Part shown: positions 1 to 64,000 of the stretch, piece by piece
Numbering within the stretch: the stretch's first letter is position 1
Layout: each line of letters opens with the position of its first letter
Origin: Auanema rhodensis
Taxonomy: Eukaryota > Animalia > Nematoda
Reading direction: 5' to 3'
Length of the DNA: 64,000 bases
Assembly (NCBI GenBank): GCA_964057225.1
Contig: OZ059897.1
Coordinates: 11,160,001 to 11,224,000 of the forward strand
The notes under the pieces: model-generated
Database searches by the model: none
Seen by the model: only the letters and a program-made list of their open reading frames with translations
Told to the model about the DNA's origin: nothing
Made by a program: the position numbers and the translations under genes

Positions 1-3000
1 TTGGAAATATATTTTAAAAACCACACCACGATTGTGCAATCTTGAAAACTGTCTGTCTTAGTATGATTACATAACACTTTATATGCCTCAGTAAAATGAA
101 TTTGAATTTAAATATGAAGCGTCTTTCATATTATACTTTAACCTGATATAGCTTTGTATAGGTTTGTATACTGATCACATATATGGCGATAGGCTAGAAC
201 AGTTCATAACTTTCCTAAATAGATTCTGTTGAATCACCCGAGTTAGAGGTAGTATCTCAGTTTAACCAGAGAATTTCTGAAATGTGAATACGTTTTGAAA
301 ACCACACCACGATTGTGCAATCTTGAAAACTGTCTGTCTTAGTATGATTAAATAACACTTTATATGCCTCAGTAAAATGAACTTGAATATAAATATGAAG
401 CATCTTTTATATTATACTTTAACCTGATATAGCTTTGTATAGGTTTGTACACTGATCACATATATGGCGATAGGCTAGAACAGTTCATAACTTTCCTAAA
501 TAGATTCTGTTGAATCACCCGAGTTAGAGGTAGTATCTCAGTTTAACCAGAGAATTTCTGAGTTGGAAATATATTTTAAAAACCACACCACGATTGTGCA
601 ATCTTGAAAACTGTCTGTCTTAGTATGATTACATAACACTTTATATGCCTCAGTAAAATGAATTTGAATTTAAATATGAAGCGTCTTTCATATTATACTT
701 TAACCTGATATAGCTTTGTATAGGTTTGTATACTGATCACTTATACGGCGATAGGCTAGGACAGTTCATAACTTTCCTAAACATTCCGTTGAATTACCCG
801 AATTAGAGGTAGTATCTCAGTTTAACCAGAGAATTTCTGACTTGGAAATATATTTTGAAAACCACACCACGATTGTCCAACATTGAAAACTGTCTGTTTT
901 AGTATGATTTCATAACACTATATATGCCTAAATAAAATGAATTTGAATATAATAATGAAGCGTCTTTTATATTATACTTTAACCTGATATAGCTTTGTAT
1001 AGGTTTGTATACTGATCACTTATACGCCGATAGGCTAGAACAGTTCATAACTTTCCTAAATAGATTCCGTTGAATCACCCGAGTTAGAGGTAGTATCTCA
1101 ATCTAACCAAAGAACTTCTGAGTTGTATATACATTTTGAAAAGAACACCACGATTGTGCAATCTTGAAAACTGTCTGTCTTAGTATGATTACATAACACT
1201 TTATATGCCTCAGTAAATGAATTTGAATATAAATATGAAGCGTCTTTTATATTATACTTTAACCTGATATAGCTTTGTATAGGTTTGTATACTGATCACT
1301 TATACGCCGATAGGCTAGAACAGTTCATAACTTTCCTAAATAGATTCCGTTGAATCACCCGAGTTAGAGGTAGTATCTCAAACTAAACAAAGAATTTCTG
1401 AGTTATAAATACATTTTGAAAAGCACACCACGATTGTCCAACATTGAAAACTGTCTGTCTTAGTATAATTTCATAACTCTATATATGAATAAGTAAAATG
1501 AATTTGAATATAATAATGAAGCGTCTTTTATTTTATACTTTAACCTGATATAGATTTGTATAGGTTTGTATACTGATCACATATACGGCGGTAGGCTAGA
1601 ACAGTTCATAACTTTCCTAAAAAAGATTCTGTTGAATCACCCGAGTTAGAGGTAGTATCTCAGTTTAACCAGAGAATTTCTGACTTGGAAATATATCTTG
1701 AAAACCACACCACGATTGTGCAACATTGAAAACTGTCTGTCTTAGTATGATTACATAACACTTTATATGCCTCAGTAAAATGAATTTGAATTTAAATATG
1801 AAGCGTCTTTCATATTATACTTTAACCTGATATAGCTTTGTATAGGTTTGTATACTGATCACTTATACGGCGATAGGCTAGGACAGTTCATAACTTTCCT
1901 AAACATTCCGTTGAATTACCCGAATTAGAGATAGTATCTCAATCTAACCAAAGAACTTCTGAGTTGTAAATACATTTCGAAAAGAACACCACTATTGTGC
2001 AACATTGAAAACTGTCTGTCTTAGTATGATTACATAACACTTTATATGCCTCAGTAAATAAATTTGAATATAAATATGAAGCGTCTTTTATATTATACTT
2101 TAACCTGATATAGCTTTGTATAGGTTTGTATACTGATCACTTCTACGCCGATAGGCTAGAACAGTTCATAACTTTCCTAAATAGATTCCGTTGAATCACC
2201 CGAGTTAGAGGTAGTATCTCAAACTAAGCAAAGAATTTCTGAGTTATAAATACATTTCGAAAAGAACACCACGATTGTCCAACATTGAAAACTGTCTGTC
2301 TTAGTATGATTACATAACACTTTATATGCCTCAGTAAATGAATTTGAATATAAATATGAAGCGTCTTTTATATTATACTTTAACCTGATATAGCTTTGTA
2401 TAGGTTTGTATACTGATCACTTATACGGCGATAGGCTAGGACAGTTCATAACTTTCCTAAACATTCCGTTGAATTACCCGAATTAGAGATAGTATCTCAA
2501 TCTAACCAAAGAACTTCTGAGTTGTAAATACATTTCGAAAAGAACACCACTATTGTCCAACATTGAAAACTGTCTGTCTTAGTATAATTTCATAACTCTA
2601 TATATGAATAAGTAAAATGAATTTGAATATAATAATGAAGCGTCTTTTATTTTATACTTTAACCTGATATAGATTTGTATAGGTTTGTATACTGATCACA
2701 TATACGGCGGTAGGCTAGAACAGTTCATAACTTTCCTAAAAAAGATTCTGTTGAATCACCCGAGTGAAAAGAACACCACGATTGTGCAATCTTGAAAACT
2801 GTCTGTCTTAGTATAATTTCATAACTCTATATATGAATAAGTAAAATGAATTTGAATATAATAATGAAGCGTCTTTTATATTATACTTTAACCTGATATA
2901 GCTTTGTATAGGTTTGTATACTGATCACATATACGGCGATAGGCTAGAACAGTTCATAACTTTCCTAAACATTCCGTTTAATTACCCGAATTAGAGGTAG

Positions 3001-6000
3001 TATCTCAATCTAACCAAAAAACTTCTGAATTGTAAATACATTCTGAAAAGAACACCACGATTGTGCAACATTGGAAAATGTCTGTCTTAGTATGATTACA
3101 TAACACTTTATATGCCTAAGTAAAATGAATTTGAATATAAATATGAAGCGTCTTTTATATTATACTTTAACCTGATATAGCTTTGTATAGGTTTGTATAC
3201 TGATCACTTATACGGCGATAGGCTAGAACAGTTCATAACCTTCCTAAATAGATTCCGTTGAATTACCCGAATTAGAGGTAGTATCTTAATCTAACCAAAG
3301 AACTTCTGAGTTGTATATACATTTTGAAAAGAACACCACGATTGTGCAATCTTGAAAACTGTCTGTCTTAGTATGATTACATAACACTATATATGCCTCA
3401 GTAAAATGAATTTGAATATAAATATGAAGCGTCTTTTATATTATACTTTAACTTGATATAGCTTTGTATGGGTTTGTATACTGATCACTTATACGGCGAT
3501 AGGCTAGAACAGTTCATAACCTTCCTAAATAGATTCCGTTGAATTACCCGAATTAGAGGTAGTATCTTAATCTAACCAAAGAACTTCTGAGTTGTGAATA
3601 CATTTTGAAAAGCACACCACGATTGTGCAACATTGAAAACTGTCTGTCTTAGTATGATTACATAACACTTTATATGCCTCAGTAAAATGAATTTGAATTT
3701 AAATATGAAGCGTCTTTCATATTATACTTTAACCTGATATAGCTTTGTATAGGTTTGTATACTGATCACTTATACGGCGATAGGCTAGAACAGTTCATAA
3801 CTTTCCTAAAAAGATTCCGTTGAATCACCCGAGTTAGAGGTAGTATCTCAGTTTAACCAGAGAATTTCTGAGTTGGAAATATATTTTAAAAACCACACCA
3901 CGATTGTGCAATCTTGAAAACTGTCTGTCTTAGTATGATTAAATAACACTTTATATGCCTCAGTAAAATGAACTTGAATATAAATATGAAGCATCTTTTA
4001 TATTATACTTTAACCTGATATAGCTTTGTATAGGTTTGTACACTGATCACATATATGGCGATAGGCTAGAACAGTTCATAACTTTCCTAAATAGATTCTG
4101 TTGAATCACCCGAGTTAGAGGTAGTATCTCAGTTTAACCAGAGAATTTCTGACTTGGAAATATATTTTGAAAACCACACCACGATTGTCCAACATTGAAA
4201 ACTGTCTGTTTTAGTATGATTTCATAACACTATATATGCCTAAATAAAATGAATTTGAATATAATAATGAAGTGTCTTTTATATTATACTTTAACCTGAT
4301 ATAGCTTTGTATAGGTTTGTACACTGATCACATATACGGCGATAGGCTAGAACAGTTCATAACTTTCTTAAATAGATTCCGTTGAATCACCCGAGTTAGA
4401 GGTAGTATCTCAGTTTAACCAGAGAATTTCTGAGTTGGAAATATATTTTAAAAACCACATCCCGATTGTGCAATCTTGAAAACTGTCTGTCTTAGTATGA
4501 TTTCATAACTATATATATGAATAAGTAAAATGAACTTGAATATAAATATGAAGCATCTTTTATATTATACTTTAACCTGATATAGCTTTGTATAGGTTTG
4601 TACACTGATCACATATATGGCGATAGGCTAGAACAGTTCATAACTTTCCTAAACATTCCGTTTAATTACCCGAATTAGAGGTAGTATCTCAGTTTAACCA
4701 GAGAATTTCTGAATTGGAAATATATTTTAAAAACCACACCACGATTGTGCAATCTTGAAAACTGTCTGTCTTAGTATGATTAAATAACACTTTATATGCC
4801 TCAGTAAAATGAACTTGAATATAAATATGAAGCATCTTTTATATTATACTTTAACCTGATATAGCTTTGTATAGGTTTGTATACTGATCACTTATACGGC
4901 GATAGGCTAGAACAGTTCATAACCTTCCTAAATAGATTCCGTTGAAATACCCGAATTAGAGGTAGTATCTCAATCTAACCAAAGAACTTCTGAGTTGTAA
5001 ATACATTTCGAAAAGAACACCACGATTGTGCAACATTGAAAACTGTCTGTTTCAGTATGATTACATAACACTTTATATGCCTAAGTAAAATGAATTTGAA
5101 TATAAATATGAAGCGTCTTTTATATCATACTTTAACCTGATATAGCTTTGTATAGGTTTGTACACTGATCACATATACGGCGATAGGCTAGAACAGTTCA
5201 TAACTTTCCTAAACATTCCGTTTAATTACCCGAATTAGAGGAAGTATCTCAATCTAACCAAAAAACTTCTGAATTGTAAATACATTCTGAAAAGAACACC
5301 ACGATTGTGCAACATTGGAAAATGTCTGTCTTAGTATGATTACATAACACTTTATATGCCTAAGTAAAATGAATTTGAATATAAATATGAAGCGTCTTTT
5401 ATATTATACTTTAACCTGATATAGCTTTGTATAGGTTTGTATACTGATCACTTATACGGCGATAGGCTAGAACAGTTCATAACCTTCCTAAATAGATTCC
5501 GTTGAATTACCCGAATTAGAGGTAGTATCTTAATCTAACCAAAGAACTTCTGAGTTGTATATACATTTTGAAAAGAACACCACGATTGTGCAATCTTGAA
5601 AACTGTCTGTCTTAGTATGATTACATAACACTATATATGCCTCAGTAAAATGAATTTGAATATAAATATGAAGCGTCTTTTATATTATACTTTAACTTGA
5701 TATAGCTTTGTATGGGTTTGTATACTGATCACTTATACGGCGATAGGCTAGAACAGTTCATAACCTTCCTAAATAGATTCCGTTGAATTACCCGAATTAG
5801 AGGTAGTATCTTAATCTAACCAAAGAACTTCTGAGTTGTGAATACATTTTGAAAAGCACACCACGATTGTGCAACATTGAAAACTGTCTGTCTTAGTATG
5901 ATTACATAACACTTTATATGCCTCAGTAAAATGAATTTGAATTTAAATATGAAGCGTCTTTCATATTATACTTTAACCTGATATAGCTTTGTATAGGTTT

Positions 6001-9000
6001 GTATACTGATCACTTATACGGCGATAGGCTAGAACAGTTCATAACTTTCCTAAAAAGATTCCGTTGAATCACCCGAGTTAGAGGTAGTATCTCAGTTTAA
6101 CCAGAGAATTTCTGAGTTGGAAATATATTTTAAAAACCACACCACGATTGTGCAATCTTGAAAACTGTCTGTCTTAGTATGATTAAATAACACTTTATAT
6201 GCCTCAGTAAAATGAACTTGAATATAAATATGAAGCATCTTTTATATTATACTTTAACCTGATATAGCTTTGTATAGGTTTGTACACTGATCACATATAT
6301 GGCGATAGGCTAGAACAGTTCATAACTTTCCTAAACATTCCGTTTAATTACCCGAATTAGAGGTAGTATCTCAATCTAACCAAAAAACTTCTGAATTGTA
6401 AATACATTCTGAAAAGAACACCACGATTGTGCAACATTGGAAAATGTCTGTCTTAGTATGATTACATAACACTTTATATGCCTCAGTAAAATGAATTTGA
6501 ATTTAAATATGAAGCGTCTTTCATATTATACTTTAACCTGATATAGCTTTGTATAGGTTTGTATACTGATCACTTATACGGCGATAGGCTAGAACAGTTC
6601 ATAACTTTCCTAAAAAGATTCCGTTGAATCACCCGAGTTAGAGGTAGTATCTCAGTTTAACCAGAGAATTTCTGAGTTGGAAATATATTTTAAAAACCAC
6701 ACCACGATTGTGCAATCTTGAAAACTGTCTGTCTTAGTATGATTAAATAACACTTTATATGCCTAAGTAAAATGAATTTAAATATAAATATGAAGCGTCT
6801 TTTATATTATACTTTAACCTGATATAGCTTTGTATAGGTTTGTACCCTGATCACATATACGGCGATAGGCTAGAACAGTTCATAACTTTCCTAAATAGAT
6901 TCTGTTGAATCACCCGAGTGAAAAGAACACCACGATTGTGCAATCTTGAAAACTGTCTGTCTTAGTATGATTAAATAACACTTTATATGCCTAAGTAAAA
7001 TGAATTTAAATATAAATATGAAGTGTCTTTTATATTATACTTTAACCTGATATAGCTTTGTATAGGTTTGTATACTGATCACTTATACGGCGATAGGCTA
7101 GAACAGTTCATAACCTTCCTAAATAGATTCCGTTGAAATACCCGAATTAGAGGTAGTATCTCAATCTAACCAAAGAACTTCTGAGTTGTAAATACATTTC
7201 GAAAAGAACACCACGATTGTGCAACATTGAAAACTGTCTGTTTCAGTATGATTACATAACACTTTATATGCCTAAGTAAAATGAATTTGAATATAAATAT
7301 GAAGCGTCTTTTATATCATACTTTAACCTGATATAGCTTTGTATAGGTTTGTACACTGATCACATATACGGCGATAGGCTAGAACAGTTCATAACTTTCC
7401 TAAACATTCCGTTTAATTACCCGAATTAGAGGAAGTATCTCAATCTAACCAAAAAACTTCTGAATTGTAAATACATTCTGAAAAGAACACCACGATTGTG
7501 CAACATTGGAAAATGTCTGTCTTAGTATGATTACATAACACTTTATATGCCTAAGTAAAATGAATTTGAATATAAATATGAAGCGTCTTTTATATTATAC
7601 TTTAACCTGATATAGCTTTGTATAGGTTTGTATACTGATCACTTATACGGCGATAGGCTAGAACAGTTCATAACCTTCCTAAATAGATTCCGTTGAATTA
7701 CCCGAATTAGAGGTAGTATCTTAATCTAACCAAAGAACTTCTGAGTTGTATATACATTTTGAAAAGAACACCACGATTGTGCAATCTTGAAAACTGTCTG
7801 TCTTAGTATGATTACATAACACTATATATGCCTCAGTAAAATGAATTTGAATATAAATATGAAGCGTCTTTTATATTATACTTTAACTTGATATAGCTTT
7901 GTATGGGTTTGTATACTGATCACTTATACGGCGATAGGCTAGAACAGTTCATAACCTTCCTAAATAGATTCCGTTGAATTACCCGAATTAGAGGTAGTAT
8001 CTTAATCTAACCAAAGAACTTCTGAGTTGTGAATACATTTTGAAAAGCACACCACGATTGTGCAACATTGAAAACTGTCTGTCTTAGTATGATTACATAA
8101 CACTTTATATGCCTCAGTAAAATGAATTTGAATTTAAATATGAAGCGTCTTTCATATTATACTTTAACCTGATATAGCTTTGTATAGGTTTGTATACTGA
8201 TCACTTATACGGCGATAGGCTAGAACAGTTCATAACTTTCCTAAAAAGATTCCGTTGAATCACCCGAGTTAGAGGTAGTATCTCAGTTTAACCAGAGAAT
8301 TTCTGAGTTGGAAATATATTTTAAAAACCACACCACGATTGTGCAATCTTGAAAACTGTCTGTCTTAGTATGATTAAATAACACTTTATATGCCTCAGTA
8401 AAATGAACTTGAATATAAATATGAAGCATCTTTTATATTATACTTTAACCTGATATAGCTTTGTATAGGTTTGTACACTGATCACATATATGGCGATAGG
8501 CTAGAACAGTTCATAACTTTCCTAAATAGATTCTGTTGAATCACCCGAGTTAGAGGTAGTATCTCAGTTTAACCAGAGAATTTCTGACTTGGAAATATAT
8601 TTTGAAAACCACACCACGATTGTCCAACATTGAAAACTGTCTGTTTTAGTATGATTTCATAACACTATATATGCCTAAATAAAATGAATTTGAATATAAT
8701 AATGAAGTGTCTTTTATATTATACTTTAACCTGATATAGCTTTGTATAGGTTTGTACACTGATCACATATACGGCGATAGGCTAGAACAGTTCATAACTT
8801 TCTTAAATAGATTCCGTTGAATCACCCGAGTTAGAGGTAGTATCTCAGTTTAACCAGAGAATTTCTGAATTGTGAATACGTTTTGAAAAGCACACCACGA
8901 TTGTGCATTCTTGAAAACTGTCTGTTTTAGTATGATTTCATAACACTATATATGCCTAAATAAAATGAATTTGAATACAATAATGAAGCGTCTTTTATAT

Positions 9001-12000
9001 TATACTTTGATCTGATATAGCTTTGTATAGGTTTGTACACTGATCACATATAGGCTAGAACAGTTCATAACTTTCCTAAATAGATTCTGTTGAATCACCC
9101 GAGTGAAAAGAACACCACGATTGTGCAATCTTGAAAACTGTCTGTCTTAGTATGATTACATAACACTTTATATGCCTCAGTAAAATGAATTTGAATATAA
9201 ATATGAAGCGTCTTTTATATTATACTTTAACCTGATATAGCTTTGTATGGGTTTGTATACTGATCACTTATACGGCGATAGGCTAGAACAGTTCATAACT
9301 TACTTAAATAGATTCCGTTGAATCACCCGAGTTAGAGGTACTATCTCAGTTTAACCAGAGAATTTCTGAGTTGTGAATACATTTTGAAAAGCACACCACG
9401 ATTGTGCAACATTGAAAACTGTCTGTTTCAGTATGATTTCATAACACTATATATGCCTAAGTAAAATGAATTTGAATACAAAAATAAAGCGTCTTTTATA
9501 TTATACTTTAACCTGATGTAGCTTTGTATGGAATTGTATACTGATCGCTTATACGGCGATAGGCTAGAACAGTTCATAACTTTCCTAAACATTCCGTTGA
9601 ATTACCCGAATTAGAGATAGTATCTCAATCTAACCAAAAACCTTCTGAGTTGTAAATACATTTTGAAAAGAACACCACGATTGTGCAACATTGAAAACTG
9701 TCTGTCTCAGTATGATTACATAACACTTTATATGCCTAAGTAAAATGAATTTGAATATAAATATGAAGCGTCTTTTATATTATACTTTAACCTGATATAG
9801 CTTTGTATAGGTTTGTACACTGATCACATATACGGCGATAGGCTAGAACAGTTCATAACTTTCCTAAACATTCAGTTTAATTACCCGAATTAGAGGTAGT
9901 ATCTCAATCTAACCAAAAAACTTCTGAGTTGTAAATACATTCTGAAAAGAACACCACGATTGTGCAACATTGGAAAATGTCTGTCTTAGTATGATTACAT
10001 AACACTTTATATGCCTAAGTAAAATGAATTTGAATATAAATATGAAGCGTCTTTTGTATTATACTTTAACCTGATATAGCTTTGTATAGGTTTGTATACT
10101 GATCACTTATACGCTGATAGGCTAGAACAGTTCATAACCTTCCTAAATAGATTCCGTTGAATTACCCGAATTAGAGGTAGTATCTTAATCTAACCAAAAA
10201 ACTTCTGAGTTGTATATACATTTTGAAAAGAACACCACGATTGTGCAATCTTGAAAACTGTCTGTCTTAGTATGATTACATAACACTTTATATGCCTAAG
10301 TAAAATGAATTTGAATATAAATATGAAGCGTCTTTTATATTATACTTTAACCTGATATAGCTTTGTATAGGTTTGTACCCTGATCACATATACGGCGATA
10401 GGCTAGAACAGTTCATAACTTTCCTAAATAGATTCTGTTGAATCACCCGAGTGAAAAGAACACCACGATTGTGCAATCTTGAAAACTGTCTGTCTTAGTA
10501 TGATTACATAACACTATATATGCCTCAGTAAAATGAATTTGAATATAAATATGAAGCGTCTTTTATATTATACTGTAACCTGATATAGCTTTGTATGGGT
10601 TTGTATACTGATCACTTATACGGCGATAGGCTACAACAGTTCATAACTTTCCTAAACATTCCGTTGAATTACCCGAATTAGAGATAGTATCTCAATCTAA
10701 CCAAAGAACTTCTGGGTTGTAAATACATTTCGAAAAGAACACCACTATTGTGCAACATTGAAAACTGTCTGTCTTAGTATGATTACATAACACTTTATAT
10801 GCCTCAGTAAAATGAATTTGAATTTAAATATGAAGCGTCTTTCATATTATACTTTAACCTGATATAGCTTTGTATAGGTTTGTATACTGATCACTTATAC
10901 GGCGATAGGCTAGAACAGTTCATAACTTTCCTAAAAAGATTCCGTTGAATCACCCGAGTTAGAGGTAGTATCTCAGTTTAACCAGAGAATTTCTGAGTTG
11001 GAAATATATTTTAAAAACCACACCACGATTGTGCAATCTTGAAAACTGTCTGTCTTAGTATGATTAAATAACACTTTATATGCCTAAGTAAAATGAATTT
11101 AAATATAAATATGAAGCGTCTTTTATATTATACTTTAACCTGATATAGCTTTGTATAGGTTTGTATACTGATCACTTATACGGCGATAGGCTAGAACAGT
11201 TCATAACCTTCCTAAATAGATTCCGTTGAAATACCCGAATTAGAGGTAGTATCTCAATCTAACCAAAGAACTTCTGAGTTGTAAATACATTTCGAAAAGA
11301 ACACCACGATTGTGCAACATTGAAAACTGTCTGTTTCAGTATGATTACATAACACTTTATATGCCTAAGTAAAATGAATTTGAATATAAATATGAAGCGT
11401 CTTTTATATTATACTTTAACCTGATATAGCTTTGTATAGGTTTATACACTGATCACATATACGGCGATAGGCTAGAACAGTTCATAACTTTCCTAAACAT
11501 TCCGTTTAATTACCCGAATTAGAGGTAGTATCTCAATCTAACCAAAAAACTTCTGAATTGTAAATACATTCTGAAAAGAACACCACGATTGTGCAACATT
11601 GGAAAATGTCTGTCTTAGTATGATTACATAACACTTTATATGCCTAAGTAAAATGAATTTGAATATAAATATGAAGCGTCTTTTATATTATACTTTAACC
11701 TGATATAGCTTTGTATAGGTTTGTATACTGATCACTTATACGGCGATAGGCTAGAACAGTTCATAACCTTCCTAAATAGATTCCGTTGAATTACCCGAAT
11801 TAGAGGTAGTATCTTAATCTAACCAAAGAACTTCTGAGTTGTATATACATTTTGAAAAGAACACCACGATTGTGCAATCTTGAAAACTGTCTGTCTTAGT
11901 ATGATTACATAACACTATATATGCCTCAGTAAAATGAATTTGAATATAAATATGAAGCGTCTTTTATATTATACTTTAACTTGATATAGCTTTGTATGGG

Positions 12001-15000
12001 TTTGTATACTGATCACTTATACGGCGATAGGCTAGAACAGTTCATAACCTTCCTAAATAGATTCCGTTGAATTACCCGAATTAGAGGTAGTATCTTAATC
12101 TAACCAAAGAACTTCTGAGTTGTGAATACATTTTGAAAAGCACACCACGATTGTGCAACATTGAAAACTGTCTGTCTTAGTATGATTACATAACACTTTA
12201 TATGCCTCAGTAAAATGAATTTGAATTTAAATATGAAGCGTCTTTCATATTATACTTTAACCTGATATAGCTTTGTATAGGTTTGTATACTGATCACTTA
12301 TACGGCGATAGGCTAGAACAGTTTATAACTTTCCTAAATAGATTCTGTTGAATCACCCGAGTTAGAGGTAGTATCTCAGTTTAACCAGAGAATTTCTGAC
12401 TTGGAAATATATTTTGAAAACCACACCACGATTGTCCAACATTGAAAACTGTCTGTTTTAGTATGATTTCATAACACTATATATGCCTAAATAAAATGAA
12501 TTTGAATATAATAATGAAGTGTCTTTTATATTATACTTTAACCTGATATAGCTTTGTATAGGTTTGTACACTGATCACATATACGGCGATAGGCTAGAAC
12601 AGTTCATAACTTTCTTAAATAGATTCCGTTGAATCACCCGAGTTAGAGGTAGTATCTCAGTTTAACCAGAGAATTTCTGAAATGTGAATACGTTTTGAAA
12701 AGCACACCACGATTGTGCATTCTTGAAAACTGTCTGTTTTAGTATGATTTCATAACACTATATATGCCTAAATAAAATGAATTTGAATATAAATATGAAG
12801 CGTCTTTTATATTATACTTTAACCTGATATAGCTTTGTATAGGTTTGTACACTGATCACATATATGGCGATAGGCTAGAACAGTTCATAACTTTCCTAAA
12901 TAGATTCTGTTGAATCACCCGAGTGAAAAGAACACCACGATTGTGCAATCTTGAAAACTGTCTGTCTTAGTATGATTACATAACACTTTATATGCCTCAG
13001 TAAAATGAATTTGAATATAAATATGAAGCGTCTTTTATATTAAACTTTAACCTGATATAGCTTTGTATGGGTTTGTATACTGATCACTTATACGGCGATA
13101 GGCTAGAACAGTTCATAACTTACTTAAATAGATTCCGTTGAATCACCCGAGTTAGAGGTACTATCTCAGTTTAACCAGAGAATTTCTGAGTTGGAAATAT
13201 ATTTTAAAAACCACACCACGATTGTGCAATCTTGAAAACTGTCTGTCTTAGTATGATTAAATAACACTTTATATGCCTCAGTAAAATGAACTTGAATATA
13301 AATATGAAGCATCTTTTATATTATACTTTAACCTGATATAGCTTTGTATAGGTTTGTACACTGATCACATATATGGCGATAGGCTAGAACAGTTCATAAC
13401 TTTCCTAAATAGATTCTGTTGAATCACCCGAGTTAGAGGTAGTATCTCAGTTTAACCAGAGAATTTCTGACTTGGAAATATATTTTGAAAACCACACCAC
13501 GATTGTGCAACATTGAAAACTGTCTGTCTTAGTATGATTTCATAACACTATATATGCCTAAGTAAAATGAATTTGAATACAAAAATAAAGCGTCTTTTAT
13601 ATTATACTTTAACCTGATGTAGCTTTGTATAGGTTTGTATACTGATCACTTATACGGCGATAGGCTAGAACAGTTCATAACTTTCCTAAAAAGATTCCGT
13701 TGAATCACCCGAGTTAGAGGTAGTATCTCAGTTTAACCAGAGAATTTCTGAGTTGGAAATATATTTTAAAAACCACACCACGATTGTGCAATCTTGAAAA
13801 CTGTCTGTCTTAGTATGATTAAATAACACTTTATATGCCTCAGTAAAATGAACTTGAATATAAATATGAAGCATCTTTTATATTATACTTTAACCTGATA
13901 TAGCTTTGTATAGGTTTGTACACTGATCACATATATGGCGATAGGCTAGAACAGTTCATAACTTTCCTAAATAGATTCTGTTGAATCACCCGAGTTAGAG
14001 GTAGTATCTCAGTTTAACCAGAGAATTTCTGACTTGGAAATATATTTTGAAAACCACACCACGATTGTCCAACATTGAAAACTGTCTGTTTTAGTATGAT
14101 TTCATAACACTATATATGCCTAAATAAAATGAATTTGAATATAATAATGAAGCGTCTTTTATATTATACTTTAACCTGATATAGCTTTGTATAGGTTTGT
14201 ATACTGATCACATATATGGCGATAGGCTAGAACAGTTCATAACTTTCCTAAATAGATTCTGTTGAATCACCCGAGTGAAAAGAACACCACGATTGTGCAA
14301 TCTTGAAAACTGTCTGTCTTAGTATGATTACATAACACTTTATATGCCTCAGTAAAATGAATTTGAATATAAATATGAAGCGTCTTTTATATTATACTTT
14401 AACCTGATATAGCTTTGTATGGGTTTGTATACTGATCACTTATACGGCGATAGGCTAGAACAGTTCATAACTTACTTAAATAGATTCCGTTGAATCACCC
14501 GAGTTAGAGGTACTATCTCAGTTTAACCAGAGAATTTCTGAGTTGTGAATACATTTTGAAAAGCACACCACGATTGTGCAACATTGAAAACTGTCTGTTT
14601 CAGTATGATTTCATAACACTATATATGCCTAAGTAAAATGAATTTGAATACAAAAATAAAGCGTCTTTTATATTATACTTTAACCTGATGTAGCTTTGTA
14701 TGGAATTGTATACTGATCGCTTATACGGCGATAGGCTAGAACAGTTCATAACTTTCCTAAACATTCCGTTGAATTACCCGAATTAGAGATAGTATCTCAA
14801 TCTAACCAAAAACCTTCTGAGTTGTAAATACATTTTGAAAAGAACACCACGATTGTGCAACATTGGAAAATGTCTGTCTTAGTATGATTACATAACACTT
14901 TATATGCCTAAGTAAAATGAATTTGAATATAAATATGAAGCGTCTTTTGTATTATACTTTAACCTGATATAGCTTTGTATAGGTTTGTATACTGATCACT

Positions 15001-18000
15001 TATACGGCGATAGGCTAGAACAGTTCATAACCTTCCTAAATAGATTCCGTTGAATTACCCGAATTAGAGGTAGTATCTTAATCTAACCAAAAAACTTCTG
15101 AGTTGTATATACATTTTGAAAAGAACACCACGATTGTGCAATCTTGAAAACTGTCTGTCTTAGTATGATTACATAACACTTTATATGCCTAAGTAAAATG
15201 AATTTGAATATAAATATGAAGCGTCTTTTATATTATACTTTAACCTGATGTAGCTTTGTATGGAATTGTATACTGATCGCTTATACGGCGATAGGCTAGA
15301 ACAGTTCATAACTTTCCTAAACATACCGTTGAATTACCCGAATTAGAGATAGTATCTCAATCTAACCAAAAACCTTCTGAGTTGTAAATACATTTTGAAA
15401 AGAACACCACGATTGTGCAACATTGAAAACTGTCTGTCTCAGTATGATTACATAACACTTTATATGCCTAAGTAAAATGAATTTGAATATAAATATGAAG
15501 CGTCTTTTGTATTATACTTTAACCTGATATAGCTTTGTATTGGTTTGTATACTGATCACTTATACGGCGATAGGCTAGAACAGTTCATAACCTTCCTAAA
15601 TAGATTCCGTTGAATTACCCGAATTAGAGGTAGTATCTTAATCTAACCAAAAAACTTCTGAGTTGTATATACATTTTGAAAAGAACACCACGATTGTGCA
15701 ATCTTGAAAACTGTCTGTCTTAGTATGATTACATAACACTTTATATGCCTAAGTAAAATGAATTTGAATATAAATATGAAGCGTCTTTTATATTATACTT
15801 TAACCTGATATAGCTTTGTATAGGTTTGTACCCTGATCACATATACGGCGATAGGCTAGAACAGTTCATAACTTTCCTAAATAGATTCTGTTGAATCACC
15901 CGAGTGAAAAGAACACCACGATTGTGCAATCTTGAAAACTGTCTGTCTTAGTATGATTACATAACACTATATATGCCTCAGTAAAATGAATTTGAATATA
16001 AATATGAAGCGTCTTTTATATTATACTTTAACCTGATATAGCTTTGTATGGGTTTGTATACTGATCACTTATACGGCGATAGGCTAGAACAGTTCATAAC
16101 CTTCCTAAATAGATTCCGTTGAATTACCCGAATTAGAGGTAGTATCTCAATCTAACCAAAGAACTTCTGAGTTGTATATACATTTTGAAAAGAACACCAC
16201 GATTGTGCAATCTTGAAAACTGTCTGTCTTAGTATGATTACATAACACTTTATATGCCTCAGTAAAATGAACTTGAATATAAATATGAAGCGTCTTTTAT
16301 ATTATACTTTAACCTGATATAGCTTTGTATGGGTTTGTATACTGATCACTTATACGGCGATAGGCTAGAACAGTTCATAACTTTCTTAAATAGATTCCGT
16401 TGAATCACCCGAGTTAGAGGTACTATCTCAGTTTAACCAGAGAATTTCTGAGTTGTGAATACATTTTGAAAAGCACACCACGATTGTGCAACATTGAAAA
16501 CTGTCTGTTTCAGTATGATTTCATAACACTATATATGCCTAAGTAAAATGAATTTGAATACAAAAATAAAGCGTCTTTTATATTATACTTTAACCTGATG
16601 TAGCTTTGTATGGAATTGTATACTGATCGCTTATACGGCGATAGGCTAGAACAGTTCATATCTTTCCTAAACATTCCGTTGAATTACCCGAATTAGAGAT
16701 AGTATCTCAATCTAACCAAAAACCTTCTAAGTTGTAAATACATTTTGAAAAGAACACCACGATTGTGCAACATTGAAAACTGTCTGTCTCAGTATGATTA
16801 CATAACACTATATATGCCTAAGTAAAATGAATTTGAATACAAAAATAAAGCGTCTTTTATATTATACTTTAACCTGATGTAGCTTTGTATGGAATTGTAT
16901 ACTGATCGCTTATACGGCGATAGGCTAGAACAGTTCATAACCTTCCTAAATAGATTCCGTTGAATTACCCGAATTAGAGGTAGTATCTCAATCTAACCAA
17001 AGAACTTCTGAGTTGTATATACATTTTGAAAAGAACACCACGATTGTGCAACATTGGAAAATGTCTGTCTTAGTATGATTACATAACACTTTATATGCCT
17101 AAGTAAAATGAATTTGAATATAAATATGAAGCGTCTTTTATATTATACTTTAACCTGATATAGCTTTGTATAGGTTTGTATACTGATCACTTATACGGCG
17201 ATAGGCTAGAACAGTTCATAACCTTCCTAAATAGATTCCGTTGAATTACCCGAATTAGAGGTAGTATCTTAATCTAACCAAAGAACTTCTGAGTTGTATA
17301 TACATTTTGAAAAGAACACCACGATTGTGCAATCTTGAAAACTGTCTGTCTTAGTATGATTACATAACACTATATATGCCTCAGTAAAATGAATTTGAAT
17401 ATAAATATGAAGCGTCTTTTATATTATACTTTAACTTGATATAGCTTTGTATGGGTTTGTATACTGATCACTTATACGGCGATAGGCTAGAACAGTTCAT
17501 AACCTTCCTAAATAGATTCCGTTGAATTACCCGAATTAGAGGTAGTATCTTAATCTAACCAAAGAACTTCTGAGTTGTGAATACATTTTGAAAAGCACAC
17601 CACGATTGTGCAACATTGAAAACTGTCTGTCTTAGTATGATTACATAACACTTTATATGCCTCAGTAAAATGAATTTGAATTTAAATATGAAGCGTCTTT
17701 CATATTATACTTTAACCTGATATAGCTTTGTATAGGTTTGTATACTGATCACTTATACGGCGATAGGCTAGAACAGTTTATAACTTTCCTAAATAGATTC
17801 TGTTGAATCACCCGAGTTAGAGGTAGTATCTCAGTTTAACCAGAGAATTTCTGACTTGGAAATATATTTTGAAAACCACACCACGATTGTCCAACATTGA
17901 AAACTGTCTGTTTTAGTATGATGTCATAACACTATATATGCCTAAATAAAATGAATTTGAATATAATAATGAAGTGTCTTTTATATTATACTTTAACCTG

Positions 18001-21000
18001 ATATAGCTTTGTATAGGTTTGTACACTGATCACATATACGGCGATAGGCTAGAACAGTTCATAACTTTCTTAAATAGATTCCGTTGAATCACCCGAGTTA
18101 GAGGTAGTATCTCAGTTTAACCAGAGAATTTCTGAAATGTGAATACGTTTTGAAAAGCACACCACGATTGTGCATTCTTGAAAACTGTCTGTTTTAGTAT
18201 GATTTCATAACACTATATATGCCTAAATAAAATGAATTTGAATACAATAATGAAGCGTCTTTTATATTATACTTTAACCTGATATAGCTTTGTATAGGTT
18301 TGTACACTGATCACATATATGGCGATAGGCTAGAACAGTTCATAACTTTCCTAAATAGATTCTGTTGAATCACCCGAGTGAAAAGAACACCACGATTGTG
18401 CAATCTTGAAAACTGTCTGTCTTAGTATGATTACATAACACTTTATATGCCTCAGTAAAATGAATTTGAATATAAATATGAAGCGTCTTTTATATTAAAC
18501 TTTAACCTGATATAGCTTTGTATGGGTTTGTATACTGATCACTTATACGGCGATAGGCTAGAACAGTTCATAACTTACTTAAATAGATTCCGTTGAATCA
18601 CCCGAGTTAGAGGTACTATCTCAGTTTAACCAGAGAATTTCTGAGTTGGAAATATATTTTAAAAACCACACCACGATTGTGCAATCTTGAAAACTGTCTG
18701 TCTTAGTATGATTAAATAACACTTTATATGCCTCAGTAAAATGAACTTGAATATAAATATGAAGCATCTTTTATATTATACTTTAACCTGATATAGCTTT
18801 GTATAGGTTTGTACACTGATCACATATATGGAGATAGGCTAGAACAGTTCATAACTTTCCTAAATAGATTCTGTTGAATCACCCGAGTTAGAGGTAGTAT
18901 CTCAGTTTAACCAGAGAATTTCTGACTTGGAAATATATTTTGAAAACCACACCACGATTGTGCAACATTGAAAACTGTCTGTCTTAGTATGATTTCATAA
19001 CACTATATATGCCTAAGTAAAATGAATTTGAATACAAAAATAAAGCGTCTTTTATATTATACTTTAACCTGATGTAGCTTTGTATAGGTTTGTATACTGA
19101 TCACTTATACGGCGATAGGCTAGAACAGTTCATAACTTTCCTAAAAAGATTCCGTTGAATCACCCGAGTTAGAGGTAGTATCTCAGTTTAACCAGAGAAT
19201 TTCTGAGTTGGAAATATATTTTAAAAACCACACCACGATTGTGCAATCTTGAAAACTGTCTGTCTTAGTATGATTAAATAACACTTTATATGCCTCAGTA
19301 AAATGAACTTGAATATAAATATGAAGCATCTTTTATATTATACTTTAACCTGATATAGCTTTGTATAGGTTTGTACACTGATCACATATATGGCGATAGG
19401 CTAGAACAGTTCATAACTTTCCTAAATAGATTCTGTTGAATCACCCTAGTTAGAGGTAGTATCTCAGTTTAACCAGAGAATTTCTGACTTGGAAATATAT
19501 TTTGAAAACCACACCACGATTGTCCAACATTGAAAACTGTCTGTTTTAGTATGATTTCATAACACTATATATGCCTAAATAAAATGAATTTGAATATAAT
19601 AATGAAGCGTCTTTTATATTATACTTTAACCTGATATAGCTTTGTATAGGTTTGTATACTGATCACATATATGGCGATAGGCTAGAACAGTTCATAACTT
19701 TCCTAAATAGATTCTGTTGAATCACCCGAGTGAAAAGAACACCACGATTGTGCAATCTTGAAAACTGTCTGTCTTAGTATGATTACATAACACTTTATAT
19801 GCCTCAGTAAAATGAATTTGAATATAAATATGAAGCGTCTTTTATATTATACTTTAACCTGATATAGCTTTGTATGGGTTTGTATACTGATCACTTATAC
19901 GGCGATAGGCTAGAACAGTTCATAACTTACTTAAATAGATTCCGTTGAATCACCCGAGTTAGAGGTACTATCTCAGTTTAACCAGAGAATTTCTGAGTTG
20001 TGAATACATTTTGAAAAGCACACCACGATTGTGCAACATTGAAAACTGTCTGTTTCAGTATGATTTCATAACACTATATATGCCTAAGTAAAATGAATTT
20101 GAATACAAAAATAAAGCGTCTTTTATATTATACTTTAACCTGATGTAGCTTTGTATGGAATTGTATACTGATCGCTTATACGGCGATAGGCTAGAACAGT
20201 TCATAACTTTCCTAAACATTCCGTTGAATTACCCGAATTAGAGATAGTATCTCAATCTAACCAAAAACCTTCTGAGTTGTAAATACATTTTGAAAAGAAC
20301 ACCACGATTGTGCAACATTGGAAAATGTCTGTCTTAGTATGATTACATAACACTTTATATGCCTAAGTAAAATGAATTTGAATATAAATATGAAGCGTCT
20401 TTTGTATTATACTTTAACCTGATATAGCTTTGTATAGGTTTGTATACTGATCACTTATACGGCGATAGGCTAGAACAGTTCATAACCTTCCTAAATAGAT
20501 TCCGTTGAATTACCCGAATTAGAGGTAGTATCTTAATCTAACCAAAAAACTTCTGAGTTGTATATACATTTTGAAAAGAACACCACGATTGTGCAATCTT
20601 GAAAACTGTCTGTCTTAGTATGATTACATAACACTTTATATGCCTAAGTAAAATGAATTTGAATATAAATATGAAGCGTCTTTTATATTATACTTTAACC
20701 TGATGTAGCTTTGTATGGAATTGTATACTGATCGCTTATACGGCGATAGGCTAGAACAGTTCATAACTTTCCTAAACATACCGTTGAATTACCCGAATTA
20801 GAGATAGTATCTCAATCTAACCAAAAACCTTCTGAGTTGTAAATACATTTTGAAAAGAACACCACGATTGTGCAACATTGAAAACTGTCTGTCTCAGTAT
20901 GATTACATAACACTTTATATGCCTAAGTAAAATGAATTTGAATATAAATATGAAGCGTCTTTTGTATTATACTTTAACCTGATATAGCTTTGTATTGGTT

Positions 21001-22594
21001 TGTATACTGATCACTTATACGGCGATAGGCTAGAACAGTTCATAACCTTCCTAAATAGATTCCGTTGAATTACCCGAATTAGAGGTAGTATCTTAATCTA
21101 ACCAAAAAACTTCTGAGTTGTATATACATTTTGAAAAGAACACCACGATTGTGCAATCTTGAAAACTGTCTGTCTTAGTATGATTACATAACACTTTATA
21201 TGCCTAAGTAAAATGAATTTGAATATAAATATGAAGCGTCTTTTATATTATACTTTAACCTGATATAGCTTTGTATAGGTTTGTACCCTGATCACATATA
21301 CGGCGATAGGCTAGAACAGTTCATAACTTTCCTAAATAGATTCTGTTGAATCACCCGAGTGAAAAGAACACCACGATTGTGCAATCTTGAAAACTGTCTG
21401 TCTTAGTATGATTACATAACACTATATATGCCTCAGTAAAATGAATTTGAATATAAATATGAAGCGTCTTTTATATTATACTTTAACCTGATATAGCTTT
21501 GTATGGGTTTGTATACTGATCACTTATACGGCGATAGGCTAGAACAGTTCATAACCTTCCTAAATAGATTCCGTTGAATTACCCGAATTAGAGGTAGTAT
21601 CTCAATCTAACCAAAGAACTTCTGAGTTGTATATACATTTTGAAAAGAACACCACGATTGTGCAATCTTGAAAACTGTCTGTCTTAGTATGATTACATAA
21701 CACTTTATATGCCTCAGTAAAATGAATTTGAATATAAATATGAAGCGTCTTTTATATTATACTTTAACCTGATATAGCTTTGTATGGGTTTGTATACTGA
21801 TCACTTATACGGCGATAGGCTAGAACAGTTCATAACTTTCTTAAATAGATTCCGTTGAATCACCCGAGTTAGAGGTACTATCTCAGTTTAACCAGAGAAT
21901 TTCTGAGTTGTGAATACATTTTGAAAAGCACACCACGATTGTGCAACATTGAAAACTGTCTGTTTCAGTATGATTTCATAACACTATATATGCCTAAGTA
22001 AAATGAATTTGAATACAAAAATAAAGCGTCTTTTATATTATACTTTAACCTGATGTAGCTTTGTATGGAATTGTATACTGATCGCTTATACGGCGATAGG
22101 CTAGAACAGTTCATAACTTTCCTAAACATTCCGTTGAATTACCCGAATTAGAGATAGTATCTCAATCTAACCAAAAACCTTCTAAGTTGTAAATACATTT
22201 TGAAAAGAACACCACGATTGTGCAACATTGAAAACTGTCTGTCTCAGTATGATTACATAACGCTTTATATGCCTAAGTAAAATGAATTTGAATATAAATA
22301 TGAAGCGTCTTTTATATTATACTTTAACCTGATATAGCTTTGTATAGGTTTGTACACTGATCACATATACGGCGATAGGCTAGAACAGTTCATAACTTTC
22401 CTAAACATTCCGTTTAATTACCCGAATTAGAGGTAGTATCTCAATCTAACCAAAAAACTTCTGAGTTGTAAATACATTCTGAAAAGAACACCACGATTGT
22501 GCAACATTGGAAAATGTCTGTCTTAGTATGATTACATAACACTTTATATGCCTAAGTAAAATGAATTTGAATATAAATATGAAGCGTCTTTTAT
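1..22594 (+). repeat. 281-bp AT-rich tandem satellite array (~80 monomers; 279-bp and 228-bp variants)
   Basis: The motif CACCACGATTGT recurs at 24, 305, 586, 865 and onward (period 281/279). No ORF is reported in the track over this interval. The array runs off the left edge of the window. Confidence 0.98.
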
Positions 22595-22596
22595 TA

Positions 22597-23025
22597 CAAA
22601 TTCATTTTACTTAGGCATATAAAGTGTTATGTAATCATACTAAGACAGACAGTTTTCAAGATTGCACAATCGTGGTGTTCTTTTCAAAATGTATATACAA
22701 CTCAGAAGTTTTTTGGTTAGATTAAGATACTACCTCTAATTCGGGTAATTCAACGGAATCTATTTAGGAAGGTTATGAACTGTTCTAGCCTATCGCCGTA
22801 TAAGTGATCAGTATACAAACCTATACAAAGCTATATCAGGTTAAAGTATAATACAAAAGACGCTTCATATTTATATTCAAATTCATTTTACTTAGGCATA
22901 TAAAGTGTTATGTAATCATACTAAGACAGACATTTTCCAATGTTGCACAATCGTGCTGTTCTTTTCAGAATGTATTTACAACTCAGAAGTTTTTTGGTTA
23001 GATTGAGATACTACCTCTAATTCGG
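22597..23025 (-). repeat. Inverted ~1.5 monomers of the 281-bp satellite
   Basis: CAAATTCATTTTACTTAGGCATATAAAGTG...CTACCTCTAATTCGG is the reverse complement of the satellite. The strand switches at ~22594-22597. Confidence 0.97.
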
Positions 23026-23685
23026 AAAACTAGGAACTAGAACGTAATTGAATTATATGAAACCAAAACTTTTTCGCAAGATTTACCTTCATCGGTTCCG
23101 ATGTAAAGTGCTAAACTAGAATAGTGTTTGTGTGGAATAAAATGAACCTTAGGTCCGACTCCGATTAACTCAAACAACTTATAAACAAATATTGTACGAA
23201 TATCTGCTTGTTGCCAATTTGCTAAACCTATATGTTCTTTAACGTAGTACTTTCCAATCAGAATTTCATTCCGCAATACTTGACAAATGAGCCGGCCCTA
23301 TAGACAATATTGTACAACTATATTTTATATCAAATTTTACCAAAAACTTACCAGGATTCCACCTTCCTCTGATCCATTCCTTTCACATCTGATGTCGAGG
23401 GCTGGGCATTCAGCGTTATTAGCAAAGAAGTTTGAGAAATAAAACTCTGCGGCTATTTCAATGTTTTCGAAATTTTTTTTCCGTGTAGCGCGAGAAATTT
23501 GCATTGAATTGGCAATAAATTTCATCAAATTGATGGTAGGTAACCAGGAATTTAGCTTTCATCAGTGGCATTAGGTGGTTCAAGGCTTGATCAACTGCTT
23601 GTTCAATTTGGGTCATTTGTTTCAATGCGGAAGCTTGTCAAGCCTTTTTGAACTTACTCACAAAAGCTTAACAATTCGCAGTCAT
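23025..23685 (-). pseudogene. Kinase-like copy k0, 3'-truncated at the satellite junction
   Basis: Exons 1-2 and 12 nt of exon 3 are present, then the sequence fuses to the satellite (reads VPSFPN*). There is also a +1 in the exon-1 T-run (~23473-23480). Confidence 0.8.
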
Positions 23686-24167
23686 GATGTCTCTGAAATT
23701 AATAAAATCCATTACAAATATCAAAACATAGATAAAATGAAGATTAAAAAGTATATTGAATATTTTTAAAAGATTCTCAGTGTTGGAAACGCCAGAAATC
23801 TTTTTCAATAAAAAACATAAAATCTTCCTCCACATTTCCAAAAATACATAGACATCTTTCACACGATTAAAATATCATTAAGAAAATCATTAACAATGAG
23901 ATCCCTGCATCAAAATTGCCTATTCTTAGCAATAAAGTTCATTAGCAGTGCATATACCAAGGTAATAACTGTTTATAATAATTTTCAATCTCAAAAACAT
24001 TTTAAATTCATACTCTAATATATCGGCAATATCTGGTCAAAGTATAATGTAAAAGACGCTTTATATTTATATTTAAATTCATATTACTTAGGCATCTTTA
24101 GTCTTATGTGATCATTATAACACAGATATTTTTCGTGACAAATACAGTGTAAAAAATGAAATCTGTT

Positions 24168-25289
24168 TTATTTCAAACTTTCTATCAGACTATTAAGATA
24201 GTTTTTAATTTCTACAGAATATCTCTCAAAGTTTCGACTTGGTTTACAGATGATAGAATGCTTCTTGAACAGCTCTTTTTGTTTGGAGATCGCTGCATTA
24301 GCTTCGTTGAAATTATGGGGTAGATTCCACAATTTAATGCACTTCTTTGCTACTTGAATCCGTAGCTCTTTGCTCCTCTTCCAGCTTTTGTACCCGTTCA
24401 AATATTTGTGTGCCATTTCAGGATCGACACAACTCTTTATCTAAATTACAAAGATCATAATATAAAATGCTTACAATCATACTTGAAGATGAGCAATGCT
24501 CAGTTTCTCATGACCATCAATTCCATAATTCTTCGAGTGGAGATCCTTAGGAAACAGCACTCGCCGCAGCAAGTCCCTTTGAGCGTATACTTTGCTACTC
24601 ACATGAATTCCTTCAGTTTCTGCTCGCCGAAAACTAGGAACTAGAACGTAATTGAATTATATGAAACCAAAACTTTTTCGCAAGATTTACCTTCATCGGT
24701 TTCGATGTAAAGTGCTAAACTAGAATAGTGTTTGTGTGGAATAAAATGAACCTTAGGTCCGACTCCGATTAACTCAAACAACTTATAAACAAATATTGTA
24801 CGAATATCTGCTTGTTGCCAATTTGCTAAACCTATATGTTCTTTAACGTAGTACTTTCCAATCAGAATTTCATTCCGCAATACTTGACAAATGAGCCGGC
24901 CCTATAGACAATATTGTACAACTATATTTTATATCAAATTTTACCAAAAACTTACCAGGATTCCACCTTCCTCTGATCCATTCCTTTCACATCTGATGTC
25001 GAGGGCTGGGCATTCAGCGTTATTAGCAAAGAAGTTTGAGAAATAAAACTCTGCGGCTATTTCAATGTTTTCGAAATTTTTTTTCCGTGTAGCGCGAGAA
25101 ATTTGCATTGAATTGGCAATAAATTTCATCAAATTGATGGTAGGTAACCAGGAATTTAGCTTTCATCAGTGGCATTAGGTGGTTCAAGGCTTGATCAACT
25201 GCTTGTTCAATTTGGGTCATTTGTTTCAATGCGGAAGCTTGTCAAGCCTTTTTGAACTTACTCACAAAAGCTTAACAATTCGCAGTCAT
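24168..25289 (-). pseudogene. Kinase-like copy k1 (frameshift)
   Basis: The exon-1 T-run has 8 T instead of 7 (~25077-25084), and the ORF track shows the shifted frame. Confidence 0.7.
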
Positions 25290-25771
25290 GATGTCTCTGA
25301 AATTAATAAAATCCATTACAAATATCAAAACATAGATAAAATGAAGATTAAAAAGTATATTGAATATTTTTAAAAGATTCTCAGTGTTGGAAACGCCAGA
25401 AATCTTTTTCAATAAAAAACATAAAATCTTCCTCCACATTTCCAAAAATACATAGACATCTTTCACACGATTAAAATATCATTAAGAAAATCATTAACAA
25501 TGAGATCCCTGCATCAAAATTGCCTATTCTTAGCAATAAAGTTCATTAGCAGTGCATTTACCAAGGTAATAACTGTTTATAATAATTTTCAATCTCAAAA
25601 ACATTTTAAATTCATACTCTAATATATCGGCAATATCTGGTCAAAGTATAATGTAAAAGACGCTTTATATTTATATTTAAATTCATATTACTTAGGCATC
25701 TTTAGTCTTATGTGATCATTATAACACAGATATTTTTCGTGACAAATACAGTGTAAAAAATGAAATCTGTT

Positions 25772-26891
25772 TTATTTCAAACTTTCTATCAGACTATTAA
25801 GATAGTTTTTAATTTCTACAGAATATCTCTCAAAGTTTCGACTTGGTTTACAGATAATAGAATGCTTCTTGAACAGCTCTTTTTGTTTGGAGATCGCTGC
25901 ATTAGCTTCGTTGAAATCATGGGGTAGATTCCACAATTTAATGCACTTCTTCGCTACTTGAATCCGTAGCTCTTTGCTCCTCTTCCAGCTTTTGTACCCG
26001 TTCAAATATTTCTGTGCCATTTCCGGATCGACACAACTCTTTATCTAAATTACAAAGATCATAATATAAAATGCTTACAATCATACTTGAAGATCAGCAA
26101 TGCTCAGTTTCCCATGACCATCAATTCCATAATTCTTCGAGTGAAGATCCTTAGGAAACAGCACTCGCCGCAGCAAGTCCCTTTGAGCGTATACTTTGCT
26201 ACTCACATGAATTCCTTCAGTTTCTGCTCGCCGAAAACTAGGAACTATAACGTAATTGAATTATATGAAACCAAAACTTTTTCGCAAGATTCACCTTCAT
26301 CGGTTCCGATGTAAAGTGCTAAACTAGAATAGTGTTTGTGTGGAATAAAATGAACCTTAGGTCCGACTCCGATCAACTCAAACAACTTATAAACAAATAT
26401 TTTACGAATATCTGCTTGTTCCCAATTTGCTAAACCTATATGTTCTTTAACGTAGTACTTTCCAATCAGAATTTCATTCCGCAATACTTGACAAATGAGC
26501 CCGCCCTATAGACAATATTGTACAACTATATTTTATATCAAATTTTACCAAAAACTTACCAGGATTCCACCTTCCACTGATCCATTCCTTTCACATCTGA
26601 TGTCGAGGGCTGGGCATTCAGCGTTATCAGCAAAGAAGTTTGAGAAACAAAACTCTGCGGCTATTTCAATGTATTCAAATTTTTTTCCATGTAGCGAGAG
26701 AAATTTGCATTGAATTGGCAATAAATTTCATCAAATTGATGGTAGGTGACCAGGAATTTAGCTTTCATCAGTGGCATTAGGTGGTTCAAGGCTTGATCAA
26801 CTGCTTGTTCAATTTGGGTCATTTGTTTCAATGCGGAAGCTTGTCAAGCCCTTTTGAACTTACTCACACAAGCTTAACAATTTGCAGTCAT
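25772..26891 (-). pseudogene. Kinase-like copy k2 (frameshift)
   Basis: 1-bp deletion in exon 1 (GTATTCAAAT vs GTATTCGAAAT, ~26676). Confidence 0.7.
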
Positions 26892-27373
26892 GATGTCTCT
26901 GAAAATAATAAAATCCATTACAAATATTAAAACATAGATAAAATGAAGATTAAAAAGTTTATTGAATATTTTTAAAAGATTCTCAGTGTTGGAAACGCCA
27001 GAAATCTTTTTCGATTAAAAACATAAAATCTTCCTCCACATTTCCAAAAATACATAGACATCTTTCACACGATTAAAATATCATTAAAAAAATCATTAAC
27101 AATGAGATCCCTGCATCAAAATTGCCTATTCTTAGCAATAAAGTTCATCAGCGGTGCATATACCAAGGTAATAACTGTTTATAATAATTTTCAATCTCAA
27201 AAACATTTTAAATTCATACTCTAATATATCGACAATATCAGGTCAAAGTATAATGTAAAAGACGCTTTATATTTATATTTAAATTCATATTACTTAGGCA
27301 TCTTTAGTCTTATGTGATCATTATAACACAGATATTTTTTGTGACAAATACAGTGTAAAAAATGAAACCTGTT

Positions 27374-28425
27374 TTATTTCAAACTTTCTATCAGACTATT
27401 AAGATCGTTTTTAATTTCTACAGAATATCTCTCAAAGTTTCGACTTGGTTTACAGATGATAGAATGCTTCTTGAACAGCTCTTTTTGTTTGGAGATCGCT
27501 GCATTAGCTTCGTTGAAATTATGGGGTAGATTCCACAATTTAATGCACTTCTTTGCTACTTGAATCCGTAGCTCTTTGCTCCTTTTCCAGTTTTTGTACC
27601 CGTTCAAATATTTGTGTGCCATTTCAGGATCGACACAACTCTTTATCTAAATTACAAAGATCATAATATAAAATGCTAACAATCATACTTGAAGATCAGC
27701 AATGCTCAGTTTCCCATGACCATCAATTCCATAATTCTTCGAGTGGAGATCCTTTGGAAACAGCACTCGCCGCAGCAAGTCCCTTTGAGCGTATACTTTG
27801 CTACTCACATGAATTCCTTCTGTTTCTGCTCGCCGAAAACTAGGAACTAGAACGTAATTGAATTATATGAAACCAAAACTTTTTCGCAAGATTTACCTTC
27901 ATCGGTTCCGATGTAAAGTGCTAAACTAGAATAGTGTTTGTGTGGAATAAAATGAACCTTAGGTCCGACTCCGATCAACTCAAACAACTTATAAACAAAT
28001 ATTTTACGAATATCTGCTTGTTGCCAATTTGCTAAACCTATATGTTCTTTAACGTAGTACTTTCCAATCAGAATTTCATTCCGCAATACTTGACAAATGA
28101 GCCGGCCCTATAGACAATATTGTACAACTATATTTTATATCAAATTTTACCAAAAACTTACCAGGATTCCACCTTCCTCTGATCCATTCCTTTCACATCT
28201 GATGTCGAGGGCTGGGCATTCAGCGTTATCAGCAAAGAAATTTGAGAAATAATACTCTGCGGCTATTTCAATGTATTCGAAATTTTTTTCCATGTAGCGA
28301 GAGAAATTTGCATTGAATTGGCAATGAATTTCATCAAATTGATGGTAGGTAACCAGGAATTTAGCTTTCATCAGTGGCATTAAGTGGTTCAAGGCTTGAT
28401 CAACTGCTTGTTCAATTTGGGTCAT
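27374..28425 (-). CDS. Kinase-like copy k3, open from internal Met (MTQIEQ), ~301 aa, ADL variant
   Basis: All four exons appear open and the splice sites appear intact. The upstream ATG is followed by TAA at codon 6. Confidence 0.55.
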
Positions 28426-28892
28426 TTGTTTCAAAGCGGAAGCTTGTCGAGCCCTTTTGAACTCACTCACAAAAGCTTAACAATTCGCAGTCATGATGTC
28501 TCTGAAATTTATAAAATCCATTACAAATATCAAAATATGAACAAATTGAAGATTAAAAAGTATATTGAATATTTTTAAAGGATTCTCAGTGTTGGAAACG
28601 CCAGAAATCTCTTCCGATTAAAAACATAAAATCTACCTCCACATTTCCAAAAATACATAGACATCTTTCACACGATTAAAATATCATTAAAAAAATCATT
28701 AACAATGAGATCCCTGCTACAAAATTGCCTATTCTTAGCAATAAAGTTCATCAGCAGTGCATATACCAATGTAATAACTGTTTATAATAATTTTCAATCT
28801 CAAAAACATTTTAAATTCATACTCTACTATGTTTACATTATCAGGTCAAAGTATAATGTAAAAGATGCTTTGTATTTATATTCAAATTCATA

Positions 28893-30097
28893 TTACTTAG
28901 GCATCTTTAGTGTTATGTGATCATTATAACACACATATTTTTCGTAACAAGTACAGTGTAAAAAATGAAACCTGTTATATTTCAAACTTTCTATCAGACT
29001 ATTAAAATCGTTGTTAATCTCTACGAAATATTTCACAAAGTTTCGACTTGGTTTACAGATAATAGAATGCTTCTTGAACAGCTCTTTTTGTTTGGAGATC
29101 GCTGCATTAGCTTCGTTGAAATCATGGGGTAGATTCCACAATTTAATGCACTTCTTTGCTACTTGAATCCGTAGCTCTTTGCTCGTCTTCCAGCTTCTGT
29201 ACCCGTTCAAATATTTGTGTGCCATTTCAGGATCGACACAACTCTTTATCTAAATTACAAAGATCATAATATAAAATGCTAACAATCATACTTGAAGATC
29301 AGCAATGCTCAGTTTCCCATGACCATCAATTCCATAATTCTTCGAGTGGAGATCCTTAAGAAACAGCACTCGCGGCAGCAAGTCCCTTTGAGCGTATACT
29401 TTGCTACTCACATGAATTCCTTCAGTTTCTGCTCGCCGAAAACTAGGAACTAGAACGTAATTGAATTATAAGAAACCAAAACTTTTTCGCAAGATTTACC
29501 TTCATCGGTTCAGATGTAAAGTGCTAAACTAGAATAGTGTTTGTGTGGAATAAAATGAACCTTAGGTCCGACTCCGATCAACTCAAACAACTTATAAACA
29601 AATATTTTACGAATATCTGCTTGTTGCCAATTCGCTAAACCTATATGTTCTTTAACGTAGTACTTTCCAATCAGAATTTCATTCCGCAATACTTGACAAA
29701 TGAGCCGGTTCTATAGACAATTTTGTACAATTATATTTTATATCAAATTTTACCAAAAACTCACCAGGATTCCACCTTCCTCTGATCCATTCCTTTCACA
29801 TCTGATGTCGAGGGCTGGGCATTCAGCGTTATCAGCAAAGAAATTTGAGAAATAATACTCTGCGGCTATTTCAATGTATTCGAAATTTTTTTCCATGTAG
29901 CGAGAGAAATTTGCATTGAATTGGCAATGAATTTCATCAAATTGATGGTAGGTAACCAGGAATTTAGCTTTCATCATTGGCATTAGGTGGTTCAAGGCTT
30001 GATCAACTGCTTGTTCAATTTGGGTCATTTGTTTCAAAGCGGAAGCTTGTCGAGCCCTTTTGAACTTACTCACAAAAGCTTAACAATTCGCAGTCAT
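28893..30097 (-). pseudogene. Kinase-like copy k4 (exon-2 nonsense)
   Basis: GGA>TGA near the end of exon 2 (plus strand GGTTCAGATG, ~29510). The natural stop is also changed to TAT. Confidence 0.7.
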
Positions 30098-30579
30098 GAT
30101 GTCTCTGAAATTTATAAAATCCATTACAAATATCAAAATATGAACAAATTGAAGATTAAAAAGTATATTGAATATTTTTAAAGGATTCTCAGTGTTGGAA
30201 ACGCCAGAAATCTCTTCCGATTAAAAACATAAAATCTTCCTCCACATTTCCAAAAATACATAGACCTCTTTCACACGATTAAAATATCATTTAAAAAATC
30301 ATTAACAATGAGATCCCTGCATCAAAATTGCCTATTCTTAGCAATAAAGTTTATCAGCAGTGCATATACCAATGTAATAACTGTTTATAATAATTTTCAA
30401 TCTCAAAAACATTTTAAATTCATACTCTACTATGTTTACATTATCAGGTCAAAGTATAATGTAAAAGATGCTTTATATTTATATTTAAATTCATATTACT
30501 TAGGCATCTTTAGTCTTATGTGATCATTATAACACAGATATTTTTCGTGACAAATACAGTGTAAAAAATGAAACCTGTT

Positions 30580-31701
30580 TTATTTCAAACTTTCTATCAG
30601 ACTATTAAAATCGTTGTTAATTTCTACGAAATATTTCACAAAGTTTCGACTTGGTTTACAGATAATAGAATGCTTCTTGAACAGCTCTTTTTGTTTGGAG
30701 ATCGCTGCATTAGCTTCGTTGAAATCATGGGGTAGATTCCACAATTTAATGCACTTCTTTGCTACTTGAATCCGTAGCTCTTTGCTCCTCTTCCAGCTTT
30801 TGTACCCGTTCAAATATTTCTGTGCCATTTCCGGATCGACACAACTCTTTATCTAAATTACAAAGATCATAATATAAAATGCTTACAATCATACTTGAAG
30901 ATCAGCAATGCTCAGTTTCCCATGACCATCAATTCCATAATTGTTCGAGTGGAGATCCTTAGGAAACAGCACTCGCCGCAGCAAGTCCCTTTGAGCGTAT
31001 ACTTTGCTACTCACATGAATTCCTTCAGTTTCTGCTCGCCGAAAACTAGGAACTAGAACGTAATTGAATTATATGAAACCAAAACTTTTTCGCAAGATTT
31101 ACCTTCATCGGTTCCGATGTAAAGTGCTAAACTAGAATAGTGTTTGTGTGGAATAAAATGAACCTTAGGTCCGACTCCGATCAACTCAAACAACTTATAA
31201 ACAAATATTTTACGAATATCTGCTTGTTGCCAATTTGCTAAACCTATATGTTCTTTAACGTAGTACTTTCCAATCAGAATTTCATTCCGCAATACTTGAC
31301 AAATGAGCCGGCCATATAGACAATTTTGTACAATTATATTTTATATCAAATTTTACCAAAAACATACCAGGATTCCACCTTCCTCTGATCCATTCCTTTC
31401 ACATCTGATGTCGAGGGCTGGGCATTCAGCGTTATCAGCAAAGAAATTTGAGAAATAATACTCTGCGGCTATTTCAATGTTTTCGAAATTTGTTTTCCGT
31501 GTAGCGAGAGAAATTTGCATTGAATTGGCAATAAATTTCATCAAATTGATGGTAGGTGACCAGGAATTTAGCTTTCATCAGTGGCATTAGGTGGTTCAAG
31601 GCTTGATCAACTGCTTGTTCAATTTGGGTCATTTGTTTCAGTGCGGAAGCTTGTCAAGCCCTTTTGAACTTACTCACACAAGCTTAACAATTTGCAGTCA
31701 T
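30580..31701 (-). pseudogene. Kinase-like copy k5 (frameshift, intron-1 acceptor lost)
   Basis: +1 in the exon-1 T-run (~31490), and the intron-1 acceptor AG is changed to AT at ~31314. Confidence 0.7.
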
Positions 31702-31941
31702 GATGTCTCTGAAAATAATAAAATCCATTACAAATATTAAAACATAGATAAAATGAAGATTAAAAAGTATATTGAATATTTTTAAAAGATTCTCAGTGTT
31801 GGAAACGCCAGAAATCTTTTTCGATTGAAAACATAAAATCTTCCTCCACATTTCCAAAAATACATAGACATCTTTCACACGATTAAAATATCATTAAAAA
31901 AATCATTAACAATGATTTCCCTGCTACAAAATTGCCTATTC

Positions 31942-33110
31942 TTAGCAATAAAGTTCATCAGCAGTGCATATACCAAGGTAATGACTGTTTATAATAATTT
32001 TCAATCTCAAAAACACATATTTTTCGTAACAAATACAGTGTAAAAAATGAAACCTGTTATATTTCAAACTTTCTATCAGACTATTAAAATCGTTGTTAAT
32101 TTCTACGAAATATTTCACAAAGTTTCGACTTGGTTTACAGATAATAGAATGCTTCTTGAACAGCTCTTTTTGTTTGGAGATCGCTGCATTAGCTTCGTTG
32201 AAATCATGGGGTAGATTCCACAATTTAATGCACTTCTTTGCTACTTGAATCCGTAGCTCTTTGCTCCTCTTCCAGCTTCTGTACCCGTTCAAATATTTCT
32301 GTGCCATTTCCGGATCGACACAACTTTTTATCTAAATTACAAAGATCATAATATAAAATGCTTACAATCATACTTGAAGATCAGCAATGCTCAGTTTCCC
32401 ATGACCATCAATTCCATAATTGTTCGAGTGGAGATCCTTAGGAAACAGCACTCGCCGCAGCAAGTCCCTTTGAGCGTATACTTTGCTACTCACATGAATT
32501 CCTTCAGTTTCTGCTCGCCGAAAACTAGGAACTAGAACGTAATTGAATTATATGAAACCAAAACTTTTTCGCAAGATTTACCTTCATCGGTTCCGATGTA
32601 AAGTGCTAAACTAGAATAGTGTTTGTGTGGAATAAAATGAACCTTAGGTCCGACTCCGATCAACTCAAACAACTTATAAACAAATATTTTACGAATATCT
32701 GCTTGTTGCCAATTTGCTAAACCTATATGTTCTTTAACGTAGTACTTTCCAATCAAAATTTCATTCCGCAATACTTGACAAATGAGCCGGCCCTATAGAC
32801 AATTTTGTACAATTATATTTTATATCAAATTTTACCAAAAACATACCAGGATTCCACCTTCCTCTGATCCATTCCTTTCACATCTGATGTCGAGGGCTGG
32901 GCATTCAGCGTTATCAGCAAAGAAATTTGAGAAATAATACTCTGCGGCTATTTCAATGTATTCGAAATTTTTTTCCATGTAGCGAGAGAAATTTGCATTG
33001 AATTGGCAATGAATTTCATCAAATTGATGGTAGGTAACCAGGAATTTAGCTTTCATCAGTGGCATTAGGTGGTTCAAGGCTTGATCAACTGCTTGTTCAA
33101 TTTGGGTCAT
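31942..33110 (-). CDS. Kinase-like copy k6, open from internal Met, stop lost and C-terminus extended across a 125-bp deletion
   Basis: Exons appear open (catalytic loop DLHSNN). TAA>TAT read-through continues to 31942. Confidence 0.45.
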
Positions 33111-33522
33111 TTGTTTCAATGCGGAAGCTTGTCAAGCCCTTTTGAACTTACTCACACAAGCTTAACAATTTGCAGTCATGATGTCTCTGAAAATAATAAA
33201 ATCCATTACAAATATTAAAACATAGATAAAATGAAGATTAAAAAGTATATTGAATATTTTTAAAAGATTCTCAGTGTTGGAAACGCCAGAAATCTTTTTC
33301 GATTGAAAACATAAAATCTTCCTCCACATTTCCAAAAATACATAGACATCTTTCACACGATTAAAATATCATTAAAAAAATCATTAACAATGAGATCCCT
33401 GCATCAAAATTGCCTATTCTTAGCAATAAAGTTCATCAGCAGTGCATATGCCAAGGTAATAACTGTTTATAATAATTTTCAATCTCAAAAACATTTTAAA
33501 CTCATACTCTAATATATCGACA

Positions 33523-33628
33523 ATATCAGGTCAAAGTATAATGTAAAAGACGCTTTATATTTATATTTAAATTCATATTACTTAGGCATCTTTAGTGTTA
33601 TGTGATCATAATAACACACATATTTTTC
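33523..33628 (-). other. ~106-bp satellite-homologous box in the intergenic part of the 1.6-kb unit (example; also 24029-24134 and every unit except the deleted one)
   Basis: Ungapped manual alignment to 22833-22938 gives about 91/106 identical positions. Confidence 0.92.
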
Positions 33629-33661
33629 GTAACAAATACAGTGTAAAAAATGAAACCTGTT

Positions 33662-34782
33662 ATATTTCAAACTTTCTATCAGACTATTAAAATCGTTGTT
33701 AATTTCTACGAAATATTTCACAAAGTTTCGACTTGGTTTACAGATAATAGAATGCTTCTTGAACAGCTCTTTTTGTTTGGAGATCGCTGCATTAGCTTCG
33801 TTGAAATCATGGGGTAGATTTCACAATTTAATGCACTTCTTTGCTACTTGAATCCGTAGCTCTTTGCTCGTCTTCCAGCTTCTGTACCCGTTCAAATATT
33901 TGTGTGCCATTTCAGGATCGACACAACTCTTTATCTAAATTACAAAGATCATAATATAAAATGCTAACAATCATACTTGAAGATCAGCAATGCTCAGTTT
34001 CCCATGACCATCAATTCCATAATTCTTCGAGTGGAGATCCTTAAGAAACAGCACTCGCCGCAGCAAGTCCCTTTGAGCGTATACTTTGCTACTCACATGA
34101 TATCCTTCAGTTTCTGCTCGCCGAAAACTAGGAACTAGAACGTAATTGAATTATAAGAAACCAAAACTTTTTTGCAAGATTTACCTTCATCGGTTCAGAT
34201 GTAAAGTGCTAAACTAGAATAGTGTTTGTGTGGAATAAAATAAACCTTAGGTCCGACTCCGATCAACTCAAACAACTTATAAACAAATATTTTACGAATA
34301 TCTGCTTGTTGCCAAATTGCTAAACCTATATGTTCTTTAACGTAGTACTTTCCAATCAGAATTTCATTCCGCAATACTTGACAAATGAGCCGGCCCTATA
34401 GACAATTTTGTACAATTATATTTTATATCAAATTTTACCAAAAACTTACCAGGATTCCACCTTCCTCTGATCCATTCCTTTCACATCTGATGTCGAGGGC
34501 TGGGCATTCAGCGTTATCAGCAAAGAAATTTGAGAAATAATACTCTGCGGCTATTTCAATGTATTCGAAATTTTTTTCCATGTAGCGAGAGAAATTTGCA
34601 TTGAATTGGCAATGAATTTCATCAAATGGATGGTAGGTAACCAGGAATTTAGCTTTCATCATTGGCATTAGGTGGTTCAAGGCTTGATCAACTGCTTGTT
34701 CAATTTGGGTCATTTGTTTCAAAGCGGAAGCTTGTCGAGCCCTTTTGAACTTACTCACAAAAGCTTAACAATTCGCAGTCAT
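33662..34782 (-). pseudogene. Kinase-like copy k7 (two nonsense codons)
   Basis: GGA>TGA in exon 2 (~34196) and TGG>TGA in exon 4 (~33821). Confidence 0.7.
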
Positions 34783-35264
34783 GATGTCTCTGAAATTTAT
34801 AAAATCCATTACAAATATCAAAATATGAACAAATTGAAGATTAAAAAGTATATTGTATATTTTTAAAGGATTCTCAGTGTTGGAAACGCCAGAAATCTCT
34901 TCCGATTAAAAACATAAAATCTTCCTCCACATTTCCAAAAATACATAGACATCTTTCACACGATTAAAATATCATTAAAAAAATCATTAACAATGAGATC
35001 CCTGCATCAAAATTGCCTATTCTTAGCAATAAAGTTCATCAGCAGTGCATATACCAATGTAATAACTGTTTATAATAATTTTCAATCTCAAAAACATTTT
35101 AAATTCATACTCTACTATGTTTACATTATCAGGTCAAAGTATAATGTAAAAGATGCTTTATATTTATATTTAAATTCATATTACTTAGGCATTTTTAGTT
35201 TTATGTGATCATTATAACACAGATATTTTTCGTGACAAATACAGTGTAAAAAATGAAACCTGTT

Positions 35265-36385
35265 TTATTTCAAACTTTCTATCAGACTATTAAAATCGTT
35301 GTTAATTTCTACGAAATATTTCACAAAGTTTCGACTTGGTTTACAGATAATAGAATGCTTCTTGAACAGCTCTTTTTGTTTGGAGATCGCTGCATTAGCT
35401 TCGTTGAAATCATGGGGTAGATTCCACAATTTAATGCACTTCTTTGCTACTTGAATCCGTAGCTCTTTGCTCGTCTTCCAGCTTCTGTACCCGTTCAAAT
35501 ATTTGTGTGCCATTTCAGGATCGACACAACTCTTTATCTAAATTACAAAGATCATAATATAAAATGCTAACAATCATACTTGAAGATCAGCAATGCTCAG
35601 TTTCCCATGACCATCAATTCCATAATTCTTCGAGTGGAGATCCTTAAGAAACAGCACTCGCCGCAGCAAGTCCCTTTGAGCGTATACTTTGCTACTCACA
35701 TGAATTCCTTCAGTTTCTGCTCGCCAAAAACTAGGAACTAGAACGTAATTGAATTATAAGAAACCAAAACTTTTTCGCAAGATTTACCTTCATCGGTTCA
35801 GATGTAAAGTGCTAAACTAGAATAGTGTTTGTGTGGAATAAAATGAACCTTAGGTCCGACTCCGATCAACTCAAACAACTTATAAACAAATATTTTACGA
35901 ATATCTGCTTGTTGCCAATTTGCTAAACCTATATGTTCTTTAACGTAGTACTTTCCAATCAGAATTTCATTCCGCAATACTTGACAAATGAGCCGGCCAT
36001 ATAGACAATTTTGTACAATTATATTTTATATCAAATTTTACCAAAAACATACCAGGATTCCACCTTCCTCTGATCCATTCCTTTCACATCTGATGTCGAG
36101 GGCTGGGCATTCAGCGTTATCAGCAAAGAAATTTGAGAAATAATACTCTGCGGCTATTTCAATGTATTCGAAATTTTTTTCCATGTAGCGAGAGAAATTT
36201 GCATTGAACTGGCAATAAATTTCATCAAATTGATGATAGGTGACCAGGAATTTAGCTTTCGTCAGTGGCATTAGGTGGTTCAAGGCTTGATCAACTGCTT
36301 GTTCAATTTGGGTCATTTGTTTCAATGCGGAAGCTTGTCGAGCCCTTTTGAACTTACTCACACAAGCTTAACAATTTGCAGTCAT
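35265..36385 (-). pseudogene. Kinase-like copy k8
   Basis: Exon-2 GGA>TGA (~35799) and intron-1 acceptor AG>AT (~35999). Confidence 0.7.
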
Positions 36386-36867
36386 GATGTCTCTGAAATT
36401 TATAAAATCCATTACAAATATCAAAATATGAACAAATTGAAGATTAAAAAGTATATTGAATATTTTTAAAGGATTCTCAGTGTTGGAAACGCCAGAAATC
36501 TCTTCCGATTAAAAACATAAAATCTTCCTCCACATTTCCAAAAATACATAGACATCTTTCACACGATTAAAATATCATTAAAAAAATCATTAACAATGAG
36601 ATCCCTGCATCAAAATTGCCTATTCTTAGCAATAAAGTTCATCAGCAGTGCATATACCAATGTAATAACTGTTTATAATAATTTTCAATCTCAAAAACAT
36701 TTTAAATTCATACTCTACTATGTTTACATTATCAGGTCAAAGTATAATGTAAAAGATGCTTTATATTTATATTTAAATTCATATTACTTAGGCATTTTTA
36801 GTTTTATGTGATCATTATAACACAGATATTTTTCGTGACAAATACAGTGTAAAAAATGAAACCTGTT

Positions 36868-37988
36868 TTATTTCAAACTTTCTATCAGACTATTAAAATC
36901 GTTGTTAATTTCTACGAAATATTTCACAAAGTTTCGACTTGGTTTACAGATAATAGAATGCTTCTTGAACAGCTCTTTTTGTTTGGAGATCGCTGCATTA
37001 GCTTCGTTGAAATCATGGGGTAGATTCCACAATTTAATGCACTTCTTTGCTACTTGAATCCGTAGCTCTTTGCTCGTCTTCCAGCTTCTGTACCCGTTCA
37101 AATATTTGTGTGCCATTTCAGGATCGACACAACTCTTTATCTAAATTACAAAGATCATAATATAAAATGCTAACAATCATACTTGAAGATCAGCAATGCT
37201 CAGTTTCCCATGACCATCAATTCCATAATTCTTCGAGTGGAGATCCTTAAGAAACAGCACTCGCCGCAGCAAGTCCCTTTGAGCGTATACTTTGCTACTC
37301 ACATGAATTCCTTCAGTTTCTGCTCGCCAAAAACTAGGAACTAGAACGTAATTGAATTATAAGAAACCAAAACTTTTTCGCAAGATTTACCTTCATCGGT
37401 TCAGATGTAAAGTGCTAAACTAGAATAGTGTTTGTGTGGAATAAAATGAACCTTAGGTCCGACTCCGATCAACTCAAACAACTTATAAACAAATATTTTA
37501 CGAATATCTGCTTGTTGCCAATTTGCTAAACCTATATGTTCTTTAACGTAGTACTTTCCAATCAGAATTTCATTCCGCAATACTTGACAAATGAGCCCGC
37601 CCTATAGACAATATTGTACAATTATATTTTATATCAAATTTAACCAAAAACTTACCAGGATTCCACCTTCCTCTGATCCATCCCTTCCACATCTGAAGTC
37701 GAGGGCTGGGCATTCAGCGTTATCAGCAAAGAAATTTGAGAAATAATACTCTGCGGCTATTTCAATGTATTCGAAATTTTTTTCCATGTAGCGAGAGAAA
37801 TTTGCTTTGAATTGGCAATGAATTTCATCAAATTGATGGTAGGTAACCAGGAATTTAGCTTTCATCAGTGGCATTAGGTGGTTCAAGGCTTGATCAACTG
37901 CTTGTTCAATTTGGGTCATTTGTTTCAAAGCGGAAGCTTGTCGAGCCCTTTTGAACTTACTCACAGAAGCTTAACAATTCGCAGTCAT
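36868..37988 (-). pseudogene. Kinase-like copy k9
   Basis: Exon-2 GGA>TGA (~37402). Confidence 0.7.
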
Positions 37989-38470
37989 GATGTCTCTGAA
38001 ATTTATAAAATCCATTACAAATATCAAAATATGAACAAATTGAAGATTAAAAAGTATATTGAATATTTTTAAAGGATTCTCAGTGTTGGAAACGCCAGAA
38101 ATCTCTTCCGATTAAAAACATAAAATCTTCCTCCACATTTTCAAAAATACATAGACATCTTTCACACGATTAAAGTATCATTAAAAAAATCATTAACAAT
38201 GAGATCCCTGCATCAAAATTACCTATTCTTAGCAATAAAGTGCATCAGCAGTGCATATACCAATGTTATAACTGTTTATAATAATTTTCAATCTCAAAAA
38301 CATTTTAAATTCATACTCTTATATATCGGCAATATCTGGTTAAAGTATAATGTAAAAGACGCTTTATATTTATATTTAAATTCATATTACTTAGGCATCT
38401 TTAGTGTTACGTGATCATTATAACACAGATATTTTTCGTGACAAATACAGTGTAAAAAATGAAACCTGTT

Positions 38471-39591
38471 TTATTTCAAACTTTCTATCAGACTATTAAA
38501 ATCGTTGTTAATTTCTACGAAATATTTCACAAAGTTTCGACTTGGTTTACAGAAAATAGAATGCTTCTTGAACAGCTCTTTTTGTTTGGAGATCGCTGCA
38601 TTAGCTTCGTTGAAATCATGGGGTAGATTCCACAATTTAATGCACTTCTTCGCTACTTGAATCCGTAGCTCTTTGCTCGTCTTCCAGCTTCTGTACCCGG
38701 TCAAATATTTGTGTGCCATTTCAGGATCGACACAACTCTTTATCTAAATTACAAAGATCATAATATAAAATGCTAACAATCATACTTAAAGATCAGCAAT
38801 GCTCAGTTTCCCATGACCATCAATTCCATAATTCTTCGAGTGGAGATCCTTAAGAAACAGCACTCGCCGCAGCAAGTCCCTTTGAGCGTATACTTTGCTA
38901 CTCACATGAATTCCTTCAGTTTCTGCTCGCCAAAAACTAGAAACTAGAACGTAATTGAATTATTAGAAACCAAAACTTTTTCGCAAGATTTACCTTCATC
39001 GGTTCAGATGTAAAGTGCTAAACTAGAATAGTGTTTGTGTGGAATAAAATGAACCTTAGGTCCGACTCCGATCAACTCAAACAACTTATAAACAAATATT
39101 TTACGAATATCTGCTTGTTGCCAATTTGCTAAACCTATATGTTCTTTAACGTAGTACTTTCCAATCAGAATTTCATTCCGCAATACTTGACAAATGAGCC
39201 GGCCCTATAGACAATTTTGTACAATTATATTTTATATCAAATTTTACCAAAAACTTACCAGGATTCCACCTTCCTCTGATCCATTCCTTTCACATCTGAT
39301 GTCGAGGGCTGGGCATTCAGCGTTATCAGCAAAGAAATTTGAGAAATAATACTCTGCGGCTATTTCAATGTATTCGAAATTTTTTTCCATGTAGCGAGAG
39401 AAATTTGCATTGAATTGGCAATGAATTTTATCAAATTGATGGCAGGTAACCAGGAATTTAGCTTTCATCAGTGGCATTAGGTGGTTCAAGGGTTGATCAA
39501 CTGCTTGTTCAATTTGGGTCATTTGTTTCAAAGCGGAAGCTTGTCGAGCCCTTTTGAACTTACTCACAAAAGCTTAACAATTCGCAGTCAT
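38471..39591 (-). pseudogene. Kinase-like copy k10
   Basis: Exon-2 GGA>TGA (~39005) and CAA>TAA at the end of exon 3 (~38788). Confidence 0.7.
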
Positions 39592-40002
39592 GATGTCTCT
39601 GAAATTTATAAAATCCATTACAAATATCAAAATATGAACAAATTGAAGATTAAAAAGTATATTGAATATTTTTAAAGGATTCTCAGTGTTGGAAACGCCA
39701 GAAATCTCTTCCGATTAAAAACATAAAATCTTCCTCCACATTTCCAAAAATACATAGACATCTTTCACACAATTAAAATATCATAAAAAAATCATTAACA
39801 ATGAGATCCCTGCATCAAAATTGCCTATTCTTAGCAATAAAGTTTATCAGCAGTGCATATACCAATGTTATAACTGTTTATAATAATTTTCAATCTCAAA
39901 AACATTTTAAATTCATACTCTACTATGTTTACATTATCAGGTCAAAGTATAATGTAAAAGACGCTTTGTATTTATATTCAAATTCATATTACTTAGGCAT
40001 CT

Positions 40003-41123
40003 TTAGTGTTTGTAATCATTATAACACACATATTTTTCGTAACAAATACAGTGTAAAAAATGAAACCTGTTATATTTCAAACTTTCTATCAGACTATTAA
40101 GATCGTTTTTAATTTCTACAGAATATCTCTCAAAGTTTCGACTTGGTTTACAGATGATAGAATGCTTCTTGAACAGCTCTTTTTGTTTGGAGATCGCTTC
40201 ATTAGCTTCGTTGAAATCATGGGGTAGATTCCACAATTTAATGCACTTCTTTGCTACTTGAATCCGTAGCTCTTTGCTCGTCTTCCAGCTTCTGTACCCG
40301 TTCAAATATTTGTGTGCCATTTCAGGATCGACACAACTCTTTATCTAAAATACAAAGATCATAATATAAAATGCTTACAATCATACTTGAAGATCAGCAA
40401 TGCTCAGTTTCCCATGACCATCAATTCCATAATTCTTCGAGTGGAGATCCTTAAGAAACAGCACTCGCCGCAGCAAGTCCCTTTGAGCGTATACTTTGCT
40501 AATCACATGAATTCCTTCAGTTTCTGCTCGCCGAAAACTAGGAACTAGAACGTAATTGAATTATAAGAAACCAAAACTTTTTCGCAAGATTTACCTTCAT
40601 CGGTTCCGATGTAAAGTGCTAAACTAGAATAGTGTTTGTGTGGAATAAAATGAACCTTAGGTCCGACTCCGATCAACTCAAACAACTTATAAACAAATAT
40701 TTTACGAATATCTGCTTGTTGCCAATTTGCTAAACCTATATGTTCTTTAACGTAGTACTTTCCAATCAGAATTTCATTCCGCAATACTTGACAAATGAGC
40801 CCGCACTAAAAACAATATTGTACAATTATATTTTATATCAAATTTTATCGAAAACTTACCAGGATTCCACCTTCCTCTGATCCATTCCTTTCACATCTGT
40901 TGTCGAGGGCTGGGCATTCAGCGTTATCAGCAAAGAAATTTGAGAAATAATACTCTGCGGCTATTTCAATGTATTCGAAATTTTTTTCCATGTAGCGAGA
41001 GAAATTTGCATTGAACTGGCAATAAATTTCATCAAATTGATGATAGGTGACCAGGAATTTAGCTTTGATCAGTAGCATTAGGTGGTTCAAGGCTTGATCA
41101 ACTGCTTGTTCAATTTGGGTCAT
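40003..41123 (-). CDS. Kinase-like copy k11, open from internal Met, 23-aa C-terminal read-through
   Basis: Exons appear open. The natural stop is TAA>TAT. Confidence 0.5.
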
Positions 41124-41674
41124 TTGTTTCAATGCGGAAGCTTGTCGAGCCCTTTTGAACTTACTCACAAAAGATTAACAATTCGCAGTCATGATGTCTC
41201 TGAAATTTATAAAATCCATTACAAATATCAAAATATGAACAAATTGAAGATTAAAAAGTATATTGAATATTTTTGAAGGATTCTCAGTGTTGGAAACGCC
41301 AGAAATCTCTTCCGATTAAAAACATAAAATCTTCCTCCACATTTCCAAAAATACATAGACATCTTTCACACGATTAAAATATCATTAAAAAAATCATTAA
41401 CAATGAGATCCCTGCATCAAAATTGCCTATTCTTAGCAATAAAGTTCATCAGCAGTGCATATACCAATGTAATAACTGTTTATAATAATTTTCAATCTCA
41501 AAAACATTTTAAATTCATACTCTAATATATCGGCAATATCTGGTCAAAGTATAATGTAAAAGACGCTTTATATTTATATTTAAATTCATATTACTTAGGC
41601 ATCTTTAGTGTTACGTGATCATTATAACACAGATATTTTTCGTGACAAATACAGTGTAAAAAATGAAACCTGTT

Positions 41675-42726
41675 TTATTTCAAACTTTCTATCAGACTAT
41701 TAAAATCGTTGTTAATTTCTACGAAATATTTCACAAAGTTTCGACTTGGTTTACAGATAATAGAATGCTTCTTGAACAGCTCTTTTTGTTTGGAGATCGC
41801 TGCATTAGCTTCGTTGAAATCATGGGGTAGATTCCACAATTTAATGCACTTCTTCGCTACTTGAATCCGTAGCTCTTTGCTCGTCTTCCAGCTTCTGTAC
41901 CCGGTCAAATATTTGTGTGCCATTTCAGGATCGACACAACTCTTTATCTAAATTACAAAGATCATAATAAAGAATGCTAACAATCATACTTGAAGATCAG
42001 CAATGCTCAGTTTCCCATGACCATCAATTCCATAAATCTTCGAGTGGAGATCCTTAAGAAACAGCACTCGCCGCAGCAAGTCCCTTTGAGCGTATACTTT
42101 GCTACTCACATGAATTCCTTCAGTTTCTGCTCGCCGAAAACTAGGAACTAGAACGTAATTGAATTATAAGAAACCAAAACTTTTTCGTAAGATTTACCTT
42201 CATCGGTTCCGATGTAAAGTGCTAAACTAGAATAGTGTTTGTGTGGAATAAAATGAACCTTAGGTCCGACTCCGATCAACTCAAACAACTTATAAACAAA
42301 TATTTTACGAATATCTGCTTGTTGCCAATTTGCTAAACCTATATGTTCTTTAACGTAGTACTTTCCAATCAGAATTTCATTCCGCAATACTTGACAAATG
42401 AGCCCGCCCTATAGACAATATTGTACAATTATATTTTATATCAAATTTTACCAAAAACTTACCAGGATTCCACCTTCCTCTGATCCATTCCTTTCACATC
42501 TGATGTCGAGGGCTGGGCATTCAGCGTTATCAGCAAAGAAATTTGAGAAATAATACTCTGCGGCTATTTCAATGTATTCGAAATTTTTTTCCATGTAGCG
42601 AGAGAAATTTGCATTGAACTGGCAATAAATTTCATCAAATTGATGATAGGTGACCAGGAATTTAGCTTTGATCAGTGGCATTAGGTGGTTCAAGGCTTGA
42701 TCAACTGCTTGTTCAATTTGGGTCAT
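41675..42726 (-). CDS. Kinase-like copy k12, open from internal Met but catalytic-loop Asn>Ile (DLHSKI)
   Basis: Plus strand reads CATAAATCTT at 42031-42040 instead of CATAATTCTT. Confidence 0.45.
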
Positions 42727-43261
42727 TTGTTTCAATGCGGAAGCTTGTCGAGCCCTTTTGAACTTACTCACAAAAGCTTAACAATTCGCAGTCATGATGT
42801 CTCTGAAATTTATAAAATCCATTACAAATATCAAAATATGAACAAATTGAAGATTAAAAAGTATATTGAATATTTTTAAAGGATTCTCAGTGTTGGAAAC
42901 GCCAGAAATCTCTTCCGATTAAAAACATAAAATCTTCCTCCACATTTCCAAAAATACATAGACATCTTTCACACGATTAAAATATCATTAAAAAAATCAT
43001 TAACAATGAGATCCCTGCATCAAAATTGCCTATTCTTAGCAATAAAGTTCATCAGCAGTGCATATACCAATGTAATAACTATTTATAATAATTTTCAATC
43101 TCAAAAACATTTTAAATTCATACTCTTATATATCGGCAATATCTGGTCAAAGTATAATGTAAAAGACGCTTTATATTTATAATTAAATTCATATTACTTA
43201 GGCATCTTTAGTGATACAGATATTTTTCGTGACAAATACAGTGTAAAAAATGAAACCTGTT

Positions 43262-44382
43262 TTATTTCAAACTTTTTATCAGACTATTAAAATCGTTGTT
43301 AATTTCTACGAAATATTTCACAAAGTTTCGATTTGGTTTACAGATAATAGAATGCTTCTTGAACAGCTCTTTTTGTTTTGAGATCGCTGCATTAGCTTCG
43401 TTGAAATCATGGGGTAGATTCCACAATTTAATGCACTTCTTTGCTACTTGAATCCGTAGCTCTTTGCTCGTCTTCCAGCTTCTGTACCCGTTCAAATATT
43501 TGTGTGCCATTTCAGGATCGACACAACTCTTTATCTAAATTACAAAGATCATAATATAAAATGCTAACAATCATACTTGAAAATCAGCAATGCTCAGTTT
43601 CCCATGACCATCAATTCCATAATTCTCAGAGTGGAGATCTTTAAGAAACAGCACTCGCCGCAGCAAGTCCCTTTGAGCGTATACTTTGCTACTCACATGA
43701 TATCCTTCAGTTTCTGCTCGCCGAAAACTAGGAACTAGAACGTAATTGAATTATAAGAAACCAAAACTTTTTTGCAAGATTTACCTTCATCGGTTCCGAT
43801 GTAAAGTGCTAAACTAGAATAGTGTTTGTGTGGAATAAAATGAACTTTAGGTCCGACTCCGATCAACTCAAACAACTTATAAACAAATATTTTACGAATA
43901 TCTGCTTGTTGCCAATTTGCCAAACCTATATGTTATTTAACGTAGTACTTTCCAATCAGAATTTCATTCCGCAATACTTGACAAATGAGCCCGCCCTATA
44001 GACAATATTGTACAATTATATTTTATATCAAATTTTACCAAAAACTTACCAGGATTCCACCTTCCTCTGATCCATTCCTTTCACATCTGATGTCGAGGGC
44101 TGGGCATTCAGCGTTATCAGCAAAGAAATTTGAGAAATAATACTCTGCGGCTATTTCAATGTATTCGAAATTTTTTTCCATGTAGCGAGAGAAATTTGCA
44201 TTGAATTGGCAATGAATTTCATCAAATTGATGGTAGGTAACCAGGAATTTAGCTTTCATCAGTGGCATTAGGTGGTTCAAGGCTTGATCAACTGCTTGTT
44301 CAATTTGGGTCATTTGTTTCAAAGCGGAAGCTTGTCGAGCCCTTTTGAACTTACTCACAAAAGCTTAACAATTCGCAGTCAT
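43262..44382 (-). pseudogene. Kinase-like copy k13
   Basis: GAA>TAA in exon 2 right after the YYVK lysine (~43935). Confidence 0.7.
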
Positions 44383-44864
44383 GATGTCTCTGAAATTTAT
44401 AAAATCCATTACAAATATCAAAATATGAACAAATTGAAGATTAAAAAGTATATTGAATATTTTTAAAGGATTCTCAGTGTTGGAAACGCCAGAAATCTCT
44501 TCCGATTAAAAACATAAAATCTTCCTCCACATTTCCAAAAATACATAGACATCTTTCACACGATTAAAATATCATTAAAAAAATCATTAACAATGAGATC
44601 CCTGCATCAAAATTGCCTATTCTTAGCAATAAAGTTCATCAGCAGTGCATATACCAATGTAATAACTGTTTATAATAATTTTCAATCTCAAAAACATTTT
44701 AAATTCATACTCTTATATATCGGCAATATCTGGTCAAAGTATAATGTAAAAGACGCTTTATATTTATAATTAAATTCATATTACTTAGGCATCTTTAGTG
44801 TTATGTGATCATTATAACACAGATATTTTTCGTGACAAATACAGTGTAAAAAATGAAACCTGTT

Positions 44865-45985
44865 TTATTTCAAACTTTCTATCTGACTATTAAAATCTTT
44901 GTTAATTTCTACGAAATATTTCACAAAGTTTCGACTTGGTTTACAGATAATAGAATGCTTCTTGAACAGCTCTTTTTGTTTGGAGATCGCTGCATTAGCT
45001 TCGTTGAAATCATGGGGTAGATTCCACAATTTAATGCACTTCTTTGCTACTTGAATCCGTAGCTCTTTGCTCGTCTTCCAGCTTCTGTACCCGTTCAAAT
45101 ATTGGTGTGCCATTTCAGGATCGACACAACTCTTTATCTAAATTACAAAGATCATAATATAAAATGCTAACAATCATACTTGAAGATCAGCAATGCTCAG
45201 TTTCCCATGACCATCAATTCCATAATTCTTCGAGTGGAGATCCTTAAGAAACAGCACTCGCCGCAGCAAGTCCCTTTGAGCGTATACTTTGCTACTCACA
45301 TGAATTCCTTCAGTTTCTGCTCGCCGAAAACTAGGAACAAGAACGTAATTGAATTATAAGAAACCAAAACTTTTTTGCAAGATTTACCTTCATCGGTTCA
45401 GATGTAAAGTGCTAAACTAGAATAGTGTTTGTGTGGAATAAAATGAACCTTAGGTCCGACTCCGATCAACTCAAACAACTTATAAACAAATATTTTACGA
45501 ATATCTGCTTGTTGCCAATTTGCTAAACCTATATGTTCTTCAACGTAGTACTTTCCAATCAGAATTTCATTCCCCAATACTTGACAAATGAGCCGGCCCT
45601 ATAGACAATATTGTACAATTATATTTTATATCAAATTTTACCAAAAACTTACCAGGATTCCACCTTCCTCTGATCCATTCCTTTCACATCTGATGTCGAG
45701 GGCTGGGCATTCAGCGTTATCAGCAAAGAAGTTTGAGAAATAAAACTCTGCGGCTATTTCAATGTATTCGAAATTTTTTTCCATGTAGCGAGAGAAATTT
45801 GCTTTGAATTGGCAATGAATTTCATCAAATTGATGGTAGGTAACCAGGAATTTAGCTTTCATCAGTGGCATTAGGTGGTTCAAGGCTTGATCAACTGCTT
45901 GTTCAATTTGGGTCATTTGTTTCAATGCGGAAGCTTGTCGAGCCCTTTTGAACTTACTCACAAAAGCTTAACAATTCGCAGTCAT
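44865..45985 (-). pseudogene. Kinase-like copy k14
   Basis: Exon-2 GGA>TGA (~45399), and the intron-2 acceptor is lost (GGAACAAGAAC, ~45339). Confidence 0.7.
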
Positions 45986-46397
45986 GATGTCTCTGAAATT
46001 TATAAAATCCATTACAAATATCAAAATATGAACAAATTGAAGATTAAAAAGTATATTGAATATTTTTAAAGGATTCTCAGTGTTGGAAACGCCAGAAATC
46101 TCTTCCGATTAAAAACATAAAATATTCCTCCACATTTCCAAAAATACATAGACATCTTTCACACGATTAAAGTATCATTAAAAAAATCATTAACAATGAG
46201 ATCCCTGCATCAAAATTACCTATTCTTAGCAATAAAGTGCATCAGCAGTGCATATACCAATGTTATAACTGTTTATAATAATTTTCAATCTCAAAAACAT
46301 TTTAAATTCATACTCTACTATGTTTACATTATCAGGTCAAAGTATAATGTAAAAGACGCTTTGTATTTATATTCAAATTCATATTACTTAGGCATCT

Positions 46398-47518
46398 TTA
46401 GTGTTTGTAATCATTATAACACACATATTTTTCGTAACAAATACAGTGTAAAAAATGAAACCTGTTATATTTCAAACTTTCTATCAGACTATTAAGATCG
46501 TTTTTAATTTCTACAGAATATCTCTCAAAGTTTCGACTTGGTTTACAGATGATAGAATGCTTCTTGAACAGCTCTTTTTGTTTGAAGATCGCTTCATTAG
46601 CTTCGTTGAAATCATGGGGTAGATTCCACAATTTAATGCACTTCTTTGCTACTTGAATCCGTAGCTCTTTGCTCGTCTTCCAGCTTCTGTACCCGTTCAA
46701 ATATTTGTGTGCCATTTCAGGATCGACACAACTCTTTATCTAAAATACAAAGATCATAATATAAAATGCTTACAATCATACTTGAAGATCAGCAATGCTC
46801 AGTTTCCCATGACCATCAATTCCATAATTCTTCGAGTGGAGATCCTTAAGAAACAGCACTCGCCGCAGCAAGTCCCTTTGAGCGTATACTTTGCTAATCA
46901 CATGAATTCCTTCAGTTTCTGCTCGCCGAAAACTAGGAACTAGAACGTAATTGAATTATAAGAAACCAAAACTTTTTCGCAAGATTTACCTTCATCGGTT
47001 CCGATGTAAAGTGCTAAACTAGAATAGTGTTTGTGTGGAATAAAATGAACCTTAGGTCCGACTCCGATCAACTCAAACAACTTATAAACAAATATTTTAC
47101 GAATATCTGCTTGTTGCCAATTTGCTAAACCTATATGTTCTTTAACGTAGTACTTTCCAATCAGAATTTCATTCCGCAATACTTGACAAATGAGCCCGCA
47201 CTAAAAACAATATTGTACAATTATATTTTATATCAAATTTTATCGAAAACTTACCAGGATTCCACCTTCCTCTGATCCATTCCTTTCACATCTGTTGTCG
47301 AGGGCTGGGCATTCAGCGTTATCAGCAAAGAAATTTGAGAAATAATACTCTGCGGCTATTTCAATGTATTCGAAATTTTTTTCCATGTAGCGAGAGAAAT
47401 TTGCATTGAACTGGCAATAAATTTCATCAAATTGATGATAGGTGACCAGGAATTTAGCTTTGATCAGTGGCATTAGGTGGTTCAAGGCTTGATCAACTGC
47501 TTGTTCAATTTGGGTCAT
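46398..47518 (-). CDS. Kinase-like copy k15, open from internal Met, read-through tail
   Basis: Exons appear open. The stop is TAA>TAT. Near-duplicate of k11. Confidence 0.5.
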
Positions 47519-48068
47519 TTGTTTCAATGCGGAAGCTTGTCGAGCCCTTTTGAACTTACTCACAAAAGCTTAACAATTCGCAGTCATGATGTCTCTGAAA
47601 TTTATAAAATCCTTTACAAATATCAAAATATGAACAAATTGAAGATTAAAAAGTATATTGAATATTTTTAAAGGATTCTCAGTGTTGGAAACGCCAGAAA
47701 TCTCTTCCGATTAAAAACATAAAATCTTCCTCCACATTTCCAAAAATACATAGACATCTTTCACACGATTAAAATATCATTAAAAAAATCATTAACAATG
47801 AGATCCCTGCATCAAAATTGCCTATTCTTAGCAATAAAGTTCATCAGCAGTGCATATACCAATGTAATAACTATTTATAATAATTTTCAATCTCAAAAAC
47901 ATTTTAAATTCATACTCTTATATATCGGCAATATCTGGTCAAAGTATAATGTAAAAGACGCTTTATATTTATAATTAAATTCATATTACTTAGGCATCTT
48001 TAGTGTTATGTGATCATTATAACACAGATATTTTTCGTGACAAATACAGTGTAAAAAATGAACCTGTT

Positions 48069-49189
48069 TTATTTCAAACTTTCTATCAGACTATTAAAAT
48101 CGTTGTTAATTTCTACGAAATATTTCACAAAGTTTCGATTTGGTTTACAGATAATAGAATGCTTCTTGAACAGCTCTTTTTGTTTTGAGATCGCTGCATT
48201 AGCTTCGTTGAAATCATGGGGTAGAATCCACAATTTAATGCACTTCTTTGCTACTTGAATCCGTAGCTCTTTGCTCGTCTTCCAGCTTCTGTACCCGTTC
48301 AAATATTTGTGTGCCATTTCAGGATCGACACAACTCTTTATCTAAATTACAAAGATCATAATATAAAATGCTAACAATCATACTTGAAAATCAGCAATGC
48401 TCAGTTTCCCATGACCATCAATTCCATAATTCTTCGAGTGGAGATCCTTAAGAAACAGCACTCGCCGCAGCAAGTCCCTTTGAGCGTATACTTTGCTAAT
48501 CACATGAATTCCTTCAGTTTCTGCTCGCCGAAAACTAGGAACTAGAACGTAATTGAATTATAAGAAACCAAAACTTTTTCGCAAGATTTACCTTCATCGG
48601 CTCCGATGTAAAGTGCTAAACTAGAATAGTGTTTGTGTGGAATAAAATGAACCTTAGGTCCGACTCCGATCAACTCAAACAACTTATAAACAAATATTTT
48701 ACGAATAACTGCTTGTTGCCAATTTGCTAAACCTATATGTTCTTTAACGTAGTACTTTCCAATCAGAATTTCATTCCGCAATACTTGACAAATGAGCCCG
48801 CACTAAAAACAATATTGTACAATTATATTTTATATCAAATTTTACCAAAAACTTACCAGGATTCCACCTTCCTCTGATCCATTCCTTTCACATCTGATGT
48901 CGAGGGCTGAGCATTCAGCGTTATCAGCAAAGAAATTTGAGAAATAATACTCTGCGGCTATTTCAATGTATTCGAAATTTTTTTCCATGTAGCGAGAGAA
49001 ATTTGCATTGAATTGGCAATGAATTTCATCAAATTGATGGTAGGTAACCAGGAATTTAGCTTTCATCAGTGGCATTAAGTGGTTCAAGGCTTGATCAACT
49101 GCTTGTTCAACTTGGGTCATTTGTTTCAAAGCGGAAGCTTGTCGAGCCCTTTTGAACTTACTCACAAAAGCTAAACAATTCGCAGTCAT
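48069..49189 (-). CDS. Atypical protein-kinase-like (PI3K/PI4K/HipA-type DxHxxN) protein, 324 aa, copy k16; exons 49189-48857, 48802-48592, 48541-48384, 48341-48069
   Basis: Three GT-AG introns (54, 50, 42 nt; donors GTAAGT, GTAAAT, GTATGA; phases 0, 1, 0) join 333+211+158+273 = 975 nt into one open frame. Motifs: NGSEEGGIL (Gly-rich loop), YYVKEH (putative beta3 Lys), DLHSKNYGIDGHGKLSIADF (catalytic loop plus DFG-like). TTTCAG lies 7 nt upstream of the ATG and AATAAA overlaps the stop. Confidence 0.8.
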
Positions 49190-49196
49190 GATGTCT

Positions 49197-49202
49197 CTGA
49201 AA
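49197..49202 (-). promoter_or_regulatory. TTTCAG splice acceptor 7 nt upstream of the first ATG (possible SL trans-splice site; present in the other units)
   Basis: Minus strand reads AATTTCAG|AGACATC ATG after an AT-rich upstream stretch. It matches the nematode acceptor consensus; function is inferred. Confidence 0.4.
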
Positions 49203-49671
49203 TTTATAAAATCCATTACAAATATCAAAATATGAACAAATTGAAGATTAAAAAGTATATTGAATATTTTTAAAGAATTCTCAGTGTTGGAAACGCCAGA
49301 AATCTCTTCCGATTAAAAACATAAAATCTTCCTCCACATTTCCAAAAATACATAGACATCTTTCACACGATTAAAATATCATTAACAAAATCATTAACAA
49401 TGAGATCCCCGCATCAAAATTGCCTATTCTTAGCAATAAAGTTCATCAGCAGTGCATATACCAAGGTAATAACTGGTTATAATAATTTTCAATCTCAAAA
49501 ACATTTTAAATTCATACTCTAATATATCGGCAATATCTCGTCAAAGTATAATGTAAAAGACGCTTGATATTTATATTTAAATTCATATGACTTAGGCATC
49601 TTTAGTGTTATGTGATCATTATAACACAGATATTTTGCGTGACAAATACAGTGTAAAAAATGAAACCTGTT

Positions 49672-50723
49672 TTATTTCAAACTTTCTATCAGACTATTAA
49701 AATCGTTGTTAATTTCTACGAAATATTTCACAAAGTTTCGACTTGGTTTACAGTTAATAGAATGCTTCTTGAACAGCTCTTTTTGTTTGGAGATCGCTGC
49801 ATTAGCTTCGTTGAAATCATGGGGTAGACTCCACAATTTAATGCACTTCTTTGCTACTTGAATCCGTAGCTCTTTGCTCGTCTTCCAGCTTCTGTACCCG
49901 TTCAAATATTTGTGTGCCATTTCAGGATCGACACAACTCTTTATCTAAATTACAAAGATCATAATATAAAATGCTAACAATCATACTTGAAAATCAGCAA
50001 TGCTCAGTTTCCCATGACCATCAATTCCATAATTCTTCGAGTGGAGATCCTTAAGAAACAGCACTCGCCGCAGCAAGTCCCTTTGAGCGTATACTTTGCT
50101 ACTCACATGAATTCCTTCAGTTTCTGCTCGCCGAAAACTAGAAACTAGAACGTAATTGAATTATAAGAAACCAAAACTTTTTCGCAAGATTTACCTTCAT
50201 CGGTTCCGATGTAAAGTGCTAAACTAGAATAGTGTTTGTGTGGAATAAAATGAACCTTAGGTCCGACTCCGATCAACTCAAACAACTTATAAACAAATAT
50301 TTTACGAATATCTGCTTGTTGCCAATTTGCTAAACCTATATGTTCTTTAACGTAGTACTTTCCAATCAGAATTTCATTCCGCAATACTTGACAAATGAGC
50401 CCGCCCTATAGACAATATTGTACAATTATATTTTATATCAAATTTTACCAAAAACTTACCAGGATTCCACCTTCCTCTGATCCATTCCTTTCACATCTGA
50501 TGTCGAGGGCTGGGCATTCAGCGTTATCAGCAAAGAAATTTGAGAAATAATACTCTGCGGCTATTTCAATGTATTCGAAATTTTTTTCCATGTAGCGAGA
50601 GAAATTTGCATTGAATTGGCAATGAATTTCATCAAATTGATGGTAGGTAACCAGGAATTTAGCTTTCATCAGTGGCATTAGGTGGTTCAAGGCTTGATCA
50701 ACTGCTTGTTCAATTTGGGTCAT
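49672..50723 (-). CDS. Kinase-like copy k17, ~301 aa from internal Met, ADF variant
   Basis: Four exons appear open with GT-AG sites intact. Confidence 0.6.
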
Positions 50724-51274
50724 TTGTTTCAAAGCGGAAGCTTGTCGAGCCCTTTTGAACTTACTCACAAAAGCTTAACAATTCGCAGTCATGATGTCTC
50801 TGAAATTTATAAAATCCATTACAAATATCAAAATATGAACAAATTGAAGATTAAAAAGTATATTGAATATTTTCAAAGGATTCTCAGTGTTGGAAACGCC
50901 AGAAATCTCTTCCGATTAAAAACATAAAATCTTCCTCCACATTACCAAAAATACATAGACATCTTTCACACGATTAAAATATCATTAAAAAAATCATTAA
51001 CAATGAGATCCCTGCATCAAAATTGCCTATTCTTAGCAATAAAGTTCATCAGCAGTGCATATACCAATGTAATAACTGTTTATAATAATTTTCAATCTCA
51101 AAAACATTTTAAATTCATACTCTAATATATCGGCAATATCTGGTCAAAGTATAATGTAAAAGACGCTTTATATTTATAATTAAATTCATATTACTTAGGC
51201 ATCTTTAGTGTTATGTGATCATTATAACACAGATATTTTTCGTGACAAATACAGTGTAAAAAATGAAACCTGTT

Positions 51275-52326
51275 TTATTTCAATTTTTCTATCAGACTAT
51301 TAAAATCGTTGTTAATTTCTACGAAATATTTCACAAAGTTTCGACTTGGTTTACAGATAATAGAATGCTTCTTGAACAGCTCTTTTTGTTTGGAGATCGC
51401 TGCATTAGCTTCGTTGAAATCATGGGGTAGACTCCACAATTTAATGCACTTCTTTGCTACTTGAATCCGTAGCTCTTTGCTCGTCTTCCAGCTTCTGTAC
51501 CCGTTCAAATATTTGTGTGCCATTTCAGGATCGACACAACTCTTTATCTAAATTACAAAGATCATAATATAAAATGCTAACAATCATACTTGAAAATCAG
51601 CAATGCTCAGTTTCCCATGACCATCAATTCCATAATTCTTCGAGTGGAGATCCTTAAGAAACAGCACTCGCCGCAGCAAGTCCCTTTGAGCGTATACTTT
51701 GCTACTCACATGAATTCCTTCAGTTTCTGCTCGCCGAAAACTAGAAACTAGAACGTAATTGAATTATAAGAAACCAAAACTTTTTCGCAAGATTTACCTT
51801 CATCGGTTCCGATGTAAAGTGCTAAACTAGAATAGTGTTTGTGTGGAATAAAATGAACCTTAGGTCCGACTCCGATCAACTCAAACAACTTATAAACAAA
51901 TATTTTACGAATATCTGCTTGTTGCCAATTTGCTAAACCTATATGTTCTTTAACGTAGTACTTTCCAATCAGAATTTCATTCCGCAATACTTGAAAAATG
52001 AGCCCGCCCTATAGACAATATTGTACAATTATATTTTATATCAAATTTTACCAAAAACTTACCAGGATTCCACCTTCCTCTGATCCATTCCTTTCACATC
52101 TGATTTCGAGGGCTGGGCATTCAGCGTTATCAGCAAAGAAGTTTGAGAAATAAAACTCTGCGGCTATTTCAATGTATTCGAAATTTTTTTCCATGTAGCG
52201 AGAGAAATTTGCATTGAATTGGCAATAAATTTCATCAAATTGATGGTAGGTGACCAGGAATTTAGCTTTCATCAGTGGCATTAGGTGGTTCAAGGCTTGA
52301 TCAACTGCTTGTTCAATTTGGGTCAT
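51275..52326 (-). CDS. Kinase-like copy k18, ~301 aa, ADF variant
   Basis: Four exons appear open with GT-AG sites intact. Confidence 0.6.
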
Positions 52327-52877
52327 TTGTTTCAAAGCGGAAGCTTGTCGAGCCCTTTTGAACTTACTCACAAAAGCTTAACAATTCGCAGTCATGATGT
52401 CTCTGAAATTTATAAAATCCATTACAAATATCAAAATATGAACAAATTGAAGATTAAAAAGTATATTGAATATTTTCAAAGGATTCTCAGTGTTGGAAAC
52501 GCCAGAAATCTCTTCCGATTAAAAACATAAAATCTTCCTCCACATTACCAAAAATACATAGACATCTTTCACACGATTAAAATATCATTAAAAAAATCAT
52601 TAACAATGAGATCCCTGCATCAAAATTGCCTATTCTTAGCAATAAAGTTCATCAGCAGTGCATATACCAATGTAATAACTGTTTATAATAATTTTCAATC
52701 TCAAAAACATTTTAAATTCATACTCTAATATATCGGCAATATCTGGTCAAAGTATAATGTAAAAGACGCTTTATATTTATAATTAAATTCATATTACTTA
52801 GGCATCTTTAGTGTTATGTGATCATTATAACACAGATATTTTTCGTGACAAATACAGTGTAAAAAATGAAACCTGTT

Positions 52878-53929
52878 TTATTTCAATTTTTCTATCAGAC
52901 TATTAAAATCGTTGTTAATTTCTACGAAATATTTCACAAAGTTTCGACTTGGTTTACAGATAATAGAATGCTTCTTGAACAGCTCTTTTTGTTTGGAGAT
53001 CGCTGCATTAGCTTCGTTGAAATCATGGGGTAGACTCCACAATTTAATGCACTTCTTTGCTACTTGAATCCGTAGCTCTTTGCTCGTCTTCCAGCTTCTG
53101 TACCCGTTCAAATATTTGTGTGCCATTTCAGGATCGACACAACTCTTTATCTAAATTACAAAGATCATAATATAAAATGCTAACAATCATACTTGAAAAT
53201 CAGCAATGCTCAGTTTCCCATGACCATCAATTCCATAATTCTTCGAGTGGAGATCCTTAAGAAACAGCACTCGCCGCAGCAAGTCCCTTTGAGCGTATAC
53301 TTTGCTACTCACATGAATTCCTTCAGTTTCTGCTCGCCGAAAACTAGAAACTAGAACGTAATTGAATTATAAGAAACCAAAACTTTTTCGCAAGATTTAC
53401 CTTCATCGGTTCCGATGTAAAGTGCTAAACTAGAATAGTGTTTGTGTGGAATAAAATGAACCTTAGGTCCGACTCCGATCAACTCAAACAACTTATAAAC
53501 AAATATTTTACGAATATCTGCTTGTTGCCAATTTGCTAAACCTATATGTTCTTTAACGTAGTACTTTCCAATCAGAATTTCATTCCGCAATACTTGAAAA
53601 ATGAGCCCGCCCTATAGACAATATTGTACAATTATATTTTATATCAAATTTTACCAAAAACTTACCAGGATTCCACCTTCCTCTGATCCATTCCTTTCAC
53701 ATCTGATTTCGAGGGCTGGGCATTCAGCGTTATCAGCAAAGAAGTTTGAGAAATAAAACTCTGCGGCTATTTCAATGTATTCGAAATTTTTTTCCATGTA
53801 GCGAGAGAAATTTGCATTGAATTGGCAATAAATTTCATCAAATTGATGGTAGGTGACCAGGAATTTAGCTTTCATCAGTGGCATTAGGTGGTTCAAGGCT
53901 TGATCAACTGCTTGTTCAATTTGGGTCAT
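52878..53929 (-). CDS. Kinase-like copy k19, ~301 aa, ADF variant
   Basis: Four exons appear open from the internal Met. Confidence 0.6.
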
Positions 53930-54480
53930 TTGTTTCAATGCGGAAGCTTGTCAAGCCCTTTTGAACTTACTCACAAAAGCTTAACAATTCGCAGTCATGA
54001 TGTCTCTGAAATTTATAAAATCCATTACAAATATCAAAATATGAACAAATTGAAGATTAAAAAGTATATTGAATATTTTTAAAGGATTCTCAGTGTTGGA
54101 AACGCCAGAAATCTCTTCCGATTAAAAACATAAAATCTTCCTCCACATTTCCAAAAATACATAGACATCTTTCACACGATTAAAATATCATTAACAAAAT
54201 CATTAACAATGAGATCCCTGCATCAAAATTGCCTATTCTTAGCAATAAAGTTCATCAGCAGTGCATATACCAAGGTAATAACTGGTTATAATAATTTTCA
54301 ATCTCAAAAACATTTTAAATTCATACTCTAATATATCGGCAATATCTGGTCAAAGTATAATGTAAAAGACGCTTTATATTTATAATTAAATTCATATTAC
54401 TTAGGCATCTTTAGTGTTATGTGATCATTATAACACAGATATTTTTCGTGACAAATACAGTGTAAAAAATGAAACCTGTT

Positions 54481-55532
54481 TTATTTCAAACTTTCTATCA
54501 GACTATTAAAATCGTTGTTAATTTCTACGAAATATTTCACAAAGTTTCGACTTGGTTTACAGATAATAGAATGCTTCTTGAACAGCTTTTTTTGTTTGGA
54601 GATCGCTGCATTAGCTTCGTTGAAATCGTGGGGTAGACTCCACAATTTAATGCACTTCTTTGCTACTTGAATCCGTAGCTCTTTGCTCGTCTTCCAGCTT
54701 CTGTACCCGTTCAAATATTTGTGTGCCATTTCAGGATCGACACAACTCTTTATCTAAATTACAAAGATCATAATATAAAATGCTAACAATCATACTTGAA
54801 AATCAGCAATGCTCAGTTTCCCATGACCATCAATTCCATAATTCTTAGAGTGGAGATCTTTAAGAAACAGCACTCGCCGCAGCAAGTCCCTTTGAGCGTA
54901 TACTTTGCTACTCACATGATATCCTTCAGTTTTTGCTCGCCGAAAACTAGGAACTAGAACGTAATTGAATTATAAGAAACCAAAACTTTTTTGCAAGATT
55001 TACCTTCATCGCTTCCGATGTAAAGTGCTAAACTAGAATAGTGTTTGTGTGGAATAAAATGAACTTTAGGTCCGACTCCGATCAACTCAAACAACTTATA
55101 AACAAATATTTTACGAATATCTGCTTGTTGCCAATTTGCTAAACCTATATGTTCTTTAACGTAGTACTTTCCAATCAGAATTTCATTCCGCAATACTTGA
55201 CAAATGAGCCCGCACTAAAAACAATATTGTACAAATATATTTTATATCAAATTTTATCGAAAACTTACCAGGATTCCACCTTCCTCTGATCCATTCCTTT
55301 CACATCTGATTTCGAGGGCTGGGCATTCAGCGTTATCAGCAAAGAAGTTTGAGAAATAAAACTCTGCGGCTATTTCAATGTATTCGAAATTTTTTTCCAT
55401 GTAGCGAGAGAAATTTGCATTGAATTGGCAATAAATTTCATCAAATTGATGGTAGGTGACCAGGAATTTAGCTTTCATCAGTGGCATTAGGTGGTTCAAG
55501 GCTTGATCAACTGCTTGTTCAATTTGGGTCAT
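54481..55532 (-). CDS. Kinase-like copy k20, ~301 aa, ADF variant
   Basis: Four exons appear open. Synonymous changes occur in and next to the catalytic loop (AAG>AAA, TCG>TCT). Confidence 0.6.
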
Positions 55533-56013
55533 TTGTTTCAATGCGGAAGCTTGTCAAGCCCTTTTGAACTTACTCACAAAAGCTTAACAATTCGCAGTCA
55601 TGATGTCTCTGAAATTTATAAAATCCATTACAAATATCAAAATATGAACAAATTGAAGATTAAAAAGTATATTGAATATTTTTAAAGGATTCTCAGTGTT
55701 GGAAACGCCAGAAATCTCTTCCGATTAAAAACATAAAATCTTCCTCCACATTTCCAAAAATACATAGACATCTTTCACACGATTAAAATATCATTAACAA
55801 AATCATTAACAATGAGATCCCTGCATCAAAATTGCCTATTCTTAGCAATAAAGTTCATCAGCAGTGCATATACCAAGGTAATAACTGGTTATAATAATTT
55901 TCAATCTCAAAAACATTTTAATTTCATACTCTACTATGTTTACATTATCAGGTCAAAGTGTAATGTAAAAGACGCTTTGTATTTATATTCAAATTCATAT
56001 TACTTAGACATCT

Positions 56014-57134
56014 TTAGTGTTTGTAATCATTATAACACACATATTTTTCGTAACAAATACAGTGTAAAAAATGAAACCTGTTATATTTCAATTTTTCTAT
56101 CAGACTATTAAAATCGTTGTTAATTTCTACGAAATATTTCACAAAGTTTCGACTTGGTTTACAGATAATAGAATGCTTCTTGAACAGCTCTTTTTGTTTG
56201 GAGATCGCTGCATTAGCTTCGTTGAAATCATGGGGTAGACTCCACAATTTAATGCACTTCTTTGCTACTTGAATCCGTAGCTCTTTGCTCGTCTTCCAGC
56301 TTCTGTACCCGTTCAAATATTTGTGTGCCATTTCAGGATCGACACAACTCTTTATCTAAATTACAAAGATCATAATATAAAATGCTAACAATCATACTTG
56401 AAAATCAGCAATGCTCAGTTTCCCATGACCATCAATTCCATAATTCTTCGAGTGGAGATCCTTAAGAAACAGCACTCGCCGCAGCAAGTCCCTTTGAGCG
56501 TATACTTTGCTAATCACATGAATTCCTTCAGTTTCTGCTCGCCGAAAACTAGGAACTAGAACGTAATTGAATTATAAGAAACCAAAACTTTTTCGCAAGA
56601 TTTACCTTCATCGGTTCCGATGTAAAGTGCTAAACTAGAATAGTGTTTGTGTGGAATAAAATGAACCTTAGGTCCGACTCCGATCAACTCAAACAACTTA
56701 TAAACAAATATTTTACGAATATCTGCTTGTTGCCAATTTGCTAAACCTATATGTTCTTTAACGTAGTACTTTCCAATCAGAATTTCATTCCGCAATACTT
56801 GACAAATGAGCCCGCACTAAAAACAATATTGTACAATTATATTTTATATCAAATTTTATCGAAAACTTACCAGGATTCCACCTTCCTCTGATCCATTCCT
56901 TTCACATCTGTTGTCGAGGGCTGGGCATTCAGCGTTATCAGCAAAGAAATTTGAGAAATAATACTCTGCGGCTATTTCAATGTATTCGAAATTTTTTTCC
57001 ATGTAGCGAGAGAAATTTGCATTGAACTGGCAATAAATTTCATCAAATTGATGATAGGTGACCAGGAATTTAGCTTTGATCAGTGGCATTAGGTGGTTCA
57101 AGGCTTGATCAACTGCTTGTTCAATTTGGGTCAT
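56014..57134 (-). CDS. Kinase-like copy k21, ADF variant, read-through tail
   Basis: Exons appear open. The stop is TAA>TAT. Confidence 0.5.
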
Positions 57135-57684
57135 TTGTTTCAATGCGGAAGCTTGTCGAGCCCTTTTGAACTTACTCACAAAAGCTTAACAATTCGCAGT
57201 CATGATGTCTCTGAAATTTATAAAATCCTTTACAAATATCAAAATATGAACAAATTGAAGATTAAAAAGTATATTGAATATTTTTAAAGGATTCTCAGTG
57301 TTGGAAACGCCAGAAATCTCTTCCGATTAAAAACATAAAATCTTCCTCCACATTTCCAAAAATACATAGACATCTTTCACACGATTAAAATATCATTAAA
57401 AAAATCATTAACAATGAGATCCCTGCATCAAAATTGCCTATTCTTAGCAATAAAGTTCATCAGCAGTGCATATACCAATGTAATAACTATTTATAATAAT
57501 TTTCAATCTCAAAAACATTTTAAATTCATACTCTTATATATCGGCAATATCTGGTCAAAGTATAATGTAAAAGACGCTTTATATTTATAATTAAATTCAT
57601 ATTACTTAGGCATCTTTAGTGTTATGTGATCATTATAACACAGATATTTTTCGTGACAAATACAGTGTAAAAAATGAACCTGTT

Positions 57685-58736
57685 TTATTTCAAACTTTCT
57701 ATCAGACTATTAAAATCGTTGTTAATTTCTACGAAATATTTCACAAAGTTTCGACTTGGTTTACAGATAATAGAATGCTTCTTGAACAGCTCTTTTTGTT
57801 TGGAGATCGCTGCATTAGCTTCGTTGAAATCATGGGGTAGACTCCACAATTTAATGCACTTCTTTGCTACTTGAATCCGTAGCTCTTTGCTCGTCTTCCA
57901 GCTTCTGTACCCGTTCAAATATTTGTGTGCCATTTCAGGATCGACACAACTCTTTATCTAAATTACAAAGATCATAATATAAAATGCTAACAATCATACT
58001 TGAAAATCAGCAATGCTCAGTTTCCCATGACCATCAATTCCATAATTCTTCGAGTGGAGATCCTTAAGAAACAGCACTCGCCGCAGCAAGTCCCTTTGAG
58101 CGTATACTTTGCTACTCACATGAATTCCTTCAGTTTCTGCTCGCCGAAAACTAGAAACTAGAACGTAATTGAATTATAAGAAACCAAAACTTTTTCGCAA
58201 GATTTACCTTCATCGGTTCCGATGTAAAGTGCTAAACTAGAATAGTGTTTGTGTGGAATAAAATGAACCTTAGGTCCGACTCCGATCAACTCAAACAACT
58301 TATAAACAAATATTTTACGAATATCTGCTTGTTGCCAATTTGCTAAACCTATATGTTCTTTAACGTAGTACTTTCCAATCAGAATTTCATTCCGCAATAC
58401 TTGAAAAATGAGCCCGCCCTATAGACAATATTGTACAATTATATTTTATATCAAATTTTACCAAAAACTTACCAGGATTCCACCTTCCTCTGATCCATTC
58501 CTTTCACATCTGATTTCGAGGGCTGGGCATTCAGCGTTATCAGCAAAGAAGTTTGAGAAATAAAACTCTGCGGCTATTTCAATGTATTCGAAATTTTTTT
58601 CCATGTAGCGAGAGAAATTTGCATTGAATTGGCAATAAATTTCATCAAATTGATGGTAGGTGACCAGGAATTTAGCTTTCATCAGTGGCATTAGGTGGTT
58701 CAAGGCTTGATCAACTGCTTGTTCAATTTGGGTCAT
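57685..58736 (-). CDS. Kinase-like copy k22, ~301 aa, ADF variant
   Basis: Four exons appear open from the internal Met. Confidence 0.6.
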
Positions 58737-59287
58737 TTGTTTCAATGCGGAAGCTTGTCAAGCCCTTTTGAACTTACTCACAAAAGCTTAACAATTCGCA
58801 GTCATGATGTCTCTGAAATTTATAAAATCCATTACAAATATCAAAATATGAACAAATTGAAGATTAAAAAGTATATTGAATATTTTTAAAGGATTCTCAG
58901 TGTTGGAAACGCCAGAAATCTCTTCCGATTAAAAACATAAAATCTTCCTCCACATTTCCAAAAATACATAGACATCTTTCACACGATTAAAATATCATTA
59001 ACAAAATCATTAACAATGAGATCCCTGCATCAAAATTGCCTATTCTTAGCAATAAAGTTCATCAGCAGTGCATATACCAAGGTAATAACTGGTTATAATA
59101 ATTTTCAATCTCAAAAACATTTTAAATTCATACTCTAATATATCGGCAATATCTGGTCAAAGTATAATGTAAAAGACGCTTTATATTTATAATTAAATTC
59201 ATATTACTTAGGCATCTTTAGTGTTATGTGATCATTATAACACAGATATTTTTCGTGACAAATACAGTGTAAAAAATGAAACCTGTT

Positions 59288-60339
59288 TTATTTCAAACTT
59301 TCTATCAGACTATTAAAATCGTTGTTAATTTCTACGAAATATTTCACAAAGTTTCGACTTGGTTTACAGATAATAGAATGCTTCTTGAACAGCTCTTTTT
59401 GTTTGGAGATCGCTGCATTAGCTTCGTTGAAATCGTGGGGTAGACTCCACAATTTAATGCACTTCTTTGCTACTTGAATCCGTAGCTCTTTGCTCGTCTT
59501 CCAGCTTCTGTACCCGTTCAAATATTTGTGTGCCATTTCAGGATCGACACAACTCTTTATCTAAATTACAAAGATCATAATATAAAATGCTAACAATCAT
59601 ACTTGAAAATCAGCAATGCTCAGTTTCCCATGACCATCAATTCCATAATTCTTAGAGTGGAGATCTTTAAGAAACAGCACTCGCCGCAGCAAGTCCCTTT
59701 GAGCGTATACTTTGCTACTCACATGATATCCTTCAGTTTTTGCTCGCCGAAAACTAGGAACTAGAACGTAATTGAATTATAAGAAACCAAAACTTTTTTG
59801 CAAGATTTACCTTCATCGCTTCCGATGTAAAGTGCTAAACTAGAATAGTGTTTGTGTGGAATAAAATGAACTTTAGGTCCGACTCCGATCAACTCAAACA
59901 ACTTATAAACAAATATTTTACGAATATCTGCTTGTTGCCAATTTGCTAAACCTATATGTTCTTTAACGTAGTACTTTCCAATCAGAATTTCATTCCGCAA
60001 TACTTGACAAATGAGCCCGCACTAAAAACAATATTGTACAAATATATTTTATATCAAATTTTATCGAAAACTTACCAGGATTCCACCTTCCTCTGATCCA
60101 TTCCTTTCACATCTGATTTCGAGGGCTGGGCATTCAGCGTTATCAGCAAAGAAGTTTGAGAAATAAAACTCTGCGGCTATTTCAATGTATTCGAAATTTT
60201 TTTCCATGTAGCGAGAGAAATTTGCATTGAATTGGCAATAAATTTCATCAAATTGATGGTAGGTGACCAGGAATTTAGCTTTCATCAGTGGCATTAGGTG
60301 GTTCAAGGCTTGATCAACTGCTTGTTCAATTTGGGTCAT
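59288..60339 (-). CDS. Kinase-like copy k23, ~301 aa, ADF variant
   Basis: Four exons appear open. Near-duplicate of k20. Confidence 0.6.
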
Positions 60340-61558
60340 TTGTTTCAATGCGGAAGCTTGTCAAGCCCTTTTGAACTTACTCACAAAAGCTTAACAATTC
60401 GCAGTCATGATGTCTCTGAAATTTATAAAATCCATTACAAATATCAAAATATGAACAAATTGAAGATTAAAAAGTATATTGAATATTTTTAAAGGATTCT
60501 CAGTGTTGGAAACGCCAGAAATCTCTTCCGATTAAAAACATAAAATCTTCCTCCACATTTCCAAAAATACATAGACATCTTTCACACGATTAAAATATCA
60601 TTAACAAAATCATTAACAATGAGATCCCTGCATCAAAATTGCCTATTCTTAGCAATAAAGTTCATCAGCAGTGCATATACCAAGGTAATAACTGGTTATA
60701 ATAATTTTCAATCTCAAAAACATTTTAATTTCATACTCTACTATGTTTACATTATCAGGTCAAAGTGTAATGTAAAAGACGCTTTGTATTTATATTCAAA
60801 TTCATATTACTTAGACATCTTTAGTGTTTGTAATCATTATAACACACATATTTTTCGTAACAAATACAGTGTAAAAAATGAAACCTGTTATATTTCAAAC
60901 TTTCTATCAGACTATTAAGATCGTTTTTAATTTCTACAGAATATCTCTCAAAGTTTCGACTTGGTTTACAGATGATAGAATGCTTCTTGAACAGCTCTTT
61001 TTGTTTGGAGATCGCTGCATTAGCTTCGTTGAAATCATGGGGTAGATTCCACAATTTAATGCACTTCTTTGCTACTTGAATCCGTAGCTCTTTGCTCCTC
61101 TTCCAGCTTTTGTACCTGTTCAAATATTTGTGTGCCATTTCAGGATCGACACAACTCTTTATCTAAATTACAAAGATCATAATATAAAATGCTTACAATC
61201 ATACTTGAAGATCAGCAATGCTCAGTTTCCCATGACCATCAATTCCATAATTCTTCGAGTGGAGATCCTTAGGAAACAGCACTCGCCGCAGCAAGTCCCT
61301 TTGAGCGTATACTTTGCTACTCACATGAATTCCTTCAGTTTCTGCTCGCCGAAAACTAGGAACTAGAACGTAAATGAATTATATGAAACCAAAACTTTTT
61401 CGCAAGATTTACCTTCATCGGTTCCGATGTAAAGTGCTAAACTAGAATAGTGTTTGTGTGGAATAAAATGAACCTTAGGTCCGACTCCGATCAACTCAAA
61501 CAACTTATAAACAAATATTTTACGAATATCTGCTTGTTGTCAATTTGCTAAACCTATA

Positions 61559-61587
61559 CAGTCCTGTGCGATGAAGGTTGCACACCC
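61559..61587 (+). repeat. Left TIR of Tc1 (29 bp)
   Basis: Exact reverse complement of 62941-62969. Confidence 0.97.
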
Positions 61588-61800
61588 CGATGTTAGAGGC
61601 CCCAGAAAACCACCTCAAACTACAAAAAAAAATTCGAAAAAATTAATTTGGGTTTCAGGCTGAAGTATCAACATATCGATTAAAATTGAAGTTAAAATGA
61701 TGTAAACTGAATTTTTTAAAAATAATTTAAGTTTAATATTTAAAATATTCATATTTTTGCTTGTTTTGCATAATAAAAAACTAAAATTTATAAATTTAAG

Positions 61801-62820
61801 ATGGCTAGAGGCAAGAAAACTTCTCCTGAAGTAAGATCCATCATAATCAATATGAAGGAGAAGGGCTCAAGCGTTCGGAAAATAGGCGAAATGCTGTCGA
61901 TGCCTCCCAGTACCATTCAAAGAGTATGGAAAGATGCCCAGAAACCATACAAAGTGGATATGAGAGGACGAGAAAGAAAAACCACGACCAATCCAGACAA
62001 TCTGTTGGTTAGGCTGGTCCAGAAGCATCCAGACATCACATCCATGCAGTTGAGCCAACATCTTCAACGTATGTTTAACATTATGCTTCATCCCTCCAAC
62101 GTAAGAAGAAGGCTGTTAGCCAGAAACTTACGGGCCCGTGTTCCTGTGCGAAAGCCGTTGATTTCGGTCAACAACAGGCTCAAGCGTGTTCAGTTTGCAC
62201 AAGAGCATCTGAACTGGACCACTGAAGATTGGTCTTCCGTCATTTTCACTGATGGAAGCAAATTTTGCTTATTTGGAAATGACGGACCTGGATTCGTCAG
62301 AAGGCCACCCAATCAGCGGTACAACCCCAAATACATGCGACCTACGGTCAAGCATGGTGGCGGAAACGTCATGGTTTGGGGTTGTTTCTGTTACTCCGAA
62401 ATTGGGCCACTATTCCGCGTAGAAGGCAGAATGTGTGCAGAAGACTACCAGCACATTCTTCAAGAAGCCTTCATGCCTTTCGCCATCAACAAGTTCGGAA
62501 CGAGGAATCGATTTATCCTGCAGCAAGATAACGATCCCAAGCACACGGCTCGATCGACAACGAAGTTCATGGAAGAGAACCGGCTGAACGTTCTAAATTG
62601 GCCCAGCCAGTCTCCGGATCTCAACCCCATCGAGCATCTTTGGAGAGAATTTGGACGAAGATCTTCAAAATACCCATGTTCTGATAAGTATGAGAAGTTC
62701 AGAGTCCTCCGTACACTCTGGAGGGAGATATCACCGGATCTGCTGAAGAAACTCGTGGAATCGATGCCCAGAAGACTTCAAGCAGTGATTGATAATTTTG
62801 GATATCCAACTAAATATTAA
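61801..62820 (+). CDS. Tc1-like transposase, 339 aa
   Basis: N-terminal HTH region with RGR, then VIFTD, KHGGGNVMVWGCF, QQDNDPKH and WPSQSPDLNPIEHLW (34 residues between D and E), ending in GYPTKY. Intronless open frame. Confidence 0.97.
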   Translation: MARGKKTSPEVRSIIINMKEKGSSVRKIGEMLSMPPSTIQRVWKDAQKPYKVDMRGRERKTTTNPDNLLVRLVQKHPDITSMQLSQHLQRMFNIMLHPSNVRRRLLARNLRARVPVRKPLISVNNRLKRVQFAQEHLNWTTEDWSSVIFTDGSKFCLFGNDGPGFVRRPPNQRYNPKYMRPTVKHGGGNVMVWGCFCYSEIGPLFRVEGRMCAEDYQHILQEAFMPFAINKFGTRNRFILQQDNDPKHTARSTTKFMEENRLNVLNWPSQSPDLNPIEHLWREFGRRSSKYPCSDKYEKFRVLRTLWREISPDLLKKLVESMPRRLQAVIDNFGYPTKY

Positions 62821-62940
62821 TAAACTTGTTTAATTAATTTTTAAAATTTTTTTATTGATTTTGTAGTGGTTTTTAACACCCAAAATATTTTTTTTCGAAT
62901 TTTCTGAAGTTTGATTCAAAAGATACGGGGGGATTCTAGT

Positions 62941-62969
62941 GGGTGTGCAACCTTCATCGCACAGGACTG
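62941..62969 (-). repeat. Right TIR of Tc1 (29 bp)
   Basis: Exact reverse complement of 61559-61587. Confidence 0.97.
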
Positions 62970-63361
62970 TATGTTCTTCAACGTAGTACTTTCCAATCAG
63001 AATTTCATTCCGCAATACTTGACAAATGAGCCCGCACTAAAAACAATATTGTACAATTATATTTTATATCAAATTTTATCGAAAACTTACCAGGATTCCA
63101 CCTTCCTCTGATCCATTCCTTTCACATCTGATGTCGAGGGCTGGGCATTCAGCGTTATCAGCAAAGAAATTTGAGAAATAATACTCTGCGGCTATTTCAA
63201 TGTATTCGAAATTTTTTTCCATGTAGCGAGAGAAATTTGCATTGAATTGGCAATAAATTTCATCAAATTGATGATAGGTGACCAGGAATTTAGCTTTTAT
63301 CAGTGGCATTAGGTGGTTCAAGGCTTGATCAACTGCTTGTTCAATTTGGGTCATTTGTTTC

Positions 63362-63943
63362 AATGCGGAAGCTTGTCAAGCCCTTTTGAACTTACTCACA
63401 AAAGCTTAACAATTCGCAGTCATGATGTCTCTGAAATTTATAAAATCCATTACAAATATCAAAACATGAACAAATTGAAGATTAAAAAGTATATTGAATA
63501 TTTTCAAAGGATTCTCAGTGTTGGAAACGCCAGAAATCTCTTCCGATTAAAAACATAAAATCTTCCTCCACATTACCAAAAATACATAGACATCTTTCAC
63601 ACGATTAAAATATCATTAAAAAAATCATTAACAATGAGATCCCTGCATCAAAAATGCGGAAGCTTGTCAAGCCCTTTTGAACTTACTCACAAAAGCTTAA
63701 CAATTCGCAGTCATGATGTCTCTGAAATTTATAAAATCCATTACAAATATCAAAATATGAACAAATTGAAGATTAAAAAGTATATTGAATATTTTTAAAG
63801 GATTCTTAGTGTTGGAAACGCCAGAAATCTCTTCCGATTAAGAACATAAAATCTACCTCCACATTTCCAAAAATACATAGACATCTTTCACACGATTAAA
63901 ATATCATTAAAACAATCATTAACAATGAGATCCCTGCATCAAA
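63362..63943. repeat. 291-bp tandem duplication of the 5' end/upstream region of the unit
   Basis: AATGCGGAAGCTTGTC occurs at 63362 and again at 63653, directly after CCCTGCATCAAA. Confidence 0.92.
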
Positions 63944-64000
63944 ATTGCCTAATCTTAGCGATAAAGTTCATCAGCAGTGCATATACCAAGGTAATAACTG

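Follow-up and report, generated by a model that had tools for sequence, protein, structure and literature searches.

Within the window, a 64,000-nucleotide stretch of Auanema rhodense DNA that lies in satellite at 11.2 Mb of the 23.1-Mb contig C5 (assembly of 180.9 Mb), a 1.6-kb macrosatellite carries what reads as a four-exon gene with a kinase-like motif. Is it an array of working kinase genes, as a preliminary description had proposed, or an amplified gene fragment? The k-mer spacing gave a peak at 1603 bp over positions 23025 to 64000. The array consists of 24 near-full units of 1603 bp (range 1479-1604) and of broken units at its edges, and an anchor at the stop end of the gene was seen 24 times, from 24168 to 60890. 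The units differ from each other by 2-4%, with stops and indels specific to single units. At the right end, TRF detected two copies of a 291-bp repeat (63362-63948).

The four minus-strand exons of unit u16 (Table 1) were spliced through three GT..AG introns to give 975 nt, that is 324 codons and a stop. The product aligned without any gap to residues 76-399 of P0005 (UniRef A0A1I7UBK2, 399 residues, labelled Caenorhabditis tropicalis and annotated as a nematode "ubiquitin-like domain-containing protein") with 61% identity (E 3e-152), and the transcript of a paralogue is spliced at the same introns; the proposed exon-intron structure is correct. The motif DLHSKNYGIDGHGKLSIAD(F/L) of unit exon 3 also has the D-x4-N-x12-D spacing reported for it, with the Asn at D+5 and the second Asp at N+13. 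The splice dinucleotides had been said to be mostly kept despite changes nearby. They are kept no better than by chance, since three units have lost an acceptor (u05 and u08 in intron 1, u14 in intron 2) against about four losses expected at the divergence of the array, a rough estimate.

Table 1. Coordinates of the features in the window; exons are numbered within the array unit unless stated otherwise.
Feature	Position	Strand	Evidence or remark
Array of a 281-bp satellite, 228-bp variant monomers recurring periodically, left flank of the macrosatellite	1-22594	.	TRF
Left-most array unit, cut off within exon 3	23025-24167	-	blastn with reference unit: unit positions 48530-49671, 95.9%
Units u01-u23 and initial 668 bp of u24, each with the gene's four 3' exons	24168-61558	-	Anchors, unit lengths, per-unit exon projection, blastn (first part of u24 stops at 61558)
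Reference unit u16, sole unit with an unbroken 324-codon frame	48069-49671	-	Splicing and per-unit frame check
Exon 4: C-terminal helices and stop codon	48069-48341	-	Splicing, P0005 alignment
Intron, 42 nt, GT..AG	48342-48383	-	Absent from RNA contigs
Exon 3: catalytic-loop and DFG-like motif, Asp214 to Asp232 (48446-48390)	48384-48541	-	Splicing, family alignment
Intron, 50 nt, GT..AG	48542-48591	-	Exact joint 48541/48592 in RNA contigs
Exon 2: strand beta3 Lys131 (YYVK) and helix C	48592-48802	-	Splicing, family alignment
Intron, 54 nt, GT..AG	48803-48856	-	Absent from transcript contigs of the paralogue
Exon 1, third exon of the complete gene, with its ATG at internal Met76 of P0005	48857-49189	-	Splicing, P0005 alignment
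TTTCAG acceptor, 7 nt 5' of the ATG	49190-49202	-	Orphaned in the array, with 2 nt deleted compared with L011, where it serves as the 3' splice site for the intron following the ubiquitin-like exons
Satellite-derived 106-107-bp box within the unit	49530-49636	-	Abuts sequence homologous to the L011 intron after the ubiquitin-like exons
Tc1/mariner element inserted in the last unit (u24), intact 339-aa transposase ORF at 61801-62820	61559-62966	+	Pfam HTH_Tnp_Tc3_2 (9e-17), DDE_3 (2e-13)
Rest of the transposon-split unit (62967-63657), then partial duplicate leaving the window at 64000	62967-64000	-	blastn

Residues 1-75 of P0005 had no counterpart in any part of the array unit by alignment. 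An N-terminal ubiquitin-like domain is present in the family members and in L011, a full-length sister copy located inside a 291-bp satellite at 13.59 Mb of contig C8; it is found in none of the array units, so that the small stand-alone kinase first proposed is not sustained. The domain of L011 is encoded by two exons (3355-3429 and 3475-3629). L011 and the array unit share about 90% DNA identity, and their homology starts about 24 nt into the intron that follows these exons; 5' of that point the unit abuts the satellite box. This box is common to the 281-bp flanking satellite and to every 1.6-kb unit, in inverted orientation, and flips at the left edge of the array (around 22600-22830). These alignments show that the array unit holds the 3'-terminal four of the six exons of a gene and not a separate gene of four exons, and that the junction which founded it joins the satellite box to sequence homologous to this L011 intron.

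The nature of the encoded domain was evaluated on a model of the family. The AF2 model of P0005 residues 76-399, a proxy for the array product, has a pLDDT of 92 and a pTM of 0.88. An exhaustive structural search with this model gave atypical kinases as the ten best chains (Z 9.9-11.4), with CtkA, actin-fragmin kinase, CotH, HipA and PI4KIIalpha as the best matches, and nearly all Foldseek hits were kinases. Lys206, Glu221, Asp289, Asn294 and Asp307, at canonical kinase positions, are conserved at 90% or more among 66 family sequences. The ubiquitin-like domain matched ubiquitin with a Z of 12, and PF00240 was detected in P0007 and P0022. Searches at the sequence level found no Pfam kinase family in ten full-length relatives (DUF4135 stayed under its cut-off at E 0.008, and PF00454, PI3_PI4_kinase, gave no match) and no Pfam model covering the C-terminal domain of the nematode family; the family profile retrieved ubiquitin, and no kinase, among PDB sequences. 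AceK_kinase, the sole Pfam match of the array exons, was weak (E 0.095, on exon 3). The structural data support for the family a predicted protein-kinase-like fold of the atypical kind seen in type II PI4K, HipA/CtkA and actin-fragmin kinase, and its architecture can be described as a ubiquitin-like domain at the N terminus followed by a short helical bundle and then an atypical kinase-like domain. The kinase call thus withstood the fold search and applies to the family, which carries the whole set of catalytic residues; in the array copies the helix-C Glu is replaced.

Every copy is 5'-truncated and in decay. The open frame first described is true of u16 alone, the very unit chosen, which lost the ancestral stop by mutation. 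TAA at codon 6 is the consensus of the array, found in all 19 other in-frame units, where u16 has TTA (49174-49172). Additional stops occur at codon 16 in five units, at codon 178 in six, and at codons 132, 234 and 272 in one unit each; frameshifts occur in u00, u01, u02 and u05. Of the 24 units, 13 are open between Met24 and the stop and the other 11 are also broken downstream. In 20 of 20 in-frame copies codon 146 (48700-48698) reads AAA (Lys), a position at which Glu is present in the family and in L011, and the four other residues of catalytic type (Lys131, Asp214, Asn219 and Asp232) are retained in 19-20 of these 20. L011, which kept the helix-C Glu, has Ser instead of the invariant Asn of the catalytic loop. 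The outlying copy L014 shares the codon-6 TAA with the array and keeps Glu at codon 146. Because this stop is present in both the array consensus and L014, it predates the amplification. The founder already had the codon-6 stop and the Glu-to-Lys change at the family-invariant residue.

No sign of purifying selection on the copies was seen in the codon-position diversity, the nonsense rate or dN/dS. Within the array, diversity was 0.022, 0.023 and 0.0245 at codon positions 1, 2 and 3. The segregating variants comprised 71 missense, 24 silent and 5 nonsense changes, for a random-mutation expectation of 20% silent and 4.9% nonsense. The dN/dS was 0.75-0.83, with 0.83 for the array consensus compared with L011, and of the polarised missense changes 25 fell on the lineage of the array and 20 on that of L011. 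Variation within the array fits neutral drift since amplification, as judged from these substitutions. Diversity is somewhat lower in the exons (0.023) than in intergenic sequence (0.041); with 13 of 24 units open from Met24, weak constraint or gene conversion could mask selection.

We then considered transcription. In seven RNA-like runs, the fraction of the unit's 31-mers recovered was only 0.02-0.04, and simple arithmetic (0.9^31 = 0.04) gives the same share for a transcript diverged by 10%. One contig per run falls on the gene and is spliced at the three introns. It has the base of L011 at 40 of 40 listed differences and shows T>C at 48700, and its 5' overhang matches L011:3903; depth was 15-18. 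The C8 copy is transcribed and spliced, and is the sole source of the transcript detected. No array-type transcript of either strand was found in these assemblies of one study, whose contigs drop rare or repeated variants, so that small RNAs would escape them, as would array transcripts made at a low level or at certain stages. The preliminary description had named a dN/dS near 1 together with missing spliced reads at every stage as marks of an amplified pseudogene; the array agrees with this in the data covered: its internal variation is neutral, its dN/dS is 0.83 and the RNA-like assemblies hold no array-type transcript. An active gene family comparable to D4Z4/DUX4 or Stellate is not supported by the same data.

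These results favor the view that the 1.6-kb macrosatellite is probably an amplified, 5'-truncated pseudogene fragment fused to a piece of satellite rather than a working gene family. The source gene has six exons, and a full-length copy of it persists within the 291-bp satellite on C8. A segment that starts just past the ubiquitin-like exons and takes in ~107 bp at the near end of the satellite downstream would have been duplicated head to tail, in a founder that had already lost the promoter and the ubiquitin-like exons and carried both lesions. Expansion to at least 24 units beside the 281-bp satellite, in the middle of C5, presumably took place by unequal exchange, and the copies have drifted neutrally thereafter. 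According to the germline assembly of A. rhodense (preprint), each autosome has a central satellite block eliminated from the soma; such DNA is bounded by internal telomere-addition sites, and its coverage in DNA of whole animals is ~8-fold lower. The repeat layout agrees with that assembly, the window sits where the preprint puts such a block, and the array is probably part of the central, germline-restricted block of an autosome.

Could the array still be active, as multicopy small kinases without the ubiquitin-like domain, translated from Met1 in u16 or from Met24 elsewhere, perhaps trans-spliced and in the germline only? The 13 units open from Met24, the four catalytic-type residues retained in nearly all copies and the predicted kinase-like fold of the family go in this direction, and a leader might in principle be trans-spliced to the orphan TTTCAG just 5' of the ATG. 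Against these stand the replacement of the invariant Glu in every in-frame copy, a neutral spectrum with nonsense changes at the random rate, the loss of the promoter and of the ubiquitin-like exons, and RNA-like assemblies that recovered a single-copy paralogue at depth 15-18 and no array-type contig; we regard such activity as very unlikely. An artefact, either collapse or expansion in the assembly or a chance ORF in AT-rich satellite, has next to nothing in its favor except that repeats are difficult to assemble. The units are 2-4% apart with their own stops and indels, one of them contains a transposon, and about half of the unit's words recur in independent DNA runs from three studies; a chance ORF is excluded because of the full-length gapless homology to an annotated protein.

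By analogy with Su(Ste) acting on Stellate in Drosophila, the array might instead give rise to siRNAs or piRNAs and so silence the full-length paralogue, which is expressed. A second, homologous array occurs on the + strand about 135 kb away, in the opposite orientation (C5:11357704-11369493), the satellite box flips at the left edge, the putative target is transcribed, and ~90% DNA identity to L011 would permit targeting by some small RNAs. However, transcription of neither strand of the array was detected in contigs, and pseudogene-fragment arrays in satellite DNA can exist without function, which makes this role improbable. Equally speculative would be a wider scheme in which the truncated copies and the opposite array feed a germline small-RNA restraint of the paralogue, a Stellate/Su(Ste)-like conflict module in soma-discarded DNA, or in which kinase-like proteins devoid of the ubiquitin-like domain are made from Met24 in the germline only.

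The pseudogene-fragment array resembles D4Z4/DUX4 and Stellate/Su(Ste) in that a kilobase-scale unit derives from a protein-coding gene within satellite DNA. D4Z4 and Stellate have a complete, expressed ORF per unit, whereas the array unit is lesioned, evolves neutrally and gave no detected transcript; it begins inside an intron of the parent gene and has neither a complete ORF nor an upstream region of its own. The likeness to Su(Ste) would hold only if small RNAs exist. The array is a clear example of macrosatellite birth, in which a gene fragment and ~107 bp of adjacent satellite yielded a new 1.6-kb repeat unit, and a caution to annotators: perfect-looking exons and a catalytic motif in a repeat can be a dead fragment.

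The nematode family, which differs from the array by its ubiquitin-like domain, its lack of the codon-6 stop and its invariant Glu, parallels the plant type II PI4K-gamma/UbDK proteins, which combine ubiquitin-like and PI3_PI4_kinase domains and have protein kinase activity (PMC4986951). In both, an N-terminal ubiquitin-like domain precedes an atypical kinase domain. PI4KIIalpha ranked with the top hits of the structural search (Z 10.8 over 214 residues), and of the named Atlas clusters, those nearest to the family (0.90 and 0.89, on language-model features) consist of proteins with ubiquitin and PI3_PI4_kinase domains. The nematode proteins lack a PF00454 sequence match, and the likeness rests on fold and language-model features; common descent with PI4K-gamma is unsupported because the structural scores are tied with those of HipA/CtkA, CotH and actin-fragmin kinase. 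These three gave the best fold matches (Z 11.0-11.4 over 188-228 aligned residues, model residues 78-324) with 7-13% identity, and have other N-terminal modules. L011, full-length, spliced and transcribed in probably germline-restricted satellite, is a candidate for the short list of expressed eliminated genes of A. rhodense. The family, uncharacterised and without described function, is largely a nematode one, and a few relatives occur in other organisms; its members include CBG05181 of C. briggsae and proteins of Mesorhabditis, Auanema sp. JU1783, Panagrolaimus and Aphelenchoides, and in the family tree the array product groups with A0A1I7UBK2.

The four minus-strand segments that a preliminary description had proposed as exons of the 1.6-kb macrosatellite unit join in frame, giving 975 nt that encode 324 amino acids. 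The three introns of the unit (54, 50 and 42 nt) are all GT..AG. The closest relative of the product, P0005 (UniRef A0A1I7UBK2, a 399-residue "ubiquitin-like domain-containing protein" labelled Caenorhabditis tropicalis), aligns gap-free with the spliced protein through each of the junctions (61% identity, E 3e-152). The intron positions are the same in paralogues elsewhere in the genome. Furthermore, a contig of ~1.2 kb in each of three same-species RNA-like runs skips exactly these introns, and no skipping was observed in a DNA run. These three independent lines show that the splice model is correct. The splice sites are mostly kept, as had been noted; yet the three acceptors lost among the units are, by a rough estimate, roughly the number expected without constraint. 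The methionine taken as the start equals the internal Met76 of P0005 and is not a gene start.

Residues 1-75 of P0005 make up a ubiquitin-like domain (Z 12 against ubiquitin), for which no counterpart was found anywhere in the array unit. We identified on contig C8 a full-length sister copy, L011, with six exons encoding a ubiquitin-like plus a kinase-like domain. Its two ubiquitin-like exons (L011:3355-3429 and 3475-3629) are followed by an intron of ~250 nt ending in TTTCAG, and then by the four exons present in the array. At the DNA level, L011 and the array unit match at ~90% throughout, in exons, introns and flanks alike, and this homology begins ~24 nt into the intron following the ubiquitin-like exons. 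Upstream of this point, the array unit consists of a 106-107-bp box from the neighbouring satellite. The unit is therefore composed of an intron remnant, four exons, a 3′ flank and a piece of satellite, repeated head to tail. A related 291-bp satellite also surrounds L011 (ten monomers upstream, two downstream), which explains the source of the box. Because of these flanks, we rejected a reading in which the C8 copy would be a normal parent gene surrounded by unique sequence. A plus-strand spacer ORF starting MRSLHQN was also considered as an inverted remnant of a ubiquitin-like exon, and was dropped since the tblastn matches were weak (E 0.03-0.09).

The 1603-bp repeat was invisible to TRF because the period limit was 500. 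The stop-codon anchor of the gene occurs 24 times, from 24168 to 60890, and the unit length is 1601-1604 bp save in two deletion-bearing units (1479 and 1587 bp). On the right, a Tc1/mariner element interrupts the last unit, which resumes past it and is followed by a partial duplicate leaving the window; the element was therefore inserted after amplification. The GC content is 32-34% over the array, with a negative and constant GC skew.

Features of the window and related loci (window positions unless a contig is named)
Feature	Coordinates	Remarks
281-bp satellite with interspersed 228-bp variant monomers	1-22594	TRF
1603-bp tandem repeat	23025 to window end	20-mer spacing peak
Left-edge unit (u00)	23025-24167	cut off inside exon 3
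Tc1/mariner element, 1.4-kb, splitting last unit	61559-62966	intact 339-aa transposase ORF 61801-62820, + strand
Rearranged 2814-bp array of the same gene fragment (L013, C5:11355000-11364999)	C5:11357704-11369493	strand opposite to window array; ~135 kb from window
Array of period ~3186 bp (L012, C8:6386000-6395999)	C8:6.39 Mb	continues to ~6402025
Full-length sister copy (L011, C8:13583000-13592000)	C8:13586891	six-exon gene at L011:3355-5012, + strand

Within the 281-bp satellite, the 228-bp monomers are irregularly spaced (roughly 1.3-4.2 kb), and stretches repeat at an offset of 5455 bp (for example 12696 and 18151, 14048 and 19503); this recurrence and the monomer pattern suggest a higher-order structure or a segmental duplication. 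The orientation of the box common to the satellite and the 1.6-kb repeat is reversed between ~22593 and 22830 (region 22232-22936). The junction of satellite and array is therefore an inversion, with the two domains head to head.

Only one unit, u16, which had been chosen for splicing, is open over all 324 codons. The 20 in-frame units have a consensus with TAA at codon 6. The same stop is found at another family locus, L014 (C5:11236706), and is therefore older than the amplification; the TTA at codon 6 of u16 is a secondary change. Five units share another stop at codon 16, six share one at codon 178, and three more stops occur in one unit each; frameshifts occur in the truncated u00 and in u01, u02 and u05. 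Five residues (Lys206, Glu221, Asp289, Asn294 and Asp307, P0005 numbering) are each conserved in at least 90% of 66 family members. The Glu position is occupied by Lys in 20 of 20 array copies and is retained as Glu in L011 and L014. Diversity is equal at codon positions 1, 2 and 3 (0.022, 0.023 and 0.0245). Of the 100 segregating coding variants, 71 are missense, 24 are silent and 5 are nonsense; if the consensus mutated at random, 4.9% nonsense and 20% silent changes would be expected. The array consensus compared with L011 gave a dN/dS of 0.83. Polarised by the outgroup P0005, 25 missense changes fall in the array lineage and 20 in the L011 lineage, with one invariant residue hit in each. 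As genes, the array copies are dead or decaying. In the best explanation of the array, a 5′-truncated pseudogene fragment was combined with a piece of satellite into a new macrosatellite unit, whose copies are drifting neutrally.

The opposite view, that the array is a hidden active gene family, was weighed against transcript data. The array unit is present in no run recorded as RNA. In seven RNA-like runs from one study, a fraction of 0.02-0.04 of its 31-mers is present; by our arithmetic, a transcript diverged by 10% would leave 0.9^31 = 0.04. When contigs were aligned to the unit, each of three RNA-like runs gave one contig, spliced at the three introns and diverged by ~9% from the window sequence. 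These contigs carry the L011 base at all 40 listed differences, and their 255-nt 5′ overhang starts with sequence present at L011:3903. The transcribed and correctly spliced gene is therefore the full-length C8 copy and not the array; its transcript includes splicing of a GC-AG first intron. No array-type transcript was detected in the RNA-like runs, searched as assembled contigs, which cannot prove the absence of low-level or small-RNA output. With truncated units, stops, neutral drift and a transcript that belongs to the C8 copy, an active gene family finds no support. L011 has Ser at the position of the family-invariant Asn, and its dN/dS relative to the array is ~0.8.

The proposed kinase-like identity is supported for the family, as judged from the fold of a proxy model; the array copies lack the invariant Glu. 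Searches of Pfam and NCBIfam with the four exons separately returned only sub-threshold matches to AceK_kinase (E 0.095), Rgg_C, RPN7 and adm_rel, the last three being regarded as noise. None of ten full-length relatives has a Pfam kinase match by sequence, PF00454 being among the families tested, and the family profile matched ubiquitin alone among PDB sequences. Fold analysis was performed on the 61%-identical P0005, the array protein being approached through exon pieces and the family profile. The AF2 model of full-length P0005 is confident, with a pLDDT of 92 and a pTM of 0.82 (0.88 for residues 76-399). The domain is predicted to start with a bundle of three helices at its N terminus and to continue with a canonical kinase topology. 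Numbered as in the array protein, the model places Lys131 at the end of strand beta3, Glu146 within helix C, Asp214 and Asn219 after helix E, and Asp232 after the beta7-beta8 pair. Structural matches to the full-length model were dominated by ubiquitin, and the search was repeated with the domain alone. In an exhaustive search of 48,161 chains, the best ten were all atypical kinases, the seven best aligning 188-228 residues across model residues 78-324. These seven were CtkA and actin-fragmin kinase (Z 11.4 each), CotH (11.1), HipA (11.0), PI4KIIalpha (10.8), HipT (10.0) and MavQ (9.9). Foldseek matches with E ~1e-4 were VPS34, APH(2''), kinase domains of lanthipeptide synthetases and eukaryotic protein kinases. 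The named language-model neighbours were plant and algal proteins with ubiquitin plus PI3_PI4_kinase, then HipA-like kinases. The family may work as atypical kinases do, with a ubiquitin-like domain as its handle. Its architecture is that of plant PI4K-gamma/UbDK (ubiquitin-like plus kinase domain), which act as protein kinases (PMC4986951).

The genome assembly is 180,911,798 bp long, and the germline assembly of Auanema rhodense APS4 is 180.9 Mb; in the middle of every autosome lies a tandem-repeat block, specific to that chromosome, which undergoes elimination, and the eliminated DNA holds only 360 protein-coding genes, few of them expressed (bioRxiv 10.64898/2026.08.27.747507). This preprint makes no mention of ubiquitin or kinase genes. 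The window occupies 11.16-11.22 Mb on a contig of 23.1 Mb, and L011 is located at 13.59 Mb on one of 26.9 Mb. Since both are within satellite, and given these contig positions, the array and L011 are probably germline-restricted, and L011 is a candidate expressed gene in what is probably germline-restricted DNA.

Divergent single family copies are present on C3, C5, C6 and C7. In the L013 array the exon order is scrambled, with pieces of exons 4 and 2 and then exon 1. The L012 paralogue is 32-36% identical and still has ubiquitin-like exons; all three copies examined carry a stop directly before the catalytic Asp (F*DLHSAN). A family-core profile search of 1.84 billion proteins yielded 290 relatives. 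The named members, all annotated as uncharacterised, come from Caenorhabditis, Mesorhabditis, Auanema, Panagrolaimus, Aphelenchoides, two sciaroid flies and one holozoan protist. P0005 clusters with the Auanema copies and not with the other Caenorhabditis members (37-41% identity), a placement that may mean that a fast-evolving subfamily has been retained patchily, or may stem from contamination or gene transfer. The distribution of the family is patchy. P0023 and P0025 are annotated as proteins of Sitodiplosis mosellana and Bradysia odoriphaga, which belong to fly lineages with germline-restricted chromosomes, and one member is assigned to the protist Syssomonas.

What the first reader, a model, noticed from the sequence alone, without database searches (positions are those of the whole stretch)
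22833..24134. The 281-bp satellite and the kinase unit share a ~106-bp box
Seen: ATATCAGGTYAAAGTATAAT..AAAAGACGCTT.ATATTTATATT.AAATTCAT.TTACTTAGGCAT...AGTGTTATGT.ATCAT aligns ungapped between the satellite (22833-22938) and the unit (33523-33628, ~86%; the copy at 24029-24134 is more diverged). I see no clear similarity outside the box. On the gene strand it lies ~33 nt after one stop codon and ~345-450 nt before the next ATG, and contains TATAAATA. Inference, three options: the gene was captured in a satellite monomer and amplified by satellite recombination (as described for Dox-family genes and the 359-bp satellite in Drosophila); the satellite arose from the gene's promoter/terminator; or the box is a conserved protein-binding module (centromeric or other) shared by the two arrays.
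Basis: partly seen in the sequence, partly recalled or inferred. Interest (0 to 1): 0.85.

Follow-up and report, generated by a model that had tools for sequence, protein, structure and literature searches.

The report
Satellite scrap inside amplified gene copies
The shared 109-letter box is real, but it is most likely a leftover piece of satellite DNA that sat next to a gene and was copied along when a truncated version of that gene was amplified into a tandem array. It is an example of a known kind of genome rearrangement, not a shared functional module.

Summary
Observation confirmed. Satellite consensus positions 98-206 and the start of the 1,603-bp unit align ungapped over 109 nt at 85% identity, z about 38 against shuffles. 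The edges are sharp and nothing outside aligns.

The explanation comes from another chromosome. At C8:13.586-13.588 Mb one intact six-exon gene of 404 aa (ubiquitin-like domain plus atypical kinase-like domain) lies inside an array of the same satellite family. Its 3' end abuts the satellite at exactly the box's gene-side edge (position 206), and there the satellite monomer runs on whole. Spliced RNA contigs carry 40 of 40 C8-specific bases, so this copy is expressed.

The window's unit is a cut-down copy. It starts inside intron 2 of that gene, lacks the promoter and the ubiquitin-like exons, and ends 109 bp into the satellite. About 24 units stand head to tail. They evolve neutrally (dN/dS 0.87), and the box is their most variable stretch.

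The genome holds about 2,500 satellite monomers but only 30 gene-type junctions. So the box is a passenger fragment of satellite. "Gene captured in satellite" is partly right. "Satellite born from the gene" and "conserved binding module" find no support.

The earlier notes of this scan that I looked up did not report this explanation.

The parts
1..22594 (-). 281-bp satellite array. It is in the orientation opposite to the unit boxes and includes recurring 228-bp deletion-variant monomers.
   Evidence: TRF; monomer BLAST and 62-monomer consensus
22595..23025 (+). About 1.5 satellite monomers in inverted orientation. They form a fold-back junction at 22594/22595 and end at satellite position about 12, against unit position 601.
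   Evidence: the hairpin shows only as sub-threshold miRNA-like Rfam hits
22830..22938 (+). The box inside a satellite monomer (satellite consensus positions 98-206).
23025..24025 (-). First unit, truncated. It holds unit positions 601-1596, so it is a second, unrelated satellite/unit joint.
24026..24134 (+). Box copy at the start of the first complete unit.
24029..61558 (-). Head-to-tail array of about 24 units of 1,603 bp, 95-98.6% alike. Each unit is the box plus exons 3-6 of a ubiquitin-like/kinase-like gene plus part of its intron 2.
33520..33628 (+).
35265..35537 (-). Example unit: last exon (equivalent to exon 6 of the C8 gene). The stop codon at 35265-35267 overlaps an AATAAA.
   Evidence: ORF; splice joint in RNA contigs; sequence
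35582..35737 (-). Example unit: exon 5 equivalent, holding the catalytic-loop motif DLHSKN.
35788..35998 (-). Example unit: exon 4 equivalent.
36055..36392 (-). Example unit: exon 3 equivalent. It has an in-unit ATG at 36385-36383, followed by a TAA at codon 6 in 21 of 22 copies.
36393..36729 (-). Example unit: remnant of intron 2 of the parent gene. The unit ends here, so the promoter and exons 1-2 are absent.
61559..62966 (.). 1,408-bp element with terminal inverted repeats and a TA target duplication, inserted in the last unit.
62967..64000 (-). Rest of the interrupted unit, with a 291-bp internal tandem duplication.

Best explanation
The box is a fragment of the 281-bp satellite, inherited by descent at a satellite/gene junction. 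It is not an independently shared functional element.

Shown: a complete ubiquitin-like plus kinase-like gene lies inside an array of this satellite on contig C8. Its 3' end, about 35 nt past the stop codon, is joined to satellite position 206.

Inferred: a 1.6-kb piece of such a locus was duplicated. It ran from satellite position 98 through exons 6-3 to a point inside intron 2. It was then amplified head to tail on contig C5, beside another array of the same satellite. This gave about 24 units in the window and smaller derived arrays nearby.

The copies lack the promoter and the ubiquitin-like exons and drift neutrally, so the array behaves as a gene-derived macrosatellite. The box is a passenger that marks where the copied segment ended.
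For: 1. On C8 the satellite monomer reads 1-206 without a break (L031 5250-5045) and runs straight into the same gene sequence that follows the box in the units. The match to the satellite ends at the same base in both loci.
2. The 41 nt next to the gene (satellite 166-206) are 93% identical between the C8 junction and the C5 unit. They share five derived bases that neither satellite subfamily has. This points to one junction event, older than the C5/C8 split.
3. The C8 gene is complete: 6 exons and 404 aa, collinear with the Caenorhabditis homologues P0002 and P0004. Spliced RNA contigs match it at 40 of 40 diagnostic bases.
4. The C5 unit ends inside C8 intron 2. The promoter and exons 1-2 have no close copy elsewhere in the genome; the only other matches are 67-70% paralogues on C8 at 6.35-6.40 Mb.
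5. In C5 the far edge of the box (satellite position 98) is simply the unit-to-unit joint. In C8 the satellite continues past it.
6. The C8 insert is flanked by satellite in one orientation, with positions about 156-206 present on both sides, as expected for insertion into an existing array.
7. There are about 2,500 satellite monomers and 30 gene-type junctions, all of them next to copies of this gene.
8. There is no sign of constraint. dN/dS between the C5 consensus and C8 is 0.87, and the within-array non-synonymous to synonymous ratio is 0.91. A stop at codon 6 occurs in 21 of 22 copies, and 13 of 22 carry further stops or frameshifts. The box window ranks 3rd most variable of 1,497.
Against: - No outgroup or empty site was available, so the order of events is argued from parsimony, not rooted.
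- The C8 junction monomer is a mosaic: C8-satellite-like up to about position 165 and unit-like after. This could mean that a gene-plus-box segment moved into C8 by recombination within the box.
- The distal part of the unit box is closer to the C5 satellite (90%) than to the C8 satellite (81%), so the founding locus may have been on C5 and since lost.
- Absence of C5-type transcripts rests on three small sets of assembled contigs whose RNA status the tool marks as a guess. These cannot show absence.
- About 9 of 22 units keep an open frame from an internal methionine, so some coding use is not excluded.
Confidence: 0.8

Rival explanations
1. Satellite-mediated dispersal, as described for Dox and the 359-bp satellite. 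In this reading the box is the homology that moved the gene. A gene-plus-box segment recombined with satellite monomers and so jumped between satellite arrays on C5 and C8. The same homology seeded the amplification.
For: - In the C8 junction monomer, identity switches sharply near satellite position 165, from 97% C8-satellite-like to 93% unit-like.
- All gene copies lie in or beside arrays of this satellite on two chromosomes.
- The Dox precedent describes insertion into existing 359-bp satellite blocks.
Against: - The same mosaic is expected if the local array homogenised the junction monomer up to a conversion-tract end.
- The other side of the C8 insert and the C5 unit-to-unit joint are not satellite-to-satellite joins.
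- The unit period of 1,603 bp is not in satellite register.
Confidence: 0.3
2. The box is kept because it works in both arrays, either as a promoter or TATA element for the next gene copy, as a 3'-end or terminator element, or as a protein-binding or small-RNA target site.
For: - The box lies just downstream of the AATAAA that overlaps the stop codon, and it contains TATAAATA.
- Within the C5 satellite it is slightly less variable than the rest of the monomer (0.964 against 0.941 major-allele frequency).
Against: - It is the most variable window of the unit, ranking 3 of 1,497.
- Between the satellite subfamilies the box is 86% conserved against 91% outside it.
- It matches no Rfam family and has no unusual fold.
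- The expressed C8 gene has its own promoter upstream of exon 1, and the RNA contigs stop before the box.
- The satellite has next to no words in the RNA contig sets.
Confidence: 0.08
3. The satellite arose from the gene's 3' flank. A 281-bp stretch downstream of the gene was tandemly duplicated and spread.
For: On the 3' side of the C8 gene the array does begin right at the gene, at satellite position 206.
Against: - Only two monomers lie on that side, while at least 13 kb of satellite lie on the 5' side in the same orientation, with about 50 bp duplicated around the insert.
- Only 109 of 281 bp are shared with the unit.
- There are about 2,500 monomers on at least two contigs, and satellite words also occur in DNA runs under two other organism labels.
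- The more distant paralogue clusters gave no box match.
Confidence: 0.04

Closest known systems
Dox-superfamily genes flanked by 359-bp (1.688) satellite in the Drosophila simulans clade (bioRxiv 10.1101/2021.08.05.454923, read)
   Same: A gene copy is inserted in an existing satellite block, with satellite on both sides. Derived copies carry satellite pieces, and copy number changes recently and locally.
   Different: - This is a nematode, and the gene is a ubiquitin-like/kinase-like one, not protamine-derived.
- The main product is a strict head-to-tail array of truncated, neutrally drifting copies, not dispersed intact genes.
- No drive phenotype or hairpin-RNA suppressor is shown.
- The joints are not demonstrably satellite-to-satellite.
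Gene-derived macrosatellites and ampliconic pseudogene arrays, such as Stellate/Su(Ste) in Drosophila or D4Z4 and TSPY arrays in humans
   Same: Kilobase-sized units that hold a gene or gene fragment plus a scrap of another repeat, amplified head to tail and homogenised.
   Different: Here the parent gene, the junction and both breakpoints of the founding segment can be read directly. No function of the array is known.
Atypical protein-kinase-like fold (actin-fragmin kinase, PI4K type II, HipA, CtkA, MavQ)
   Same: The C-terminal domain model matches these at Z 9.6-10.6 over 187-230 residues. The family keeps Lys, Glu, Asp-x4-Asn and Asp in kinase order.
   Different: No Pfam or PDB sequence match. 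There is an N-terminal ubiquitin-like domain (Z 12-13). The expressed C8 copy has Ser in place of the loop Asn.

Membership tests
Satellite-associated gene duplication (Dox/359-type) | Gene copies flanked by the satellite on one or both sides | tested here: met
   The C8 copy has satellite on both sides. Every C5 unit carries 109 bp of it, and the window's array abuts the satellite.
Satellite-associated gene duplication (Dox/359-type) | Insertion into an existing satellite block, shown by an empty satellite site in relatives | not testable with these tools
   No relative's assembly is reachable. The only indirect support is the same orientation of the flanking satellite and the about 50-bp duplication of satellite 156-206 around the C8 insert.
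Satellite-associated gene duplication (Dox/359-type) | New copies joined through satellite-to-satellite homology | tested here: inconclusive
   The mosaic junction monomer on C8 is compatible with this. The C5 unit joint (satellite position 98 to intron 2) and the left C8 joint are not satellite-to-satellite.
Gene-derived macrosatellite / amplified pseudogene array | Head-to-tail units over 1 kb that contain a gene fragment | tested here: met
   About 24 units of 1,603 bp holding exons 3-6 only.
Gene-derived macrosatellite / amplified pseudogene array | No purifying selection on the coding part | tested here: met
   dN/dS is 0.87 against the C8 gene and the within-array ratio is 0.91. Exons and introns are equally conserved, and stops and frameshifts are present.
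Shared functional cis-module (promoter, terminator or binding box) | Higher conservation than the flanking sequence | tested here: not met
   The box is the most variable part of the unit, and it is 86% against 91% conserved between the satellite subfamilies.
Shared functional cis-module (promoter, terminator or binding box) | Transcript starts or ends, or factor binding, map to the box | tested here: inconclusive
   Only assembled contigs were available. They end 3-39 nt from the stop codon, before the box, and cannot show true RNA ends.
Protein-kinase-like superfamily (atypical) | Kinase fold | tested here: met
   The AlphaFold model has pLDDT 86. The top 14 matches at Z 8 or more are all atypical kinases.
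Protein-kinase-like superfamily (atypical) | Catalytic Lys, Glu, Asp..Asn and Asp residues | tested here: met
   These are nearly invariant across 22 homologues. The C5 consensus keeps DLHSKN, while the C8 copy reads DLHWKS.
Protein-kinase-like superfamily (atypical) | Match to a curated kinase family model | tested here: not met
   No Pfam kinase hit for the exons or for ten full-length homologues, and no PDB sequence hit.

The most novel reading that the evidence does not exclude
The truncated copies are not junk but a silencing device. Two blocks of units in opposite orientation on C5, plus a truncated unit facing a satellite fold-back, could yield antisense or hairpin small RNAs against the expressed C8 parent gene. 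This would resemble Su(Ste)/Stellate or Nmy/Dox. In that case the satellite-derived box would tie the gene copies to the small-RNA and heterochromatin machinery that acts on the satellite.
Probability: 0.08. Interest if true: 0.7.

Novelty: new member of a known kind. Interest (0 to 1): 0.33.

Why it matters
It gives a fully readable example in a Caenorhabditis-like nematode of how a satellite array takes in a working gene and then spawns a kilobase-unit "macrosatellite" from a fragment of it. The parent gene, the junction and both breakpoints are all still visible. It also warns against reading sequence shared between two repeat families as a functional module. Here common descent at one junction explains it. 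The case bears on how satellite-rich regions create and destroy gene copies, but it does not reveal a new mechanism.

Tried and rejected
- Pfam on single exons and on ten full-length homologues gave only weak ubiquitin hits and no kinase family. A profile search of PDB sequences gave nothing.
- The first Foldseek run on the whole model gave kinase hits with poor TM-scores (0.2-0.3), and the second look was filled by ubiquitin. Folding the C-terminal part alone settled the fold.
- The look-up of encoding contigs for P0002 found no record.
- The best short Logan proteins (P0001, P0005 and others) proved to be paralogues from elsewhere, not transcripts of the C5 units.
- Rfam over 22000-25700 gave only sub-threshold miRNA-like hits on the satellite fold-back, and nothing on the box.
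- DNA folding of the box on both strands was unremarkable, with z between -1 and +1.4.
- Two 2026 Caenorhabditis preprints, on programmed DNA elimination and on T2T genomes, mention no kinase or ubiquitin-like gene (searched only in the first) and no 281-bp unit (searched only in the second). The species was not identified.
- I first thought the intron-3 acceptor was lost in the C5 units. It is lost in only 2 of 22 copies.

Full report
**Layout of the window**

- The window is G000:C5:11160001-11224000 of a 181-Mb nematode assembly. Earlier notes of this scan call it a nematode. The gene's homologues come from Caenorhabditis tropicalis and C. sp. 36.
- Bases 1-22594 are a 281-bp satellite.
- At 22594/22595 the array folds back, and about 1.5 monomers follow in the opposite orientation, up to 23025.
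- From 23025 to 61558 lie one truncated unit and about 24 complete units of 1,603 bp, which are 95-98.6% alike. TRF missed them because its longest period is 500.
- The unit carries a spliced gene on the minus strand.

- The box recurs once per unit, in 23 copies, and once per satellite monomer.
- Consensus against consensus, 109 nt align without gaps at 93/109 identity: satellite positions 98-206 against the last 3 nt of one unit plus unit positions 1-106. Identity falls to random on both sides.
- The local score is 77, against 14.0 +/- 1.7 in 200 shuffles.
- The stated distances to the stop codon and to the next ATG are correct, and the TATAAATA is there.

**What the gene is**

- A profile of the best-conserved exon finds 91 proteins. 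The full-length ones are 375-430 aa. Two are named "Ubiquitin-like domain-containing protein" (C. tropicalis) and "unnamed protein product" (C. sp. 36).
- Pfam sees only a weak ubiquitin domain.
- AlphaFold models are confident, with pLDDT 86-88.
- The N-terminus is a ubiquitin fold: Z 12-13, rmsd 1.2 Å over 71 residues.
- For the C-terminal 315 residues, every match at Z 8 or more is an atypical kinase. These include CtkA, actin-fragmin kinase, MavQ, HipA, PI4K II-alpha, CotH, Rio2 and Fam20, at Z 8.1-10.6 over 187-230 residues.
- Lys, Glu, Asp-x4-Asn and Asp are nearly invariant in 22 homologues.
- "Kinase-like" is therefore supported by fold and motifs. It is not supported by any curated family, and no activity is known.

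**The key locus on C8**

- A genome search with the box found, besides the C5 arrays and the satellite, one place on contig C8.
- There (locus L031) a single copy 90.6% identical to the unit lies in a 281/291-bp variant of the same satellite.
- At least 13 kb of satellite lie on the gene's 5' side, and two monomers lie on its 3' side.
- The monomer next to the gene reads 1-206 without interruption and passes straight into the gene's 3' flank. Similarity to the satellite ends at the same base as in the C5 unit.
- On the other side the satellite resumes at about position 156-158. About 50 bp are therefore present on both sides of a 2.1-kb insert, in the same orientation.
- The insert holds a complete gene of six exons and 404 aa, collinear with P0002 and P0004.
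- Three contig sets of the same organism label contain a 1.2-kb contig with three short introns removed. The tool guesses they are RNA, and the spliced form supports that. All 40 listed differences from the C5 unit equal the C8 base, and the per-exon difference counts (20, 15, 18, 29) match exactly. The C8 copy is therefore transcribed and spliced.

**What the C5 unit is**

- The unit's far end aligns to the inside of C8 intron 2.
- The promoter and exons 1-2 have no close copy elsewhere in the genome. The only other matches are paralogues of 67-70% identity at C8:6.35-6.40 Mb.
- Each unit therefore holds 109 bp of satellite, about 35 bp of 3' flank, exons 6-3, and a piece of intron 2.
- After the in-unit ATG there is a TAA at codon 6 in 21 of 22 copies. 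Thirteen of the 22 have further stops or frameshifts, and about nine keep an open frame from an internal methionine.
- dN/dS between the C5 consensus and C8 is 0.87. Intron divergence is 8.2% and dS is 0.11. Within the array, non-synonymous and synonymous variants occur at a ratio of 0.91 per site.
- Exons and introns are equally conserved among units, and the box is the least conserved 106-bp window, ranking 3 of 1,497.

**Origin of the box**

- The 41 nt nearest the gene (satellite 166-206) are 93% identical between the C8 junction and the C5 unit but only 78-80% identical to either satellite consensus. Five derived bases are shared. The satellite/gene joint is thus a single event, older than the roughly 9-10% divergence of the two gene copies.
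- The distal 68 nt differ. On C8 they are 97% like the local satellite. In the unit they are 90% like the C5 satellite and 81% like the C8 satellite. Either the local array homogenised the junction monomer up to a conversion-tract end, or recombination within the box moved the gene.
- In C5 the distal edge of the box is simply the unit-to-unit joint, where satellite position 98 meets intron 2. A GATATWG heptamer stands on both sides of that joint, which may hint at microhomology. This is inference.
- Genome-wide, a 25-mer from outside the box hits about 2,500 times, with 0 hits for the control. A 28-mer across the gene-type junction hits 30 times: 29 on C5 in three arrays and one on C8.
- The satellite cannot have arisen by tandem duplication of the present gene flank, because only 109 of its 281 bp are shared. 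The truncated C5 unit cannot be the parent of the complete C8 gene.
- The most economical history has three steps. First, a gene copy landed in an existing satellite array. Second, a 1.6-kb piece of such a locus was duplicated, with one breakpoint in the neighbouring monomer and one in intron 2. Third, that piece was amplified.

**Function of the box**

- I found no evidence for one.
- Between the satellite subfamilies the box is less conserved (86%) than the rest of the monomer (91%).
- It matches no Rfam family and has no unusual fold.
- The stop codon of the gene overlaps an AATAAA. From what is generally known of nematode 3' ends, cleavage is therefore expected before the satellite junction. 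The RNA contigs end 3-39 nt from the stop, before the box, but contigs cannot show real ends.
- The satellite has next to no words in the RNA contig sets. DNA runs of this organism and of two other organism labels hold it.

**Comparison and verdict**

- The nearest described case is the Dox superfamily, whose copies sit in and spread through 359-bp satellite blocks.
- The similarity is that a gene sits embedded in satellite and the derived copies carry satellite scraps.
- The differences are that the product here is a strict tandem array of truncated, neutrally evolving copies, and that no satellite-to-satellite joint, drive or suppressor is shown.
- I file the finding as a new member of a known kind, of moderate-to-low interest.
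- The most novel reading still open is a small-RNA silencing role for the inverted C5 arrays against the C8 parent gene.

**Limits**

- No outgroup was available.
- Genome searches score only the best candidates.
- RNA evidence is from small contig sets only.
- The species was not identified.

Noticed in passing
window 22512-22654 (centre 22594/22595): Fold-back junction in the satellite. The reverse-orientation monomer breaks at about satellite position 124 and joins to the forward orientation at about position 146, making a near-perfect hairpin inside the box region. Rfam reports only sub-threshold miRNA-precursor look-alikes there.
   Followed up: partly
window 2537-21586: Monomers of 228-229 bp (deletion variants) recur in the satellite at spacings of 1352, 1629 and 2474 bp. 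This gives a higher-order repeat of 5,455 bp, for example 12696 to 18151, 14048 to 19503 and 15677 to 21132.
   Followed up: no
window 61559-62966; also L033 8137-9587 and three places in L034: A 1,408-bp element with terminal inverted repeats and a TA target duplication sits in the last unit of the window's array. The same insertion with its flanks, 99.8-99.9% identical, is repeated with a 2,814-bp period in an inverted array at C5:11.357-11.369 Mb. That array was therefore seeded from a unit carrying the same insertion, such as the one at the window's end.
   Followed up: partly
L031 4539-4696 (C8:13.5875 Mb) against window 35582-35737: The expressed, intact C8 gene has DLHWKS in the catalytic loop, so the near-invariant Asn is replaced by Ser. 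The decaying C5 copies keep DLHSKN. The parent may be a pseudokinase.
   Followed up: no
C8:6349238-6402475 (L040, L041): A distant paralogue cluster of the same ubiquitin-like/kinase-like family, about 30% protein identity. Its members are arranged in tandem, mostly about 3.2 kb apart, and it has no box.
   Followed up: partly
L031 2927-3010 against unit positions 1418-1502: A piece of about 85 bp lies in the intron-2 remnant in the C5 unit. On C8 it lies inverted, right against the left satellite junction, and it is missing from C8 intron 2. This is unexplained.
   Followed up: no
window 32010-32015: One unit-to-unit joint has lost the end of one unit and the first 90 bp of the next, which is most of the box.
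   Followed up: no
window 63362-63948: A 291-bp tandem duplication (2 copies, 97% alike) inside the last, interrupted unit.
   Followed up: no
window 21000-22590: Words of the satellite are held by DNA runs under two further organism labels (shares 0.24 and 0.21). The satellite may therefore be shared with close relatives.
   Followed up: no
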